DNA from: Squalus acanthias
Lineage: Eukaryota
NCBI GenBank assembly: GCA_030390025.1
Contig: CM059430.1
Span: 61,814,001 to 61,878,000, forward strand
Length of the DNA: 64,000 bases
Reading direction: 5' to 3'
Made by a program: the position numbers and the translations under genes. Positions 1 to 64,000 of this stretch are shown piece after piece. The first letter of the stretch is position 1. Each line of letters starts with the position of its first letter. The notes beneath the pieces are model-generated. The model ran no database searches. It saw only the letters and a program-made list of their open reading frames with translations, and was not told where the DNA came from.

Positions 1-289
1 TGCCAACCACAATCCCGCGCCAATATCTGATACTCCATTCAGAACAGTGACGCGTGCCTCCCTGCAAGTTAGCAGCCCTGTGTATTCACCCTCTTTGCGT
101 ACGGTTTCCAATACATTCCGTCATTTTGATGTGCGCCGTAAAACAATTTATAAAATAAATGCAAACTCGAAGTTTAAAAAAACGACAGCGCGGATATCTC
201 TTGTGACATTATGTCTATAACAGCATGACGAGAGTAGACAAATGAGAATGTGCTCCTTTGAGTTAAAAAAAACTGTTTTTCTGTTAAAG

Positions 290-586
290 TTCCCCCAACT
301 CCCCTGAAAATCGCTCCTGTTGAAGGGATTTCAGCGACTTCTCTAAAACTCGAGTGTAAAACGACTGCCTTTTACCCGGAGCATTTAGAAATCTCATGGC
401 GAAGAGATGGTGTCGAAAATCTGACCGGGATAGTAACTGTGAAAAACAAGAACGCGGAGGGACTGTTTGAGGTTTCCAGCTCGTTGGAAGAAGCACAGCC
501 TGCCCAGAGCGGAGTTGTTTATACATGTCTGGTATCTCATGTCTCTCTTCTGGTGCCCACCAATATCAGCTACACCTTTAATCAAG
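290..586 (+). CDS. Gene 1, Ig C1-set exon copy A (SIRP-like inhibitory receptor)
   Basis: ttaaag|...|gtaag, 297 nt, phase 1-1. Encodes (V)PPTPLKIAP...LECKTTAFYPEHLEISWRRDG...FEVSSSL...YTCLVSHVSL..., with the C1 hallmarks C-x3-FYP, W and YxCxVxH. Confidence 0.9.
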
Positions 587-1081
587 GTAAGATTGGAAAC
601 ATTTACAGCGGGGAGCGGGGATCTGATCCAACCTGTAATTACTTATTAAACATTTAGCTGGGTAGCTGTTGAACCCCGAGGATATAGGGTAACTGTGAAA
701 TGTATTTACTCTCAGTGTCACATCAATGGGAACGAAATAAAAATATTCCAGATGGTTTGTAAGTGAAGGAGAGAGAATATCTCGCTGAAGAGATCCGCAA
801 CGGGAGGTTGATGTGCGAACTGTTCAAAAGTTGAAAGATCATTCCTCGTCAAATTCTTGCCAAATAAAACAAAATTACGCACCAAATTGATCCATTCTAC
901 CAGATTTACTTTTACATCCTGTTTATTTAAAATGGAATATATGGAACTGTTATTGAGTAGATTGAGCCTATACCCTCGGGAGTTTAGAAGAATGAGACGT
1001 GATCTCATTGAAAGATAAAAGATTCTGATGGGGATTGACAAGATAGATGCTGAGAGGCTGTTTCCCCCAGCTGGAGTATGC

Positions 1082-1220
1082 AATTTAATGTAAAAAACTG
1101 GAAGTGGTTCATTTGATCTCCTGAATGCGAGTGTCGCCGACTCCGGAGTGCATTACTGTAAAGTAAAACATCATCTAAAAGCTAGTGGAGATAGAAGTGG
1201 CTCCCAGCTGATTGTGTACG
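1082..1220 (+). pseudogene. 3' half of a VJ-type Ig V exon (duplication remnant)
   Basis: Encodes KTGSGSFDLLNASVADSGVHYCKVKHHLKASGDRSGSQLIVY followed by a |gtaag donor. DSGxxYC and a J-like G strand are present. The 5' half is replaced by a CR1 fragment. Confidence 0.85.
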
Positions 1221-3580
1221 GTAAGTGTCATTGTGACGGGGAGTGGGAGATTCTCAGCAGTGTGCGATATATGTAAAACTCAATAGTGTGGGTAATTTGA
1301 ACGTTTATCACTTGACGAAAACCAGGTGATAGCAAAGTCGTTTTACACTTCTCCCGATTTGCTTTTCCATTGACCCGGTGTACAACCGCCCGCTGATTCG
1401 CTAGCGCCCGGTTTGCGCTACTGCCTCAGCTCAATTTCACCCCTTCATTGTCCGCATGACATTCCAAAGTGCTTTGCGTCCAATGAGTTCTTTTGAAAGT
1501 GCAGTTACAATTATTAAGGAGGCAAGATACTGAAATGGTATAAATGTTTAAGTCTTGGCTTGAAATTAATAAATGGGATAAGATGGCGAAATTCCTTCTC
1601 ACCAAAATAGCGGTGCCAAGGAGCCACAATGGGAACAATTTTAACACCTCCGAAGTCAGGTATTTTGTACTTCATTAAAGGCCAGCTCCGCCGCCCCAAC
1701 AAGGTGCCTTCATCACAAACTCAACAGAACAATGTCCTGCTACAATCGTGGTTATTGCACACGCCAGGGAACATTTCGGCTCCAATACTTGAAATTGCCA
1801 ATCTAATATTTTCTGTACAGTATTGCCCAAAATCTGGACTTCTCTCTTCGCAAAGCCGGTGGATAATGGGACAATTGGAGCTTCCAAGATTGCGATGGAT
1901 AGATTTTTGTTAGGTCGGGGTATCAAGGAATATGGAGTTAAATGTACAAATGGATTTGAGCTACAGACTCAAGGGGCTAAATGGCCTCCTCCTGTTCCTG
2001 TATCCGCAGTTTAGGCTGTGCACTTGCTTTCATTGAGAACTTTTTTGAGACTGCCAAACTAATTTCACAAAGGAATCTTATAGCCCATTGAAAGGGAAGT
2101 GTTGGTCTTAACCCTCAATGCTGGATTCCATCCCAAGTCCTAGACCTTGCAGGAGAGTGTAGAAACCCAATGCTCCTGTTTGAACATCTGTCTTACGGCA
2201 ATTGGAATTTCTTTCATTCACTCACAACCTGTAAAGTACGGGCAGATTATCGCCGAAATTGCTATAAACGCCTGGGCTCCCGTATTTGCAATTCATGATT
2301 TCCATTTCCATTCTACCAATCACCGTCTGAAGTTACGGCAGCAGATTAAGTGAACACTTTCGTCCTCCTCCTCCACGGAAATTCTACCGCATTATATATT
2401 ATGCCTAAACAGATCAGTGTTAAAGAATGGAGGAATTCTGAGCATTGGTTGAGCAATCAACACGGTGCTGCTGCGAATAATGGTAAAATAACTTTCCAAG
2501 TTAATAATACCCCTGATTTAAATGTTTGCTGTTACTACAAAATCGGAAAAGTAAACATTTAAAGCAAAGATGTTAAGGAGATTGTTTGTAATAAACTGAC
2601 AAAACAATGCAAACCTAATAAGGGACTGTACTTCCAGCTAAACAGTGACTGTAGCTCTAGCGGAAAAAGTTTCACATTAGTAAAAGACTATTGTAGGACT
2701 GATATAAGCAGAATCTTCTTCAGGCAACCCGTGTTCAACAGTCGAATAGGCTTGGGGAAGGACAAAAACCCTGGAATTATATAAGAGATGCACTCTGAGT
2801 TAGGAGTTCCTATTCGGATTCCCTCCTCTGTATGGATGTTGTGATCTACACAGAGATACATCATTACCAAGATAACCCTTTCATGACGTGAAAAATATTC
2901 CAGCCCTTGGTTCGCACTCTGGGGAAAGTACATTTAGTGAAAGCTGCAGGATCTGAAATCTCCACCACAGACACTCAAATGCTGGTATAGCAACTGTAAT
3001 GCACGAATATTAATCTATAGATATAACAGCATCCTGTCTGCAATCTGTATAGACATCAAAGATATTTCGATATATTGGTAAGAATTCTTCTTCTCAATAT
3101 TCACCGTTTATATAAAATATGTTTGCAATATATGAAATATCTAAAAAGTGAAGAATTTTTAAATAAACACACAAAATGTTTAATACTCCAAAGATTATCA
3201 ATGAATAACGAGAAGCGATTCCACTGTTCGTGCAGACTGGGTTGCGCTCTCTCCGATATATTCGGACAGGAACCTCACTTGGAGTCACTGCTGCAAACCA
3301 CAATCCCTCGCCAGGATCTGATACTCCATTCAGAACAGTGACGCGTGCCTCCCTGCAAGTTAGCAGCCCTGTGTATTCACCCTCTTTGCGTACGGTTTCC
3401 AATACATTCCGTCATTTTGATGTGCGCCGTAAAACAATTTATAAAATAAATGCAAACTCGAAGTTTAAAAAAACGACAGCGCGGATAACTCTTGTGACAT
3501 TAGGTCTATAACAGCATGACGAGAGTAGACAAATGAGAATGTGCTCCTTTGAATTAAAAAAAACTTTTTTTCTGTTAAAG

Positions 3581-3877
3581 TTCCCCCAACTCCCCTGAAA
3601 ATCGCTCCTGTTGAAGGGATTTCAGCGACTTCCCTAAAACTCGAATGTAAAACGACTGCCTTTTACCCGGAGCATTTAGAAATCTCCTGGCGAAGAGATG
3701 GTGTCGAAAATCTGACCGGAATAGCAACTGTGAAAAAGAAGAACGCGGAGGGATTGTTTGAGGTTTCCAGCTCGTTGGAAGAAGCACAGCCTGCCCAGAG
3801 CGGAGTTGTTTATACATGTCTGGTATCTCATGTCTCTCTTCTGGTGCCCGCCAATGTCAGCTACACCTTTAATCGAG
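3581..3877 (+). CDS. Gene 1, Ig C1-set exon copy B
   Basis: Same splice sites and 297 nt length as copy A, open frame, 10 substitutions versus copy A by manual count. Confidence 0.9.
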
Positions 3878-4239
3878 GTAAGATTGGAAACATTTACAGC
3901 GGGGAGCGGGGATCTGATCCAACCTGTAATTACTTATTAAAAATTTAGCTGGGTAGCTGTTCAACCCCGAGGATATACGGTAAATGTGAAATGTATTTAC
4001 TCTCGGTGTCACATCAATGGGAACGAAATAAAAATATTCCAGATGGTTTGTAAGTGAAGGAGGGAGAATATCTCGCTGAAGAGATCGGAAACGGGAGGTT
4101 GATGTGCGAAATGCTCAAAAGTTGAAAGATCATTCCTCGTCAAATTCTTGCCAAATAAAATAAAATTACCCACCAAATTGATCCATTCTACAAGATTTAC
4201 TTTTACATCCTGTTTATTTAAAATGGAATATATGGAACT

Positions 4240-4665
4240 GTTACTGAGTAGATTGAGCCTATACTGTCTGGTGTTTTCATGAATGAGAGATGATCTCATT
4301 GAAAGGGGGTATTGACAAAATAGATGCTGAGAGGCTGTTTCCCTTGGCTGGAGAGGCTAGAATTAGGGGGCATAGTCCCAGGATAAGCGTCGGCCATTTA
4401 TGACTGAGATGAAGAGGAATTTCTTCACTCTGACGGTTGTGAATCTTTGGAATTCTCTACCCCAGAGGGCTGTGGCTGGGTCGTTGAATATATTCAAGGC
4501 TGAGGTAGATAGATTTTTGGACTCTAAGGGAATCAAGGGATGTGGGGATAGGGCGGGAAAGTGGACTTGAGGTCGAAGATCAGCCATGATGTTATTGAAT
4601 GGTGGAGCAGGCTCGAGGGTTCGTATGGCCTACACCTGCTCCTAATTCTTATGTTCTTCTTATGT
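4240..4665 (+). mobile_element. CR1 LINE 3' end (partial duplicate at 948-1078)
   Basis: ORF2 C-terminus-like sequence, then cagccatgat...gaatggtggagcaggctcga and a ttcttatg tail. Confidence 0.85.
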
Positions 4666-5341
4666 TTTCTGTTCTCTGCGCACCATTCCTTCAGCTGTCT
4701 AGACTCTAAACTTTGGAATTCCCGCCCAAAACCTCACTTCTATATCCCACTCCTTCTTTAAGAGGTTCCTTAGTCCCTACCTCCACCTGTCCTAATCGTG
4801 GCTTGGTGTCAAATATTGTTTCATACCGCTGCTGTGAAGTGCCTTAGGATGTTTTACTACGTTAAAAGCGCTATATAAATGCAAGTCGTTCTTGTTACCT
4901 ACCAAAAGTTGCAGAAGGTGTCCTCTGGTAAGGCTGGTGAGGGGTGGCTGCACTGGAGAACGGGCGACTTTGCCACTTTTTGCAGCCGGTACCCATCAGT
5001 CCGGTGTAGCATGGCTAAGTAAAACATGAAACTCTCTTTACTCTTAATTAACAACCGTCTTGTGCAGAGAGAGGCTTCATGGGCCTTCATGTAATGGGAT
5101 TTGTTTTATCCATAACTTGCATCACTGACTTGCAGTTGATGTCGTTTGGTACACGTTATAATCATTGTACAGCTACTGCCCATAGAAATAAAGGGGTCGA
5201 GCCCCTCTGACAGTCAGTGGACGCCATCATCTCGAGAGACACCTTTGGAACTCGCCCTCCCGTACCGGACCCATGATTCCCTGTGTGTATATCTCTTTAT
5301 GTTCTACAGTTTCTTATTTCAATTATCTGTTGATCCTGTAG

Positions 5342-5446
5342 GTACTGATCACAAATTTGCACTGATATTTGGATGTGCAGGGGGCGCATTGGCAATTTTA
5401 CTGTTGATAATAATTTTGCTGCAACTCAGATTGAAGGCTTCAGACG
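5342..5446 (+). CDS. Gene 1 transmembrane exon
   Basis: cctgtag|...|gtaag, 105 nt, phase 1-1. Encodes (G)TDHKFALIFGCAGGALAILLLIIILLQLRLKASD; no charged residue in the TM core. Confidence 0.88.
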
Positions 5447-5789
5447 GTAAGAACATTTCTTATTTCGCCGAATGCTTTTATTTTCTGCGGTCCAGTTGTA
5501 TTGTTACAAAACCGAAAGGGCAGGTGATTAGGGATTGATTGTAGAGGAATAAAGTGCCCTTAACTGCCTGCATCTTTAAAGAATGAAGTTACTACCACAA
5601 GAGCGTTATATGGTTGGCACCAGATGAATATGACAATGTAAACCGGATCTTGAAATGTCAATATTTTACCTTCCCATTCGAACTATTCACTCAACTTATA
5701 CACTTTCATTTTGCAACACCCGGAATTCTTAATGTTCTACAATATTTCAGTATAAGTGCGGGTCCAGATCTTGAAGCGTAAACACTTTG

Positions 5790-5966
5790 AGGTAGATGTT
5801 GACTTTTTGCGATAGTGTAAAACGGATGATAGCGAATTGGCAGACTGTTTTACATCTCTCCCGATTTCTATTTCCCTTGTGTGTGTGTCACTGGGAGAGA
5901 TGTAAAATAGGCTGTCGTCTCACTATCACCCGTTTTACACTATCGCACAAAGTCAAAGTCTACTCC
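5790..5966. mobile_element. Short foldback (MITE-like) element; relatives at ~1290-1443, 7830-7976 and 59280-59437
   Basis: ttgactttttgcgatagtgtaaaacgg...ccgttttacactatcgcacaaagtcaa forms a near-perfect inverted repeat. Confidence 0.7.
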
Positions 5967-6170
5967 ATTGTGTGCAGCGTCACTACGGGGTATGAGAAGG
6001 TCATGAACAGTATACCACACTAAGGACTGGCACTTCTAAACACCTTCAAGCAGATCAGTCCCTTCAGATCTCCTTACTTTACAAAGTAAATATGACCAAC
6101 ATCAAATCATGTTGGTATTGCTGGCACACAGATTAAGTTATTCAAGGTGGATTTTTTTCCTTTCCTTTAG

Positions 6171-6214
6171 GCATTAAGAGAAATTCTGTGGAAGCGGGTC
6201 AGAGTGAAGAGCCG
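6171..6214 (+). CDS. Gene 1 cytoplasmic exon 1
   Basis: Strong polypyrimidine acceptor tttcctttag, 44 nt, phase 1-0. Encodes (G)IKRNSVEAGQSEEP, donor gtaggg. Confidence 0.78.
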
Positions 6215-6317
6215 GTAGGGTGACAATGTTCTTTATGTTCCAAAAAAGAAGAAGGGTAAGGGGGGAATAGCAACACAATATATACATTCAGCCGAGAAGG
6301 TACTTCTTATATTTCAT

Positions 6318-6722
6318 AGAATCATAAACTCTTACAGCACAGAAGGAAGCCACCATGCCTGTTCCTGCTCTTTGAAAGAGTTATCCAATTCGTCCCACCA
6401 CCCACCCCCCCCCCGCTCTTTACCCAGAGTCCTGCAATTGTTTTCGTCCCAATTCCCATTTTGTAAGGTCCCACTGAATCTGCTTCCACCATCCTTCCAG
6501 GCAGTGCGCTCCAGATCATAACAGCTGGCTGCATAAAATATTCTCCTCATCTTCCTCTGGTTCTTTTGCCAATTATCTTAAATCTGTGCCCATTGGATAC
6601 CAAGCCACCCATCAGTGGAAACAGTTTCTCCTTATTTACTTTATCAAAAACCTCTCCGAATTTTGAACACCTCTATTAAATCTCCCCTTAACCTTCTCTG
6701 CTCTAAAGAGAACAATCCCAGT
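6318..6722 (-). mobile_element. CR1 LINE 3' fragment
   Basis: Reverse strand matches the CR1 ORF2 end and 3' UTR. Confidence 0.75.
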
Positions 6723-7129
6723 TGTAATATCCTCCAATAGGCTGGGCTGGCCGAGGAATAGGAATGTGGCGGACGCCCCAGCAGGAGTGAAAACCTTCAG
6801 GAGAGTAGAGAGAGAGAGTTAATTGGGGAAGAAAGGGGGAAATGAGTAATGTGTAGTATTCATAGGATAGTTATTAGCTGTGCTCCGAATCATCCTGATT
6901 TTAAATGTATGTAAATAATTGTGCGCTATGGGTTACATATTTAGAACATTACTCCACACCTTATGGGTGAGATATTGGATAACATCATTGAGTGGGACAG
7001 AATACAATCGTGCCCTAATCTATCGGTTACTGTGTGCATTTTTAGACTTTCAGACTCAGTTCCAATTGATAGTAGCTGGCTGCTGTATCAGACACTCCGC
7101 TATCAGTATTTCATGTCTTATTTTTACAG

Positions 7130-7240
7130 GTTAGACAAGGACCAAGTGAAGAGATTGCCGCCTACGCTAATCTAAACTTGAGACACGACAGAGGACCTCC
7201 CAAACGGAGACAGGAGAAAGAGAACACCGTCTATTCCCAG
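7130..7240 (+). CDS. Gene 1 cytoplasmic exon 2 (Tyr motifs)
   Basis: ttttacag|VRQGPSEEIAAYANLNLRHDRGPPKRRQEKENTVYSQ|gtacat, 111 nt, phase 0-0. Confidence 0.82.
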
Positions 7241-7244
7241 GTAC

Positions 7245-7755
7245 ATAGAGTTACATCGGATATACGGCACAGAAACAGGCCATTCGGCCCAACCAGTCCA
7301 TACCGGCGTTTATGCTCCATAGAGCCACCTCCCGTCTTTCCTCATCTAAATCTATCAGCATAACCCTCTATGCCTTTTTCTCTCATATGCTTGTCTAGCC
7401 TCCCCTTAAATGCATCTATACTATTTGCTTCAACCACTCCCTGTGGGAGCGAGTTCCACATTCTCACCACTCTTTGGGTAAAGAAGTTTCTTCTGAATTC
7501 CCTATTGGATTTCTTGGTGACTATCTTATATTGATGGCCTCTAGTTTTGCTCTTCTCCACAAGTGGAAACATTCTCTCTGTATCCACTCTATCAAAACTT
7601 TTCATAATTTTAAAGACGTTTATTAGGTCATCCCTCAGCCTTCCTTTTTCAAGAGAAAAGAGACCCAGCCTGTTCATCCTTTCCTGATATGTATACCCTC
7701 GCATTTCTGGTCTCATCCTTGTAAAACGTCTCTGCACCCTCTCCAGTGCCTCCAG
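7245..7755 (-). mobile_element. CR1 LINE 3' fragment starting a few nt after a splice donor
   Basis: ORF reads ALERVQRRFTRM...LGLFSLE...RRNFFTQRVVRMWNSLP. Confidence 0.9.
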
Positions 7756-8074
7756 GTAGAGCGGTGGGATTGGCGCCAATAATATCCAAACCATTTCCAT
7801 ACAAAATCAACACTCTATACAGAAACGTGGGGGTAATTTTGACTTTGTGCGACAGTGTAAAACGATGGTAGCGAAATCGCATCTCTCCCACTGACTTCGA
7901 TGGAAATACAATCGGGAGTGATGTAAAACGGGCTGCGGACCAGTTTCACACTATCGCACAGTCAAAATTATCCGCGTTACTTTTTCGGGTCTGGCTGTGA
8001 TACTGATTGCTCTGAACGACAAATTGCAAAATAAGAAACTCACCTGATCAGACTGGCAAATATTTCTGTTACAG

Positions 8075-8179
8075 ACGAAGCAAGGAACCAGCGACAGACT
8101 GACTTCCGCCACTCTCGTAACCAACACCACGAAAAACGCGAAACCCAGACAGAAAGAGGAGAGCACGGTGTATGCCCAG
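8075..8179 (+). CDS. Gene 1 cytoplasmic exon 3
   Basis: gttacag|TKQGTSDRLTSATLVTNTTKNAKPRQKEESTVYAQ|gtacag, 105 nt, phase 0-0, homologous to the neighbouring exons. Confidence 0.82.
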
Positions 8180-8544
8180 GTACAGCTCAGGTCATTCATT
8201 GAAACACGATCAATGTTCTGCGGTACGGCACTGAGCCACAGGAAATAGAAAGATCCCAGGTTTAATCTACCAAGTGTGCTGTGTCGGCTGATCTCAGCCA
8301 AGGTTCATCATAATTGACCTCCGTGTCCCAGGGATCGGCAGTGGTGGGGGTGGTGCGGGGGGAGGCGGCTGAAAAGTGCAGATGCGTGGGCAGGTTCAAC
8401 CTTGGAGCCTCCGCCATTGGATCAGCAGGTCACACAGGCTGTCGAGGCTCAGACACCTTAAAACGGTCCATTGCGATATGAGATATACTTAACAGACGGG
8501 TGTGGCAATGGACTGACGGTTGATATTAAATGTTACTTTCACAG

Positions 8545-8685
8545 ACTAAACAAAGAGGCGGAGACAACAAGCTGACTTACGCCGCTCTGCAGCTTGCTGA
8601 TTTCAAGAAAACATCAAAATCGAAACACCAAGACAAGCGGGCTGTGTACGCAGAAGTAAACGTGAGAAACAAAGAGAGAAGCTGA
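8545..8685 (+). CDS. Gene 1 last coding exon, ITIM plus ITSM-like motif
   Basis: tttcacag|TKQRGGDNKLTYAALQLADFKKTSKSKHQDKRAVYAEVNVRNKERS*. LTYAAL is a canonical ITIM (compare LTYADL in human SIRP-alpha). Confidence 0.87.
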   Translation, partial: TKQRGGDNKLTYAALQLADFKKTSKSKHQDKRAVYAEVNVRNKERS

Positions 8686-9189
8686 GAATCGGAATACAGT
8701 CCGAAGATGTGGGCTATTAATGACTTCAGGCCCAGGGTATTCGATTATACAGCATAAAATGTGTGTCTATCACTGGTTTCATTTATTGCAGGCAGAAGAA
8801 GGAGTGACGACCTGGAACATCACACATTTTGTGTGTGTGTGGAGGGGGAGGGGGGATGGTTGGGGAGGCAGGTGAAGCGGTAATTTTCACCTTCAGTGTT
8901 GAGGCGGTAAACTGGCGGAATTCGTCGCCGGCCCATTATACAACCAGCCCGCTATCGCGCGCTTTCCATGGCTACGGCAGAGTCCGCAACGCCAGTTTTA
9001 CGCGGGCTGCAAGCTGAAAATCTAACTCGGCCCATGTGTTCTGGATTTCAAGTGTGCACAATGTACTGTGCGCGCGATATTATCAACCGGTTGTCATCGA
9101 AATTTTGCAATGTCAGCTTGCGATGGCTCCTTCAAACTTTGCTTGCATGATTGAGATCGCAGGGATTCATAAGGAGTCCCATGCAGTCT

Positions 9190-9195
9190 AATAAA
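9190..9195 (+). promoter_or_regulatory. Candidate polyadenylation signal of gene 1
   Basis: AATAAA about 500 nt after the stop, followed by T-rich sequence. Confidence 0.45.
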
Positions 9196-11027
9196 GTGCT
9201 AATCGATTCAACGTTTTTTTAAATCAATATTTATTTATATTAAATTATAACATTTCTCTTTTAAAATGCTTTAGGCGACAGAAATTATTTGCTGCGAATT
9301 CTACCTGTAGTGTGATCTTTCGGTAACAGGCTAGAGGGAGGAGGTAGGCCAATGTCCCATACAATAGCAACGAAATGTTTCCTAAATGACTCTAGGATCC
9401 TATTTTGAAGTAGCCGAGTTTCAATCCAGGGACAGACGAGCCTAACCCCCACAGGTACACAAATTAAGTCCTAGTCAAAGGGGCAACAGCACTAAAACAT
9501 CAGAGGCTGGTCGACCAAACAATTTTGAACAAAATTAAAAGCTAAATAGTATCAAAATCAAAATGGAAATTTAAATATAGTGCCTACCGGGCATCGCCCC
9601 CCCACCCCACTCCGATCATCACATGAATCGAACCTAGTTGGAGAGTACAGTACAGACAGCAACTATTGAAATATAGAAGCAATTTATTTCTTCCCGCTCC
9701 AAGTTAGATCCAACCGGGTGAAAGAGACAGCGCAACTAACATGGACTCTGGCTGTGGTCCGGGATTCTGTAGTTTTCAGTGTGGTGTTGCAAAATGCGAA
9801 AGCTAGCCGAGCCCAATGCAGTTTCCTTGTAAGTTAGTTAGTGCAGGGGCACTATAGCAGAACAGGACGCAACTCGAATGTGCAGCCATGTTCCCAGCAT
9901 TGTAAATCAGTTTCGGGTACACAAATAGGTCAGAAAGACAAAAGACATGTGCATAGGTTCTATATCCCCTTTGAGCAGAGTACAGAGGTTACTTAAAATG
10001 TTTTTCAACAAAAATGTGTACTTCTGTTAAAGATCACATTTGGAGAGTTGGTCAACTCTACTTTATAAATAGGATATGAAGTCTGGCCAACATTTACATA
10101 AACTGTTGTCAGCAGGTAGAGTATCGCTACCACTGCACTACAAGGCTGTGTAATGGAGTGGTGCAGACACGAAGCTATCACGTATATCGGTAACAATGCA
10201 CAATACGGTTGTGGGATGCTGGAGAAACACTGGTTCTGAAATTCCACAGGGATAATACCATCAATCCCGCTACAACTTCAGCAGACCAGGGGGCAACCGC
10301 AAAGAAACAGCGCAAGTAGGAGTTTGTCATTTCCCTCGGGTTGCCAAAGTTACAGCGGGAGAGCAGTGATAGCCTTACGGAATGTCAGGGACACCGTATT
10401 GAAACCAACGTGCTTTGCGCTACTTATGTAATAAAAGTTCATCTTCTCAGCATCACTCCCACCTGTGACAAACACATTCCCACCCTGCTACTTCACTGAG
10501 CACCGACTAGCTTTGGATAGCAAAACGAATTACTGTTTAATTGCATGCAGCAATTTCAGTGCAGGTAGATCACTATGAATTATACATGCCTACAGCAATC
10601 CTAATGACAGCCCTTCTATATTGTGCCCAGCATCTGACAGAAGTGCAACGCTACAATGATGGACAGCATCAAAAAAGGACAGATTTCTAACAATCTCTGC
10701 AAAGTACTCAGTACAGAATGACATTTTTTTAAATTCCTTCTTTGGATGTGAATGGTACAGGCAAGGTCACATTTGGTGCCCTGAGAAGGCGATGATGGGT
10801 CTTATTGAATTGCTCCAGTCCTACCGAATGGTGGTCCTCCCCCATTCTAACTCACCTCAGATTTGCCAAGAAGGAACTCTCAACTGATTATGTGAAAGCA
10901 TGAAATAAACATCTAATGCTTCCAACTTGCTGTATTCAATATAAACAATTAAAACAGACATTTCCAAAGTTAGAAGAAATTCAGAATTAGAGCTAAAGGC
11001 TGAAGGTGGAATGAACCATAGCCCCAA

Positions 11028-11660
11028 ACAGTTTTGGTGTCCATACTTAAGAAAAGACATACTTGCTCTCGAGGCAGTACAAAGAAGTTTCACTCGGTTA
11101 ATCCCGGGGATCAGGGGGTGGATATATGAGGAGAGGTTGAGTAGATTGGGACTCTACTCATTGGAGTTCAGAAGAATGAGAGGCGATATTATTGAAACAT
11201 TTAAGATTGTGAAGGGGCTTGATCGGGTGGATGCGGTAAGGATGTTCCCAAGGATGGATGAAACTAGAACTAGGGGGCATAATCTTAGAATAAGGGGCTG
11301 CTCTTTCAAAACTGAGATGAGAAGAAACTTCTTCACCCAGAGGGTAGTAGGTCTGTGGAATTTGCTGCCCCAGGAAGCTGTGGAAGCTACATCATTAAAT
11401 AAATTTAAAACAGAAATAGATAGTTTCATAGAGGTAAAGGGAATTAGGGGTTACCGTGAGCGGGCAGGAAATTTGACATGAGGCTGAGTTCGGATCGGTC
11501 AGGGCCCTGTGGGTGGCGGAGCGGCCCCAGGGGCTGAGTGGCCGGGTCCTGCTCCTACTTCTTGTGTTCTTTAGATTTGAGGTTAGGATCAGATCAGCCA
11601 TGATCTTATTGAATGGCGGAGCAGGCTCGAGGGGCCGATTGGTCTACTCCTGCTCCTATT
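11028..11660 (+). mobile_element. CR1 LINE 3' fragment
   Basis: ORF reads [23 protein letters not shown]...; ttcttatg tail. Confidence 0.9.
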
Positions 11661-13296
11661 TCTTATGTTCTTATGTTCTTAAACAAATCCAGACCCACAG
11701 GTGTCAAGATCAAGCTACACTCACCTCGAGAAAGATTTATATCCCCGCAGGCCAAACTTTTAATAAATTTAGTGCAGTTCAAACTGAATCTTTTCCTTTG
11801 CGGCTTCAAGTATTCACTACCCTCCACCACACCCCACCCCCAATACTTTTTGAATATATTTTGACACAAGTTCCTAAAGATCCACATACAGCATTATGAC
11901 TGCCTGCAATCTGACACTTACCGTACTACACACTGATTCTGAACATTTCAATTTGCTGCAGAAGATTATATTACTTACATACAGAAAATCTAAATTACAC
12001 TGAGCAAACACACAACAAATTGGACTGGCCCATAAACCAGTCAGATCATTTACATACCTAAAATGACATGGTACAAGACATACAGTTAAAAGAAAGCATT
12101 AGTGTTTGTGTAAAACAGGCAGGAGCTAACATCCCAAACAAAGTATAAATCCAAAGGTCAGAGTTCCAGAGCTGATCATAAACCAGGCCAAAATGTACAC
12201 GAGGCTGGAGTTGGACTAGAAAATTACGACTCCAAAGACGAGAGATAAAAACACTTCACGGTTCTACCATACAAACAGAAGCAGTAGAATCGGGTCAGTG
12301 ATTTTTTTTTTTATCAATCCATCAACTAGGTTTTCAGTTCTACATCCAATTACAAAATAAAGTAGAAGTCAAAATGAACATGGTGAAATAAAACAAAATA
12401 CACAAACTACAGCCATTAAAACCCTCAAAAATAAAGGCATTTGTCTATTTAATAAAGTAGGAAATGCAAACCATTACACACGAGCAGAAAGAAGATTTTC
12501 TTAAAAAAAACGCCAGTTAAGTTCCTTGGCTTCATTATTAATGTAGACGTCATTATTGGTGTAGAGTTGAACAGAATCCCAATTGAGCACCAGCCGAGTC
12601 AGGGCAGGTGCTGCAATATGCCACTGGGTTTGGTTTTAAGAACTGATTACAGTCCCTGGCTGATGAAAGCCACGCTACTGGCTCGGAGATGTTAAGGGAA
12701 ACTGGACCTACACGGCCATCATGATCTTGTGTCTTTGAGAAGTCCATCAACTTCAAATATAAATAAAATTAAACCTACAATTAAAAAAGTTAGAGAATTT
12801 TAGGTACATTGAAAAATGAGAGCAATCACTGCAATATGAAATAAACATGGTTTTCACCTTTAAACATGAACAATACAATTAACCCCAAGGGTATTATAAA
12901 GGATGGAATCCTTTTTAAGGACTGCATTGGCTGAATTAGGTCCCAGGCTCAAGGCTAACCAATTGTATACACTGAAGCAGCCAAGCTGACCTGAATTAAA
13001 ATCCCCGTGGTCAGTTACACTTTGCTCATAGGGAAGATTTAAAAGCGTCAACTAATTCCTGGCAGAAAACAAATTCCAATTCATAGCATAACAAATCATG
13101 AAACAAAAAGGTGGTGGGGGCCGGGACCCTTTGCTGGAGGTCTTCCTCGCACCCAGATAGAGCTCATGCAAAAACTCCAACACTTTAATGGACCAGAATT
13201 TACTGAAAAAATAACAGTGTGTGAACAACACACGCTGTTAATGTGCAAATTGGCCAGCAACTTATGGCGAGGAAGTGATATCGCTTGAATTGTGAA

Positions 13297-14400
13297 TCAT
13301 AAGAGCATAAGAATTAGGAGCAGGAGTAGGCCATACGTCCCCTCAAGCCTGCTCCGCCATTCAATAAGATCATGGCTGATCTTCGACCTCAACTCCACTT
13401 TCCCGCCCGATCCCCATATCCCTTGTTTGCCCTAGAGTCCAAAAAGCTCTCTATCTCAGCGTTGAATTAAAAACAACTCAGCATCCACATCCCTTTGGAG
13501 TAGAGAATTCCAAAGATTCACAACCCTGTGAAGAAATTCCTCTTCATCTCAGTCCTAAATGGCTGACACCTTATCCTGAGATAATGACCCCTAATTCTTG
13601 ACTTTCTAGCCAGGGGAAACAACCTCTCAGCATCTACCCCATCAATCTGCCTCATAATCTTATGTTTCAATGAGATAATCTCTCATTCTTCTAAAGTCCA
13701 GCGAGTATAGGTCCAATCTACTTAATCGCTCCTCATAGGACAAACCTCTCATCCCAGGGATCAATCTATTGCATCTTCATTGTACCGCCTCCAAGGCATG
13801 CATGTCCTTTCTCAGATAAGGAGACCAACTGTGCACTGTATTCCAGATGTGGTCTCAAAGCCCATTACAATTGTAGCAATCATTCCTTACTCTTGTATAC
13901 CTACCCCCTTGCAATAAAGGCCAACATGCCCTTTGCCTTCCTAATTGCTTGCTGTACCTGCAGGCTAACTTTGTGTTTCCTGTACAAGGACACTTAAATC
14001 TTTCTTGAACACTTACATTTAATTGTTTCTCAACATTAAAAAATACTGTTTTTCTATTCTTCCTACCAAAGTGAATAACCTCACTTTATACTCCATCTGC
14101 TGACTTATCGCCCATTCACTTAACCTGTCTATATCCCTTTGCAGGCTCTTTGTGTTCTCCTGACAGCTTACTTTCGCACCTAACTTTTAATATCAGCAAA
14201 CCTGGATACATTGCACTCGGTCCCTTCATCTAAGTCATTAATATAGATTGTAAATAGCTGAGGCCCAAGCACTAATCTTTGCGGCACCCCACCATTTACA
14301 GCCTGCCAACCTGAAAATGACCAGTTTATCCCTACTCTCTTTTTTGTCTGTTAACCAATCCTCGAGCCAGGCTAATATATTATTCCCAATGAGCCCTTAT
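13297..14400 (-). mobile_element. CR1 LINE, 5'-truncated
   Basis: RT C-terminal half and tail on the minus strand. Confidence 0.85.
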
Positions 14401-14534
14401 CTTGCATCGTATTCCCATTGGTGGCGTTTGAATGCGCAGGTTTACTCTGAATTTAAATGTGATAAGGTGAACAGAAAGGTTTTTCTAACTCTCTGGGTTG
14501 GATGACGATAGGCATTTCCAAGAAGGCTCACATG

Positions 14535-15337
14535 TGACGTTATCCACATTGGTAAGAAAAACAGAAAGGCAGAGTATTATTTCAATGGTGATAGATTGGG
14601 AAATGTTGATGTACAGAGGGACTTGGGTGTCCTTGTACATCAGTCACTGAAAGCAAACATGCAGATGCAGCAAGCAGTTAGGAAGGCAAATGGTATGTTG
14701 GCCTTCATTTCAAGAGGATTTGAGTACAGGAGCAAGGATGTCTTACCACAGTTATAAAGAGCCTTGGTGAGACCACACCTGGAGAACTCTGTGCAGTTTT
14801 GATCTCCTTACCTAAAAGGATATACTTGCAATGGAGGGAGTGCAGCGAAGGCTTACCAGACTGATTCCTGGGATGGCAGGACTTTCGTATGAGGAGAGAT
14901 TGGGTCGACTAGGCCTGTATTCACTAGAGTTTAGAAGAATGAGAGGGAATCTCATGGAAACGTGTAAAATTCTGACAGGGCTAGACAGACTGGATGCAGG
15001 GAGGATGTTTCCCCTGGCTGGGGGGTATAGAACGAGGGGTCACCGTCTCAGGATATGGGGTAGGACATTTAGGATTGAGATGAGGAGAAATGTATTCACT
15101 CAGAGGTTGGTGAACCTGTGGAATTCTCTACAACCGAAGGCTGTTTTGTGGCCAAATCACTGAATATATTTATGAAGGAGATAGATAGATTTCTGGACGC
15201 GAAAGACACCAAGGGGTATGGGGAGAGAGCGGGAATATGGCATTGAGATAGAGGATAAGCCATGATCATATTGAATGGTGGAGCAGGCTCGAAGGGCCGA
15301 TTGGCCTACTCCCGCTCCTATTTTTCTATGTTTCTAT
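14535..15337 (+). mobile_element. CR1 3' end, part of the left arm of the inverted duplication
   Basis: EGVQRRLTRLIPG... frame; its tail/flank junction is the reverse complement of 18015-18050. Confidence 0.88.
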
Positions 15338-15719
15338 ATAACTCAGTATCCATCCCATCGTCTTCCTCAGCCTTTCCCCACAAACGAAAATGTTGTCCAA
15401 TTCACCACACTTGTTGCGCTTTCCAACCATAGTTACAATGTGAGTTCTGTTTTCTCCCCAGCCTGCTGTTCCTGAGGTGGTTAGAGGGCGACCTCATAAT
15501 ATCACTAAAGGAGAAGAACTACTCAAAATCTCCTCCATGATCGCCTCCCACCTGCAGCTCGAAGGTGCAACACACTGTAACAAGGGATAACTTTAATTAG
15601 CAGCACCCCTCCTTAAAAAGTTACAATAATGGGGAAATTCAATTTCAAAATGCGTCACTTTAGCTAAATTATGTTTACGTTTTAACTAACTGGCCAGAAA
15701 ATACATTTCGAGATCCCGC

Positions 15720-16160
15720 TTGTTCAGCGGAAAAGTGTTATCCACCCTTTTGTTTGGCCTTTCTTTTCTTCCCTCCCAGAAGCTGGCAGCTGTCCTTCAT
15801 TCCGGCAGCGCATTTCACACTTCATCTAGAGCCATCCTTTGTTCTTCTACCTGTCACATTACCACCTCCTCCTGTCTTGAATATCTCTTAATGTCTCTCA
15901 ATGTCTCTCAATCTCTCCTGCTTTCTATCCTATCAGTGACCTTCACTTTTGTTCTTTCATCCCCTACCCCTTTTTCCCAGCCGTATACTTGCTTTAAAAT
16001 CTATTTCATTTCCTGCTTTTTTCCAGTTGTGACGAAAGGTCTTCGACCTGAAACGTTAACTCTGTTCCTCTCTCCACGGATGCTGGCTGGTCTGCTGAGT
16101 TTATCCAGCGTTTTCTGTTGTTATTTCGGAGTTCCAGCATCCGCAATATTTTGCTATCCT
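15720..16160 (+). mobile_element. Penelope-like element terminal fragment with degenerate hammerhead-like motif
   Basis: Present in one inverted-repeat arm only. Contains gTGACGA-a-aggtc-ttc-gacct-GAAA-cgtt followed by gatgctg...ctgctgagt...tccagc. Confidence 0.6.
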
Positions 16161-19100
16161 GTCCATGGAGGAACTTCGTGCAAGGGATCTGACCAATTTC
16201 ACAGTAGTAGAAGTGTAGGCGAAAAAAATAAAGCGCCAGTATTTAGAAGAATACGCCTAATGTTTGTTCTAAATTTTGTATAATGTCGATAATTATGAAG
16301 AATTGATCAGATATAGCGTCTTCAGGCGAAGCCATTGTACATTCTAGATGTTAAGAAATGTTACAGCGCAAATAGGTTAGTTGCGGATGAATGTGAACAT
16401 TACGCGTATGCGGCGTTTTCGCAGGATGTTGCAATGAGCAGAGCTAAACTTAACACTTGAACTGCTGCTGTGTGGAGCTGAATTGATGAGCCACATTCTT
16501 TATTTAGCTCGAGAACGTGATGAAGAAATCGAATGGAAAAAATAACTTAATTATAGGTATACAGTTTCTGAAAATGTACTCCAAGTGTTCAGATTATGTC
16601 AAAGCGGAACATTTGTTATTGCAATTAAAAACAGAAACATCGCAATACCTTATGTTCCCCTGTGACATAATCCGAAAACTTGAACTACATTTTAAGCAAC
16701 TGTTTACCTACATTTACGTTATTTTTTCCATTCGATTTCTTCATCTAATAGTAACCATAGAATCGTAGAAACATAGAATCTTACAGCAAAGAAGGAGGCT
16801 ATTCTGCCCGATGTGCCATTGCCGGCTCTTTAAAAGAGCTGTCCATTTTAGTCCCGCACCATAGCTTCTTCCTGATAATCCTGCAAATTAGTCTTCTTCA
16901 AGTACATCTCCAATTTCTTTTGAAAGTTCTTATGGAATCTGCTTCCACCACTCCTTCAAGTAGTGCATTCTGGATATTAACAACATCTGTATCAAAATAA
17001 TTCTCCTAATTTCCCTTCCTGTTCTTTTGCCAATTAATTTGCCATTAATCTGTGAGCTCTGGCTACCGAACTAATTGTTTCAAATTGGAGAATATATAAT
17101 TGGGGTACTGATTAATTTAATAACCCGATACCGGAATATAACGTAATCAGATATAGCAGCGTGAAATGTCTGTATGTTCGATTTATCACGTAGTCTGATG
17201 AAACCTAAGGAAATAGCGAAGGCTTTGACCGTGTGGTTTTTGCAGTACTTAAACATGTTCGGAAATAGTGACACGAGCGCATCACGTTCTCGAGCTAAAT
17301 AAAGAATGTGGCTCATCAATTCAACTCCACACAGCAGCAGTTCAAGTGTTAAGTTTAGCTCTGCTCATTGCAACATCCTGTGAAAGCGCCGCATACGCGT
17401 AATGTTCACATTCAGCCGCAACTAAACGTCATATTTGCCCTGTAACATTTCCTAACATCTAGAATGTACAATGGCTTCGCCTGAAGACGCTATATCTGAT
17501 CCATTCTTTATATTGATCGACATTATACAAAATTTAGATGTTCTTCTAAATACTGGCGCTTTATTTTTTTCGCCTACACTTCTACTACTGTGAAATTGGT
17601 CAGATCCCTTGCACGAAGTTCCTCCATGGACAACACTGTTCCGGTGATCATGCGGGATCTCGAAATGTATTTTCTGGCCAGTTAGTTAAAACAGTAAACA
17701 TAATTTAGCTAAAGTGACGCATTTTGAAATTGAATTTCCCAATTATTGTAACTTTTTTAAGAGGGGTGCTGCTAATTAAAGTTATCCTTGTTACAGTGTG
17801 TTGCACCTTCGAGCTGCAGGTGGGAGGCGATCATGGAGGAGATTTCGAGAAGTTCTTCTCCTTTAGTGATATTATGACGTCACCCTCTAACCACCTCAGG
17901 AACAGGAGGCTGGGTAGAGAACAGAACTGCACATTGTAACTATGTTTGGAAAGCGCAACAAGTGTGGTGAATTGGACAACATTTTGTTTGTGGGGAAAGG
18001 CTGAGGAAGACGATGGGATGGATCCTGGGTTACATAGAAACATAGAAAAATAGGAGCAGGAGTAGGCCAATCGGCCCTCGAGCCTGCTCTGCCATTCAAT
18101 GATCATGGCTGATCCTCTGTCTCAATACCATATTCCCGCTCTCTCTCCCCATACCCCTTGATGCCTTTTGTGTCTAGAAATCTATTTATCTGCTTCTTCA
18201 ATATATTCTGTTACTTGGCATCCACAGCCTACCGTGGCAGAGAATTCCACATGTTCTCCACCCTCTGAGTGAAGAAATTTCTTCTCATCTCAGTCCTAAA
18301 TGTCCTACACCATATCGTGTGACTGTAACCATTCGTTCTAGAGCCCCCAGCCAGGGGAAACATCCTCCCTGCATCCAGTTTGTCGAGCCCTGTCAGAATG
18401 TTATACGTTTCAATGAGATCCCCTCTCATTCTTCAAAACTTAAGTGAATACAGGCCTAGTAGACCAAATCTCTACTCATATGACAGTCTTGCCAACCCAG
18501 GAATCAGTCTGGTGAGCCTTCGCTGCACTCCCTCTCTGGCAAGTATATCCTTTATTATGAATGGATACCAAAACTGCACACAGTACTCCAGGTGTGGTCT
18601 CACCAGGGCCCTGTATAAGTATAGTAAGACATCCTTGCTCCTGTACTCAAATCCTCTTGCAATGAAGACCAACATACCATTTGCCTTCCGAACTGCTTGC
18701 TGCACCTGCATGTTTGCTTTCAGTGACTGGTGTACAGGGACACCCAAGTCCCTCTGTACATCATCATTTCCCAATCTATCACCATTTAAATAATACTCTG
18801 CCTTTCTGTTTTTCCTACCGAAGTGGATAACTTCACATTTATCCACGTTATACTGCATCTGCCATGTATTCGCCCACTCACTCACCTTGTCTAAATCTCC
18901 TTGAAGCCTCTTTGCATCCTCCTCACAACTCACAATCCCACCTAGTTCCATGTCGTCAGCAAACTTGGAAATATTACATTTGCTTCCCTCAGCCAAATCA
19001 TTGATATTTATTTTGAATAGCTGGGGCCCAAGCACTGATCCTGCAGTACCCCACCAGTCACCGCCTGCCACCCCGAAAAAGAGCGATTTATTCCTACTCT

Positions 19101-19807
19101 CTGTTTCTTGTCTGTTAACCAATTTTCAAACCATGCCAGTATATTACCCCCAATCCCATGTGCTTTAATTTTGCACACTAACCTCTTATGTGGGACTTTA
19201 TCATAGGCCTTCAGAAAATCCAAATACTCCACATCCACTGGTTCTCCCTTATCTATTCTACCAGTTACATCCTCAAAAACTGCAGTAGGTTTGTCTAACA
19301 CGATTTCCCTTTCATAAATCCATGTTGACTTTGTCTAATCCCGTTGATTTTTTCTAAGTGTCCTGTTATCACATCCTTTATAATAGACTCTATTATTTCC
19401 CCTACTACTGATGTTAAACTAACCAGTCTGTAGTTCCCTGTGTTCTCTCGCCCTTCTTTTTTTTTAATAGTGTGTTTGCCACCCTCCAATCTGCAGGAAC
19501 TGTTCTATAATCTATAGAACTTTGGAAGATGACAACCAATGCATCCACTATTTCCATGGCTACCTCTTTTAGTACTCTGGGATGCAGATTATCAGGCCCT
19601 GTGGATTTTTCGGCTTTCAGTCCTATTAATTTCTACAGCACTATTTTTTTACTAATACTAATTTCCATTATTTCCTCCTTCTCACTAGAACTTTGGTTGC
19701 CTAGCATTTCTGGGAAGTTATTTGTGCCCTCTTCCATGAAGACAGAACCTAAGTCTTTGTTTAATTCACTTCCATTGCCTTGCTCCCCATTATAAATTCT
19801 CCTGTTT

Positions 19808-21120
19808 CTTTTTTTTATTCGCTTATGGGATCTGGGCGTCTCTGGCAAGGCCAGCATTTAGTGCCCATCCCTAGTTGTCCTTGAGAAGGTGGAGGTGAGC
19901 CGCATTCCTGAACTGCTGCAGTCCGTGTGGTGAACTTACTCCCACAGTGCTGTTAGGTATGGAGTCCCAGGATTTTGACCCAGCGATGATGAAGGATTCG
20001 TGATATTCTTCTAAGTCAGGATGGTGTGTGACTTGGAGGGGAACTTGGAGGTGGTGGTGTTCTCCTGCGCCTGCTGCCCGTTTCCTTCTAGGTGGAAGAA
20101 GTTGTGGGTTTGGCAGGTGCTGCCGAAGAAGACTTGGCGAGTTGCTGCAGTGCATCTTATAGATGGTACACACAGCAGCCACAGTAAGCCGGTGGTGGAG
20201 GGTGTGAATGTTTAAGGTGGTGGAAGTGGTACCAATCAAACGGGCTGCTTTGTCTTCGATGGTGTCGAGCTTCTTGAGGTTTGTTGGAGCTGTACTCATC
20301 CAGGCAATTGAAGAGTATTACATCACGCTACTTACTTGTGCCTTGTAGATGGTGGAAAGCCTTTGGGGAGTCAGGTTATGCGACATTCGCCGCAGAATAC
20401 CTAGCCTATCACCGGCTCGTGTTGCCACAGTTTTTATGAAGCTGGTACAGTTAATTTTCTGGTCAATGATGACCCCCAGGTTGTTGATGGTGGAGGATTA
20501 GGCGATGGTAATGCCGTTGAATGTCAAGCGAAGGTGGTTAGACTCTCGCTTGTTTGAGATAATTGACTGGCACTTCTGTGGCGCGAATGTTACCTGCCAC
20601 TTAGCAGCCCAAGCCTGAACGTCGTCCAGGTCTTGTTGTATGCTGACATGGACTGCTTCATTATCTGAGGAGTTGTGAATGGCGCTGAACACTGTACAGT
20701 CACCATTTCTGACCTTATGTTGGAGGGAAGCTCATTGATGAAGCAGCTGAAGATGGTTGGGCCTAGGACACTGCCCTGAGGAACTCCTGCAGCGATGTCC
20801 TGGGGCTGTGATGATTGATCTTCAATCACCACAACCATCTTCCTTTGTGCTAGGTATGACTCCAGCCGGTGGAGCCTTTTCTCCCTGATTCCCATTGACT
20901 TCAGTTTTACTAGAGCTCCTTGATGCCACACTCGATCAAATGCTGCCTTGATGTCAAGGGCAGTCACTCTCACCTCACCTATGGAATTCAGCTCTTTTGT
21001 CCATGTTTGGACCAGGGCTGTAATGAGGTCGGGAGCCGAGTGGTCTTGGCGGAACCCAAACTGGGCATCAGTGAGCAGGTTATTGGTGAGTAAGTGCCGC
21101 TTGATAGCACTGTCGATGAC
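19808..21120 (-). mobile_element. Second LINE family (CR1/L2/Jockey group), nested
   Basis: Reads LDIKAAFDRVWH, GVPQGSVLGP and KKLDTIEDKAARLIG; poly-A end at ~19810. Confidence 0.85.
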
Positions 21121-22096
21121 ACTGTAAGGGACCTACATTTGTCTTCACTAATCTTTTCTTTTTACATACTTGTAGAAGCTTTTACAGTCGACTTTTATGT
21201 TCCTTGCAAGTTTACTGTCATACTCTATTTTTCCCCTCTTAATCAATCTCTGGGTCATTTTTTGCTGAATTCTAAACTGCTCCCAATCATCTGGCTTGCT
21301 ACTTTTTCTGCCAACTTTATGTGACTCATCTTTGGATCTAATACTGTCCTTAATTTCTTTTGTTAGACATGGTTGGGCCTCTTTTCCTTTTGTGTTTTTG
21401 CTCCAGAAATGAATGTATAACTGTTGCAATTCATGCTTTCGTTCCTTAAATGTTAGCCATTGCCTATCTACCATCATGCCTTTTAATAAAGCTCCCCAAT
21501 CTATCATAGCCAACTCACTTCTCATACCTTCGTAGTTTCCTTTGTTTAGATTAAGGACCCTAGTTTCGGATTGGACTTCTTCACTTTCCATCTTATTGAA
21601 GAATTCGAACATGTTATGGTCGCTCTTCCCTAAAGGACCCCGCACAACTAGATTATTAATTAACCCCTTCTCATTGCACAATACCCAATCTAGGATAGCC
21701 TGTTCCGTAGTTGGCTCCTCAATGTACTGGTCTAAAAAAACTCTCGGACACACTCCAGGAATTCATCCTCTGCAGTATTATTGCTAATTTGGATTGGCCA
21801 GTCAATATGTAGATTAAAGTCTCCCACGCTAACTGTAGTACCCTTGTTACATGAATCTCTAATGTCCTGTTTGATGTTGTCCCCTACATTACCACTACTG
21901 TTTGAAAGCCTATAGACAACTCCCACCAATATTTTCTGCCCATTGGTGCTTCTTAGCTTCACACAGACTGATTCTACATCTTAATTTTCTGAGCCAATAA
22001 CCTTTCTCACTGTTGCTCTGATTTCATTCTTTATAAACAACGCCACCCACCTCCTTTTCCTTTCTGCCTGTCCTTCCTAAATATCGAATATCCATG

Positions 22097-24779
22097 AAAA
22101 AAGGGGGACCAAGAAATTGATAAAGAAAGTGAAAATGGAATATGAGCACAAACTAGCGAAAAATATAAAAACGGATTGTAAAAGCTTCTATAAGTATGTG
22201 AAAAGGAAAAGACTGGCGAAGGTAAATGTAGGTCCTTTACAGTCAGAGACGGGAGAATTTATAATGGGGAATGAGGAAATGGCGAAGAAATTAAATAAAT
22301 ACATTGGGCCAGATATTCGGCTCTCCGGATTCCTGCGGGTGCAAGCATCGCGTGCGTACTTACCTACCGCACCTGCCATTGTGCTTCAGGCCCACGAGGA
22401 ATTCGGCTCCTGGGCTTCCTGCAGCTGCTGGCGCGCAGTGCTCGTGTATCCCAGAGGTGCAGTTAGTTCGAAGCGTCCCCTGGGATCTTGTGGGCCATGG
22501 AGAGCCAATCGTAGCAGGGAATTTTCATTCATAGATTTGACAGCAATACTTGTCAAATCTATGAATAGAGATCAGACCCAAAACCACACAAAATGTCAAA
22601 TAAATTTAAAAAAAAATCACATTTTGAAAATAACTATAAATTACATAAATTAACTAATTAAACAAAAATATAAATTTTTGAAAAAATTAATTATACTTTT
22701 AACGGTGCTAAAAATAAACTTACCTTTCTTTAAAGTATGTAAAAAAGATAAACCTATTGAAAAAATGTTTAAATTGTACTTAATTAACCACTTACCTTGT
22801 TAAAAACAGGCCTTGTGCCTCCTTTTTAAATGTGCAGCTTCATGGAGAAACCTGAAAAAAAAAACGCGGTTCGTTGCGTGCGCGCTGCCTCTCCTGCGCA
22901 CGCGTTCGATCTCTGAACCCCTTCCTTCAGGGGAACGGAAGTTCCGGTTTCCAGCGCATGCGCAGTGCATGTGTGAAACCGGCACATCAGGTGGTCTTAC
23001 GGGTGAGTACACAATGCGTACTCACCCGTGGAGAGCCGAATTTTTGGCCCTTTGTTTCTGTCTTCACGGAAGAAGACACAAAACACCTCCCATAATACGA
23101 GAAAAGCAAGGGTGTGACGAGTATGAGGAACTTAAAGAAATTATTATTAGTAAAAATACAGTACTAGCAAAATTAATGGGACTAAAAGTCGATAAATTCC
23201 AAGTACCAGATGGCCTACATTCTAGGGTTTTGAAAGAGGTGTCCATTGGAATAGTGGACGCATTGGTTGTCATCTTCCAAAATTCTATAGATTTTGGAAC
23301 GGTTCCTGCAGATTGGAGGATAGCAAATGTAACCCCACTATTTAAGAAAGGAGGGAGGGAGAAAACGGTGAACTACAGATCTGTTACCCTCACATCAGTA
23401 GTTGGGAAATGCTGGAGTCTATGAAAAAGGATGCAATAACTGGGCACTTAAAAAGTAATAGTAAGATTGGGCAAAGTCAATATGGATTTATGAAAGGGAA
23501 ATCCTGTTTGACAAACCTATTGGTGTTCTTTGAGGATGTAACTAGTGGAGTAGACAAAGGGGAACCGGTAGATGTGGTGTATCTGGATTTTGAGAACGCA
23601 TTCGATAAGGTCCCACACAAGAGGTAGGTGAACTAAATTAGGGCACATGTGATTGGGGGTAATATACTGGCATGGATTGAGAATTGGTTAACAGACAGAA
23701 AACAAAGAGTAGGGAAAAACGGGTATTTTTCAGTATGGCAGGCTGTGACTAGTGGGGTACTGCAAGGATCAGTACTTGGGCCCCAGCTATTCGCAATCTA
23801 TATCAATGATTTGGATGAGGGGACTAAATGTAACATTTCCAAATTTGCTGATAATACAAAGCTAGGTGGCAGTGTCTGTTGCGAAGAGGATGTGAAGAGG
23901 CTTCAAGTGGATCTCGACAGGCTCAGTGATTGGGCGAGAACATGGCAGATTGAATATAATGTGGATAAATGTGAAGTTATTCACTTTGGTAGAAAAAACA
24001 GAAAGGCAGATTGTTTCCTAAATGGTGAAAGATTGGGGAATGCAGATGCTCAAAGGGACCTGAGCGTCCTTGTACATGGGTAACTGAAATTGAATGTGCA
24101 GGTGCAGCAAGCCATTAGGAAGGCAAATGGTATGCTGGCTTTCATTACAAGAGGATTTGAGTACAGGAGTAAAGAAGTCATACTCCAATTATATAGGGCC
24201 TTGGTGAGGCCACACCTGAAGTACTGTGTAAAATTTTGGTCTCCTTACCGAAGGAAGGATATATTTGCCACAGAGGGATTTCACGAAGGCTCATGAGATT
24301 GATTCCTGTGATGGTGGGACTGTCGTATGAGAAGAGATTGAGTAAACTAGGCCTGTTCTATCTTGAATTCAGAAGAATCAGAGGTAATCTCATTGAAGCA
24401 TACAAAATTATTACAGGGCTTGATAGGATGGATGCTGGGGAATCCTTCCCTTAGCTGGGGAGTCTATAACCAGGGCCCACAGCCTCAAGATAAAGGGTAG
24501 GCCATTCAAGACTGAGATGAGAAGAAATTTCTTCACGCAGAAGGTGGTGAATCTTTGGAATTCTCTACCCCAGAGGACTGTGGAGGCTCAGTCATTGGGT
24601 ATATTCAAAACAGAAGTCGATAGATTTCCGACTAGTAAGGGCATCAAAGGATGTCGCAATAGGTCCGGTGAATAGAGTTGAGGCAGAAGATCAGCCATGA
24701 TCTCATTGAATGGCAGAACAGGCTCGAAGGGCCGTATGGCCTACTCCTGCTCCTATTTCTTATGTTCTTATGTTCTTAT
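22097..24779 (+). mobile_element. CR1 LINE nested in the opposite-strand CR1
   Basis: Reads YLDFENAFDKVPH, GVLQGSVLGP and FADN; ttcttatg tail. Confidence 0.9.
22306..23050 (+). mobile_element. PIF/Harbinger-type MITE (~745 bp)
   Basis: TIRs gggccagatattcggctctcc and ggagagccgaatttttggccc, 3-bp flanks att/ttt, AT-rich core; cleanly interrupts a CR1. Confidence 0.85.
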
Positions 24780-26024
24780 TCAGCTCCTAGCTTTGGTCAC
24801 CCTGCAGCCATGTCTCCATAATCGCTATTATATCGTATCCGTTTGCATCTATTTGCGCTGTTAATAACATCCACTTCATTAGGAATGCTTCATGCATTCA
24901 GATAAATTGCCTTTAGATGTGTCTTTTTAACATTGTTAGACATCTTAACATTTTTTTGTCCTAATCTCCCATTTGTCTTCTAACCATTTGTTCTTACCCG
25001 GACCCTGTTTGTTAGTGCACTCTTTTGTTTGTACGCTCTGTCCCTTCTTGACACAATCTAGTTATCCTTACCCCAATCACTTTCCTGCACTGCTTCCTTG
25101 TCTTTTATCTTTAGCATTCTAGATTTCGCTCCAACGGGACCCTTCGCCCCCCTTATTTAGTTTAAAGCCCTATCTACCTCCCTAGTTATTCGATTCATTA
25201 GAACTCTGCTACCAGCATGGTTCAGGTGTAGTCCGTCCCAATGCAACAGCTCTCTCTTTCCTCAGTACTGTTGCCAGTGCCCCAAAATCGAAAACCACTT
25301 CTCCCACACTAATCTTTGAGCCACGCACTCATCTCCCTGATCCTATTGACCCTATACCAATTTGCTCGTGGCTCAGGTAACAATCCAGAGATTATTACCT
25401 TTGTGGTTCTGCTTTTTAATTTACTCCCTAGCTGATCAAACTCTCTCAGCAGAACCCCTTTCTTTGTCCTACCTATGTCGTTGGTACCTAGGTGGACCAC
25501 GACAACTGGATCTCCCCCTCCCACTCCAAGTTCTTCTCCAGCCCGGAGGAGATGTCCTTTACCTGGCACCGGGTAGGCAACAAAGCCTTCGGGACTCATG
25601 CTCCTGGCTGCAGCTAACAGTGTGTATCCCCCAAACAATACTGTTGCCTACAACAATCACCTTCCTTTTTACTTCACCCACTTGAACGGCTTCCTCTACC
25701 ACGGTGCCGTGGTCAGTTTGCTCATGCTCTCCGCTAACCCTGCACTTGTCCACAAGGGTTGCAAGCACCTCGAATCTATTGGACAAGTGCAGGGACTGAG
25801 GCACCTGCAATACTATCTCCGGGATCCCCGTACGTGCCTACCTCGCAATCACACCCTCCTGTCCCTGACCACGTGTCAACTCTAAAGTATTTAATCTAAG
25901 GGGTTTGGCTGCCTCCTGGAGCAAAAGGTCCAGGTAACTTTCTCCCTCCCTGATGTCTCGCAATGTCTTCAGCTCGGACTCCAGTGCCTCAAATCGGAGC
26001 TGAATTTCCTCGAGCCGCAGACAC

Positions 26025-27756
26025 TTACATCTTCACCAAAGAGAACTCAAATGAGTTCCCAGCAATGCTAGGGAACCAATGGCCTAGAGTGAAGGAGAAA
26101 TTAACGGAAATTAGTAATAGTAAAAAAAATAGTGATGTAGAAATTAATGGGACTGAAAGCCGCTAAATCCCCAGGGCCTGATAATCTGCATCCCAGAGTA
26201 CTAAAAGAGGTAGCCATGGAAATGGTGGATGCATTGGTTGTCATCTTTCAAAATTCTATAGATTATGGAACAGTTCCTGCAGATTGGAGTGTCGCAAATG
26301 TAGCCCCACTATTTCAAAAAAGGAGGGAGAGAGAAAACAGGGAACTACAGACCGGTTAGCCTAACATCAGTCGTAGGGAAGATGCTGGAGTCTATTATAA
26401 AGGATGTGATAACAGGACACTTGGAAAATAACAACGGGATTAGACAATGTCTACATAGATTTATGAAAGGGAAATCGTGTTTGACAAACCTACTGCAGTT
26501 TTTTGAGGATGCAACTGGTAGAGTAGATAAGGGAGAACTAGTGGATGTGGTATATCTGGTTTTTCGGAAGATCTTTGATAAAGTCCCACATAAGAGGTTA
26601 GTGTGCAGAATTAAAGCACGTGGGATTGGGAGTAATATACTGGCATGGATTGAAAATTGGTTAACGGACAGGAAACAGAGAGCAGGAATAATTGGGTCTT
26701 TTTTGGGGTGGCAGGCGGTGACTAGTGGGGTACCACAGGGAGCAGGCTTGGGCCCCAGCTATTTACCATATATATCAATTATTTGAATGAGTGAACCAAT
26801 TGTAATATTTCCAAGTTTGCTGACGACACGAAACTAGTTGGGACTGTGAGTTGTGAGGAGGATGCAAAGAGGCTTCAAACCGATTTAGACAAGTTGAGTG
26901 AATGGGCGAATACATGCCAGATGCCGTATAACATGGATAAATGTAAAGTTATCCACTTCGGTAGGAAAAACAGAAAGGCAGTGTGTTATTTAAATCGTGA
27001 TTGATTGGGAAATGTTGATGTACAGAGGGAACTGGGTGTTCTTATACATCAGTCACTGAACGGAAAAATGCCGGTGCAACAAGCAATTGGGAAGGCAAAT
27101 GGTGTGTTGGCATTCATTGCAAGAGGATTTGAATACTAGGAGCAAGGATATCTTACTACAGTTATACAGGGCCTTGGTGAGACAACACCTGGCGTACAAT
27201 TTGCAGTTTTGGTCTCCTTACCTATGAAAGGATATACATGCCATGGAGGGGGTGCAGCGAAGGTTCACCAGATTGATTCCTGTGATGGCAGGACTGTCGT
27301 ATGAGGAGAGATTGGGACGACTAGGCCTGTATTCACTAGAGTTTAGAAGAATGAGAGGGGATCTCTTTGAAACGTGTAAAATTCTGACAGGGCTAAACAG
27401 ACTGGATGCAAGGAGGATGATTACCCTGGTTGAGGGCTTTAGAACGAGGGGTCACAGTCTCAGGATACGGGATAGGACATTTAGAACTGAGATGAGGAGA
27501 AATTTCTTCACTCAGAGGGTGGTGAACCTGTGGAATTCTTTACCAGAAAAGGTTGTGGAGGCCAAGTCACTGAATATATTTAAGAAGGAGGTAGATAGAT
27601 GTCTCGACAGAGAAGGCATCAAGGGGTATGGGGAGTGAGCGGGAATATGGTATTGAGATAGAGGATCAGCCATGATAATATTGGATGGTGGAACAGGCTC
27701 GAAGGTCCGAATGGCATACTCCTGCAACTACTTTTCTTTGTTTCTATGTTTCTATG
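26025..27756 (+). mobile_element. CR1 LINE nested in ORF1 of the full-length CR1
   Basis: RT motifs and tttctatg tail. Confidence 0.9.
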
Positions 27757-29529
27757 TAGTCGCCCTTGACAAAAATGTCAACAAGCTTCCACATATTGCA
27801 GCAGAAACACATCTCCTGTTCTTCCATTATTTTATTTATTTAATTAAGTAGTTTAGTGTTAATAAAATTCTTTACCTCGTTTAGTTTATTAAATTAAATA
27901 AATTAAGTTTAGTTTTGAAAATGTAGTTATATGCTATATGTTAACTTAAAACTTAGCCCACAGACACTACCAATCACTTACCTGCCTTACCTGTGACGTC
28001 ACACTTCTGTTTTCTCTTATTGTTGCAGGTCTGCTGCTGGTTTTATCCCCGCTCTCGGGCCTTGGTATGCTCCAGCTCAGGTCCGCTGTTGCTCTGCGTG
28101 AGAATTTAGGATAAGCAAGGCAATGCAGCACCACTTGCCCCACTTCACTGAACTCCCACACTTATCAAACTCCCAATTTGTTCACTCTGTGCCCGCTGCA
28201 ATCAGTGCCGGTTGCACTCACAGGACCCTGTATCTATACTGTTTGTAACTCAGGTGACGCAGCACTGCTCTGCTATTGGTTCATGAACTAATTTAACCTA
28301 GCTAGCTAAGTAACTAAGTACAGCAGCTCTCCAGTAGGAGAGATTACTTGTTTGTCTCTACTTAAGCCTGAAAGAAACATAAAAATTAAAAGTTAAAAAT
28401 TTATCTTAAACAGTTGATCTTACTTAAGATCTACTGGCAATTAACACTAGATTTTTAAAAAGATTAACCCTTAAAAGAGATTAACCCTTAAAACTTACCA
28501 AACTCCAAGTTGTTCACTCTGTGTATTACGTTAAGATTGATTTATCTGGAACATAACTATGGAGGTACTTCCAGATAAGTCGTCTGCTCACAGCTACCTG
28601 CATTCAACAGTTCAACATCAAAACAAAGGTAGAATAGAAGACAACAGTTAGTGTACAAGTATTCCCTTTTCCAACATTATCGGAATAAGGTTCAGGTTCT
28701 CCATTCGGAACATGTTGCTTGTGATTATGTTCATATATACATACACAGGTATTTATTTATTTATATATTAAATACGAAAAACATGCAGAGCAGGTTATGT
28801 AGAGATGACAGAAGCGATCTGTCAATAGTGACAGAGGTAATGAGGTCAGACTGGATGGAGACTTGTGTGAAGACTTGCAGCATGGTGAATCTGTTGTGGA
28901 AATGCAGTGAGGAAGAGCTTGTGGCTGAGGGAAGATATAACTGTAAGGTGAGAGCTTTTACTGTACATTTGAAGCTGTCAGCTCAACAGCTGATTCAATG
29001 GCGAGTGAACCCCCGCCTCAGCTTGACAGACGTGGTCCCCGTAGACGAGCACGTAAAATCAAAATGTGAGCTTAAATGTATTCTTAATGATCTCTAAACA
29101 AAGTCATAATGACCTGAATTGGGTCCCCCGCCGCTGCATGTCGGGTCTGCTCAGCGCTGACAGACAATTCACAGGGGAAAGGCATGGGGCGGTGGGTTCA
29201 CAGCCGGGTTCCGACCCGCTGGGAAAAAAAAACACTTTCCCACCCGACCCCCGCTGATCGTGCCCGCTGACCCCCAGAAAATCTCGGCCTCACTGTCGAT
29301 TTTCCTTGTCGCAGAAACTCAAAATCTACCCCAGTGTCATATTGGGGTAGAAATATGTCTTGTGCGTTCGGCCAAAATGGGCGATAGTGAACTGACATTC
29401 TGTTTTACACTCCACCCGATTATTTTTTTGTTGAAGTAAATGATGTGGAAAATCGGCAGCCAGTTCGCTGTTGCGTGTTTTCCCACTACCGCACAAGATG
29501 AATTGATACCCATTAGCGTTTGAACTGCA

Positions 29530-31155
29530 GCATTCACGGGATGTGTGGGTTTCTGGCAAGGCCAGCATTTATTGCCCATTCCTAAGCTACCTTGAGAAAG
29601 TGGTGGTTAGCTGCCATTTTGAACCACTGCAGTCCATGTGGTGAAGGTACTCCCACAGTGCTGGTCGGTGTGTAGTTCCAGGATTTTGATTCAGCCACAA
29701 TGAAGGAGTGACGATATATTTGCAAGTCAGGATGGTGTGTGAATTGGAGGGAAAATTGGAGGTCATGGTATTCCCCTGCGCTTGCTGCCCTTGTCCTTCT
29801 AGGTTGCAGGATTTGAGGATTTGGGATGTGCTGTCGAAGAAGCATTGGCAGTGCATCTGGTAGATGAAACAAACTGCAGCCACGGTGCGCTGCCAGTGGA
29901 GGTTGTGAATGTTTAACGTGGTGGATGGGGTGCCTATCAAGCGGGCTGATTGGTCCTGGATGGTGTTGAGCTTATTGAGTGTTGTTGGAGCCGCACCTAT
30001 CCAGGCAAGTGAAGAGTATTCCATCAGACTCCTGACTTGTGCCTTGTAGCTGGTGGAAAATCTTTGGGGAGTCAGGAAGTGCGTCACTCGCCACAGAATA
30101 CACAGCCTCTGACCTGCTCTTGTAGCCACAGTATTTATGTGGCTGGTTCAGTTACGTTTCTGGTCATTGGTGACCCCCAGGATGTTGAATGACAGGAATT
30201 CGACGATGGTAATGCCGTTGAATGTCAAGGGGAGGTGGATAGACTCTTTCTGTTTGGAAATGGTCAATGCCTGCAACGTTTGTGGTCAAATGTTACTTGC
30301 CACTCACCAGCCCAAGTCTGAATGCTGTCTAAGTCTTGCTGCATGAGGGCAAAGACGGCTTCATTATCTGAGGAGTTGCGAATCGAACTAAACACTGTGC
30401 AATCATCAGCGAACATCCCACTTCTGACCTTGTGGCGGAGGGAAGCTCATTAATGAAGTAGCTGAAGACTGGTTGGGCGTAGGCCACTACCCTGCAGTAC
30501 TCCTGCAGCGATGTCCTGGGGCTGAGATGAATGATCTCCAACAACAACAAATTATTTCTTTGTGCTAGATATGACTCCAGCCAATGTACAACATTTTCCC
30601 CTTATTCCCATTGACTTCAATTTTACTAGGGCTGCTTGATGCCACACTCGGTCAAATTCTCCCTTGATGTCAAGGGCAGTCTCTCTCACATCACCTCTGA
30701 ATTCAGCTCTTTTGTCCATATTTGTACAAAGGCTGTAATGTGGCCTGGAGCCAAGTGGTCCTCGTGGAAGCCAAACTGAACATCGGTGAGCAGGTTATTG
30801 GTGAGAAAGTGCCGCTTGATAGCACTGTCAACGACACCTTCCATCACTTTGATGGACTTTGAAGTCCCCTACTGAGAGTACAGTTGTGCCCTTAATGCAC
30901 TCAGTGCTTCTTCAAAGTGGTGTTCAACGTGGCACTGATTCATTAGTTTCGGGATGGCAGTAAGTGGTAATCAGCAGAGGTTTCCTTGCCCACGTTTGAC
31001 CTGATGCCATGAGACTTCATGGGGTCCGGAGTCAATGTTGAGAACTTCCATGGCCAATCTCACCCAACTGTATAGCACTGTGCCGCCACCTATGGTGGGT
31101 GTGTCTTGCGGGTGGGACAGGACATACCCAGGAATGGTGATACAGGAGTCCGAGG
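29530..31155 (-). mobile_element. Second-family LINE, degenerate, internally deleted
   Basis: Reads YKAQVRSLMEYSSLAW; homologous to 19808-21120. Confidence 0.85.
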
Positions 31156-33549
31156 CATAAAAATATAACTTCTCTGCTCCTTGCAATCAATGGAGCGGAG
31201 GTGCAAAATTTCACAATATTTGCTTTCAGCCTATGCCCGAAACACAAGCATGAAACGTTTGTTCTTTTGTTTATATACCAACTTACAAGCCATGAAATTC
31301 CACAGCGATTGCCCCAGTTTTTCAGCCATTTGCTCTGTTTCTCTGAAAATGTTTGCAGTCTATTGCCGAAGTTATGGCAGATCACGCTCACTGAATGTAA
31401 TGGCATACTTTAATAAGAGTAAGATATTGGTTGTGGAAACCACAGTCAGAGTGTTGCTAATCACTCGGTCTGTCTCTCGCAGGCGTTGCCTAAGCAGTTC
31501 ACAACAGAGAACAGCATCTCTTAATAAAGGTTATCACTTTCATTTGAGAATTCAACATCCAATTTATTTCAAAGAATTTGTAAAAAGCAAAGCAATTTTC
31601 AAACTATCAGGACTGAAGGGAAATACCCTCTACTCTTCAATTCCTTTTGATGCACAGGCAGTATGTAGGGAAATTCTGCAACTTATGCAAGTTCAGAATG
31701 CAAAAATTGCACGCTGTAAACTTTTGCAAGCCACACAAACTCATAATGCACAAATGTAGTTGAACGTCCCCTCCAACTGCTGTGAGATAAACAAATATCC
31801 AGTTGAATTCTAAGCTTATAAGACAGGTTGAGACCTTGAAATAAAAACTTTAAGAAGCTTTTAAAGACACAAATGTCAACTGAGTGGGTAAATATAAACA
31901 TTAGCAACATTATGTTATTACCGTTTCCCACATTACAACAGTGACTACACTTCAAAAGTACCTCATTGACTGTAAAGCGCTTTGAGACGTCCGGTGGTCG
32001 TGAAAGGCGCTATATAAATTCAAGTATTTCTTTCTTTCATTTGTCCTGCTAACGGATACAGAGTTAACATGAACATGTATGAAAAAGTTCGCGTTTTCCT
32101 ATATAATTGTTTTGCTGATTGAAAATTCATAAATTATAGAAAAAGTACTAACTATTACTGCATTCTACAATACAATGCTAAAATATACGCCGTGTCAGAT
32201 GGGTGGTAATCTTGGGCCAATTTTTGCTCTCAGTGGCGAACGAACGGTGCCAGCAGGTCATTGCCCCTGCACACAGACTTTCTATGGGATTTTTCACTGT
32301 AACTTACTGTGAGTTAGAAAGCCAAAACAGTGCGGCACCCTCTATTGCTCACCTGGGACCTGTGTGAACAGGACAAGCAAATGTGTATCTCCTTAACCAA
32401 TCAGATTGAAGATTCGTTAATGAGCAGCACAGAGTCTGAACCAGGAAGAGTCAGAGAGAATATTTAATTCAATGTCAAATCAGCTGCAGAAAGCTAAATA
32501 AAGAGAGGCAAATAGAGATATGATTAAGAGAGAGAGGTAAAAGACAAAGTAAAGACAAATATTTTTAATTTTTATTTAAATCTACAACAGTAATTACAAT
32601 GTGTTGGATTGACATTTCATAATTGTAAAAAAATATTTTCAGAACAAGAAAAGTTGTTTGGCAGTAATTAAGACTGGTCACGCCCTTACAAATGTACTTT
32701 CACAGGAATGAACAAGCCCAAACTTTTCTGGCGAGTTTAGTGGGTATATATCACGGAACAACACCAACTTCACGCCGGTGCATGTGTATCAATGTCCAGT
32801 ATCAGCGAGATACCGGTATCGCGCAGCTTTTGGAGGAGTAAGGCAAATTGGACAGCAGCTTCCTGATTTATGCGTTCAACTGCGCACGTGTGGTCGCCGG
32901 AAGTTGGTGTCCAATTTATACTTTAATAATGGTTAGGGCTATTAGCCTCACCTTTAGTTCTAATCCGACCTGTTTCTGTGACACATTCACACTGCGTTTG
33001 AGCAGAATTCCTGGCCATTCTGTCTTCGCAACAGATGCTCACAAGATAATTGCTGATGAAAAAGGCTATTCAATTCATGAAAGATCCGCCATTCCCCACA
33101 TTACAGCATTAAATGTGTGCTTAAATGATTCCAAAGAGATTTCAGCTCCACCACTCTGTCGGATGTTCATTGCAAGAATTGAGCACTCTTGATGTGATGG
33201 GCGTCCTCATATCAGTGGTAATTTTACTCATGGTCCTTTGATCAACTGTGACATTTAATTTAAAGCAACTTTCTCGATGTACCTCTTCCATACGTTTAAC
33301 TTACTCATATATCTTTATAAGAATGGTCTGTATTTTGAGGCCCCTACAGGTGAGTACGACGTACGCGCAAGTTTCGTGTTATCACGCGCTAAGCAGTTCA
33401 TCAGCTTCTGAAGGGCAATTAGGAATGGGCAATAAATGCTGGCGTTGCCAGCGACGCCCACATACCATGATCGAATAAAACAAAACATTCGGTGTTATGT
33501 TAGAGCTTCCATGAACTTCTTGACAGAGCCTAAGCATCCCTGGGAAAAG

Positions 33550-34060
33550 GATATCCGCAGGTGGAGATTTGGGCTATTTGACTAACTTCTGACCAGCGAA
33601 TGCTCATGACATTCTTACGCCTGGTAAAAGCAGGTGTATGTCCTGCTATTACCAACTTAAGAGTTTAAAGGAATATAAAACATATTTAAAAAAATATATT
33701 TAAACACTAAGACACCTGTAAAATAAGCTAAGTTTATTTTTAGCTCCTTTAAAACATTTAAATTTAATTTCATAAAATTAAATTTTTGTTTTAACTGTTT
33801 AATTAAATGGCTTATGTAAATGTATTCTCCATAAGCATAATGGGAGTTCCCCTTTGTCACTGGTTGGGCTGGCCCATGTGATCCCAGGGACACTTGGGAC
33901 CCGCATGCGCCCCTGGGATTTGTGGGCCTTTATACAGGTGTATGCCTGCAGGCCCAGGAACCTGAGTCTTTGACGGGCCGGAGGCACCAGGTAGGTGTAG
34001 TCTTTACTTGCGGTTTGGAGGCATTCGCTCTCAGGGAGCCTCCGACCACAATTTCCAGCC
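33550..34060 (-). mobile_element. MITE family member, truncated
   Basis: Shares ttcttacgcctggtaaaa, the AT core and ggcccatgtgatcccag with 45306-46011. Confidence 0.65.
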
Positions 34061-34357
34061 CAACATGCGCACATTCGTACAATATAATTACGAGCGTATT
34101 TTAAAGTGTAATATTAGCTACTGTAGTTTTTGTGAGCCTTAAATTTTGAATTAATTATCATGAATCAGTAAACACTTATTAATAATTATTAATTTCGTAA
34201 CTTAATGATTCACTTTTTGCTTTTGTAACACTTTTTAATAATTTAGTTCCATTCCCCAAGAAAGAAAATGTTGATCTACTTAATGACTGTTTATTCATAT
34301 TTGAACTTTCATCCAACACTGGTTTTGAAAACATGGAAGCTCTAACATAACACACAG

Positions 34358-34628
34358 GTTTTTTTTAGTCGATCCTGGGATGGGTGTGTCGCTGGCAAGG
34401 CCAGCATTTATTGTCCATTCCTAATTGACCTTCAGAAGTTGATGGTTTGCCACCTTCTTGAACTGCTGCAGTCCATGTGGTGAAGGTATTCCCATGGTAC
34501 TGTTAGGAAGGGAGTTCCAGGGTTTTGACCCAGCGGCGATGAAGGAACAGCGATATATTTCCAAGTCAGGATGGTGTGTAACTTGGAGGGGAACTTGCAG
34601 GTGATGGTGTTCCCATGCGCCTTCTGCA
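34358..34628 (-). mobile_element. Second-family LINE 3' end
   Basis: Matches 19810-20075. Confidence 0.8.
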
Positions 34629-37029
34629 GCAGGCCTATGGGAACAACACCTGCAAGTTGAGAACAATGTTTCAGCAAACTGTCCGGTCTTACTGGAGAAC
34701 CCGTTTTCAACTGGTAAAATCTCTTCTCTCCTCAATCGGAAAATTATTGATATCTCAACCTAGATTCATTTGAACCTCCAGCAGAAAACTGGCCCTAATT
34801 CGGCACAATTGTGAATCGAGCTGTTGTGGGGAATATAAAAGTTGTTCAGGTATGTCCTGGCCCCACAAAAAGCAGGGCAAATCCAACCCGACCAATTGCT
34901 TCCCTATCAACCTACTCTCAATCATCACCAAAGTGACGGAGAGAGTCATCAACAGTGCTCTCATGTGGCACTTACTCACCAATAACCTGTGCAATGAAGG
35001 TCTAGGGTGGTAGATAGGGCTTTAAACGAATCTAGAGGGGTGGGAGGATTCAAGAAAGGGTAAATTCAAAAGCAGTAGTGATTTAGGTAAAATCTATCAG
35101 AATGGGTGATAAGAACATAAGAAATAGGAGCAGGAGCAGGCCATTTGGCCCTCCGTGCCTGCTCTGCCATTCGGTAAGATCATGGCTGATCTTTTACCTC
35201 ATCTCCACTTTCCTGAACTATCCCCATATCCCTTGAATCCGTTAATATTCAAAAATCTATCGCTCTCTGTCTTGAATATACTCAACGACTGAGTCTCCAC
35301 AGTCCTCTGGGGTAGAGAATTCCAAAGATTCAACACCCTCTGAGTGAAGAAATTTCTGTTCATCTCAGTCCTGAATGGGCGACCCCTTATCTTTAGGCTG
35401 TGGGCCCTGGTTATAGACTCCCCAGCTAAGGAAAGCATTCCCCAGCATCCATCCTACCAAGCCCTGTAATAATTTTGTATGCTTCAATTAGATTCCCTCT
35501 CATTCTTCTGAATTCTCCTGAATTCAAGATAATACAGGCCTAGTTTACTCAATCTCTTCTCATACTAGATTCTAGACTCCCCAGCCAGAGGAAACATCCT
35601 CCCTGCAGGAAGAGAAAGAGAGCTTAACACAGGTAATAGGGCATCATTGACTAAGGTGACATCAGATAAAAATAAGACAAAATGTTAAAGCTAAAGACAC
35701 TCTATCTGAATTGGCAAAAAAAGGATGAATTATTTGCAAAGATAGAAATAAATGGGTTTGGTATAATAGCCATTACAGAGACGTGCTTGCAGAGTGAATA
35801 AGGTTGGGAACTACATATTCTAGGATACTTGACTTTTAGAAGAGATAGGCAGAATGGAAAAAGAGTTGGGGGCGGGTTTAACCCTGATAATAAAGGCTGG
35901 GACAAAGACAGTAAAGAGAAAGGATCTCAGCTTGGAAAATGAAGATGTAAAATTACTTTGGGTGGAGCTAAGAAACAAGAAGGGGCAGAAAACATTAGTG
36001 GGATTTGTTTATACGCCCCCAACAGCATTTTTAGTGTCAGCACAGTATAAATCAGGGAAATGGACGTGCATGTAACAAGGATAATACAGTAATCATGGGG
36101 GACTTTAATTTCCATATAGACTTGGCAATCCGAACTTGCAGTAATAGTGCAGAGGACGAGTTCATGGAATGCATTCAAGATAGTTTTCTATATCAGTATG
36201 TCGAGGAACCAACTAGGACACAGGCTATTTTGGATCTAGTATTGTGCAATGAGACGGGGTCAATTAATAACCTTGTACTAAAGGAGCCTCTGAGGAGCAG
36301 TAATCATAATATGATCCACTTTTATGTTGAGATTGAGAGTGATTTAGTTAAGTTTGAAACTAGGGTCTTAAATATGAACAAAGCAAACTACGTAGGTATA
36401 AGAGGTGAGTTGGCTAAGATAGGCTGGGAAACTAGATTAAATATATGATGGTAGATAAGCAATGGCAAACAATTAAAGAAATAATTCATAATTCACAACA
36501 AACATACATTCCCTTAAGGAATAAAAACCCCACGTGAAAATGGTCCAATTGTGGCTAACAAGAGAAATTAAAGACAGTATTAGATTAAAGGTAGAGGCAT
36601 ATAATATTGCATAAAAGATTAGCAAGTCTGAGGATTGGAAGTATTTATAGAGTTCAGCAAAGGAGGACCAAGAAATTGATAAAGATAATGGAATATGAGA
36701 GTAAACTAGCAAGAGACATAAATACAGATTGTATAAACTTCTATAGGTATGTAAAAAGGAAGAGATTATCAAAAGTTAACGTAGGTCCCTTACAGGCAGA
36801 GACAGGATAAATTATAATGGGGAATAAGGAAATATCAGAGACATTAAACAAATACTTATATATGTCTTTAATGAAGAAGACACAAAAAACATTCTGGTAA
36901 TAATGGAGAACCAAGGGTCTAATAAGAATGAGAAACTTACTGAAGTTAGTATTAGTAAAGAAATAGTACTGGAGAAATTAATGGGACTAATAGCCAACAA
37001 ATCCCCTGGATCTGATTATCTACATTCTA

Positions 37030-37579
37030 GGCAGCAAAATTCGGCAGTTTAGTGCCTCCCATTAGTGCCTGGCGGGGGCGCTAATGGGGCGCTAATGGGG
37101 CGCTAAGGGTTTAACGCCCAGCTGCGGTGAATCCAACGCTGCACCATGACCTGCTGCGGCGGCACATATTAAAGCGCAGGTGCCGGGAGGCCATTTTTGT
37201 TAGATCATCTGCCAGCACCTACCCCCTTTTGCTTCCTCATGCGGGGTGCCGGCCGCAATCGGTCAGCCAGGCACTGCTCTTGCATGCCGGGCTGTTTTCC
37301 CGGCACCCCGCACCCCAGTGGTCCTTTAATCAGGGGAGGGTGGCCTGTAATAACGCAGTGCTATGTGCTGAAGTGCATGGTTCTGTTGCACGTAGCCCCA
37401 TGATATTGAATGGTAGCACCCCAGGAAGGAGGGGTAGTGCTTCTAGTAGCGCCCCGCCTCCTGCTTGGGGGGGCTAACAGTCAATTTACGGCACAGGGGT
37501 GCTAACTTTTTTGGGGCACAAAAAAGAACCACCCAGGCGAAGTTACTGCCCCAAAGGAGGCGCAGCCGAATTTTTCCCC
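37030..37579. mobile_element. Non-autonomous Harbinger derivative
   Basis: TIRs aaaattcggc and gccgaatttt. The left subterminal (cccattagtgcctggcgggggcgctaa) matches the reverse complement of the autonomous element end at 41810-41860. Confidence 0.7.
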
Positions 37580-38129
37580 GAAGAAGTCTTACTGCAATTA
37601 TATAGAGTCTTGGTGAGGCCACACCTGAAGTACTCTGTACAGTTTTGGTGTCCTTACCTAAGGAAAGATATAATTGCCTTTGAGGGAGTGCAACAAAGGA
37701 TCACTAGACTGATTCCTGGGTCGAGGTTTGTCTTATGAAGAGAGATTGAGGAGACTAGGCCCAAAATAACTAGGGGTAGAAATTCATTGTAGCACAGGAA
37801 TGGGCACTAACTGCTGAAACGTTTGAGATTAAGCGCCAGGGACTAATGAAACTCGCTGCATGCTAAATTAAGTGTTAGCGCTCAAAGAGAGGACTGGAAT
37901 GCTAGCTCAAGCGTTAATGACCTAGCTCAGTGGCATTAGACTCAATGCGCTAAGCAATTGCAGGTGCAGTCTAATCGCTAGTCATCATTGACACAGGCTC
38001 TTTCCAGTTCAATCATGCTGCAAAACCTCATTCTCAGCATTGCTAGTTCTGCAGCTTTCTCAGCAAGCTTTCTCAGCCAGCAGCAGGAAGGCGTAGGAGA
38101 CCGAATTGGACCACTGAAAGAGGTGTCAT

Positions 38130-40031
38130 TATAGCAGATCAACGGTCCAGAGAGAGAGCTCGCAGATTCTGAGACCAAGCATTGGAGGCCTTGATCCTTG
38201 TTGTGGAGAGACACAGGGCAGTGCTGTACCCGGCAAGTGGCAGGAGGCCTTCACCGCCAGTCTTCAGTGCCATGTGGAGGGAGATTAACCAGCAGGTCTC
38301 GGGCAGCACTGTGGTCCCCAGGACCCAAACACAGTGCAGGGAAAATTTAACGACCTCACTCGGGTGGTCAGGGTGAGTCAATGCTTCAACAAATACTACA
38401 TACCACCATCTGAACCTCAGTCTGCACACACTGCCCAAAGCACTACAAAGCCAGCACTCACACTCCAACCATCTCCACCTCCCAACACTCACACCTGCAT
38501 CTTACACCTTGCACATAATGACAGCTACTCAACTATGGCAGGCACATCTCCCAAACAAATTTCTCCACACTCACTCACACACTTTCCTTTCTCTTGCAGG
38601 CCAAGTTGACTCACAACAGGAGAGAGCAGGAGTGCACAGGCGGGAGACAACCTGACACCCAACCACTTTCTGAGCTGGTGGAAAGAGAGCTCAAATCATC
38701 AGGTGCCAGGTGGTGGACGCCGTGGCCACCGGCGATGTTGACCCCCTTTGAGACAACAACGGTATGTTTATCCCTGCTCTTACTTCTCACATCCCACTTC
38801 CCACTCACACCACAAGCCTTTCCTACTTTACAGCTAATCATGCTGTATGCATGCCTTTCTCCATTCTGACCCCTCCTCTCACGTTAACCCGACTCTTGTG
38901 CCTTTATGCTTTCAGAGAATGAGCAAGCAGCTGAGCAGCCTGTCCCTGAGTGTACCATAGAGACCGAGGCGGAAGAAGAGGAGGACAAAGAACAAACTGC
39001 TTCACTGCATGTCTCACCCGCAGGCTCCCGCTCAGATACTGCCACTATGTATTCTTTAGCGGATAGCATAGTAGCAGGATCTGCACTGGGTGAGGCACCG
39101 GGGAGGAGCAGGTTGCAGCAAGGCCAGGGGAAAAGGTTAGCTCGGGAGTCAGCTCCTCAGGAGGTGAGTTCGCGCATGAGTTCTGCTGCACAAGACTTAG
39201 ATGAGGACCTCGATGGGGAGGCCTTTAGAAGAAGGGTGAATGGCATGCACATGAAGCTGATAGGTGCAATGGCAAGGGTGCCTGAGAGCTTCTTGGCAAA
39301 GGTGAGGAGCGTGGAGGAGTCTGACTCCAACATTGCACAAAGCTCTGCACACACCATGGAGCTCATCATTTACAGTCTGCAAAGCATGGTGGACTCCCAG
39401 AGAGACCGTGGCGACCCAGACCTCATGCTGCGTGTGATGGGCGTTGTCGCAGCATCCATTGCAGCACAGGCGGAAGCCATGCAATGTCTTAGTGCGGTAA
39501 TGCAGTCTATGCTTGGTGCCATCGATTCTCAGACTTATCTCATGCAGTCTCAGCTTGATGGCACGCAAGCTCTGACTGCTGCGATCATGGCTGGATCAAC
39601 CACTGTCTAATGGGGCTTTCACGGTGTCGCAGCAGGCCAGCAATCTGTGCTCCATCAGATTGGCAGTGATGCTGAGGTGCTGCCCGGGGGAGTGGCAGGG
39701 GGCCAGTGGAGCAGGAAGCTGCTTTCTGCTCTCAGGATGACAACATTCCTGCACCCACCACTGCCACTCGCCATTGCCCTTGTCATTGCCTGTTATCCAG
39801 CCATCCCGGACTGTTGCCGCCCATGCTGAGGTGATGCAGTATACAGCCAGGCCTTCCAGGTCCAGAGCCGCTGGAGGGCGTCCTGCAAGGCCAGCTGAAG
39901 TCTCCCACATGGATACTCAGCAGCCTTCCATCCGCCATGCTGCAGCCACTAAGCCAACACTTCATAGAAGCACTAGAGTTGGCAAAGGCACTGTAACGAG
40001 GGGCACTAAGGGATTGCACAAGGTTGAATAA
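38130..40031 (+). pseudogene. Harbinger 1 Myb/SANT-like DNA-binding gene, 3 exons (~38130-38372, 38600-38761, 38916-~40031)
   Basis: Reads RERARRF...LEALI..VE...LYP...WREI...RT.TQCR, then AKLTHNRREQ.CTGG; canonical GT-AG introns; contains stops and frameshifts. Confidence 0.8.
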
Positions 40032-40189
40032 CTAATATTATTGTTGTAAATATGTGTTTACTGATTATTGATAAATTTATTAATTGGCTTTGGATGATTT
40101 TGTGGCGTCTCTCATTTCAGTTTTGCGCTGTGATATGGCCTGTGACTGGAATGGAATGATGGGGATGTGGTGAGCAACGGGGATCTGGG

Positions 40190-41392
40190 GTTTAATTTAT
40201 TGGTACCACTGCCTGATGAGGCGGTCATGGACCCCCCTTCTAGAAGGCCGGTTGAGTGGCTGCCTCCTCCCTCGGTCCTGTTCCTCCTCCTACACGTCCT
40301 CTTCATCTTCCTGTTGCTCCTCCTCCTCCTCATCGTCTTCCTCTTCCTCCTCATCCTCCTCCTCCTCGCCCTCTTCCTCCTCCTGAGGTGGTCCCGCAGT
40401 CTCTGATGGCAAGGGATGGGCCCTTATGATGGTCAAGTGTTGGAGCATGCAGCAGACCACAACGAAATGGGTCACCGACTTTGCCGAGTACTGGAGGGCT
40501 CGTCTCAAGCGGTCATGTCAGCGAAACATTGCTTGAACAACCCGATGGTCTGCTCATTGATGTTCCTGGTGGCATCATATCTCTCATATGATTGCTGGCC
40601 AGGATTGTTGGGGTTGCGGAGGGGCGTCATGAGCCAGTTGGAGAGCAGTTAGTCCTGTCTCCGACCAGCCAACCGTAAGCTTGATGTGATGGCTGGAAGA
40701 ATGCGGGCACACCAGTCTGGCACAGGATGAAGGCATTGTGGCTGCTGCCAGGATAGCGGGCATTCACATTGAGGATTCACTGTCTGTGGTCGCACACCAA
40801 CTGCACATTAAATTAATGGTATCCTTTGTGATAATGGAAAAGCTCAGGATTGTTTTGTGGTGCACACAAAGCCACGTGGGTGCAGTCAATGGCGCTATCC
40901 CGGCAACGCCACATGCACGCTCATCCTGCTTCTCTCTGGTGATGGGGAAGGAAATGTAGTCCCTTTTCGTACTGTAGAGAGCCTCTGTGACTTCCTGAAT
41001 GCAAGGACGGATGGTGAACTGCCAGATTTTCGCTATTCCTCCTGTTGCAGACTGGAAGAAACCACTGGTGAAGAAATTGAGTGTGACGGTGACCTTGACT
41101 GCCACTGAGAGAGTCGTGGTCGACCTGATCTGAGGCTCGAGGTCTGGTTGCAGGAGGTAGCAGAGTTTGGTGAGCACATCCTGAAGTGGAGCCTTCTAAT
41201 GCACGGCTCCTCGCTTAATTTGAGGTAGGAGAAGTGCTCTCAGAATACCTCAGAGTGTAAGACCTCCTTTTGAGAGCCCTGATGGCCCTCCTCCTCCCTC
41301 TGGCCACATCTTGCAATCTTTCTCGCAGCCTCCACTCCCTCCCCAGTAGATCCTGGAGGACGTGGTCGACTACCAGTACAGCCCACATTAAT
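40190..41392 (-). pseudogene. Harbinger 1 HARBI1-like DDE transposase
   Basis: Reads LSVAVKVTVTLNFFTSG.FQ, AIDCTHV and YPGS.H, ALQYS...VVVCCMLQHL, then a poly-Glu tail; frameshifted. Confidence 0.88.
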
Positions 41393-44300
41393 GTAACGAT
41401 GTGTAGCACTTTGAAATTTTGTCACAATAAATTTAACACATTTTTACTTGCCACATTACTTCTGATACTAATGTTCATTTAAATGACTGAATTAAACACT
41501 TGCACAATTGCAAACTGACAAGGAAGCAGTGAAACAGCACTACACTGACAGCTGTGACTCATCAATTTAAATAACGACCCCGGAGCCGCCATCAGCCTAA
41601 CACGCCTCCTCTTCCTGTCGTTGTTGGGGCGAGGCGCTAAGGCATGGGGTGATAATCAATTTGGCAGATAGGGTCCTCAGCGAGCGTTGCACGCTCATTG
41701 ACATCATGATCTGCCTGGCGCTAAAGCCCCAGGGTCTAACTGTTAGCAGCGGCGCTAAGGGGCGACTGGATTTGGCGTGTGGCGCTGGATTCACCTCGCC
41801 CCGGCGCTACTTCATTAGCCCCAGTTAGTGCCCCCGGCAGGCACCAATGGGAGACGCTAACAAAATAAATTTCTCCCCCCTTGTATTTAGAAGAATGAGC
41901 GATAAGAGGTGATCTCTTTGAAACAGATAACATTCTTACAGGGCATGACAGGGTAGATACTGGGAAGATGTTCCCCCTGGCTGGGGAGTCTACAGCTAGG
42001 GTTCACAGGCTCAGAATAAGGTGTTGGCTACTTAGAACTGAGATGAGGAGAAATTTCTTCACTCAAAAGATTGTGAATCTTGGAATTCTCTACCCAGAGT
42101 GCTGTGGATGTTCAGTCGTTGAATATATTCAAGACAGAGATCGATAGGTTTTTGGATACTAATGGAATCATGGGATATGGGGATAATGCGGGAAGGTGGA
42201 GTTCAGGTAGAAGATCAGACATCACCTTATTGAATGACGGAGCAGGCTCAAAGGGCCGAATGGCCTACTCCTGCTCCTATTGTTCTGTTCTTATGCTCTT
42301 ATGGGCACAGCATCAACTCCAAAATTCTCTCCAAGTCACACACCATCTCTACGTAAACATATATTGTGCTTCCTGCTTCATCGCATAGTCATAATACTGG
42401 AACTCCCTCCATCCCTAGGAGTAACTTCACCAGACAGACTGCGCGGTTCAAGAAGAAGGTCCATCACCACCATCTCAATGGCAAATAATGATGGACAATG
42501 AATTCCTGCCTTGCCAACGAAGCTGACTCCCCGATAATGAATTAAACAAATTGCTGTTTATTATAAGAAAATTCAATGTTCATTACTTTCTATTTACATC
42601 CAGTTTCATCACACGGCCACGGCCACTGATGGATACGTAAACTAGATTATTTTAAATATGTTACCATAAAGCAAATGTTTCCATGCACATCTATTTGTAT
42701 ATGAGTGGCGCAATTCTCAATCTCTAGCCTTCCATGCACAGTAGTGTACCTATTGTCGCCCTTTCATCGTGAATAAGAAGTCATCAATAATTGAATTATA
42801 TTAGCAATCCATACTGGTTTTATGACTGCCTCTATCTACCGTCAGGATTGTAGTACTGAAGGAATGCTGCATTGTCCCCAAGCCTAACCCTAACCCTCAC
42901 TTTTCGGACGAGGCCTTAAACTTAGACCCTCTTTTCCTGTTCTGGCCGTTCTGCTTAATTTAAAATACCCCACTGTATTACTTGGAATAAGAACAGGGAA
43001 ATCTTCCGATGACCCGGCCAGCATTCTGCCCGCAACACTGAGCCCTTAAAATAAATTAATTCATCAAGGAGATTATACACCTAATTTCCTGTCTGTGGGG
43101 CATTTTGCACAAATTGGTTGCCCAATTGTCAGGATAAGCACAATGACTGCGCTTCAAAAATAACTAATTGACTGTGAAGTGCTTTGTGATGTCGCGAGTA
43201 GATGAGTAAGGCGCCGTATTCATGAAAATTCTTTATTTTGCTTTGAAGTAGTGAACGTATGGACGGCAATCCATTAACGTCCCAAAATAGACTCCGTTTT
43301 CTGCATTTGTACAATTCCTTAACTACCCGATTTTAATTTGAGAAGTTTTAAATAATAATTAAGACTGAATATTAAATATTTCAGATAATTTTTAATGCAA
43401 ATGAAGGTTACTAATATGAGGCCCAAACCAAACAATGAGAGGCTTGGTGCTAATTTAAGCATGACGCAACCAGGGAAAGTGATCTCATCATGTCGCAAAC
43501 AGATATCGTCGAGTCGTCAAACCCACTGTTTCTCACACGGAAACTACAGCCATTGAATTAGCTTGCGATAAATGTTCATGTTGAAGTTTATTCTAAACAA
43601 AATATCAGAACTGTAATTAACATCAGGAGAAGTAGCTAAGGCCACAAATTCTCCATCCAATTCTTCCACCTCCTCAAAGTGTTGATTCCTGATGGAGAAC
43701 ATTCTACGATTTCCGCGTTGCTGGCTTCTCACCTAAGTGGTTTCTTCGAGTGTGAGACTGGACCATCAATGTCATCTGGCTCACGTGCGCGTGAGTGTGT
43801 ATACGTGCGTGTGTGTGCATGTTTGTGTGTGTGTGTTGGGGAGGTCATTGAACTGAACCAATGTAATCCTCAGCTGAGACCTTCAGGTGGAAGACACTGG
43901 CGAACGATCACGAATGGAAGCTCCATGTAATACTCCATCTTTTGGCCCAGAGGAGACCAGTTGTAGTGCTCTACTATTGACAGATTAAAATTAGCTACCT
44001 CAGCACAAACGAGATATTCAAACCGAGACCTATATACTTTTGTTCGATTACGTCGCTGTGAAGAGCCTTGGGACGTTTTCGTACTTTCAAGGAGCTACAT
44101 AAATACAAATTGTTGATGTTTGGCATAGTATCACATCGCAAAATGCATTCCTCAGCTAGTTGGAAGGGACATACAGCTGCCTTTTATGCATTTAGTGAAG
44201 CATTGGAATAGGAGTAGGCCATTCAACCCTTCGACCCTGTTCCGCGACTTAATTAGTGCCTGAACTGTACCTCAATCCCATTTACTCGCTATTGCACCAT

Positions 44301-44774
44301 AACCCTTGAAACACTTTACCCAATAAATATCTATAGATCTAAAATTGATCATTTCAATTGACCCAGCAGCCACAGCCTTTTGAGAGAGAGAGTTCTAGAT
44401 TTCCATTAGCCATTGCGTGAAGAAGTATGCATGCAACACGCGAGCATTTAAAATATTTCTGATTAATCTATTTCACTTGCGCTGACCTAGTGTAGGAATT
44501 GGTTGAATTTACTATTTTTTTTAAATCTACACCACAGTTGCTTACGCTTTCATTTTATAAATAATATTATCTCATGGTAATGTCATGTCTATGAAGTTAC
44601 AATATGGAGAGCTGCTTTCTTGGGATGTAACTGTCTACTATATTCTTCTGCAGCTTGTTAAATAATGTCTCATTTCTATTTACAAAGAACAAGCTGCATT
44701 CATATCGTGCATTTACTGCAGCAAATGTTACAAAGCGGTTCACAGTTGGGCGTCAGATCCAAGCTGAAGCAGAA

Positions 44775-46852
44775 ATCACAATAAATATAAAAACTGATTT
44801 TAATAGCTTTCACAAGAATGTAAGACGGAAGAGATTAGCGTAAGTAAACGTGAGTTCCTTAGAGGCAGAGACAGGAGAAATTATAATAGGAAATAAAGAA
44901 ATGGCAGAGACGTTAAACAATTATTTTGTATCTAACTTCACAGTAGAGGATGCAAAGAACATTGTGGGGAACCTCGTGTCTAATGAGAGTGAGGAACCTA
45001 AATTAATTAATATTAGTAAAGATAAAGTACTGGAGCAATTAATTGGACTAAAATCCGACAAATCCCCTGGACTACATTGTGGAGTTTTAAAAGAGGTTGT
45101 TGCAGAGATAGTGGATGCATTGGTTTTGATCTTCCAGAATCCGCTAGATTCTAGAACTGGCCCTGTGGATTCAAAGGTAGCAAATGTAACCATGCTGTTC
45201 AATAAAGGAGGGAGAGAGAAACCACGGACTATGGGCCATTCAACATGAAATCAATAGTAGGGAAAATGCTAGAATCTATTATTAAGGAATTTTTAAAATC
45301 ACAATGGGTCGGATATTCCGATCCGTACGGGTGGGTACGCGCTGTGCACCCATCCTTGGAGACATCGGAAATGCTGGTTTCAGGCATGCACAGCGCATGC
45401 GCTGAAAACCGGCATTTCTGATCTGTCAAGAATCCACTTGACAGATCCTCCGGCTGCCCTGGAGAAGGGCCTCTGCGGGCGGATAGTTCCGCTTTTTGGA
45501 GACCCTTCGCCCGCAGAAAACCCTTACAATTCTTACGCCTGGTAAAAAAATTGTTTACACTGATTTATCATTTAAAAATACTTTAAAAAAGGTAAGTTTA
45601 TTTTTAGCCCCGTAAAATACTTTAATTATTGTTTTCAAAAAATTAAATTTTTGTTTAAAATACTTAATTTATTGTAATTTCCAGTCATTTTAAAAATGTG
45701 ATTTAAAAAAAAAATTATTTAAAGTTTTACTATGTTTTTTCATTGATCTCCATTCATATATTTGACAGGTCTTCCTGTCAAATGTATGAAGGGAGATTCC
45801 CTTCTGTGATTGGTTCCCCATGGCCCACGTGATCCCAGAGACGCTGCGAACGACATGTGCCTCTGGGATACGTGGGCCCTGCGCACTTCAAGTTTGGTGA
45901 GGCCGAGCATCGGAACTGTGCACGTCCCGGAAGCCCTCAGACAAGCACGCAGATTTTTTCCAGATCGCAGGCCTCCACCTGCGGGAGGCCTGCGACCGGA
46001 AAAAACGGGCCAATATGATTGGAGGGAAAACTGTGTTTGACGAATCTATTAGTGTTTTTCTGGGTTGTAACTAGCAGGGTAGATAAGGGGAAACCAGTGT
46101 GTGCAGTATATTTGTATTTCCTGAAGGCATTCCATAAGGTGACACACAAGAGGTTGTTACACAAGATTAGGCTCATGGGATTTGGGGGTAATATATTACC
46201 ATGGATTGAGGATTGGTTAACGGCCAGAAAACAGAGAGTAGGTAATTTTTGGTATGTTAGCTTTTCTTGCAAGTGGGCTGGATTATATAAGTAAGGAAGT
46301 CTTGCTCCGATTTTAGAGGGCATTGGTGAGACCGCACCTGGAGCACTGTGTACAGTTTTGGTCTCCTTACCTAAGGAAGGATATACTTGCCTTAGAGGGT
46401 GCAATGAAGGTTCACTAGCTTGATTCCTGGGATGGGAGTGCTGCCCTCTGAGGAAAGGTTGACCAGAATGGGTCTATATTCTCTGGAGTGCTTTTGAAAC
46501 GTGTACAATTCTTAGAGGGCTTCACAGGGAAGATGCTGAGAGGTTGTTTTCCCTGGCTGGAGAGTCTAGAGCTAGGGGTCATATTTTCTGGATAAGCGGT
46601 CCGCCATTTAGGACTGTGATGAGGAGAAATTCCTCACTCAGAGGGTTGTGAATCTGTGGAATTCTCTACCCGAGAGGGCGGTTGATTCTCAGTCGATGTG
46701 TATATCAAGACTGAGATCGATAGATTTTTGGGCATTTAGGGAATCAAAGGATATGGGGATCGGGCGGGAAAGTGGAGATGACCTAGGATTTCAGCTATGA
46801 TCGTATTGCATGTTCGAGGGGCTGTTTGGCCTACTTCTGCTCCGATTTCCTA
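44775..46852 (+). mobile_element. CR1 LINE, internally deleted
   Basis: Reads AETGEIIIGNKEMAETLNNYF and YLYFLKAFHKVTH; tail present. Confidence 0.85.
45306..46011 (-). mobile_element. Harbinger-type MITE
   Basis: aat|gggtcgg...cgggcc|aat, a perfect 3-bp TSD inside a CR1. Confidence 0.85.
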
Positions 46853-48409
46853 GAGGACATTAGAGGAGCTGGTCGGTGGTTCCATCCCACAGTTAAGTTT
46901 GATAGTGGACAAGATGCAGTCGGGCAGAATATTTTGGAAGAGAAGTAAATAATGCCGAATTGCAGATGACTGACGACTCTGCCACCGATGTAGGGTATGG
47001 GGAGGATGGGATGTGTGGTCAAGCAGACTTGGAAAGCCTGAGATCAGAGCAAGGATGGAGTGCAGTGCTATTGTGGAGGCATTTGTAGATAAGGAGGAGG
47101 AATTTGAAGTCTAGCCCTAGAGGCACAGGGGCTCATTATTGTTGTCCTAAATAGTGTTCTGTTGTTCATTTGAGTAGTAATGAATTCAGTCTTCTTGTTA
47201 TAATTATTTTATTCGTTAACTTCAGCATAACAAGCAATTTACAAGCGGAATATAGTCACAGGTAAAGCGCGCAAAAATAGACATAGGTCATTTCTCATGC
47301 TGCTTGAACAAAGGAACAAACTTATATTTATACATTGTATTCTTATCAAACTGGAACTAGCATTGCCTAATATGGAAGTCTCTTGCTACTGCATAGTCCA
47401 GAGAAAGAAGTCTACATTTTCTTCAACATACATCAACAATGTTAGATACACGTAAAAACACCATGGCCATGCTGTGGTAAGCACAGCACTTCTAGTCTCT
47501 AGACATTCTGACCATAACAATTCTAATCTAAACATTCTATTATGAACATATCCAAGGCCGGTTGGTTGTGAACGCTGACTGTTGCTAAGTGAAATCTGTA
47601 TCTCTCTCTCTCTCTCTCTCATGATGCCAACCATCTCTTTTCCCTACATTTAATGAACTAAACATGAACACCTTTTGGAAGCTGATTTAACCGAGTTCCA
47701 TATGGCAACAATTATTCAGAGGGAATATTGGTGAATGGCAATTTGCAAGTTCAGATTGTCACACTGGAGGTCTCAATCAGTGCTTGGAGGTTGGAACTTA
47801 GAAAGCTGGCTGTGAGGGCTTGGGAAAGTCCAGTCTGCAGGTGGCAAAGTTGTTGTTGAGAGTTTCCGTGGCAGTGAAGATGAAATGGGGATTGAGAGAC
47901 GTGCTATTAGTAGGCAGTCTTGGTCACTGGCTGGATGTAGGACTCGAAGCTCAGGTCAGGTACGCACTTGTGCATTGTCAGTTTGATCCTGAGCGTGAAT
48001 CCTGGAATGGGATGGTACTGAAGAGTAAAGCACTGAGATTCTGGCGGTGGCCGAACAGTATAACCTCTGTCTTCAGTGAGATCAGTCACGGAACAACATA
48101 CAATGAAAAATATAAAGAGTGAACAACTAGCTGTTGTGGTGGGTTAATATATTATACTTTCAATAATTCCACCTCTAAGTGAAGCAAGCCCGCGTGAAGC
48201 GATCAAAGTCCCCAATCCTTTTCTATTCCTCCCAGAGCTTCCTACATGAAACGCGTTTGAGACGTTTGTAGACCAATTTCTAAAGGACAAGAGCCTACTA
48301 CAGAAAAAGATAATTCGTAATTAGAGACAAATTTTCTGCTCAGTGGCCCCGCAGGGGCGGACATATATGAGGGAGGTGGAAATAGCTGTATCAGGGAGAT
48401 GGAAATATC

Positions 48410-48812
48410 TATACCAGTGCAAAAATGATTCGCAATGCTGATACTAGAACTGAGAGGATATACTTATCAGGAAAGGCTGAACAGGCCAGGGCTCTTTTCT
48501 TTAGAAAAGACGAGGCTGAGGGGAGATCTGATCGAGGACTTTACGATTATGAAAGGATTTGATGGGGTAGACGTAGACAAAAAGATTCCACTTGAAGGGG
48601 AGTCCAAAACAAGAGGTCATAAATAAAGAAGTACCTCTAATAAATCCAGTAGTTGATTCAGAAGAACCTTATTACCAAAAGAGTCGTAAGAATGTGGAGA
48701 GTGAAAGCACAAGGAGCAGGTTAAGCAAATAGCATAGATGCATTTAAGGGGCAGTTAGAAAATCACACGAGGAAGAAAATAATACAAGGATGGGCTAATG
48801 ATCCTTAGATGA
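48410..48812 (+). mobile_element. CR1 3' fragment
   Basis: Reads YQERLNRPGLFSLEKTRLRGDLIE. Confidence 0.8.
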
Positions 48813-48819
48813 GAAAAAA

Positions 48820-49208
48820 ATAAAAGAAAGGCTTGCATTTATATAGCGTCTTTCAAGACCTCAGGACATCCCAAAGCACTTTACATTCAATGAAATGGTT
48901 TTGACGTGTAGTCACTGTTGTAATGTAGGAAATGTGGCAGCCAATTTGTGCACAGCAAACTCCCAGAAACAGCACTGTTATAATGACCAGATAATCTGGT
49001 TTTGTTTGTAATGTTGATTGAGGGATAGATATTGTCAGAACACCGGGGATTACTTTAATGCTCTTCTTCTAAATCATGCCATAGGACCTTTTACATCCAC
49101 CTGAGAGTGCAGGCGGGGCCTCGTTTTAGCGTCTCATCTGAAAGACAATGTAACACTCCCTCAGTGCTGCATTCGAGTTTCAGCCTAGATTTTTGTGCTC
49201 ACATCTCT
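48820..49208 (-). mobile_element. Deu-domain SINE (SacSINE1/AmnSINE1-like)
   Basis: Reverse complement of the 52853-53318 body and tail. Confidence 0.75.
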
Positions 49209-49292
49209 GGGTGGGAGGAGGCTCATGTGGAGCATAAACGCTAGCATAGACCAGTTAGGCTGAATGGCCTGTTTTTGTGCTGTAGACTCTAT

Positions 49293-50003
49293 GGCCCGGA
49301 TTCTGAGGTTCTGCTGACGGAATTTTATCCTTCGGAAAGGCCCAGCAAGTTCTGGGTTTCCACATGCGCTGCATATGCGCGAAAACATGGACCTTGCAAT
49401 CTGCCATGTTCATCTTGACAGATCTACCGAACCGAATAGAAAATCACTTCCGCTTATGCAGAGTTGGGCTATTAGCCCAACTACTGTCCAGCAAATGCCC
49501 ACGAAAACCTTATGCCTGGTAAAAACAGACATAGGGCCAGCTTTCACGAGCATAAGGGTTAATATAAATCTTAAATTAAAAATTTAAAAATTAATAATTA
49601 GTTTATGCAAATTTTGCTCCGGATTACATTTTTATTGTATTTGCTTTACTGAAGTGACTTTCAATTTAATTTGAAAATGTGAGCCTTTATTATTATTCTA
49701 GTTGTATAAATTATTTAATTATTTGGGGATTCATAATATGTTTCTGGGGATCCCATGCGGAAATGCAATCCCTTTAAGCGTATTAGGAATTCTCCTTTCT
49801 GATTTGACGACCTGGCCCACGTGACCAAAAGCACACTACCGAACCGCCTGTGTCCCTGGGATCGGTTGACATTTCCACAGGTCTACGCCTTTCGGCCAGG
49901 ACCCAAAGTCTCAGCAGCCTTGGACCCTGAAAGTCAGTGCGGATATTTTTAGCTGGTCGGAGGCGTACACCGGAGGTACGTCTCCGACCGCAAATTCCGG
50001 GCC
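49293..50003 (-). mobile_element. Harbinger-type MITE
   Basis: tat|ggcccgga...ttccgggcc|tat, TSD TAT. Confidence 0.85.
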
Positions 50004-50669
50004 TATGCAATTCCATGTAGTTGGAAGTGCTCATCTGGCGTTTGGGCGAAGAAATACTGTCCGCTCACAGACAGGGTAAAATGAGTTGTCTGCTACATCC
50101 GGCTATGTTACCTGGTAGTAAGTAATACCTGAAGTGGATGCCCCATATTTTACGTCTTTCACTTTTAGGAGTCCCAAATATATATCTTCCTTCTGTACTC
50201 TTTATTTATGACAGACTGCAGAGTAATTAATTTTTTATACCAGTCTTGAAATGAATTGTCCCTGGGAAGAAATCGATATTGACTTTGAATGGAACATCTG
50301 AAAAAATGAGGTTGCCCGTTTATCTGGCTCCTTTAAGCAATGTTAGAACAGTTTTTACAGTTGGATTGACAGTCATGGAAGCATAATGTATTAATCGACC
50401 ACAAGATCTAATTAATCCAATCAACTCTCATTTAAATTACTAAATCATATTCCCTTATAATAAATACTATTCCGTTGAAGCTTTAGATGTAATATTGTGT
50501 TGGAATTACTCTGAGTCAGAATAGGGACTGACGTTGACGTAAACAGAGGACATTGCATGTAGATTCGGCCAATGAAAAGAAGTAAAAGGCGTCTACATTT
50601 AGAATTGATATCATTTGAATCTTTGTTCTGTGTAGCTGATCGGCGCTTATCTCTTTTGGTGTACGGTCC

Positions 50670-50774
50670 TTATTCTGTGCTCTTTACCTTCCTTCTAGAT
50701 TTTCCATTTTTCTTGGAACTAAGCAGAATAACGGTTGCGTACGTCAGCGGGTTATCAACTGCTTCTTGCAAGGT
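50670..50774 (-). CDS. Gene 2 last cytoplasmic exon with ITIM
   Basis: ctttaatag|TLQEAVDNPLTYATVILLSSKKNGKSRRKVKSTE*, homologous to the gene 1 tail exons. AATAAA on the minus strand at 50201-50206. Confidence 0.75.
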   Translation of the reverse strand, partial: TLQEAVDNPLTYATVILLSSKKNGKSRRKVKSTE

Positions 50775-52852
50775 CTATTAAAGCAATGTGTTGTAAAGTT
50801 ATCTCATTAACTTCATTAATCTTCAGAATGCTTTATAAAACAGAGTAAGATCATGATGATATTTGAATATTCCTTAGATTAATATATTTATATTATTGGG
50901 CTAGCTACTTACCTCATCAATTTCATTTACATAACATTCATTCCCCTATAATAAGTTATTTTCAAGTAAAGCTATAGAAAATCCCAACTCCATAATGTTG
51001 TTAATATAGTTTAATAACCATCAAGCCATTGTCCACAGTATGCAGTATTCAATGCCCATTGCATCCCAGTTTCACAGGCCACATGTTTGATACAGTGTTA
51101 GCATCATAGGGGAAGAGATTCATTTTAGCCCAGGAATGGGCACTAACTTTGGAAACGTTTAAGATTTAGTGCCAGGTGCTAAGGAATTTTGCTGCAATCA
51201 AAATTCAGTGTCATCGCTCAAAGAAAGGATGGGAGCGCTAAATCAAATGCTAATGGCCTAGCTCAGTGGCGTTACACTCAAAACTCCAACCAATATCAGG
51301 TGCCGTCTAATTGCAATTCATCATTGCCACAGGCTCTTTCCAGTTCTTAAAGGGGAGGGTCATTAATGCTGCAGAAACTCATTCTCAGCATTGCTGCCTG
51401 TCAACCTGTGTGAGCAAGCAGGAGCAGGCCAAGTCCAAGGAGCCGGACGACTCAATCAGCTGTACTCATGGCAGATCCACGCCCCAGGGAGAGAGCCCGC
51501 AGATTTTCGGACCAAGCATTGCAGGAGTTGGTGTCCGCTGTGGAGAGACGGAGGGTGGTGTGCTACTTCGAAAGTGGCAGGAAGCCCTCGCCGCAAGTCT
51601 TCTGTGTCATGTGGAGGGAGGTTGCCCATCAGGTGTTAGGCAGCACTGTGGTCCCCAGGACCCATACACAGAGCCAAAATAAATTAAAGTACCTCACGCA
51701 GGTGGTCAGTGATTCAATGCCTCAACTAATGCTACATACCACCGTCTGAGCCACATTCTGCCCTGGCTAAAGCACCACACCCCAGCCCTCACCCACCAAC
51801 AATCTCTACCTACCAACACTCACACCCACATCTCACGCCTTGCACACAATGACAGCTATTCAAATATGGCAGGCACATCACCCAAACACATTGCTCCACA
51901 CTCACTCACATACTTTCCTTTCTCTTGCAGGCCAACATGGCTCACAACAGGAGGGAGCAGGGGCGCACAGGCGGGACACAAATCGACACCCAACCACTGT
52001 CTGCGCTGGAAAATGGAGTACTGGAGATTATTGGGTGCTAGGTAGTGGGTGTCATGGCCACTGGTGACTGTTGACTCCTTGGGGACAACAGCGGTATGTT
52101 CATCCCTACTCCTTCTTCTCAAATCGCACTTCCCCCTCATCCCACAAGCCTTTGGCACTTTCCAGCTAACCATTTTGTATGCATTCATTTCTCCCTTCCT
52201 GCCCCGCTCCCCTCACCTTAACCTGACTCTTGTGTCTTTATGCTTTCAGATAATGAGCAAGCACCTGAGCAGCCTGTCCCTGAGGGCACCATAGAAAGCG
52301 GGGTCGGGAGATGAGGAAGAGGAAGAACACAATGTGTCACTGCATGTTTCATCCGCAGGCACCAGCTCAGATACCGGCACTACGCATTCTTTAGAGGCTA
52401 GCATAGTAGCGGGATGTGCACAGGGTGAGGCACCGGGGACGAGCAGGCTGCAGCAAGGCCAGGACGAAAGGGTAGCTCGTGGTTCAGCTCCCCGGAGGGC
52501 GAATTCTGCTGCACAGGACTCAGGTGAGGACCTCGATGGGGAGGCGTTTAGAAGAAGGGTGATAGGCATGCAAACAGAGATGATAGGTGCAATGGCAAGG
52601 GTGCCTGAGAGCCTCTTGGCAATGATAGAGAACGTGGAGGACTCTGCTTCAAACATTGCACAAAGATCTGCGCATACCATGGAGCCCATCATTTCTAGTC
52701 TGCAAAGGATGGTGACTCCCAGAGTGACTGTGGCGACCCAGACATGATGCCATATGTGCTGGGTGATCTGGCCGCTTCCACCTCAGCACAGGCAGAAGCG
52801 ACAATACGTGTTTGTGCAGTAATGCAGTCTATGCTTGGTGGCATCCAATGAA

Positions 52853-52875
52853 AGTGTCAGCTGTGTCTCAGTGGT

Positions 52876-52908
<33 letters not shown>

Positions 52909-53318
52909 GTTCATAGTCCCACTCAGGGACTTGAGCACAAAAATCTAGGCTGACACTCCAGTAGAGTACTGAGGGAGTGCTGCACTGTCAGAGGTGCCAT
53001 CTTTCAGATGAGACATTAAAACGAGGCCCCCTCTGCTCTCTCAGCTGGACGTGAAAGATTCCGTGTCACTATTTCGAAAAAGAGCAGGCCAATTATCCCT
53101 GGTGTCCTCGCCAATATTTATCCCTCAATCAACATGTCAGAAACAGATTACTTTTCATTATCTCGTTGCTGTTTGTGGAACCTTGTTGTGCACACATTCA
53201 TTGCCGCATTTCTTACATTACAACAGTGACTACAATTCAAAAAGTACTTAATTGGCTGTAAAGCGCTTTGAGATGTCCGGTGGTCATGAAAGTCACTGTA
53301 GAAATGCAAGATTTTTTT
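52853..53318 (+). mobile_element. tRNA-derived Deu-domain SINE (SacSINE1-like) nested in Harbinger 2
   Basis: A-box ctcagtggttagc, B-box gggttcatagtccc, Deu core ggtgccatctttcagatgagacattaaa, LINE-like tail. Confidence 0.8.
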
Positions 53319-53617
53319 CTTTCTCAGACTGCTATCATTCAGTCTCAGCTTGATGCCACGCAAGGTCTGACTGCTGTCATCGTGGATGGGCCTACCGCCG
53401 GCGACCGGAGCTTCCGCAGTGTCTCAGCAGGCCAGCAATCTGCTCCAAAAGATTGCTGAGGATGCTGAGGTGTTGCCCAAGAGGAGTGGCAGTAGTTCAG
53501 TGGAGCCGGAACCTTCTGTCCTCTCTCAGGATGACAGCATTCCTGCTCCCACCACTGCCACTCGACCATTGCACTTGTCGCTGCCTGTCATCCCACCAGC
53601 CGAGACTGCTGCCGCCT

Positions 53618-54273
53618 GTGCATGAGCTGAAAACCGGCACTTGCGATCTGTCAAGAATTCTCTTGACAGATCATCCGCCTGCCTGGGAAAAGTGCTTCTG
53701 CGGGTGGAGTGTTGCGCTTTTTGCACAACGTCTGCCAAATGAAATACCACATAATTCTTCTGCATGGTAAAGCATGCATAAGGTCTGGTTTTACCAGCTT
53801 AAGAGTGTTGAAAAATAGAAAAATTAAATTTGATTACTCATTTATAAATTAAAAATACTCTTCACAAACGTAAGTTTATTTTTAAACCCGTAAAAACATT
53901 TTTTTTATTAAAAAAAAAATTAAATGGAATTTTAATTAATTTTAATTATGTAGTTATTTTTAAATGTATTTAATATTTTAGTGAGTTTTTAAATGTCATA
54001 CCCATTCGTAATTTTGACAGTTCTATCCCTACAGACCTATCAAAAGCATGAAGGGGGTTTCCCTTCTTTGATTGGTTCGCCTGGCCCACCTGATCCGAGG
54101 GGCTGTTGCAAACCAGATGCACCCCTGGGATACGTGGGCCTCTGTGCATTTCCAACTGGAGAGGCCCAGGATCGGAAGTCTCGGGATCTATGGAACCAGC
54201 AGGTAGGTTCATAGATTTTATTCCGATCGGAGGCATCCGCCCGCAGGAAGCCTCTGATCGGAAATTCAGGGGC
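53618..54273 (-). mobile_element. MITE, one end truncated, nested in Harbinger 2
   Basis: Homologous to 45306-46011. Confidence 0.78.
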
Positions 54274-56991
54274 AATATTTTGTTGTAAATATGTGTTCAC
54301 TGATTATTGATAAATTTATTAATTCAGTTTGGATTCTTTTGTGGTGTCTCTCATTTTAGGTTTGCGCTGTGATATGGCCTGCAACAGGGATGGAATGTTG
54401 GGGATGTGCTGAGCAACGAGAATCTGGTATTAAATTAATTTACTTTCTGATGAGGTGGTCACGGACCACCCTTCCAGAAGGGCGATTGAGTGGCTGCCTC
54501 CTCCGTTGCTCCTGTTCCTCCTCCTCCTCGGCTTCCTCTTCCTCCTCATCCTAGTCTTCCTCCTCCTCTCCATCTTCCTCCTCCTGAGGTGGTCTCACAA
54601 TCCCTGGTGGCAGGTCTGAGTCCTCATGATGGCCAAGTTGTGGATCATGCAGCAGGCCACCACAAAATGGAACACCCACTCAGCCGAGTACTGGAGGGCT
54701 CCTCCCAAGCAGTCAAGGCTGCAGAACTGCTCCTTGAGCCCCCCGATGGTCTGCTCGATTATGTTCCTGGTGGCAGCATGGCTCTGATTATGTGATTGCT
54801 GAGCAGAAATGTTGGGGTTGTGGAGCGGGATTATGGGCCCAGTGGAGAGAGGATAGCCCTTGTCTCCGTCCAGCCAGCCATGAGCTTGATGTGGTGGCTG
54901 GAAGAATGTTGTCGCAGTATGAAGGCATTGTGGCTGCTGCCAGGATAGCAGACATTGACATTGAGGATTCACTGTCTGTGGTCATGCAACAACTGCACAT
55001 TAAGTGAGTGGTAGCCTTTGCGGTTTCAGAAGATCTCAGGATTGTTATGCGGTGTCTGCACAGCCACGTGGTGCAGTCAATGGCGCCCTGCACAATGGGG
55101 AATCCCACTATCCTGATGAAACCACATGCACGCTCGTCCTGCTTCTCTCTGGTGATGGGGAAGGAAATGTAGTCCCTTCTCCTACTGTAGAGAGCCCCTG
55201 TGATATCCCGGATGCAGTGATGGATGGCAATATGCGAGATGTTAGTTTTGTCTCCTGTTGCAGACTGGAAGGATCCACAGGTGAAGAAATTGAGGGTGAC
55301 GGTGACCTTGATGGTCATTGAGAGAGCCGTGGTCACCATGATCTGAGGCTGGAGCTCAGGGGTGGCAGAGTTCTGTGACCTCCTCCTTGGGGAAGCGAAG
55401 CCTTCCAATGCACTGCTCTTTACTTAATTGGAGCTAGGAGGAGTTCTCTTGGAATACCTTCAGAGGGATAGGCCTCCTGTTTTGAGCCCTGATGCCCCTC
55501 CTCTTCCCTCTGGCCACATGTTCCAGTCTTTCTTGCTGCCTCCGCTCCCTCCACTTTAGATCCTGGAGGGCAAGGTCGACTGCGAGTAGAGCCCCATTAA
55601 TGTAACCAAGTGTAGCAGTTATATTTTTTAAGATTCAATGAGCTACTTTTTAGTTGCCACAACACTCTTTATACGAAATAACCTTGAAATCACACTAACC
55701 TACAGCTGTGACTCATTACTGATAACTGCTTTAAATAACGTCCCTGGAGCCAGATTCCTGGTGCTTCGCACCAGCTCTCCCTGTCGCTGTATCCTCCAGG
55801 TGCTAAGGTAAGTGGCGACAATCAATTTTGCAGATTGGGAAGTCATTGAGCGTTGCACACTCACTGGCATCACAATCCATCTAGCGTTGATGTTCCCGGC
55901 AATAACTTTTAGCTGCGGCACTGCGGGGGAGGGGGGTAGTTTTGTGTGTGTTGCTGGATTTGCCTCGCCCCAGTAATAATGGTCTAGCATCTCATTAGCG
56001 CCATCTGCTGCCGCTAACAGGAGGCGCCCTAAATCTCTGAATTGCTACATCCGCCTCAAAGACGCAGCCTCAACGCACTTTGAGTACCCAAAGCCTGGGG
56101 CATAAATTTAAAACTCTCATTTACATGATGCATAACCAAAACACAGACAAATTAATTTGGTGCTGCGCTCTTTGTGGCCACTCACTGTTGTGCCATTGGC
56201 TCAAGCAAATCTTCGTCACCAACCTGTTAAAATTTCCTTGCTGGGCTCCAAGCTGGGTTTCCAAATGTAGTGGGCAACTTGCCCTGGAGGGGTGGGCAGA
56301 AAATGGTTGCTGGTGCAGAACTGTGGCTAATTGAAACATTACACCAATAATTTCAGAAGAAAGGATATCGATGTTTGATAATAAAACACCCAAAGATGGG
56401 AATTTTGTTTAAGGTTCATCTTCCAGATTTTTGCCGTGGTGAAATGACCGGTCCTGGGGCGCACCGGTCAGGAAAATAGGGACAATGACCAATTACACAG
56501 GGCCTGATCCCCATTATTTGCGCTGGGATCTAGGGACAGCAGTAGCAGCAGCCCGACCTATTCATGGAGATTAGGTGGAAGAGGGAGCTCCAGGTCTCCG
56601 TCCCATTTTCAAAACGAAGAATTTTCAATATCTAGATGCAGGGATGTCACATGTAGATGGTGTTAAATTTGCGCCGGGTCTGCCTGTTCTCCTCCGACTA
56701 GATGACTGGAAAAGGCGTAGCATCAAAACAAACAGAACACTAAATGTGAAGTTGTATCCTTTTTCCAAGTTACTAAACCATTCTCTGGGCTTGGGAGCCT
56801 GCTGCCTGCTGCTTTCAAACCCCTACGGCCCGGGTCCTCAATCAAATTTCCTCCCTTTCTAACGGGGCACTAGACCCTGCCACAGAGTTGGCATACACTG
56901 GGAGCGTCCCCTGACCATGGTATTGTAACTGACAAAAAAGTACGCTACTCCTGGACCTGAGCAGACTGAGTGCACTTAGTGCCTAGACAAT

Positions 56992-57754
56992 GGCCAGAAA
57001 TTGGAGTTCGATGGTTGCCGCGGGGGTAAGGATCCCCCGCGATATCGCACTCCGCGCCCACCTTTATGGTTTTGGCCCACACGTACTTCAGTTCCTGGGC
57101 CTCTCCCTGGTGCCGGCGTACAGTGTGTGCGTGTCCCAGAGGCGCAGTTAGTGCGATGTGAGCTCTGGGATCACATGGGCCAGTTAGAGCCAATGGCAGC
57201 ACACCATCTTTCATTCAAAGTTTTGACAGCAAGAGCTGTCAAAACTATGAATACAACAAGCCCCCAAAAGAACAGCTAAACCACAATTAAATTAAAAAAA
57301 AGCCATCACATTAATAAAATAACTATAGTTAAATAAATTAACCACTTTAAACAAAAATTTTAATTTTTGAAAAAATTTAAATTCTTTTTAAAAGTTATAA
57401 AAATAAACTTATGTTTCTTTAAAGTCTCTAAAAAAGATAAACCTGTTGAAAAAAAATTAAAATAATACTTCATTAATTACTTACCTTGTTAAAAGGGGGT
57501 CTTACGCCTGCTTTCTTTATGTGTAAAATCTTCAACACTTACCTGCGGGTTCAAACCTGAAAAAAAAACTAAGTGTGCTGCGTGCGCACAACCTGTAGCG
57601 CGGATGTGGTTCACTTAGGAACCGCCCCCTTTGCCATACACGAAGTGCCGGTTTCCTGCTCATGCGCAGTGCATGCAGCAAACCGGCACTTCGGGACCTA
57701 ATACGCGAGAGTACACAGTGCGTACTCTCCCGCATCAGGTCTAATTTTCGGGCC
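56992..57754 (+). mobile_element. Harbinger-type MITE
   Basis: aat|ggccagaaatt...aattttcgggcc|aat; collinear with 22306-23050. Confidence 0.88.
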
Positions 57755-57961
57755 AATGGATTTCGGTAGAAATTCTGCGCCAACTTTCACTTGGGAGTAC
57801 TACATGTTGACAGGTTTTTATGTCCCAGTCTGATGTAAGTCAACTGGAAAAGTGCACAAACGAGTTATCCTCGTCTGAAATAGATTTGAAATGTGCTCAG
57901 CTCAACACAAAATTATCACATTACACTTAAAATATCAATAGGATGAATGTTATAAAATTAC

Positions 57962-58002
57962 AGACTTGTCACAATTGATTGCTTCATCTTTTCTCTCTCT
58001 GC
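57962..58002 (-). CDS. Gene 2 cytoplasmic exon 1
   Basis: tattttactag|(C)RERKDEAINCDKS|gtaatt, 41 nt, phase 1-0, positional homolog of 6171-6214. Confidence 0.6.
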
Positions 58003-58257
58003 CTAGTAAAATACAAAATTCAAAGCTTCATTGTGAATGATGCACGATATGATTCAGCAAGTATGGCGGATGCCAATTTGCAGTGAGGGCAAAGTCGAAA
58101 AAATCATAACATTCCGCAACCTGGATTTTCGCCGTGGGATGCTAGTTGACCAATACTAATGCGAAATTGCATTCTACGAAAAATAAACAGTCTGACACTT
58201 CTGCCAAAAAAAGGGAGAAGAATTTCTGATATGTTCAACCCCTTGTATATTTAAAAA

Positions 58258-58732
58258 TGAGAAGTCGCACAACACCAGGTTATAGTCCAACAGATTTATT
58301 TAAAATTACAAGCTTTCGGAGCTATCGCTCCTTCTTCAGGTAGGGTAGCTGTGAGAGAATCTCCCAGAATTCACAATATAAACACAGAAAAAATGTATTC
58401 AAATCTTTCCCTACATCAAAGACACACTAAGAGCACAGCCAAGACAATGAGATGTGTCCCAGGGGGGCCAACGTGTCAAAACACCTGCTGGCTGCATATC
58501 CTCTGCAGTTGAGTTTGGTTCTTGTGTTAGTTTTTTTTTAAAAACCTGGAAAGACCGGCCATGATGTCAAGTCACGTTCTGTATCGTGACATGAACCCGA
58601 TATCGCGATTGAGGCCATCCTCATGAGTGCGGAACTTGGCTATCAGTTTCTGCTCTATGATTTTGCGCTGTCGTGTATCCCGAAGGCCGCCTTGGAGAAC
58701 GCTTACCCGCAGATCCGAGGCTGAATGCCCCT
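58258..58732 (-). mobile_element. Penelope-like element 3' end (GIY-YIG C-terminus plus terminal region with hammerhead-like core)
   Basis: Reads GHSASDLRVSVLQGGLRDTRQRKIIEQKLIAKFRTHEDGLNRDIGF...*; CTGAAGA-a-ggagc-gata-gctcc-GAAA at ~58313-58339. Confidence 0.75.
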
Positions 58733-59012
58733 AAGCATGTGGAGATCAGAGAGAAGTTTTTCGGATCGGGGTGGGGTGATAGCGCAGCGGGACCACAATC
58801 CATCTTCATGTTCATACCATTCTAAGATAAATGCTGCATTTCAGGACCACAGACCGATTTCAAAATTCAACAACCAACCTGAGCTCTATTCACGCGTCAA
58901 CAAAGCTTCTGACCAGTAAATTATAGCGTGGAACAATCCTCTCTCCATGCTGACCAGCTTTTTCTATTCGTTTTAATTTGTATTTAAATTAAACAGTCTG
59001 GTGATAACTTAC

Positions 59013-59132
59013 ATTTACAGTTACTGAATCTGAACGACATTCCAATGATAATCACCAGCACCAGAAACGTCAATGCAAAGCCTGCACATCCAAAGATCCG
59101 TACATAAGGCGAGGGCGAAGCATTGTCACTAC
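59013..59132 (-). CDS. Gene 2 transmembrane exon
   Basis: tcgcag|(G)SDNASPSPYVRIFGCAGFALTFLVLVIIIGMSFRFSNCK|gtaag, 120 nt. Shares IFGCAG with the gene 1 TM. Confidence 0.85.
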
Positions 59133-60512
59133 CTGCGAGATAAAAATAACATACACATATGGAGCTGTGCATTGTTGAGGATGCCGTCGGCAGTCAGAGC
59201 CCTAAATGGAACCTGATATTTGAACAATTGTTTACAGCAGTTGAGCATGGGTAATCAAATTGTTAACTGATGGAAGTTGTTTTATCGCTATTTAAAACTG
59301 AACGAAACAGATGGCAGACATTATCGCCCGGCGGAAAACGGGCTAATAGAACAGAAAATCGCGCGAGGAGTGAAAAACCGGCTGCTGATTCGCTATCGGC
59401 CATTTTGCGCTATCGCTGAAGACCAATTTCATTCCCACATGATTCTGGAAGGCTGACCGATCTTTAGTTTCTGTATCTGTTTTTCACTCTGCGGGACAAG
59501 AGTATTTTCTGCTGATAAGAATAAAACTTAATTTTTAGTTTTAAGTAGTTAATTCATTCAATTAACAATTGCCCTCGTCACTATGTGAGATTGTGTCGTA
59601 ACTTCTTTTACGAAGGCTTCCTCTGTTAGGTACGTCTCAGCATGTTGCATTTCTCTGCAGAATTATGTTTGTCAAATTTCTCCCGCCGCTCGTTTGTCTC
59701 ATCAACGCTCCATTCTTTCCAAACCAAATGATTGCCACTATTTCAAGCTAAGAATAAATATGCAGCTAGAATTCGGAACACCACATAACTTTGGTTTGTA
59801 TCTGTTTCCCATTCCCTAGCAATATATTTGCCATAGAGCGATCAGCGGAATTCTTCCTCATTTGACACTGCAGAGTAAAGAATTTCAACAATCACGCCAC
59901 CGACTTTTTCTAGGACAAAATAAGCTACTGAGCGTTTCGACCATGTGGCGCTAGATCAGCGATTATTTGATTTGAGATGGGCAACTGACTGATAGTGAGG
60001 GCAGTTTGAACGAAGAGTCAATATTAATGAATAAACATGGCCTGATGTAAAAAGAATAATTTTGTACCGAACTGTTTTCCGGGTTGCAATATTTACTGAA
60101 TTGAAGGGGTGTACGTGCATTGGGAGAACTTTCAACTTCAGTAGGTGTATAAAAACAAATGGAAAGGAAAATCTGGCGATGTGTATAACGGGGCCGATCC
60201 TTTTCCGCCAATTTTACGCCCCACCGAAGTTGAAATTTCCGCCCACTTGCAACCATACCGGAGGAGGTTGTTGGTCAAAAACTGGAAATCTAAGTGCTCT
60301 GGAAATCAACATTAAATTGTAATATTTTTAATATTGATCGGATTTTACAAAAATATCATGTAGTGGATAATTTCCACTGTTCCCTATTTGCAGCTAAATT
60401 TCTTACACATTTCCCTTTCAATAATCAAAAAAGAAAATCTTCCCCTGTTTGGCAATGAAGCACTCACACATTACTGGCAGACGTTTGTTTTTTAAGCAAA
60501 GTGACATCTTAC

Positions 60513-60823
60513 CTGAGTTAGAATTTCGAACCAAGTAAATTGCCATGGCTGGAAACTGGAAGGGTCACGTGAGAAACCAGACAGACGTAAACAGGCCCTC
60601 CTGGACAGGCTGTGTCTCTTCAAAATAGCTGGAAGCTTCATACATCCCGGCTCTGCTGAGCTGTTTAGTAGTATGTATTCCGGTTTCAATGCGTCGATTA
60701 TTTTTGTTCCAAGTGACTGCCAGTCCCTCTGGGTAAAATGAAGCCATTTCACACACGAGAGCCAAAGAACCGAATACATTACTTTCAGATGGGTTGGAAA
60801 CAATCTCAGGGGAATTGGAGGAG
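60513..60823 (-). pseudogene. Gene 2 Ig C1 exon with three frameshifts
   Basis: caccag|PPIPL / IVSNPSE...LVCEMASFYPEGLAVTW...YEASSYFEETQPVQ / VYVCLVSHVTL / QFPAMAIYLVRNSNS|gtaag. Length 311 nt is not a multiple of 3. Confidence 0.85.
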
Positions 60824-62162
60824 CTGGTGACAGGTCGAAGAAGAAAGTTAAATATCTGGTCTATTCTGGAATTTCTGAAGTCGAATAGATAGGACTTCAG
60901 ATCGGCTACAACAGTATCAGAGAACTATAAATCTGTTTGTTTATGGTATAGCGAAAACATTAAATTTTAATTATTGTAGATTATAGAATCATAGAAGGGT
61001 ACAGCACAGAAGGAGGCTACTCAGCCCATCGTACTTGAGCCGTCTCTTTGGAAGTGCTGTCCAATTAGTCCCAAACCCTGCTCTTTCCGCAAAATCCTGC
61101 AAATGTTCTCCTTCAAGCATTTAACCAATTCCCTTTTGAACGTTGCTATTGAACCTATTTCGTCCACCCTTTCAGGCAGTGCATTCCAGATCATAACAAC
61201 TCGCTTCGTATTTTTCCCCTCATGTTGCGTCTGGTTCTTTTGCCCATTATGTTCACAATTTATATAGCTCCCTCTATAAAACCTCGAAACCTAACTTTGC
61301 AGTGTTACCTCGTTATTGACAAAAATTTGAACGCGTTGGTGAAGCATTTCCCTGGTCTCTGTAGTGAATAGAAGATGCGTTTGTGAAGGCCTTCTATGCC
61401 TATTATTCCCGACCCAACCAAACCTTCAGAATGCGCTCATACATTGTCGCTACCTACAGTGAGCAGAGGAAGCGCAACCCCACACCCATCGCCCGTCTTG
61501 TTATGGAGGTGACCCCGAGAAACATAGAAACCTAGAAGATAGGAGCAGGAGTAGGCCATTCGGCCCCTCGAGCCCTGCTCCGCCATTTAATGAGATCATG
61601 GCTCGTCATCCAAATTCAGTACCCTGTCCCTGCTTTCTCCCCATATCCCTTGATCCCTTAGCCTTAAGAAATATATCTAACTCCTTCTTGATATATTTAA
61701 TGAATTGGCCTCAACTGCCTTCTGTGGTAGAGAAATAGAAATAGAATATAAGCAGCGGCGGCATAGCTTCTTAGACGGATTTCTCACAATTAGCCCCGAC
61801 CACGAAATTAATTCTATTTCCAGCCACGACGTTTTTTATTCGTATTACTTGTATGTTTTACAATAAACGTACAACATCACAATCAGGGATATTAACTAAA
61901 GGCGAACCTTCCTCTTCACGGGTTACTTCGGCGTGAGAGAAACATTTGTACCTGGAAAGTAAGAACTGTGGCGAATGGAGTTTGCACAACTCAGGGACAC
62001 ATTCACGACATTCTTTATCGATGACATATTCGTTTTTGAAGGGATTTGAGGAGATAAAAAATCTTTGCTTCGTCGACCAGAGGCTGAGAGAAGCTATTGA
62101 CTGAAGAACAGGAAATACAGCCAGGCTTCCGATACACTGATCTCTCAGTCCTAGAGAACACA

Positions 62163-62600
62163 GTGTCAGCCGTGGCTCAGTGGTAGCACTTTTGCCTCCT
62201 AGTAAGAACTTCCTGAGTTCTAAGCTCTACTCCAGAGATTTCAGGGCATAATCAAGGCTGACCCTTCAGTGCATTGCGGAGGAAGTTGCGCACTGTCGAA
62301 GGGATGTTTGGATAAGATATTAAACCTCGGCCCCTCTGCCCTCTCAGGCGAACATAAAATATCCCACGGCACTATTCGAAGAAGTGCATTGAAATTGTCC
62401 CGGTGTCCTAGCCAATATTTATCCCTCAAGCACCATCATTAATGATCTAGTCAATATCCCATTGTCGGACATTGCTGTGTGCACATTGGCTGCCACGTTT
62501 CCCTACATTAAAACAGTGACTACATTTCAAAAGCATTCCAACTACATTGTAAAACGCTTTGGGACACCAAATGCGCTACATAAGTACAAGTTATTTCTTA
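62163..62600 (+). mobile_element. Deu-domain SINE
   Basis: gtgtcagccgtggctcagtggtagcac head; homologous to 52853-53318. Confidence 0.78.
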
Positions 62601-63102
62601 TTTATCGCAGCAAGAGCGGGGACACAACATTTAAAAATAATCACGTGGATTAACTTCTGTGTGCATGTTATAATTGAAATTAGACTTTATACTCGATAAC
62701 AACACGCTTAGTGTGATAGTTTAGATGGTCATCTAACTGCAGTTTTAAACTGTTCAGGATATATTCAAATAAGGCTAATCAAAATGATATTTATACTGAA
62801 AACCTTTCAAGTTATCACAATTTGTATTCGCACCTGTATGGCATGACAACGCTTCATGCGCAAGCTTAGAAGCATGAAATGGCATAACTAATTATTAATA
62901 AAACGATCAAGATGGTTTAAAAAACCAGCACACAGATCTACAGGTGTTGTATTTTATAACTTGAATCTCTGTAATTGAAGCATTTGATTTCTAATGTAAT
63001 TTTTAAAGCAACACGAGAGAGAATGGGGAATGCCATACTTGATTATTTATTTTGAATAACTGTGAGACTATACCGCCGATAAGCTCTTTACAATGTTCTT
63101 AC

Positions 63103-63352
63103 CACTGACGACAAGGTTAGTTCCGCTTCCATTTGCTTTCCTGTTTCCCCGATGTGTCACTCCACAGTGATAAACTCCAGTGTCCTGGAAACTGATATTC
63201 CGAAGCTGGAAGGAGGCTCTTGCTTTCTCAGTAAGAAATCGTTTCCTGGTGTCTGAGCCTGGTTTTATCAATTCATTCTCGCCAAGTTTCCACCAATAAA
63301 TATTCACAACTGAATCGTCTTGCAAAATAGGAAATGTGCAATAGAAGACATC
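63103..63352 (-). pseudogene. Gene 2 VJ-type Ig V exon (3' part), split by a MITE
   Basis: Encodes DVFYCTFPILQDDSVVNIYWWKLGENE...RKRF...ASFQLRNISFQDTGVYHCGVTHRGNRKANGSGTNLVVS, donor gtaag. Both Cys, the Trp and a J-like GSGTNLVV are present. The N-terminal side abuts a MITE TIR. Confidence 0.88.
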
Positions 63353-64000
63353 GGGCCAAAAATTGATGCCGCTACGCGAGAGTACGCACTGCGTACTCTC
63401 GCGTATTCTCTCTCCAATTGCCGGTTTTCTGCATGCACTGCGCATGCGCTGAAAACCGGCACTTGGTCTTTGGAAAAGGGGGCGGTTCCTCGGTGCACCG
63501 CGTGCGCGCTACAGGCTGCGCGCACGCTGTGCACTTAGTGCGTTGGACGCGCAGGTAAGGACAGAAGATTTTAGAAATGAAAAAAGGAGGAGTAAGACCC
63601 ACTTTTAACAAGGTAAGTAGTGAATTAAGTATTATTTTGAATTTTTTTTAACAGGTATATCTTTTTTAGAGACTTTAAAGACAGGTAAGTTTATTTTTAT
63701 AACTTTTTAAAAGATTTAAAATTTTTTCAAAAATTTAATTTTTTATTTAAAATGGTTAATTTATTTAACTATACTTATTTTATTAATGTGATGGTTTTTT
63801 TTTAAATTTAATTGAGGTTTAGCTGTTATTTTGGGGGGGTGTAAGATTCATAGCTTTCACAGCACGTATGTGAAACTTATGAATGGAAGATGGTGTGCTG
63901 CCATTGGCTCTAACTGAGTCACGTGATCCCACAGCTCGCACGAATTCACTACGCCGGTGGGATACGCAAGCACTGCCCAGCTGATGTCTGGAACATCAAG
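63353..64000 (-). mobile_element. Harbinger-type MITE inserted in the gene 2 V exon (runs off the window)
   Basis: Begins gggccaaaaattg; reverse complement of 56992-57754. Confidence 0.88.

Follow-up and report, generated by a model that had tools for sequence, protein, structure and literature searches.

A tandem duplication inside a shark VJ-C1 receptor gene and its predicted V-C1-C1 inhibitory product

An ITIM-bearing VJ-C1 receptor gene of Squalus acanthias appears to have undergone a non-homologous tandem duplication, whose copied stretch takes in a half V exon, an intron and the C1 exon. The half V exon is likely skipped, which would produce a V-C1-C1 inhibitory receptor; we give this reading a probability of roughly 60%, on the strength of genomic evidence. 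The gene is a member of a chondrichthyan cluster in which there are more than 100 C1 exons and V-C1 is almost always the arrangement. Public gene models from two further chondrichthyans already contain this doubling. Overall, this is a case in which domain doubling recurs within a family of paired receptors.

Repeat units and gene model

The window is a stretch of 64,000 nucleotides (contig CM059430.1, positions 61,814,001 to 61,878,000, C6 below). Self-BLAST aligns its positions 1-1076 with 3292-4353 at 94.3% identity. When upstream DNA is added, the repeat runs from -2242 to 1076 against 1080 to 4353, head-to-tail, with 92.2% identity (BLAST). The two units differ by 6.4% substitutions over 3271 aligned sites and by 7 indel events, and the C1a-to-C1b offset is 3291. 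A 23-mer across the junction occurs only once in the genome. The locus has the head-to-tail copies and the single novel junction of an intragenic tandem duplication, and the junction itself may have arisen by end joining. The ~3.29-kb tandem unit from mid-V to a LINE, described in the sequence-only reading, is thus borne out as two head-to-tail 3.3-kb units; its suggestion of more units upstream is not, as no third unit was found in 40 kb (blastn) or 70 kb (tblastn). The end of the unit lies within the 3' part of the LINE, which is presumably a CR1, to judge from its motif. Many further LINE copies lie within the window, and weak RVT_1 matches occur in other copies.

Table 1. Features of the doubled gene (window positions, + strand; negative positions and C6 coordinates lie upstream of the window)
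Feature	Position	Strand	Description
Leader exon	G000:C6:61811320-61811374 = window -2680..-2626	+	matches 7/8 close paralogs at 91-96%
Full VJ-type V exon	G000:C6:61811592-61811897	+	upstream of window, 306 nt
Repeat unit 1, 3' third	1..1076	+	unit 5' start inside full V exon, window -2242 = G000:C6:61811758
Putative gene-conversion tract(s) around C1	25..921	+	non-coding DNA unusually alike, common derived bases
C1-set exon a (C1a)	290..586	+	297 nt, phase 1-1, open
LINE fragment where unit 1 breaks off	952..1076	+	acceptor-like pyrimidine-CAG ending at 1070
Junction LINE/half-V	1077..1079	+	three untemplated bases
Half V exon, start of unit 2	1080..1220	+	donor GTAAGT retained
Repeat unit 2	1080..4353	+	half V, intron, C1b, intron into LINE; LINE runs to about 4658
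C1-set exon b (C1b)	3581..3877	+	297 nt, phase 1-1, open
Transmembrane (TM) exon	5342..5446	+	uncharged segment, phase 1-1
Cytoplasmic exon 1	6171..6214	+	
Cytoplasmic exon 2	7130..7240	+	two tyrosine motifs: AAYANL, TVYSQ
Cytoplasmic exon 3	8075..8179	+	one tyrosine motif: TVYAQ
Last coding exon	8545..8685	+	canonical ITIM LTYAAL, AVYAEV, stop

The V domain is encoded by a single exon (Pfam V-set) ending in GDGSGSQLTV. Both C1 exons have intact AG/GT sites, pass Pfam C1-set and differ at 10/297 positions (5 synonymous, 5 replacement), exactly as had been read from the window. The copied V is indeed only a half exon, the 3' 140 nt of the full V plus a 1-nt insertion, and it has decayed: 7 replacement changes, 1 silent change and the insertion are private to it and absent from 8/8 paralogs. 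Besides a canonical ITIM, the tail has four further tyrosine motifs, and an LTYAAL-type tyrosine in cytoplasmic exon 3, present in 2/3 paralogs, has been lost. The leader in Table 1 is preferred because it is kept in 7/8 paralogs and because the resulting layout agrees with that of annotated homologs; it replaces an initial model that began at a lone ATG exon.

When the half V is skipped, the predicted frame leader-V-C1-C1-TM-tail is open, as anticipated, over 486 codons, and its 1461 coding nt carry no disabling change. The transcript would likely skip the dead half V and splice 586>3581, joining C1a to C1b. Compared with its paralogs, the product would have about one Ig domain more, which would extend its reach by some 4 nm, and it would be expected at the cell surface, where the tail tyrosines may recruit phosphatases as ITIMs generally do. 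For scale, the two C1 domains of SIRP-alpha span about 8.4 nm (PMC11285650).

It is extremely unlikely that the doubling is an assembly artefact, with two haplotypes or two paralogs placed end to end. The evidence spanning the junction is the assembly itself. However, the divergence of 6.4% compares to a heterozygosity (pi) of 0.002 reported for a shark species other than Squalus acanthias (PMC10587355), a ratio of about 30, the half V with its 8 substitutions and insertion found in 0/8 paralogs has the pattern of long neutral decay, and the region has untemplated bases at the junction and no N. Four DNA read runs, probably from other species (the best share 0.22 of words and give pieces 88-97% identical), yielded 0 contigs bridging the junction, these contigs being informative about presence only; those reaching 1080 continue as a normal V, without the insertion at 1098. 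One run of another species, guessed to be RNA, gave no cover on the V, C1 or TM bins.

Origin and age of the two copies

When the whole intron is compared, each copy is nearest to the other (6.8% apart, against 7.4-11.5%) and the two are sisters at 100% support, which favours a duplication within one gene. The sisterhood is supported at 100% 3' of -899 and at 55% in the 5' 1.2 kb. Around C1, a tract has 4 differences in 300 non-coding sites, compared to a mean of 20 (permutation p 0.0005), and 11/26 shared-derived sites fall in -99..289. The signal flanks the C1 exon on both sides, and one shared derived base, at 577, lies inside it. These data point to later gene conversion around C1.

The unconverted intron gives a different view of age from that of the sequence-only reading, which had called the duplication recent. 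There the units are 7.5% apart, like the distances between neighbouring paralogs, hence the duplication is not recent; the 94% identity within the window is inflated by the conversion tract. At the germline rate reported for the epaulette shark, 7e-10 per generation, each branch would cover tens of millions of generations, a value too large to take literally, and the clock is used only to say that the event is not recent.

A tentative alternative, possible but less so than duplication, is that a deletion joined two tandem inhibitory paralogs, A (leader-V-C1-LINE) and B (from mid-V), and that later conversion made their C1 regions mimic sisters. Indeed, within the unit's 5' 1.2 kb the divergence between the copies, 7.2-9.2%, is no smaller than that from paralogs, with the low sisterhood support given above, and shared-derived sites are rarer there (4 in 1170) than further 3' (21 in 1663; Fisher p 0.013). 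The 100% support over the whole intron argues against it, and so do the four shared-derived sites in this 5' part. Our weighing of this alternative applies to the origin of the locus only; it is independent of the question of splicing, and the product would be the same.

Constraint and the predicted transcript

When the neutral expectation is taken from the spectrum of substitutions in the unconverted intron, C1a has 3 replacements versus 9.2 expected (P 0.019), C1b has 2 versus 7.8 (P 0.016), and together they have 5 versus 16.9 (P 0.0007). Silent changes in C1 are at the neutral level (5 versus 6.0), which argues that the interior of the exon was not simply homogenised. On the same branch, the half V has 7 replacements in 108 sites and C1b 2 in 221 (Fisher p 0.007), while the V half in use has 0 versus 4.3 expected (P 0.013). 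The distances of both C1 copies are within the range of intact single-C1 paralogs, and their splice sites are equal to those of such paralogs. This pattern suggests purifying selection on both C1 exons, with a half V that is, by its substitutions, decaying neutrally. Taken alone, the contrast between replacement and silent sites within C1 does not reach significance (5/221 versus 5/73, one-sided p 0.07), and the low C1 divergence may be partly due to conversion, because conversion is seen on both flanks and at position 577. Replacement counts in C1 are low in two broken paralogs too (6 and 3), so that an intact appearance is no proof of present use.

The private changes of the TM and tail exons (10 replacement, 2 silent) are close to the neutral values of 10.9 and 3.6, and one ITIM-type tyrosine was lost. 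The tails of paralogs evolve alike, so that the tail lends function no support.

It is unlikely that the half V acts mainly as a poison exon. Its donor at 1220 could pair with a LINE-derived acceptor at 1070 (or 1076) to define an exon of 150 nt (144 nt) with a stop at codon 7 (5); the transcript would decay or encode a short secreted V-C1, and C1b, TM and tail would be partly or wholly silent. The size would be typical, the GTAAGT donor is strong, the candidate acceptor has 12/20 pyrimidines compared to 11 and 12 for the real C1 acceptors, and the tail evolves at a neutral-like rate. The AG of this acceptor is also found in 2/2 paralogs having the LINE. The low replacement count of C1b runs counter to this explanation. 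Moreover, C1b, TM and the four tail exons (~800 coding nt, 11 splice sites) are free of stops, frameshifts and lost GT/AG after about 3% branch divergence, and the tails of paralogs without the duplication evolve in the same way. The half-V exon may be partially included.

The use of one C1 per transcript, by skipping or alternative use, with a V-C1 protein and a second exon kept by conversion or alternate use, seems quite improbable. It would fit the conversion tract around C1, the phase symmetry that makes either exon droppable in frame, and another subfamily here in which the downstream C1 copy has lost its acceptor and has stops. On the other hand, neutrality is rejected for each copy separately (P about 0.02), and with the exons 3 kb apart and their strong sites identical, nothing would seem to force mutual exclusion.

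That the gene has kept its frame but lost its expression, so that the doubling is a drifting by-product, is less plausible again. Gene death is common in the cluster, since 3/8 close paralogs are plainly broken and one more shows a TM exon with a 1-nt gap, and the neutral-like tail would also fit. However, the coding sequence has no disabling change over its whole length, and V and C1 look constrained over the branch. The skipped half V and the V-C1-C1 receptor are the reading that we retain.

The cluster, other chondrichthyans, and known receptors

In this genome, 128/138 C1 matches fall in the part of C6 that surrounds the window, at 57.5-76.9 Mb. An ITIM-bearing member lies beside members with a charged TM, as in paired receptors: of the 5 close paralogs of the other TM type, 4 carry an Arg within the TM segment and have short tails. 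Gene 2 does have the single C1 attributed to it, but it is not an intact paralog, as the 5' end of its V is replaced by a repeat and its C1 is frameshifted. Among other close C1 pairs, picked by eye (same strand, under about 6 kb), no kept V-C1-C1 was found. The pair 75616871/75620544 corresponds to two partial genes with their own V each, the second V and TM being frameshifted; in 67894531/67900437 and 61759778/61765825 a broken C1 lies upstream of the V of another gene; and 62076542/62077461 is a single exon split by an insertion. C1 matches on C3243 and C284 belong to Ig heavy-like genes.

The gene also belongs, by similarity and location, to a chondrichthyan family of RefSeq models automatically named SHPS-1-like, with V domains 60-77% identical to the nearest (E down to 1e-45) and the same TM and tyrosine-motif tail. 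XP_067906043.1 (Heterodontus francisci) is a single-C1 member. XP_043563363.1 (Chiloscyllium plagiosum) and XP_032892405.1 (Amblyraja radiata) have the V-C1-C1 layout of the Squalus gene, with tandem C1s identical at 93/98 and 94/97, respectively; both are predicted models, and the former has no TM. A tree rejects a single clade of the three doublings (p-AU 5.5e-5), and thus they likely arose separately. All 3/3 kept doublings have tyrosine-motif tails. With the one decayed doubling in this genome, this suggests that doubling is an occasional, recurrent outcome of cluster turnover, sometimes kept and sometimes lost. A family-directed literature search found no paper describing the SHPS-1-like chondrichthyan family.

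The predicted protein is SIRP-like in layout and tail. Like the amniote SIRP-alpha and SIRP-gamma (PDB 2WNG, 4I2X), it has a VJ-type domain, two predicted C1-set domains in frame after it, a TM, a tail with an LTYAAL-type ITIM and, nearby, paired genes whose TM carries a basic residue. The N-terminal single-exon V with its joined J-like GxG strand is present too, but it is not diagnostic of SIRP, as this exon type is common to other VJ receptors (PMC11599192). SIRP-alpha and SIRP-gamma are the top two Atlas clusters by features and the 5th and 16th PDB matches of the family profile. The AlphaFold model of XP_043563363.1, taken as a stand-in for the Squalus V-C1-C1 protein, has three Ig domains, and the SIRP-gamma and SIRP-alpha ectodomains are the PDB structures that match it best. 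In contrast, identity is only 20-22%, no SIRP is among 34 PDB matches of V alone or the best 60 of 915 of C1 alone, and the shark C1s are 95% identical copies in a family whose norm is one C1. The ranks are mixed across V, C1, profile and feature comparisons; the tree of the three doublings contained no SIRP sequence. The independent origin of the SIRP layout proposed earlier holds in the sense that 8/8 close paralogs and 81/84 V+C1 family proteins have one C1.

The human SIRP cluster on chromosome 20 presumably neighbours NSFL1C, SNPH and PDYN. SEP-domain and syntaphilin-family genes are on C8 and C11, with none on C6, and the 200 kb around either SEP gene contain no V or C1 match better than E 0.02. 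An opioid family search gave one weak match, on C9. These placements on other contigs lower the case for SIRP descent, although a translocation would hide orthology. A Pfam CD47 search of the genome, run without a positive control, gave no match.

It is doubtful that the shark and ray VJ-C1 cluster is a sister or source of SIRP in which selection pushed inhibitory members to the length of SIRP-alpha at least three times. If true, the doublings would replay how SIRP-alpha gained its second C1, and matched one-C1/two-C1 paralog pairs (V ~90% identical) would test how reach tunes inhibitory signalling. The origin of SIRP is stated to be unknown (PMC9652883), and non-rearranging VJ-C1 receptors are the foremost models of what antibodies and T-cell receptors descend from (PMC10751288, PMC12227049).

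UrIg and UrIg2, non-rearranging shark VJ-C1 antibody-like genes (PMC12227049; PDB 9DMX), share a single-exon VJ followed by several C1, and 9DMX is the best PDB match for C1a and for the family profile. The six repeat domains of UrIg2 are over 90% identical, a precedent for C1 amplification in sharks. UrIg is, however, a secreted disulfide-linked dimer encoded in the MHC, without TM and with three or more C1, and UrIg2 is linked to an IgH/TCR complex, whereas the Squalus gene has open TM and inhibitory tail exons and lies in a large paired-receptor cluster.

The mapped junction indicates how one 3.3-kb event could turn V-C1 into V-C1-C1, repeatedly within one family, and the near-identical one-C1 and two-C1 paralogs offer a ready test of how the length of its ectodomain matters to an inhibitory receptor. 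A layout that is so easy to reach is weak evidence of SIRP ancestry. Changes in Ig-domain number are common within paired-receptor clusters such as KIR, LILR and CEACAM, which limits the surprise of finding one here.

The two units, their age and their origin

The window (G000:C6:61814001-61878000 of the 3.7-Gb Squalus acanthias genome) holds a predicted ITIM-bearing VJ-C1 receptor gene, part of which is present as two tandem units. In a self-BLAST of the window, positions 1-1076 recur at 3292-4353 with 94.3% identity; with upstream DNA included, the repeat extends to the limits given in the table. Unit 1 starts 166 nt into the intact V exon and ends in a LINE fragment, followed by three untemplated bases and by the half-V, the partial V exon that starts unit 2. 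The 23-mer at this junction occurs once in the genome, one mismatch being allowed. The duplication proposed in the sequence-only reading is real; the further upstream units it suggested were not found, neither by blastn over 40 kb nor by tblastn over 70 kb.

Features of the gene (negative coordinates are counted upstream from window base 1)
Feature	Position	Properties
Leader exon	-2680..-2626	
V exon	-2408..-2103	intact, 306 nt
C1a (unit 1)	290-586	297 nt, phase 1-1, open, C1-set
C1b (unit 2)	3581-3877	297 nt, phase 1-1, open, C1-set
Unit 1	-2242..1076	
Unit 2	1080..4353	92.2% to unit 1 (BLAST)

That reading also called the duplication recent, which it is not: the intron upstream of position 25 has 157 differences between the units in 2093 sites, and each unit differs from its nearest paralogs by 7.4-8.3%. 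The half-V has 7 replacement changes, 1 silent change and a 1-nt insertion absent from all eight paralogs, compared to 0 replacement and 1 silent change in the used V half. Haplotypes joined by the assembler, the objection raised with the original claim, would not give this pattern of decay. The repeat gives a younger impression within the window, as the non-coding DNA of about 25-921 appears to have been homogenised between the units: its most similar 300 sites hold 4 differences, where the mean is 20 (permutation p 0.0005), and of the 26 shared-derived sites, 11 fall in -99..289. The units are sisters with just 55% support in the 5' 1.2 kb, so that fusion of two tandem paralogs, whose product would be identical, is a possible origin.

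Probable use of both C1 exons

An open frame of 486 codons runs through the leader, V, C1a, C1b, TM and four tail exons. The predicted tail has five tyrosines, one of them within a canonical ITIM. At 8105-8107, the LTYAAL-type motif tyrosine of cytoplasmic exon 3 is lost and is now Ser; in the paralog at 62.17 Mb it was lost separately and is now His.

Re-checking gave the same 10 differences between C1a and C1b (5 silent, 5 replacement). The silent changes are close to the neutral expectation of 6.0, but replacements number 3 versus 9.2 expected on the C1a branch (P 0.019) and 2 versus 7.8 on the C1b branch (P 0.016). Compared with the half-V on the same branch, C1b is the better conserved of the two (Fisher p 0.007). 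Several results count against the use of both exons: the plain N/S test within C1 gives p 0.07, conversion reaches the C1 exon, where it left one shared derived base, low C1 counts are likewise seen in two broken paralogs, and the TM and tail changed here at a neutral-like rate (10 N, 2 S), as in paralogs (N/S of 13/5, 11/2 and 3/1).

The half-V donor GTAAGT is still present. Between 620 and 1200, five AG sites have at least 12 pyrimidines. Splicing to 1070 would create a 150-nt exon that meets a stop at its codon 7, splicing to 1076 a 144-nt exon with a stop at codon 5, and early stops would follow from each of the remaining three as well. Any inclusion of the half-V would thus truncate the protein, and the long form requires that it be skipped. 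On the best reading, whose probability we put at about 0.6, an inhibitory receptor with the V-C1-C1 layout is the likely product of the old duplication. The V-C1-C1 proposal is partly upheld, by the open frame and the low replacement counts in both C1 exons, and loses its recent date.

The receptor cluster and other C1 doublings

Sharks, rays and a chimaera supply all of the proteins nearest to the window. C1a has at least 138 genomic matches, at least 128 of them on C6, the chromosome contig of the window, at 57.5-76.9 Mb (best 150 of 510 candidates scored); this one VJ-C1 family is spread there over about 19 Mb. In the 20 kb fetched for each of the eight closest paralogs there is a single V and a single C1. 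Three share the same TM and tail, and five have a different TM, with Arg in four. The locus thus reads, from its sequence, as a paired-receptor cluster in which gene death is frequent, and the cluster as a whole is the larger story. Neither the family nor its C1 doubling is described in the SIRP and shark literature searched, subscription papers being outside its coverage.

Several members are damaged. Gene 2 (63346-63107, 60820-60510 and 59136-59014, minus strand) is broken: a repeat, also found at 22435-23059 and 57121-57758, stands in place of the V 5' end, C1 is frameshifted, the TM exon is open and a tail remnant may lie near 50768-50637. A close paralog on an unplaced contig (G000:C3468:41509-41830) carries a frameshift in C1. 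No other paralog shares its leader type, which is that of annotated homologs in other sharks; another type is common to the gene with the doubled C1 and seven other paralogs. At G000:C6:75614783-75621900, a tandem partial duplication reads V-C1 then leader-V-C1-half C1-TM, with frameshifts in the second V and TM. Apart from these members, an Ig heavy-like gene (G000:C3243:93001-113000), present in several copies on its contig, has many C1 exons in internal repeats 91-93% identical.

The family-type proteins fetched number 113 (gene models counted with their isoforms, at a C1 score of at least 45 bits); 81 are V-C1, 29 C1 only, two V-C1-C1 and one C1-V-C1. One V-C1-C1 model, XP_043563363.1 from Chiloscyllium plagiosum, has C1s identical at 93/98 positions and lacks a TM as modelled; the other, XP_032892405.1 from Amblyraja radiata, has C1s identical at 94/97 positions and includes a TM and a tyrosine tail. 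The C1-V-C1 model, XP_007902905.1 from Callorhinchus milii, is probably two neighbouring genes merged by annotation. A tree built from 29 C1 domains places every doubled pair in a separate clade and rejects a single origin (p-AU 5.5e-5). Concerted evolution could mimic such clades, but the many single-C1 relatives that stand between the doubled pairs favour separate gains. Two related genes (G000:C6:68148850-68153042 and 75471845-75476133) have V-C1 and, 4 kb on, a second C1 with its acceptor lost and a shared stop at the first Cys codon; they represent an older doubling that decayed. The family norm is V-C1, with at least three doublings kept and one decayed.

Comparison with SIRP

The SEP-domain and syntaphilin-family genes, two families of SIRP neighbours, are located on C8 and C11, not C6, and no Ig match lies in the 200 kb around either SEP gene; this synteny, one defining test of SIRP membership, came out against it. 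V alone as query returned no SIRP among its matches, and UrIg2 and antibody chains are level with or above SIRP-alpha in sequence ranking. By language-model features, SIRP-alpha clusters rank first for a Heterodontus homolog (0.96). The AlphaFold model of the Chiloscyllium V-C1-C1 protein (mean pLDDT 69, domains mostly 80-97) best matches SIRP-gamma and SIRP-alpha, at 20-22% identity and a low whole-chain TM of 0.32-0.38, a match that largely reflects common layout. As judged from sequence and models, the gene appears to be SIRP-alpha-like by design.

Follow-up and report, generated by a model that had tools for sequence, protein, structure and literature searches.

The immunoglobulin-type genes of this stretch of Squalus acanthias DNA belong, with a probability that we put at roughly 0.8, to a paired-receptor system, in which the forward-strand gene (gene A) is likely an inhibitory member and the reverse-strand gene (gene B) a dead copy. 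The stretch of 64,000 nucleotides analysed here, which we call the window, holds these two genes only; the cluster announced in a preliminary description of this DNA is real and lies outside the window. That description had also proposed a family of inhibitory receptors. The ITIM-type tails are indeed present, but the family is paired, with a transmembrane Arg in 29 of 73 classified members. As in known paired Ig-like receptors, ITIM tails (at the level of the motif), short-tailed members with a charged transmembrane (TM) segment and similar ectodomains occur together in one cluster. PMC3533184 gives the rule for paired receptors as an ITIM versus an Arg or Lys.

Genes A and B are ordinary members, and the interest rests on the whole family. 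With more than 100 genes and matched inhibitory and activating twins, it is a candidate for self/non-self discrimination by the NK-like and myeloid cells of sharks. Its presence in sharks, rays and chimaera would place the origin of the paired design at the base of the jawed vertebrates. It also bears on the debate over antigen-receptor origins, being a large VJ-C1 family that does not rearrange and lies outside the MHC regions, and its compact, VNAR-shaped domains form a germline repertoire. More tentatively, at well under even odds, the family could serve the NK or myeloid cells of cartilaginous fish as their main paired-receptor complex (the functional counterpart of KIR, LILR and NITR), being the 16q sister of SIRP from whole-genome duplication, with a VNAR-like compact V that does not rearrange, and surviving in tetrapods as the multi-V receptors of turtles.

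The two genes of the window

The genes are convergent (tail-to-tail), as had been described, and their exon phases agree, with V, C1 and TM exons in phase 1, the last exon in phase 0, and GT-AG ends (Table 1). The PPxPL start of the C1 exons is present at 290, 3581 and, on the reverse strand, 60823, IFGCAG is present in the TM exons of both genes, and each last exon carries the ITIM previously read in it. C1 matches the Pfam C1-set (E 7e-10) and the gene B V matches V-set (E 1.4e-6); with the family HMMs the C1 exons and the gene B V score 82-129 bits and the TM exons 31-50 bits, far above chance. Repeats known from unrelated loci match 65% of the window between 9 and 50 kb.

Table 1. Exons and other features of genes A and B (positions in the window unless a chromosome is given)
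Feature	Position	Strand	Remarks
Gene A intact V exon	C6:61811592-61811897 (L001:7592-7897), 2.1-2.4 kb upstream of the window	+	ends GDGSGSQLTVY
Gene A first C1 exon (C1a)	290..586	+	AG/GT ends, phase 1-1, open; 125 bits, family C1 HMM
Gene A truncated V remnant	1079..1220	+	strands E-G only; V-set E 0.04; donor intact
Second copy of 3.3-kb tandem duplication (3' part of V, intron, C1)	1080..4353	+	blastn 92.2% over 3322 bases
Gene A second C1 exon (C1b)	3581..3877	+	protein 95% identical to C1a
Gene A TM exon	5342..5446	+	IFGCAGG type; hydrophobic stretch uncharged; matches Heterodontus P0004/P0007
Gene A short juxtamembrane exon	6171..6214	+	phase 1 to 0
Gene A tail repeat exon 1	7130..7240	+	AAYANL, TVYSQ
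Gene A tail repeat exon 2	8075..8179	+	first Tyr lost; TVYAQ
Gene A last coding exon	8545..8685	+	ITIM LTYAAL (at 8572), ITIM-like AVYAEV, then stop
Gene B last coding exon	50670..50774	-	one ITIM, LTYATV (at 50747)
Gene B TM exon	59013..59132	-	IFGCAG, open; subfamily of stingray P0022
Gene B C1 exon	60513..60823	-	frameshifted; three 1-bp indels (-1/-1/+1) vs intact paralogue L034
Gene B V exon, 3' part	63103..63349	-	ends in J-like NGSGTNLVVS; 5' part beyond the insertion, outside the window
~745-bp non-coding element in gene B V exon	63350..64000 within the window, ends 64095	.	inserted before the B-strand Cys

The gene A model (V-C1-C1-TM-ITIM) has 468 codons, an open reading frame throughout, a single terminal stop and five tail tyrosines; its exon chain is that of RefSeq model P0007, and gene A likely encodes an inhibitory member. 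The 43 matches to its last exon all lie on C6, the chromosome of the window, or on a pair of unplaced contigs where family exons occur as well. The J-like end that had been ascribed to the V exons of both genes is present in gene B. The V of gene A in the window is a remnant that keeps just the 3'-most third of the exon and ends GDRSGSQLIVY (family V HMM 38 bits); the intact V lies upstream. The remnant is likely skipped in splicing. It comes with a 3.3-kb tandem duplication, the first copy of which begins 2242 bases upstream of the window and ends at 1076, and which doubled the C1 of gene A. An assembly artefact was rejected as the source of this doubling because the copies are only 92% identical.

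Gene B, judged by its sequence, is a pseudogene, with a transposon inside the V exon and three 1-bp indels in C1, so that of the two receptor genes first described one keeps an open frame. The inserted element has terminal inverted repeats of ~15 bp and an imperfect 3-bp target duplication, and it entered before the B-strand Cys of V; more copies are found at 57121-57758 and 22435-23059. A RAG-type insertion was considered and rejected, since the site is near the V start and the ends carry no RSS-like sequence. All three C1 indels are at short runs, where read errors are possible, unlike the insertion. The last exon of gene B has its stop at the position of the second Tyr of other members, as does that of paralogue L034.

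That neither gene of the window is functional, the working members being elsewhere in the cluster, seems to us rather unlikely. Gene B is broken, and in gene A a V remnant with a live donor sits between the C1 exons, but each of the eight exons of gene A has an open frame and GT-AG ends. No leader exon was found for gene A by tblastn, HMM and candidate check (the sole candidate is a repeat and was rejected), so gene A itself may be silent; the leader is likewise not found for close gene A paralogues, which points to a failure of the search.

Matched members of likely inhibitory and activating type

The family has at least 129 C1 and at least 111 V exons on C6, in blocks at 57.5, 61.2-62.8, 67.4-68.2 and 72.5-76.9 Mb, and for 111 of the 129 C1 exons a V on the same strand is at most 15 kb upstream. 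The cartilaginous-fish origin guessed from the letters is borne out: all named full-length matches are from sharks, rays or chimaera, with one unnamed fragment besides. A birth-and-death family and a non-rearranging VJ-C1 architecture are both supported, and no named orthologue was found, the names so far being automatic database names alone. Our literature search found no description of the family; subscription journals and supplements could contain one. Pairwise dN/dS is 0.53 for V and 0.48 for C1, with no domain-wide sign of positive selection. In run X1, which we guess to be RNA and which comes from another organism, non-repeat depth is found solely in exon-bearing bins, a weak signal with no splice junction displayed. 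Giant multi-Ig proteins dominated a search of 1.8 billion proteins, and multi-domain chains the PDB profile searches.

Among 87 fetched loci with a C1, 73 TM segments were sorted by eye into 29 Arg and 44 neutral ones; TM exons were assigned to loci by proximity, and 8 of these 73 score below the HMM threshold. An ITIM exon is present at 23 of the 44 neutral loci, and at 3 of the 26 Arg loci whose downstream sequence extends 6 kb or more (Fisher p 7.5e-4); at the other 21 neutral loci there is none within the fetched 10 kb, and the three at Arg loci are remnants, the one at L068 looking intact. For 18 of 24 Arg genes there is a neutral-TM relative whose V is 86-100% identical. The Arg/neutral label does not cluster on the ectodomain trees (22 changes on the V tree versus 18.9 when shuffled), and in three pairs a DNA identity of 94-98% over V or V-C1 falls before the TM. 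Gene A has close relatives at 61.53, 61.64 and 61.73 Mb (C1 identity 90-95%) with IARLVLG TMs, and for two of them a short Tyr-free last exon is found. The Arg of activating-type members is at the outer end of the TM, and two zeta/FcR-gamma genes are present in the genome.

In the mechanism that we propose, the compact V domain would bind a ligand carried by another cell, in all likelihood a self protein. The tail tyrosines of neutral-TM members, once phosphorylated, would, going by their motifs, recruit SHP-1/SHP-2 and damp NK-like or myeloid cells. Arg-TM members with short tails would pair with an FcR-gamma or CD3-zeta adaptor and activate, and would serve as decoys for pathogens exploiting the inhibitory twin. 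The likeness of twin ectodomains would likely be maintained by unequal crossover or conversion, either of which would also have made the second C1 of gene A.

Chromosomal setting and relation to SIRP

In human, the SIRP locus lies next to NSFL1C at 20p13, 16q and chromosome 20 are paralogous, and the TM charge of SIRP-beta is a Lys. The neighbours of the shark cluster presumably match human 16q. Synteny with SIRP or with MHC-paralogous regions had been put forward as a check, and neither is found: the two SEP-domain genes lie on C11 and C8 while the cluster is on C6, and none of 28 proteasome-subunit matches is on C6. Beside the NSFL1C-type gene of C11 there is no Ig exon in 190 kb by the family HMMs, and Pfam, which covered 110 of the 183 non-repeat ORFs there, gives none either; this makes a displaced SIRP orthologue possible. 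A search for the opioid-peptide marker gave a single doubtful match.

The family would work like SIRP but lacks the synteny of SIRP. It could, although we find this doubtful, be the cartilaginous-fish branch of SIRP, either as true orthologues that moved or as a sister from whole-genome duplication (human 16q versus chromosome 20). As in SIRP, a germline VJ is followed by a C1-set domain, the tail has tandem two-Tyr ITIM units, and inhibitory members have activating twins; gene A and bamboo-shark P0008 even reach V-C1-C1, RefSeq often labels homologues 'PTPNS1-like', and SIRP-alpha is among the top Atlas clusters (0.95-0.96) and fourth among PDB chains for the whole-protein profile (E 3e-25). 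That PDB score, however, sums two C1 domains. Family members usually have one C1, and the second C1 of gene A is a recent duplication (92% DNA identity). The family also differs from SIRP in its compact V (B-F Cys spacing 54-59), its more than 100 genes and its 16q-type neighbours, and SIRP is not among the fold-search rows shown in either search, although it may still be close in fold. Activating members use an Arg near the outer TM end and no Lys/DAP12 form is found, whereas SIRP-beta works through DAP12 according to PMC3533184.

The V domain and other receptor families

Intact V exons end in GxG[ST]xLxV in 57 of 70 cases, and a single V exon includes the G strand, in contrast to rearranging Ig and TCR with split V and J and RSS. 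No RSS was found by the V exons, and neither of the two RSS-like matches in 1.06 Mb adjoins one. The J-like strand is without the Phe/Trp that marks true J segments. The V domain is shortened and probably a derived form. The proposed link to a pre-RAG ancestor thus stands for the VJ-C1 architecture but not for the strand or the V. The predicted V fold is compact, and its best structural match is VNAR, which rearranges, unlike the family V. Of the top 11 Foldseek rows VNAR takes 10; its Z is 14.7, with an rmsd of 2.0 across 96 residues and an identity of 20-28%. NCAM2 (Z 14.5) and CD79b (Z 14.1) do equally well, and the VNAR likeness may therefore reflect shortness alone.

We give long odds against the family being the direct relic of the VJ-C1 gene split by a RAG transposon to create Ig and TCR. 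Such a relic would fit the single-exon VJ with its C1, the VNAR and TCR/IgL V domains as best structural matches, and a C1 tree in which the family clade (UFboot 100) joins Ig/UrIg C domains (UFboot 91), apart from the C1 of tapasin, of MHC-I and of two further types. Against it are the small size of that tree, which has 15 outgroup domains and leaves out TCR, SIRP and PRARP, the strand and V just described, the position outside any MHC or antigen-receptor region, and the published candidates, UrIg and UrIg2, which are in the MHC and Ig/TCR complex (PMC12227049). That the family comprises B7-type ligands (related to B7H6/NCR3LG1 or tapasin) instead of receptors is extremely unlikely. Its V+C1 shape and the automatic names 'NCR3 ligand 1-like' and 'tapasin-related' suggest such ligands, but SIRP, IgL and TCR-beta names are given to the same family, and therefore we take these names as best-hit noise. 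Receptors, moreover, fit the J-like strand, ITIM tails and Arg twins, and the family C1 clade stands apart from tapasin-like C1.

Returning to the paired-receptor reading, several known systems come close. Teleost NITR are likewise numerous, clustered and paired, and have J-like V domains and ITIMs. They are counted as a joined-VJ family (PMC11599192). The V plus I-type second domain of NITR is not found here, the second domain being a C1-set; a goby protein of NITR shape scores 28.6 bits on the V profile and is without C1. UrIg and UrIg2 share with the family elasmobranch non-rearranging VJ and C1 domains, and among PDB sequences this group gives the top match for C1. They have 3-11 C domains, are encoded by one or a few genes linked to the MHC or to Ig/TCR, and are expressed in liver/gill (PMC12227049), unlike the family with its 1-2 C1, separate C1 clade and chromosome free of proteasome-subunit matches. 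The UrIg2-like genes of this genome are on a different contig from the cluster. PRARP and Xenopus VJ-C1 (Fu 2019, Ohta 2019; in part as cited in PMC10751288) are reportedly non-rearranging VJ(-C1) membrane proteins with few genes and MHC-paralogous linkage; by these descriptions the family shares their architecture and differs in number and linkage. NKp30 (NCR3), whose Arg TM associates with zeta/FcR-gamma, resembles the family in its VJ domain with a GNGT-type G strand (fold Z 12.6), but has no C1 and no ITIM twin and is MHC-linked.

A lead on relatives, based on sequence likeness, is given by turtle multi-V receptors. Among the matches listed, XP_037733860.1, XP_053904980.1 and XP_074865127.1 have the best non-chondrichthyan per-domain V scores (46-55 bits), having been picked from 150 listed proteins, where single-domain relatives could be missing. 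They have a GNGT-type strand, a Cys spacing of 60-63, and an Arg-TM short form next to Tyr-tail forms; unlike the family, they have 3-6 V domains and no C1. A V tree with turtle, goby and ray outgroups is poorly resolved. By hhalign the turtle and family V match at 97.7% (E 1.5e-12). The similarity of the turtle and shark Arg-form TMs, a weak measure for hydrophobic text, beats composition shuffles in three of four comparisons, the shuffles that reach the score numbering 2, 8, 10 and 101 of 1000.

Genes A and B and the intervening DNA

The VJ-C1 receptor feature is real, and the motifs listed in the preliminary description were recovered in the window by six-frame translation. For gene A, the V sequence present in the window at 1079-1220 (+) is only the last third of a V exon; the intact V exon is found outside the window, 2.1-2.4 kb upstream. 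Gene A contains a tandem duplication of a 3.3-kb unit, consisting of V end, intron and C1, with copies 92% identical. When its eight exons are joined from V to stop, they form 468 codons uninterrupted by stops, with five tyrosines in the tail; a leader exon was searched for and not found. Gene A is likely an inhibitory family member with a recently doubled C1. P0008, a protein model from Chiloscyllium plagiosum, is V-C1-C1 too, and its two C1 domains are almost the same; the three-domain layout known from SIRP thus seems to have evolved on two occasions, each through a recent tandem duplication.

Exons of gene A and inverted-repeat elements in the window
Feature	Positions	Strand	Exon ends
Gene A, first C1 exon (C1a)	290-586	+	GT-AG
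Gene A, second C1 exon (C1b)	3581-3877	+	GT-AG
Gene A, transmembrane (TM) exon	5342-5446	+	GT-AG
Gene A, 44-bp exon	6171-6214	+	GT-AG
Gene A, tail exon	7130-7240	+	GT-AG
Gene A, tail exon	8075-8179	+	GT-AG
Gene A, tail exon	8545-8685	+	GT-AG
Inverted-repeat element, copy	22435-23059		
Inverted-repeat element, copy	57121-57758		
Inverted-repeat element, copy	63350-64000		

Gene B, on the opposite strand (-), has exon phases in common with gene A. An element of about 745 bp, bearing terminal inverted repeats, interrupts its V exon, and comparison with the intact paralogue L034 shows three 1-bp indels in its C1; gene B is a pseudogene. The DNA between the two genes is mostly repeats, LINE reverse-transcriptase fragments among them. 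The tabulated elements belong to one family with an AT-rich middle, and no coding frame was seen in the window copies.

Extent and relatives of the family

Genome searches with gene A queries gave 150 matches for C1 and 119 for V. C6, the contig carrying the window, has 129 C1 loci and 111 V loci, grouped into blocks at 57.5, 61.2-62.8, 67.4-68.2 and 72.5-76.9 Mb, counts that are lower bounds (split matches merged, other contigs left out) and that include broken copies. A V is found upstream of 111 of the 129 C1 loci. Among 100 loci from the cluster and its surroundings, 70 V exons and 80 C1 exons are open, both in 66 genes, and 57/70 open V exons end in GxG[ST]xLxV. No RSS flanks the V exons, in agreement with their description as non-rearranging. 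Median pairwise identity is 41% for V and 48% for C1.

The family C1 domains group in a single clade (UFboot 100), separate from the Ig, UrIg-like, tapasin-like and MHC-I-like domains of the same genome, as labelled by eye. Protein database searches returned 7, 24 and 45 matches, the named ones all belonging to sharks, rays or Callorhinchus. Within each species these mostly share a single long contig, and they are automatically named SIRP-, B7H6-, tapasin-, IgL- or TCR-like. RefSeq models of Heterodontus, which are predictions, have the exon chain of gene A, with alternative forms. One of them, P0009, combines a V like that of the outlying 57.5-Mb gene (L173:6051-6359) with a gene-A-type C1, TM and tail, by either exon shuffling or a mis-joined model.

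Elsewhere in the genome, a solitary family V exon with a stop is found on another chromosome (G000:C2:108619218; L172:5167-5469). Contig G000:C3243 (L161-L163) carries UrIg2-like genes that have multiple C1 domains and whose repeated C domains are near-identical; C1 matches at five places on this contig suggest several gene copies. Further C1-set exons of unclear family membership are L169 (C1615) and L171 (C22:12067480); a PDB search with the latter was uninformative.

Putative activating and inhibitory members

The family had been proposed to be inhibitory. This is likely for the neutral members (without a TM Arg) with an ITIM exon, but not for the family as a whole, which is paired. Some database homologues combine a short tail with a TM that contains Arg, and a search with their TM located the Arg type behind the closest paralogues of gene A. 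Among 87 loci with C1 (covering most genes at 61-68 Mb and roughly half the block at 72-77 Mb), TM classes assigned by eye are 29 Arg and 44 neutral, 73 in total, with 14/87 omitted where the fetched stretch held no TM. The Arg is found in several TM types (RLVLG, RYAVD, RCAWV, RCTGG, RSAGG), at the Gly position of the GCAGG type. An ITIM exon is present in 23/44 neutral versus 3/26 Arg loci with 6 kb or more of downstream sequence (p 7.5e-4, optimistic because paralogues are non-independent). Two Arg genes have a short Tyr-free last exon, and the genome has two zeta/FcR-gamma-family genes.

In the set of 59 genes whose V and C1 are both open, 18/24 Arg genes match a neutral relative with 86-100% identity in V, and clustering of TM class on trees does not exceed that of shuffled labels. 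In several pairs, high DNA identity over V-C1 stops before the TM, as expected from crossover or conversion. The dN/dS values of 0.53 for V (24 close pairs) and 0.48 for C1 (26 close pairs) count against a strong arms-race reading. By analogy, the family would work like the SIRP, LILR or NITR paired receptors. It differs from SIRP itself in synteny and in the activating residue.

Three Arg-TM genes retain ITIM exons, L068 intact-looking, L069 and L082 degraded; these genes may have been caught while switching from inhibitory to activating, or may be dual receptors. The TM exons of L031, L039, L040, L045, L046, L048 and L049 have Arg and Asp together (RYAVD/RYALD), an unusual charge pair.

V fold, distant matches and synteny

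The B-F cysteine spacing of V is 54-59 in 64/64 measured. In the AlphaFold2 model (pLDDT 94) the strands are A, A', B, C, D, E, F and G, the last of them bulged; only 12 residues separate C from D, and C' or C'' strands of at least 3 residues are absent. VNARs take 10 of the top 11 Foldseek rows; in a wide fold search, skate VNAR (Z 14.7), NCAM2 (14.5) and CD79b (14.1) tie, and NKp30 has 12.6. We read the modelled V as a compact domain resembling VNAR, probably by convergence. In the L081-L084 V subfamily, another residue stands in place of the F-strand Cys (YYSV/YYAV/YYSA), which leaves these domains without the canonical disulfide, and the J-like glycines are partly lost.

Outside chondrichthyans, the best per-domain V-profile matches are turtle proteins, among 150 proteins listed, 10 of them looked up by name. 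These have 3-6 J-bearing V domains and 0 C1, in Arg-TM and Tyr-tail forms; we take a relationship to the shark family as a lead only. A sequencing run from another organism, guessed to be RNA, gave contigs on C1b and the last exon of gene A. Base 63 of the last-exon contig falls at the exon edge, a start that fits splicing without amounting to proof.

The paired-receptor family of C6 is apparently undescribed so far. Literature searches, with key subscription papers outside their coverage, found nothing on it; the C6 cluster is absent from the available parts of PMC12227049, PMC13262535, PMC11599192, PMC10751288, PMC3533184, PMC3964593, PMC8455134 and PMC7677710, and a supplement file of PMC3964593 has no SIRP or ITIM match.

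C6 carries COG8 at 1.3 Mb. Neighbours were surveyed in forty sampled 10-kb stretches around the C6 blocks, which gave a G-alpha-o exon with full identity to G(o) across 44 residues (58.6 Mb), a Vac14 exon by a weak Pfam match (66.4 Mb; E 0.004), a HYDIN/CFA65-type domain (70.8 Mb) and an EF-hand exon that we take to be NECAB-like (72.0 Mb). COG8, GNAO1, VAC14, HYDIN and NECAB2 map to 16q in humans. Serine carboxypeptidase exons at 70.0 Mb (L129) of this 16q-type chromosome, presumably cathepsin-A-like, possibly represent a duplicate that mammals have lost. Synteny with MHC-paralogous regions or with SIRP, suggested as a check, was not found: 0/28 proteasome matches are on C6. NSFL1C is SIRP's neighbour in tetrapods; a SEP-domain gene taken for NSFL1C lies on C11, adjoining a FAM110 gene, and no Ig exon was detected in 190 kb there. 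Near this gene, L151:6976-9999 holds an open 1008-codon LTR-retroelement pol frame.
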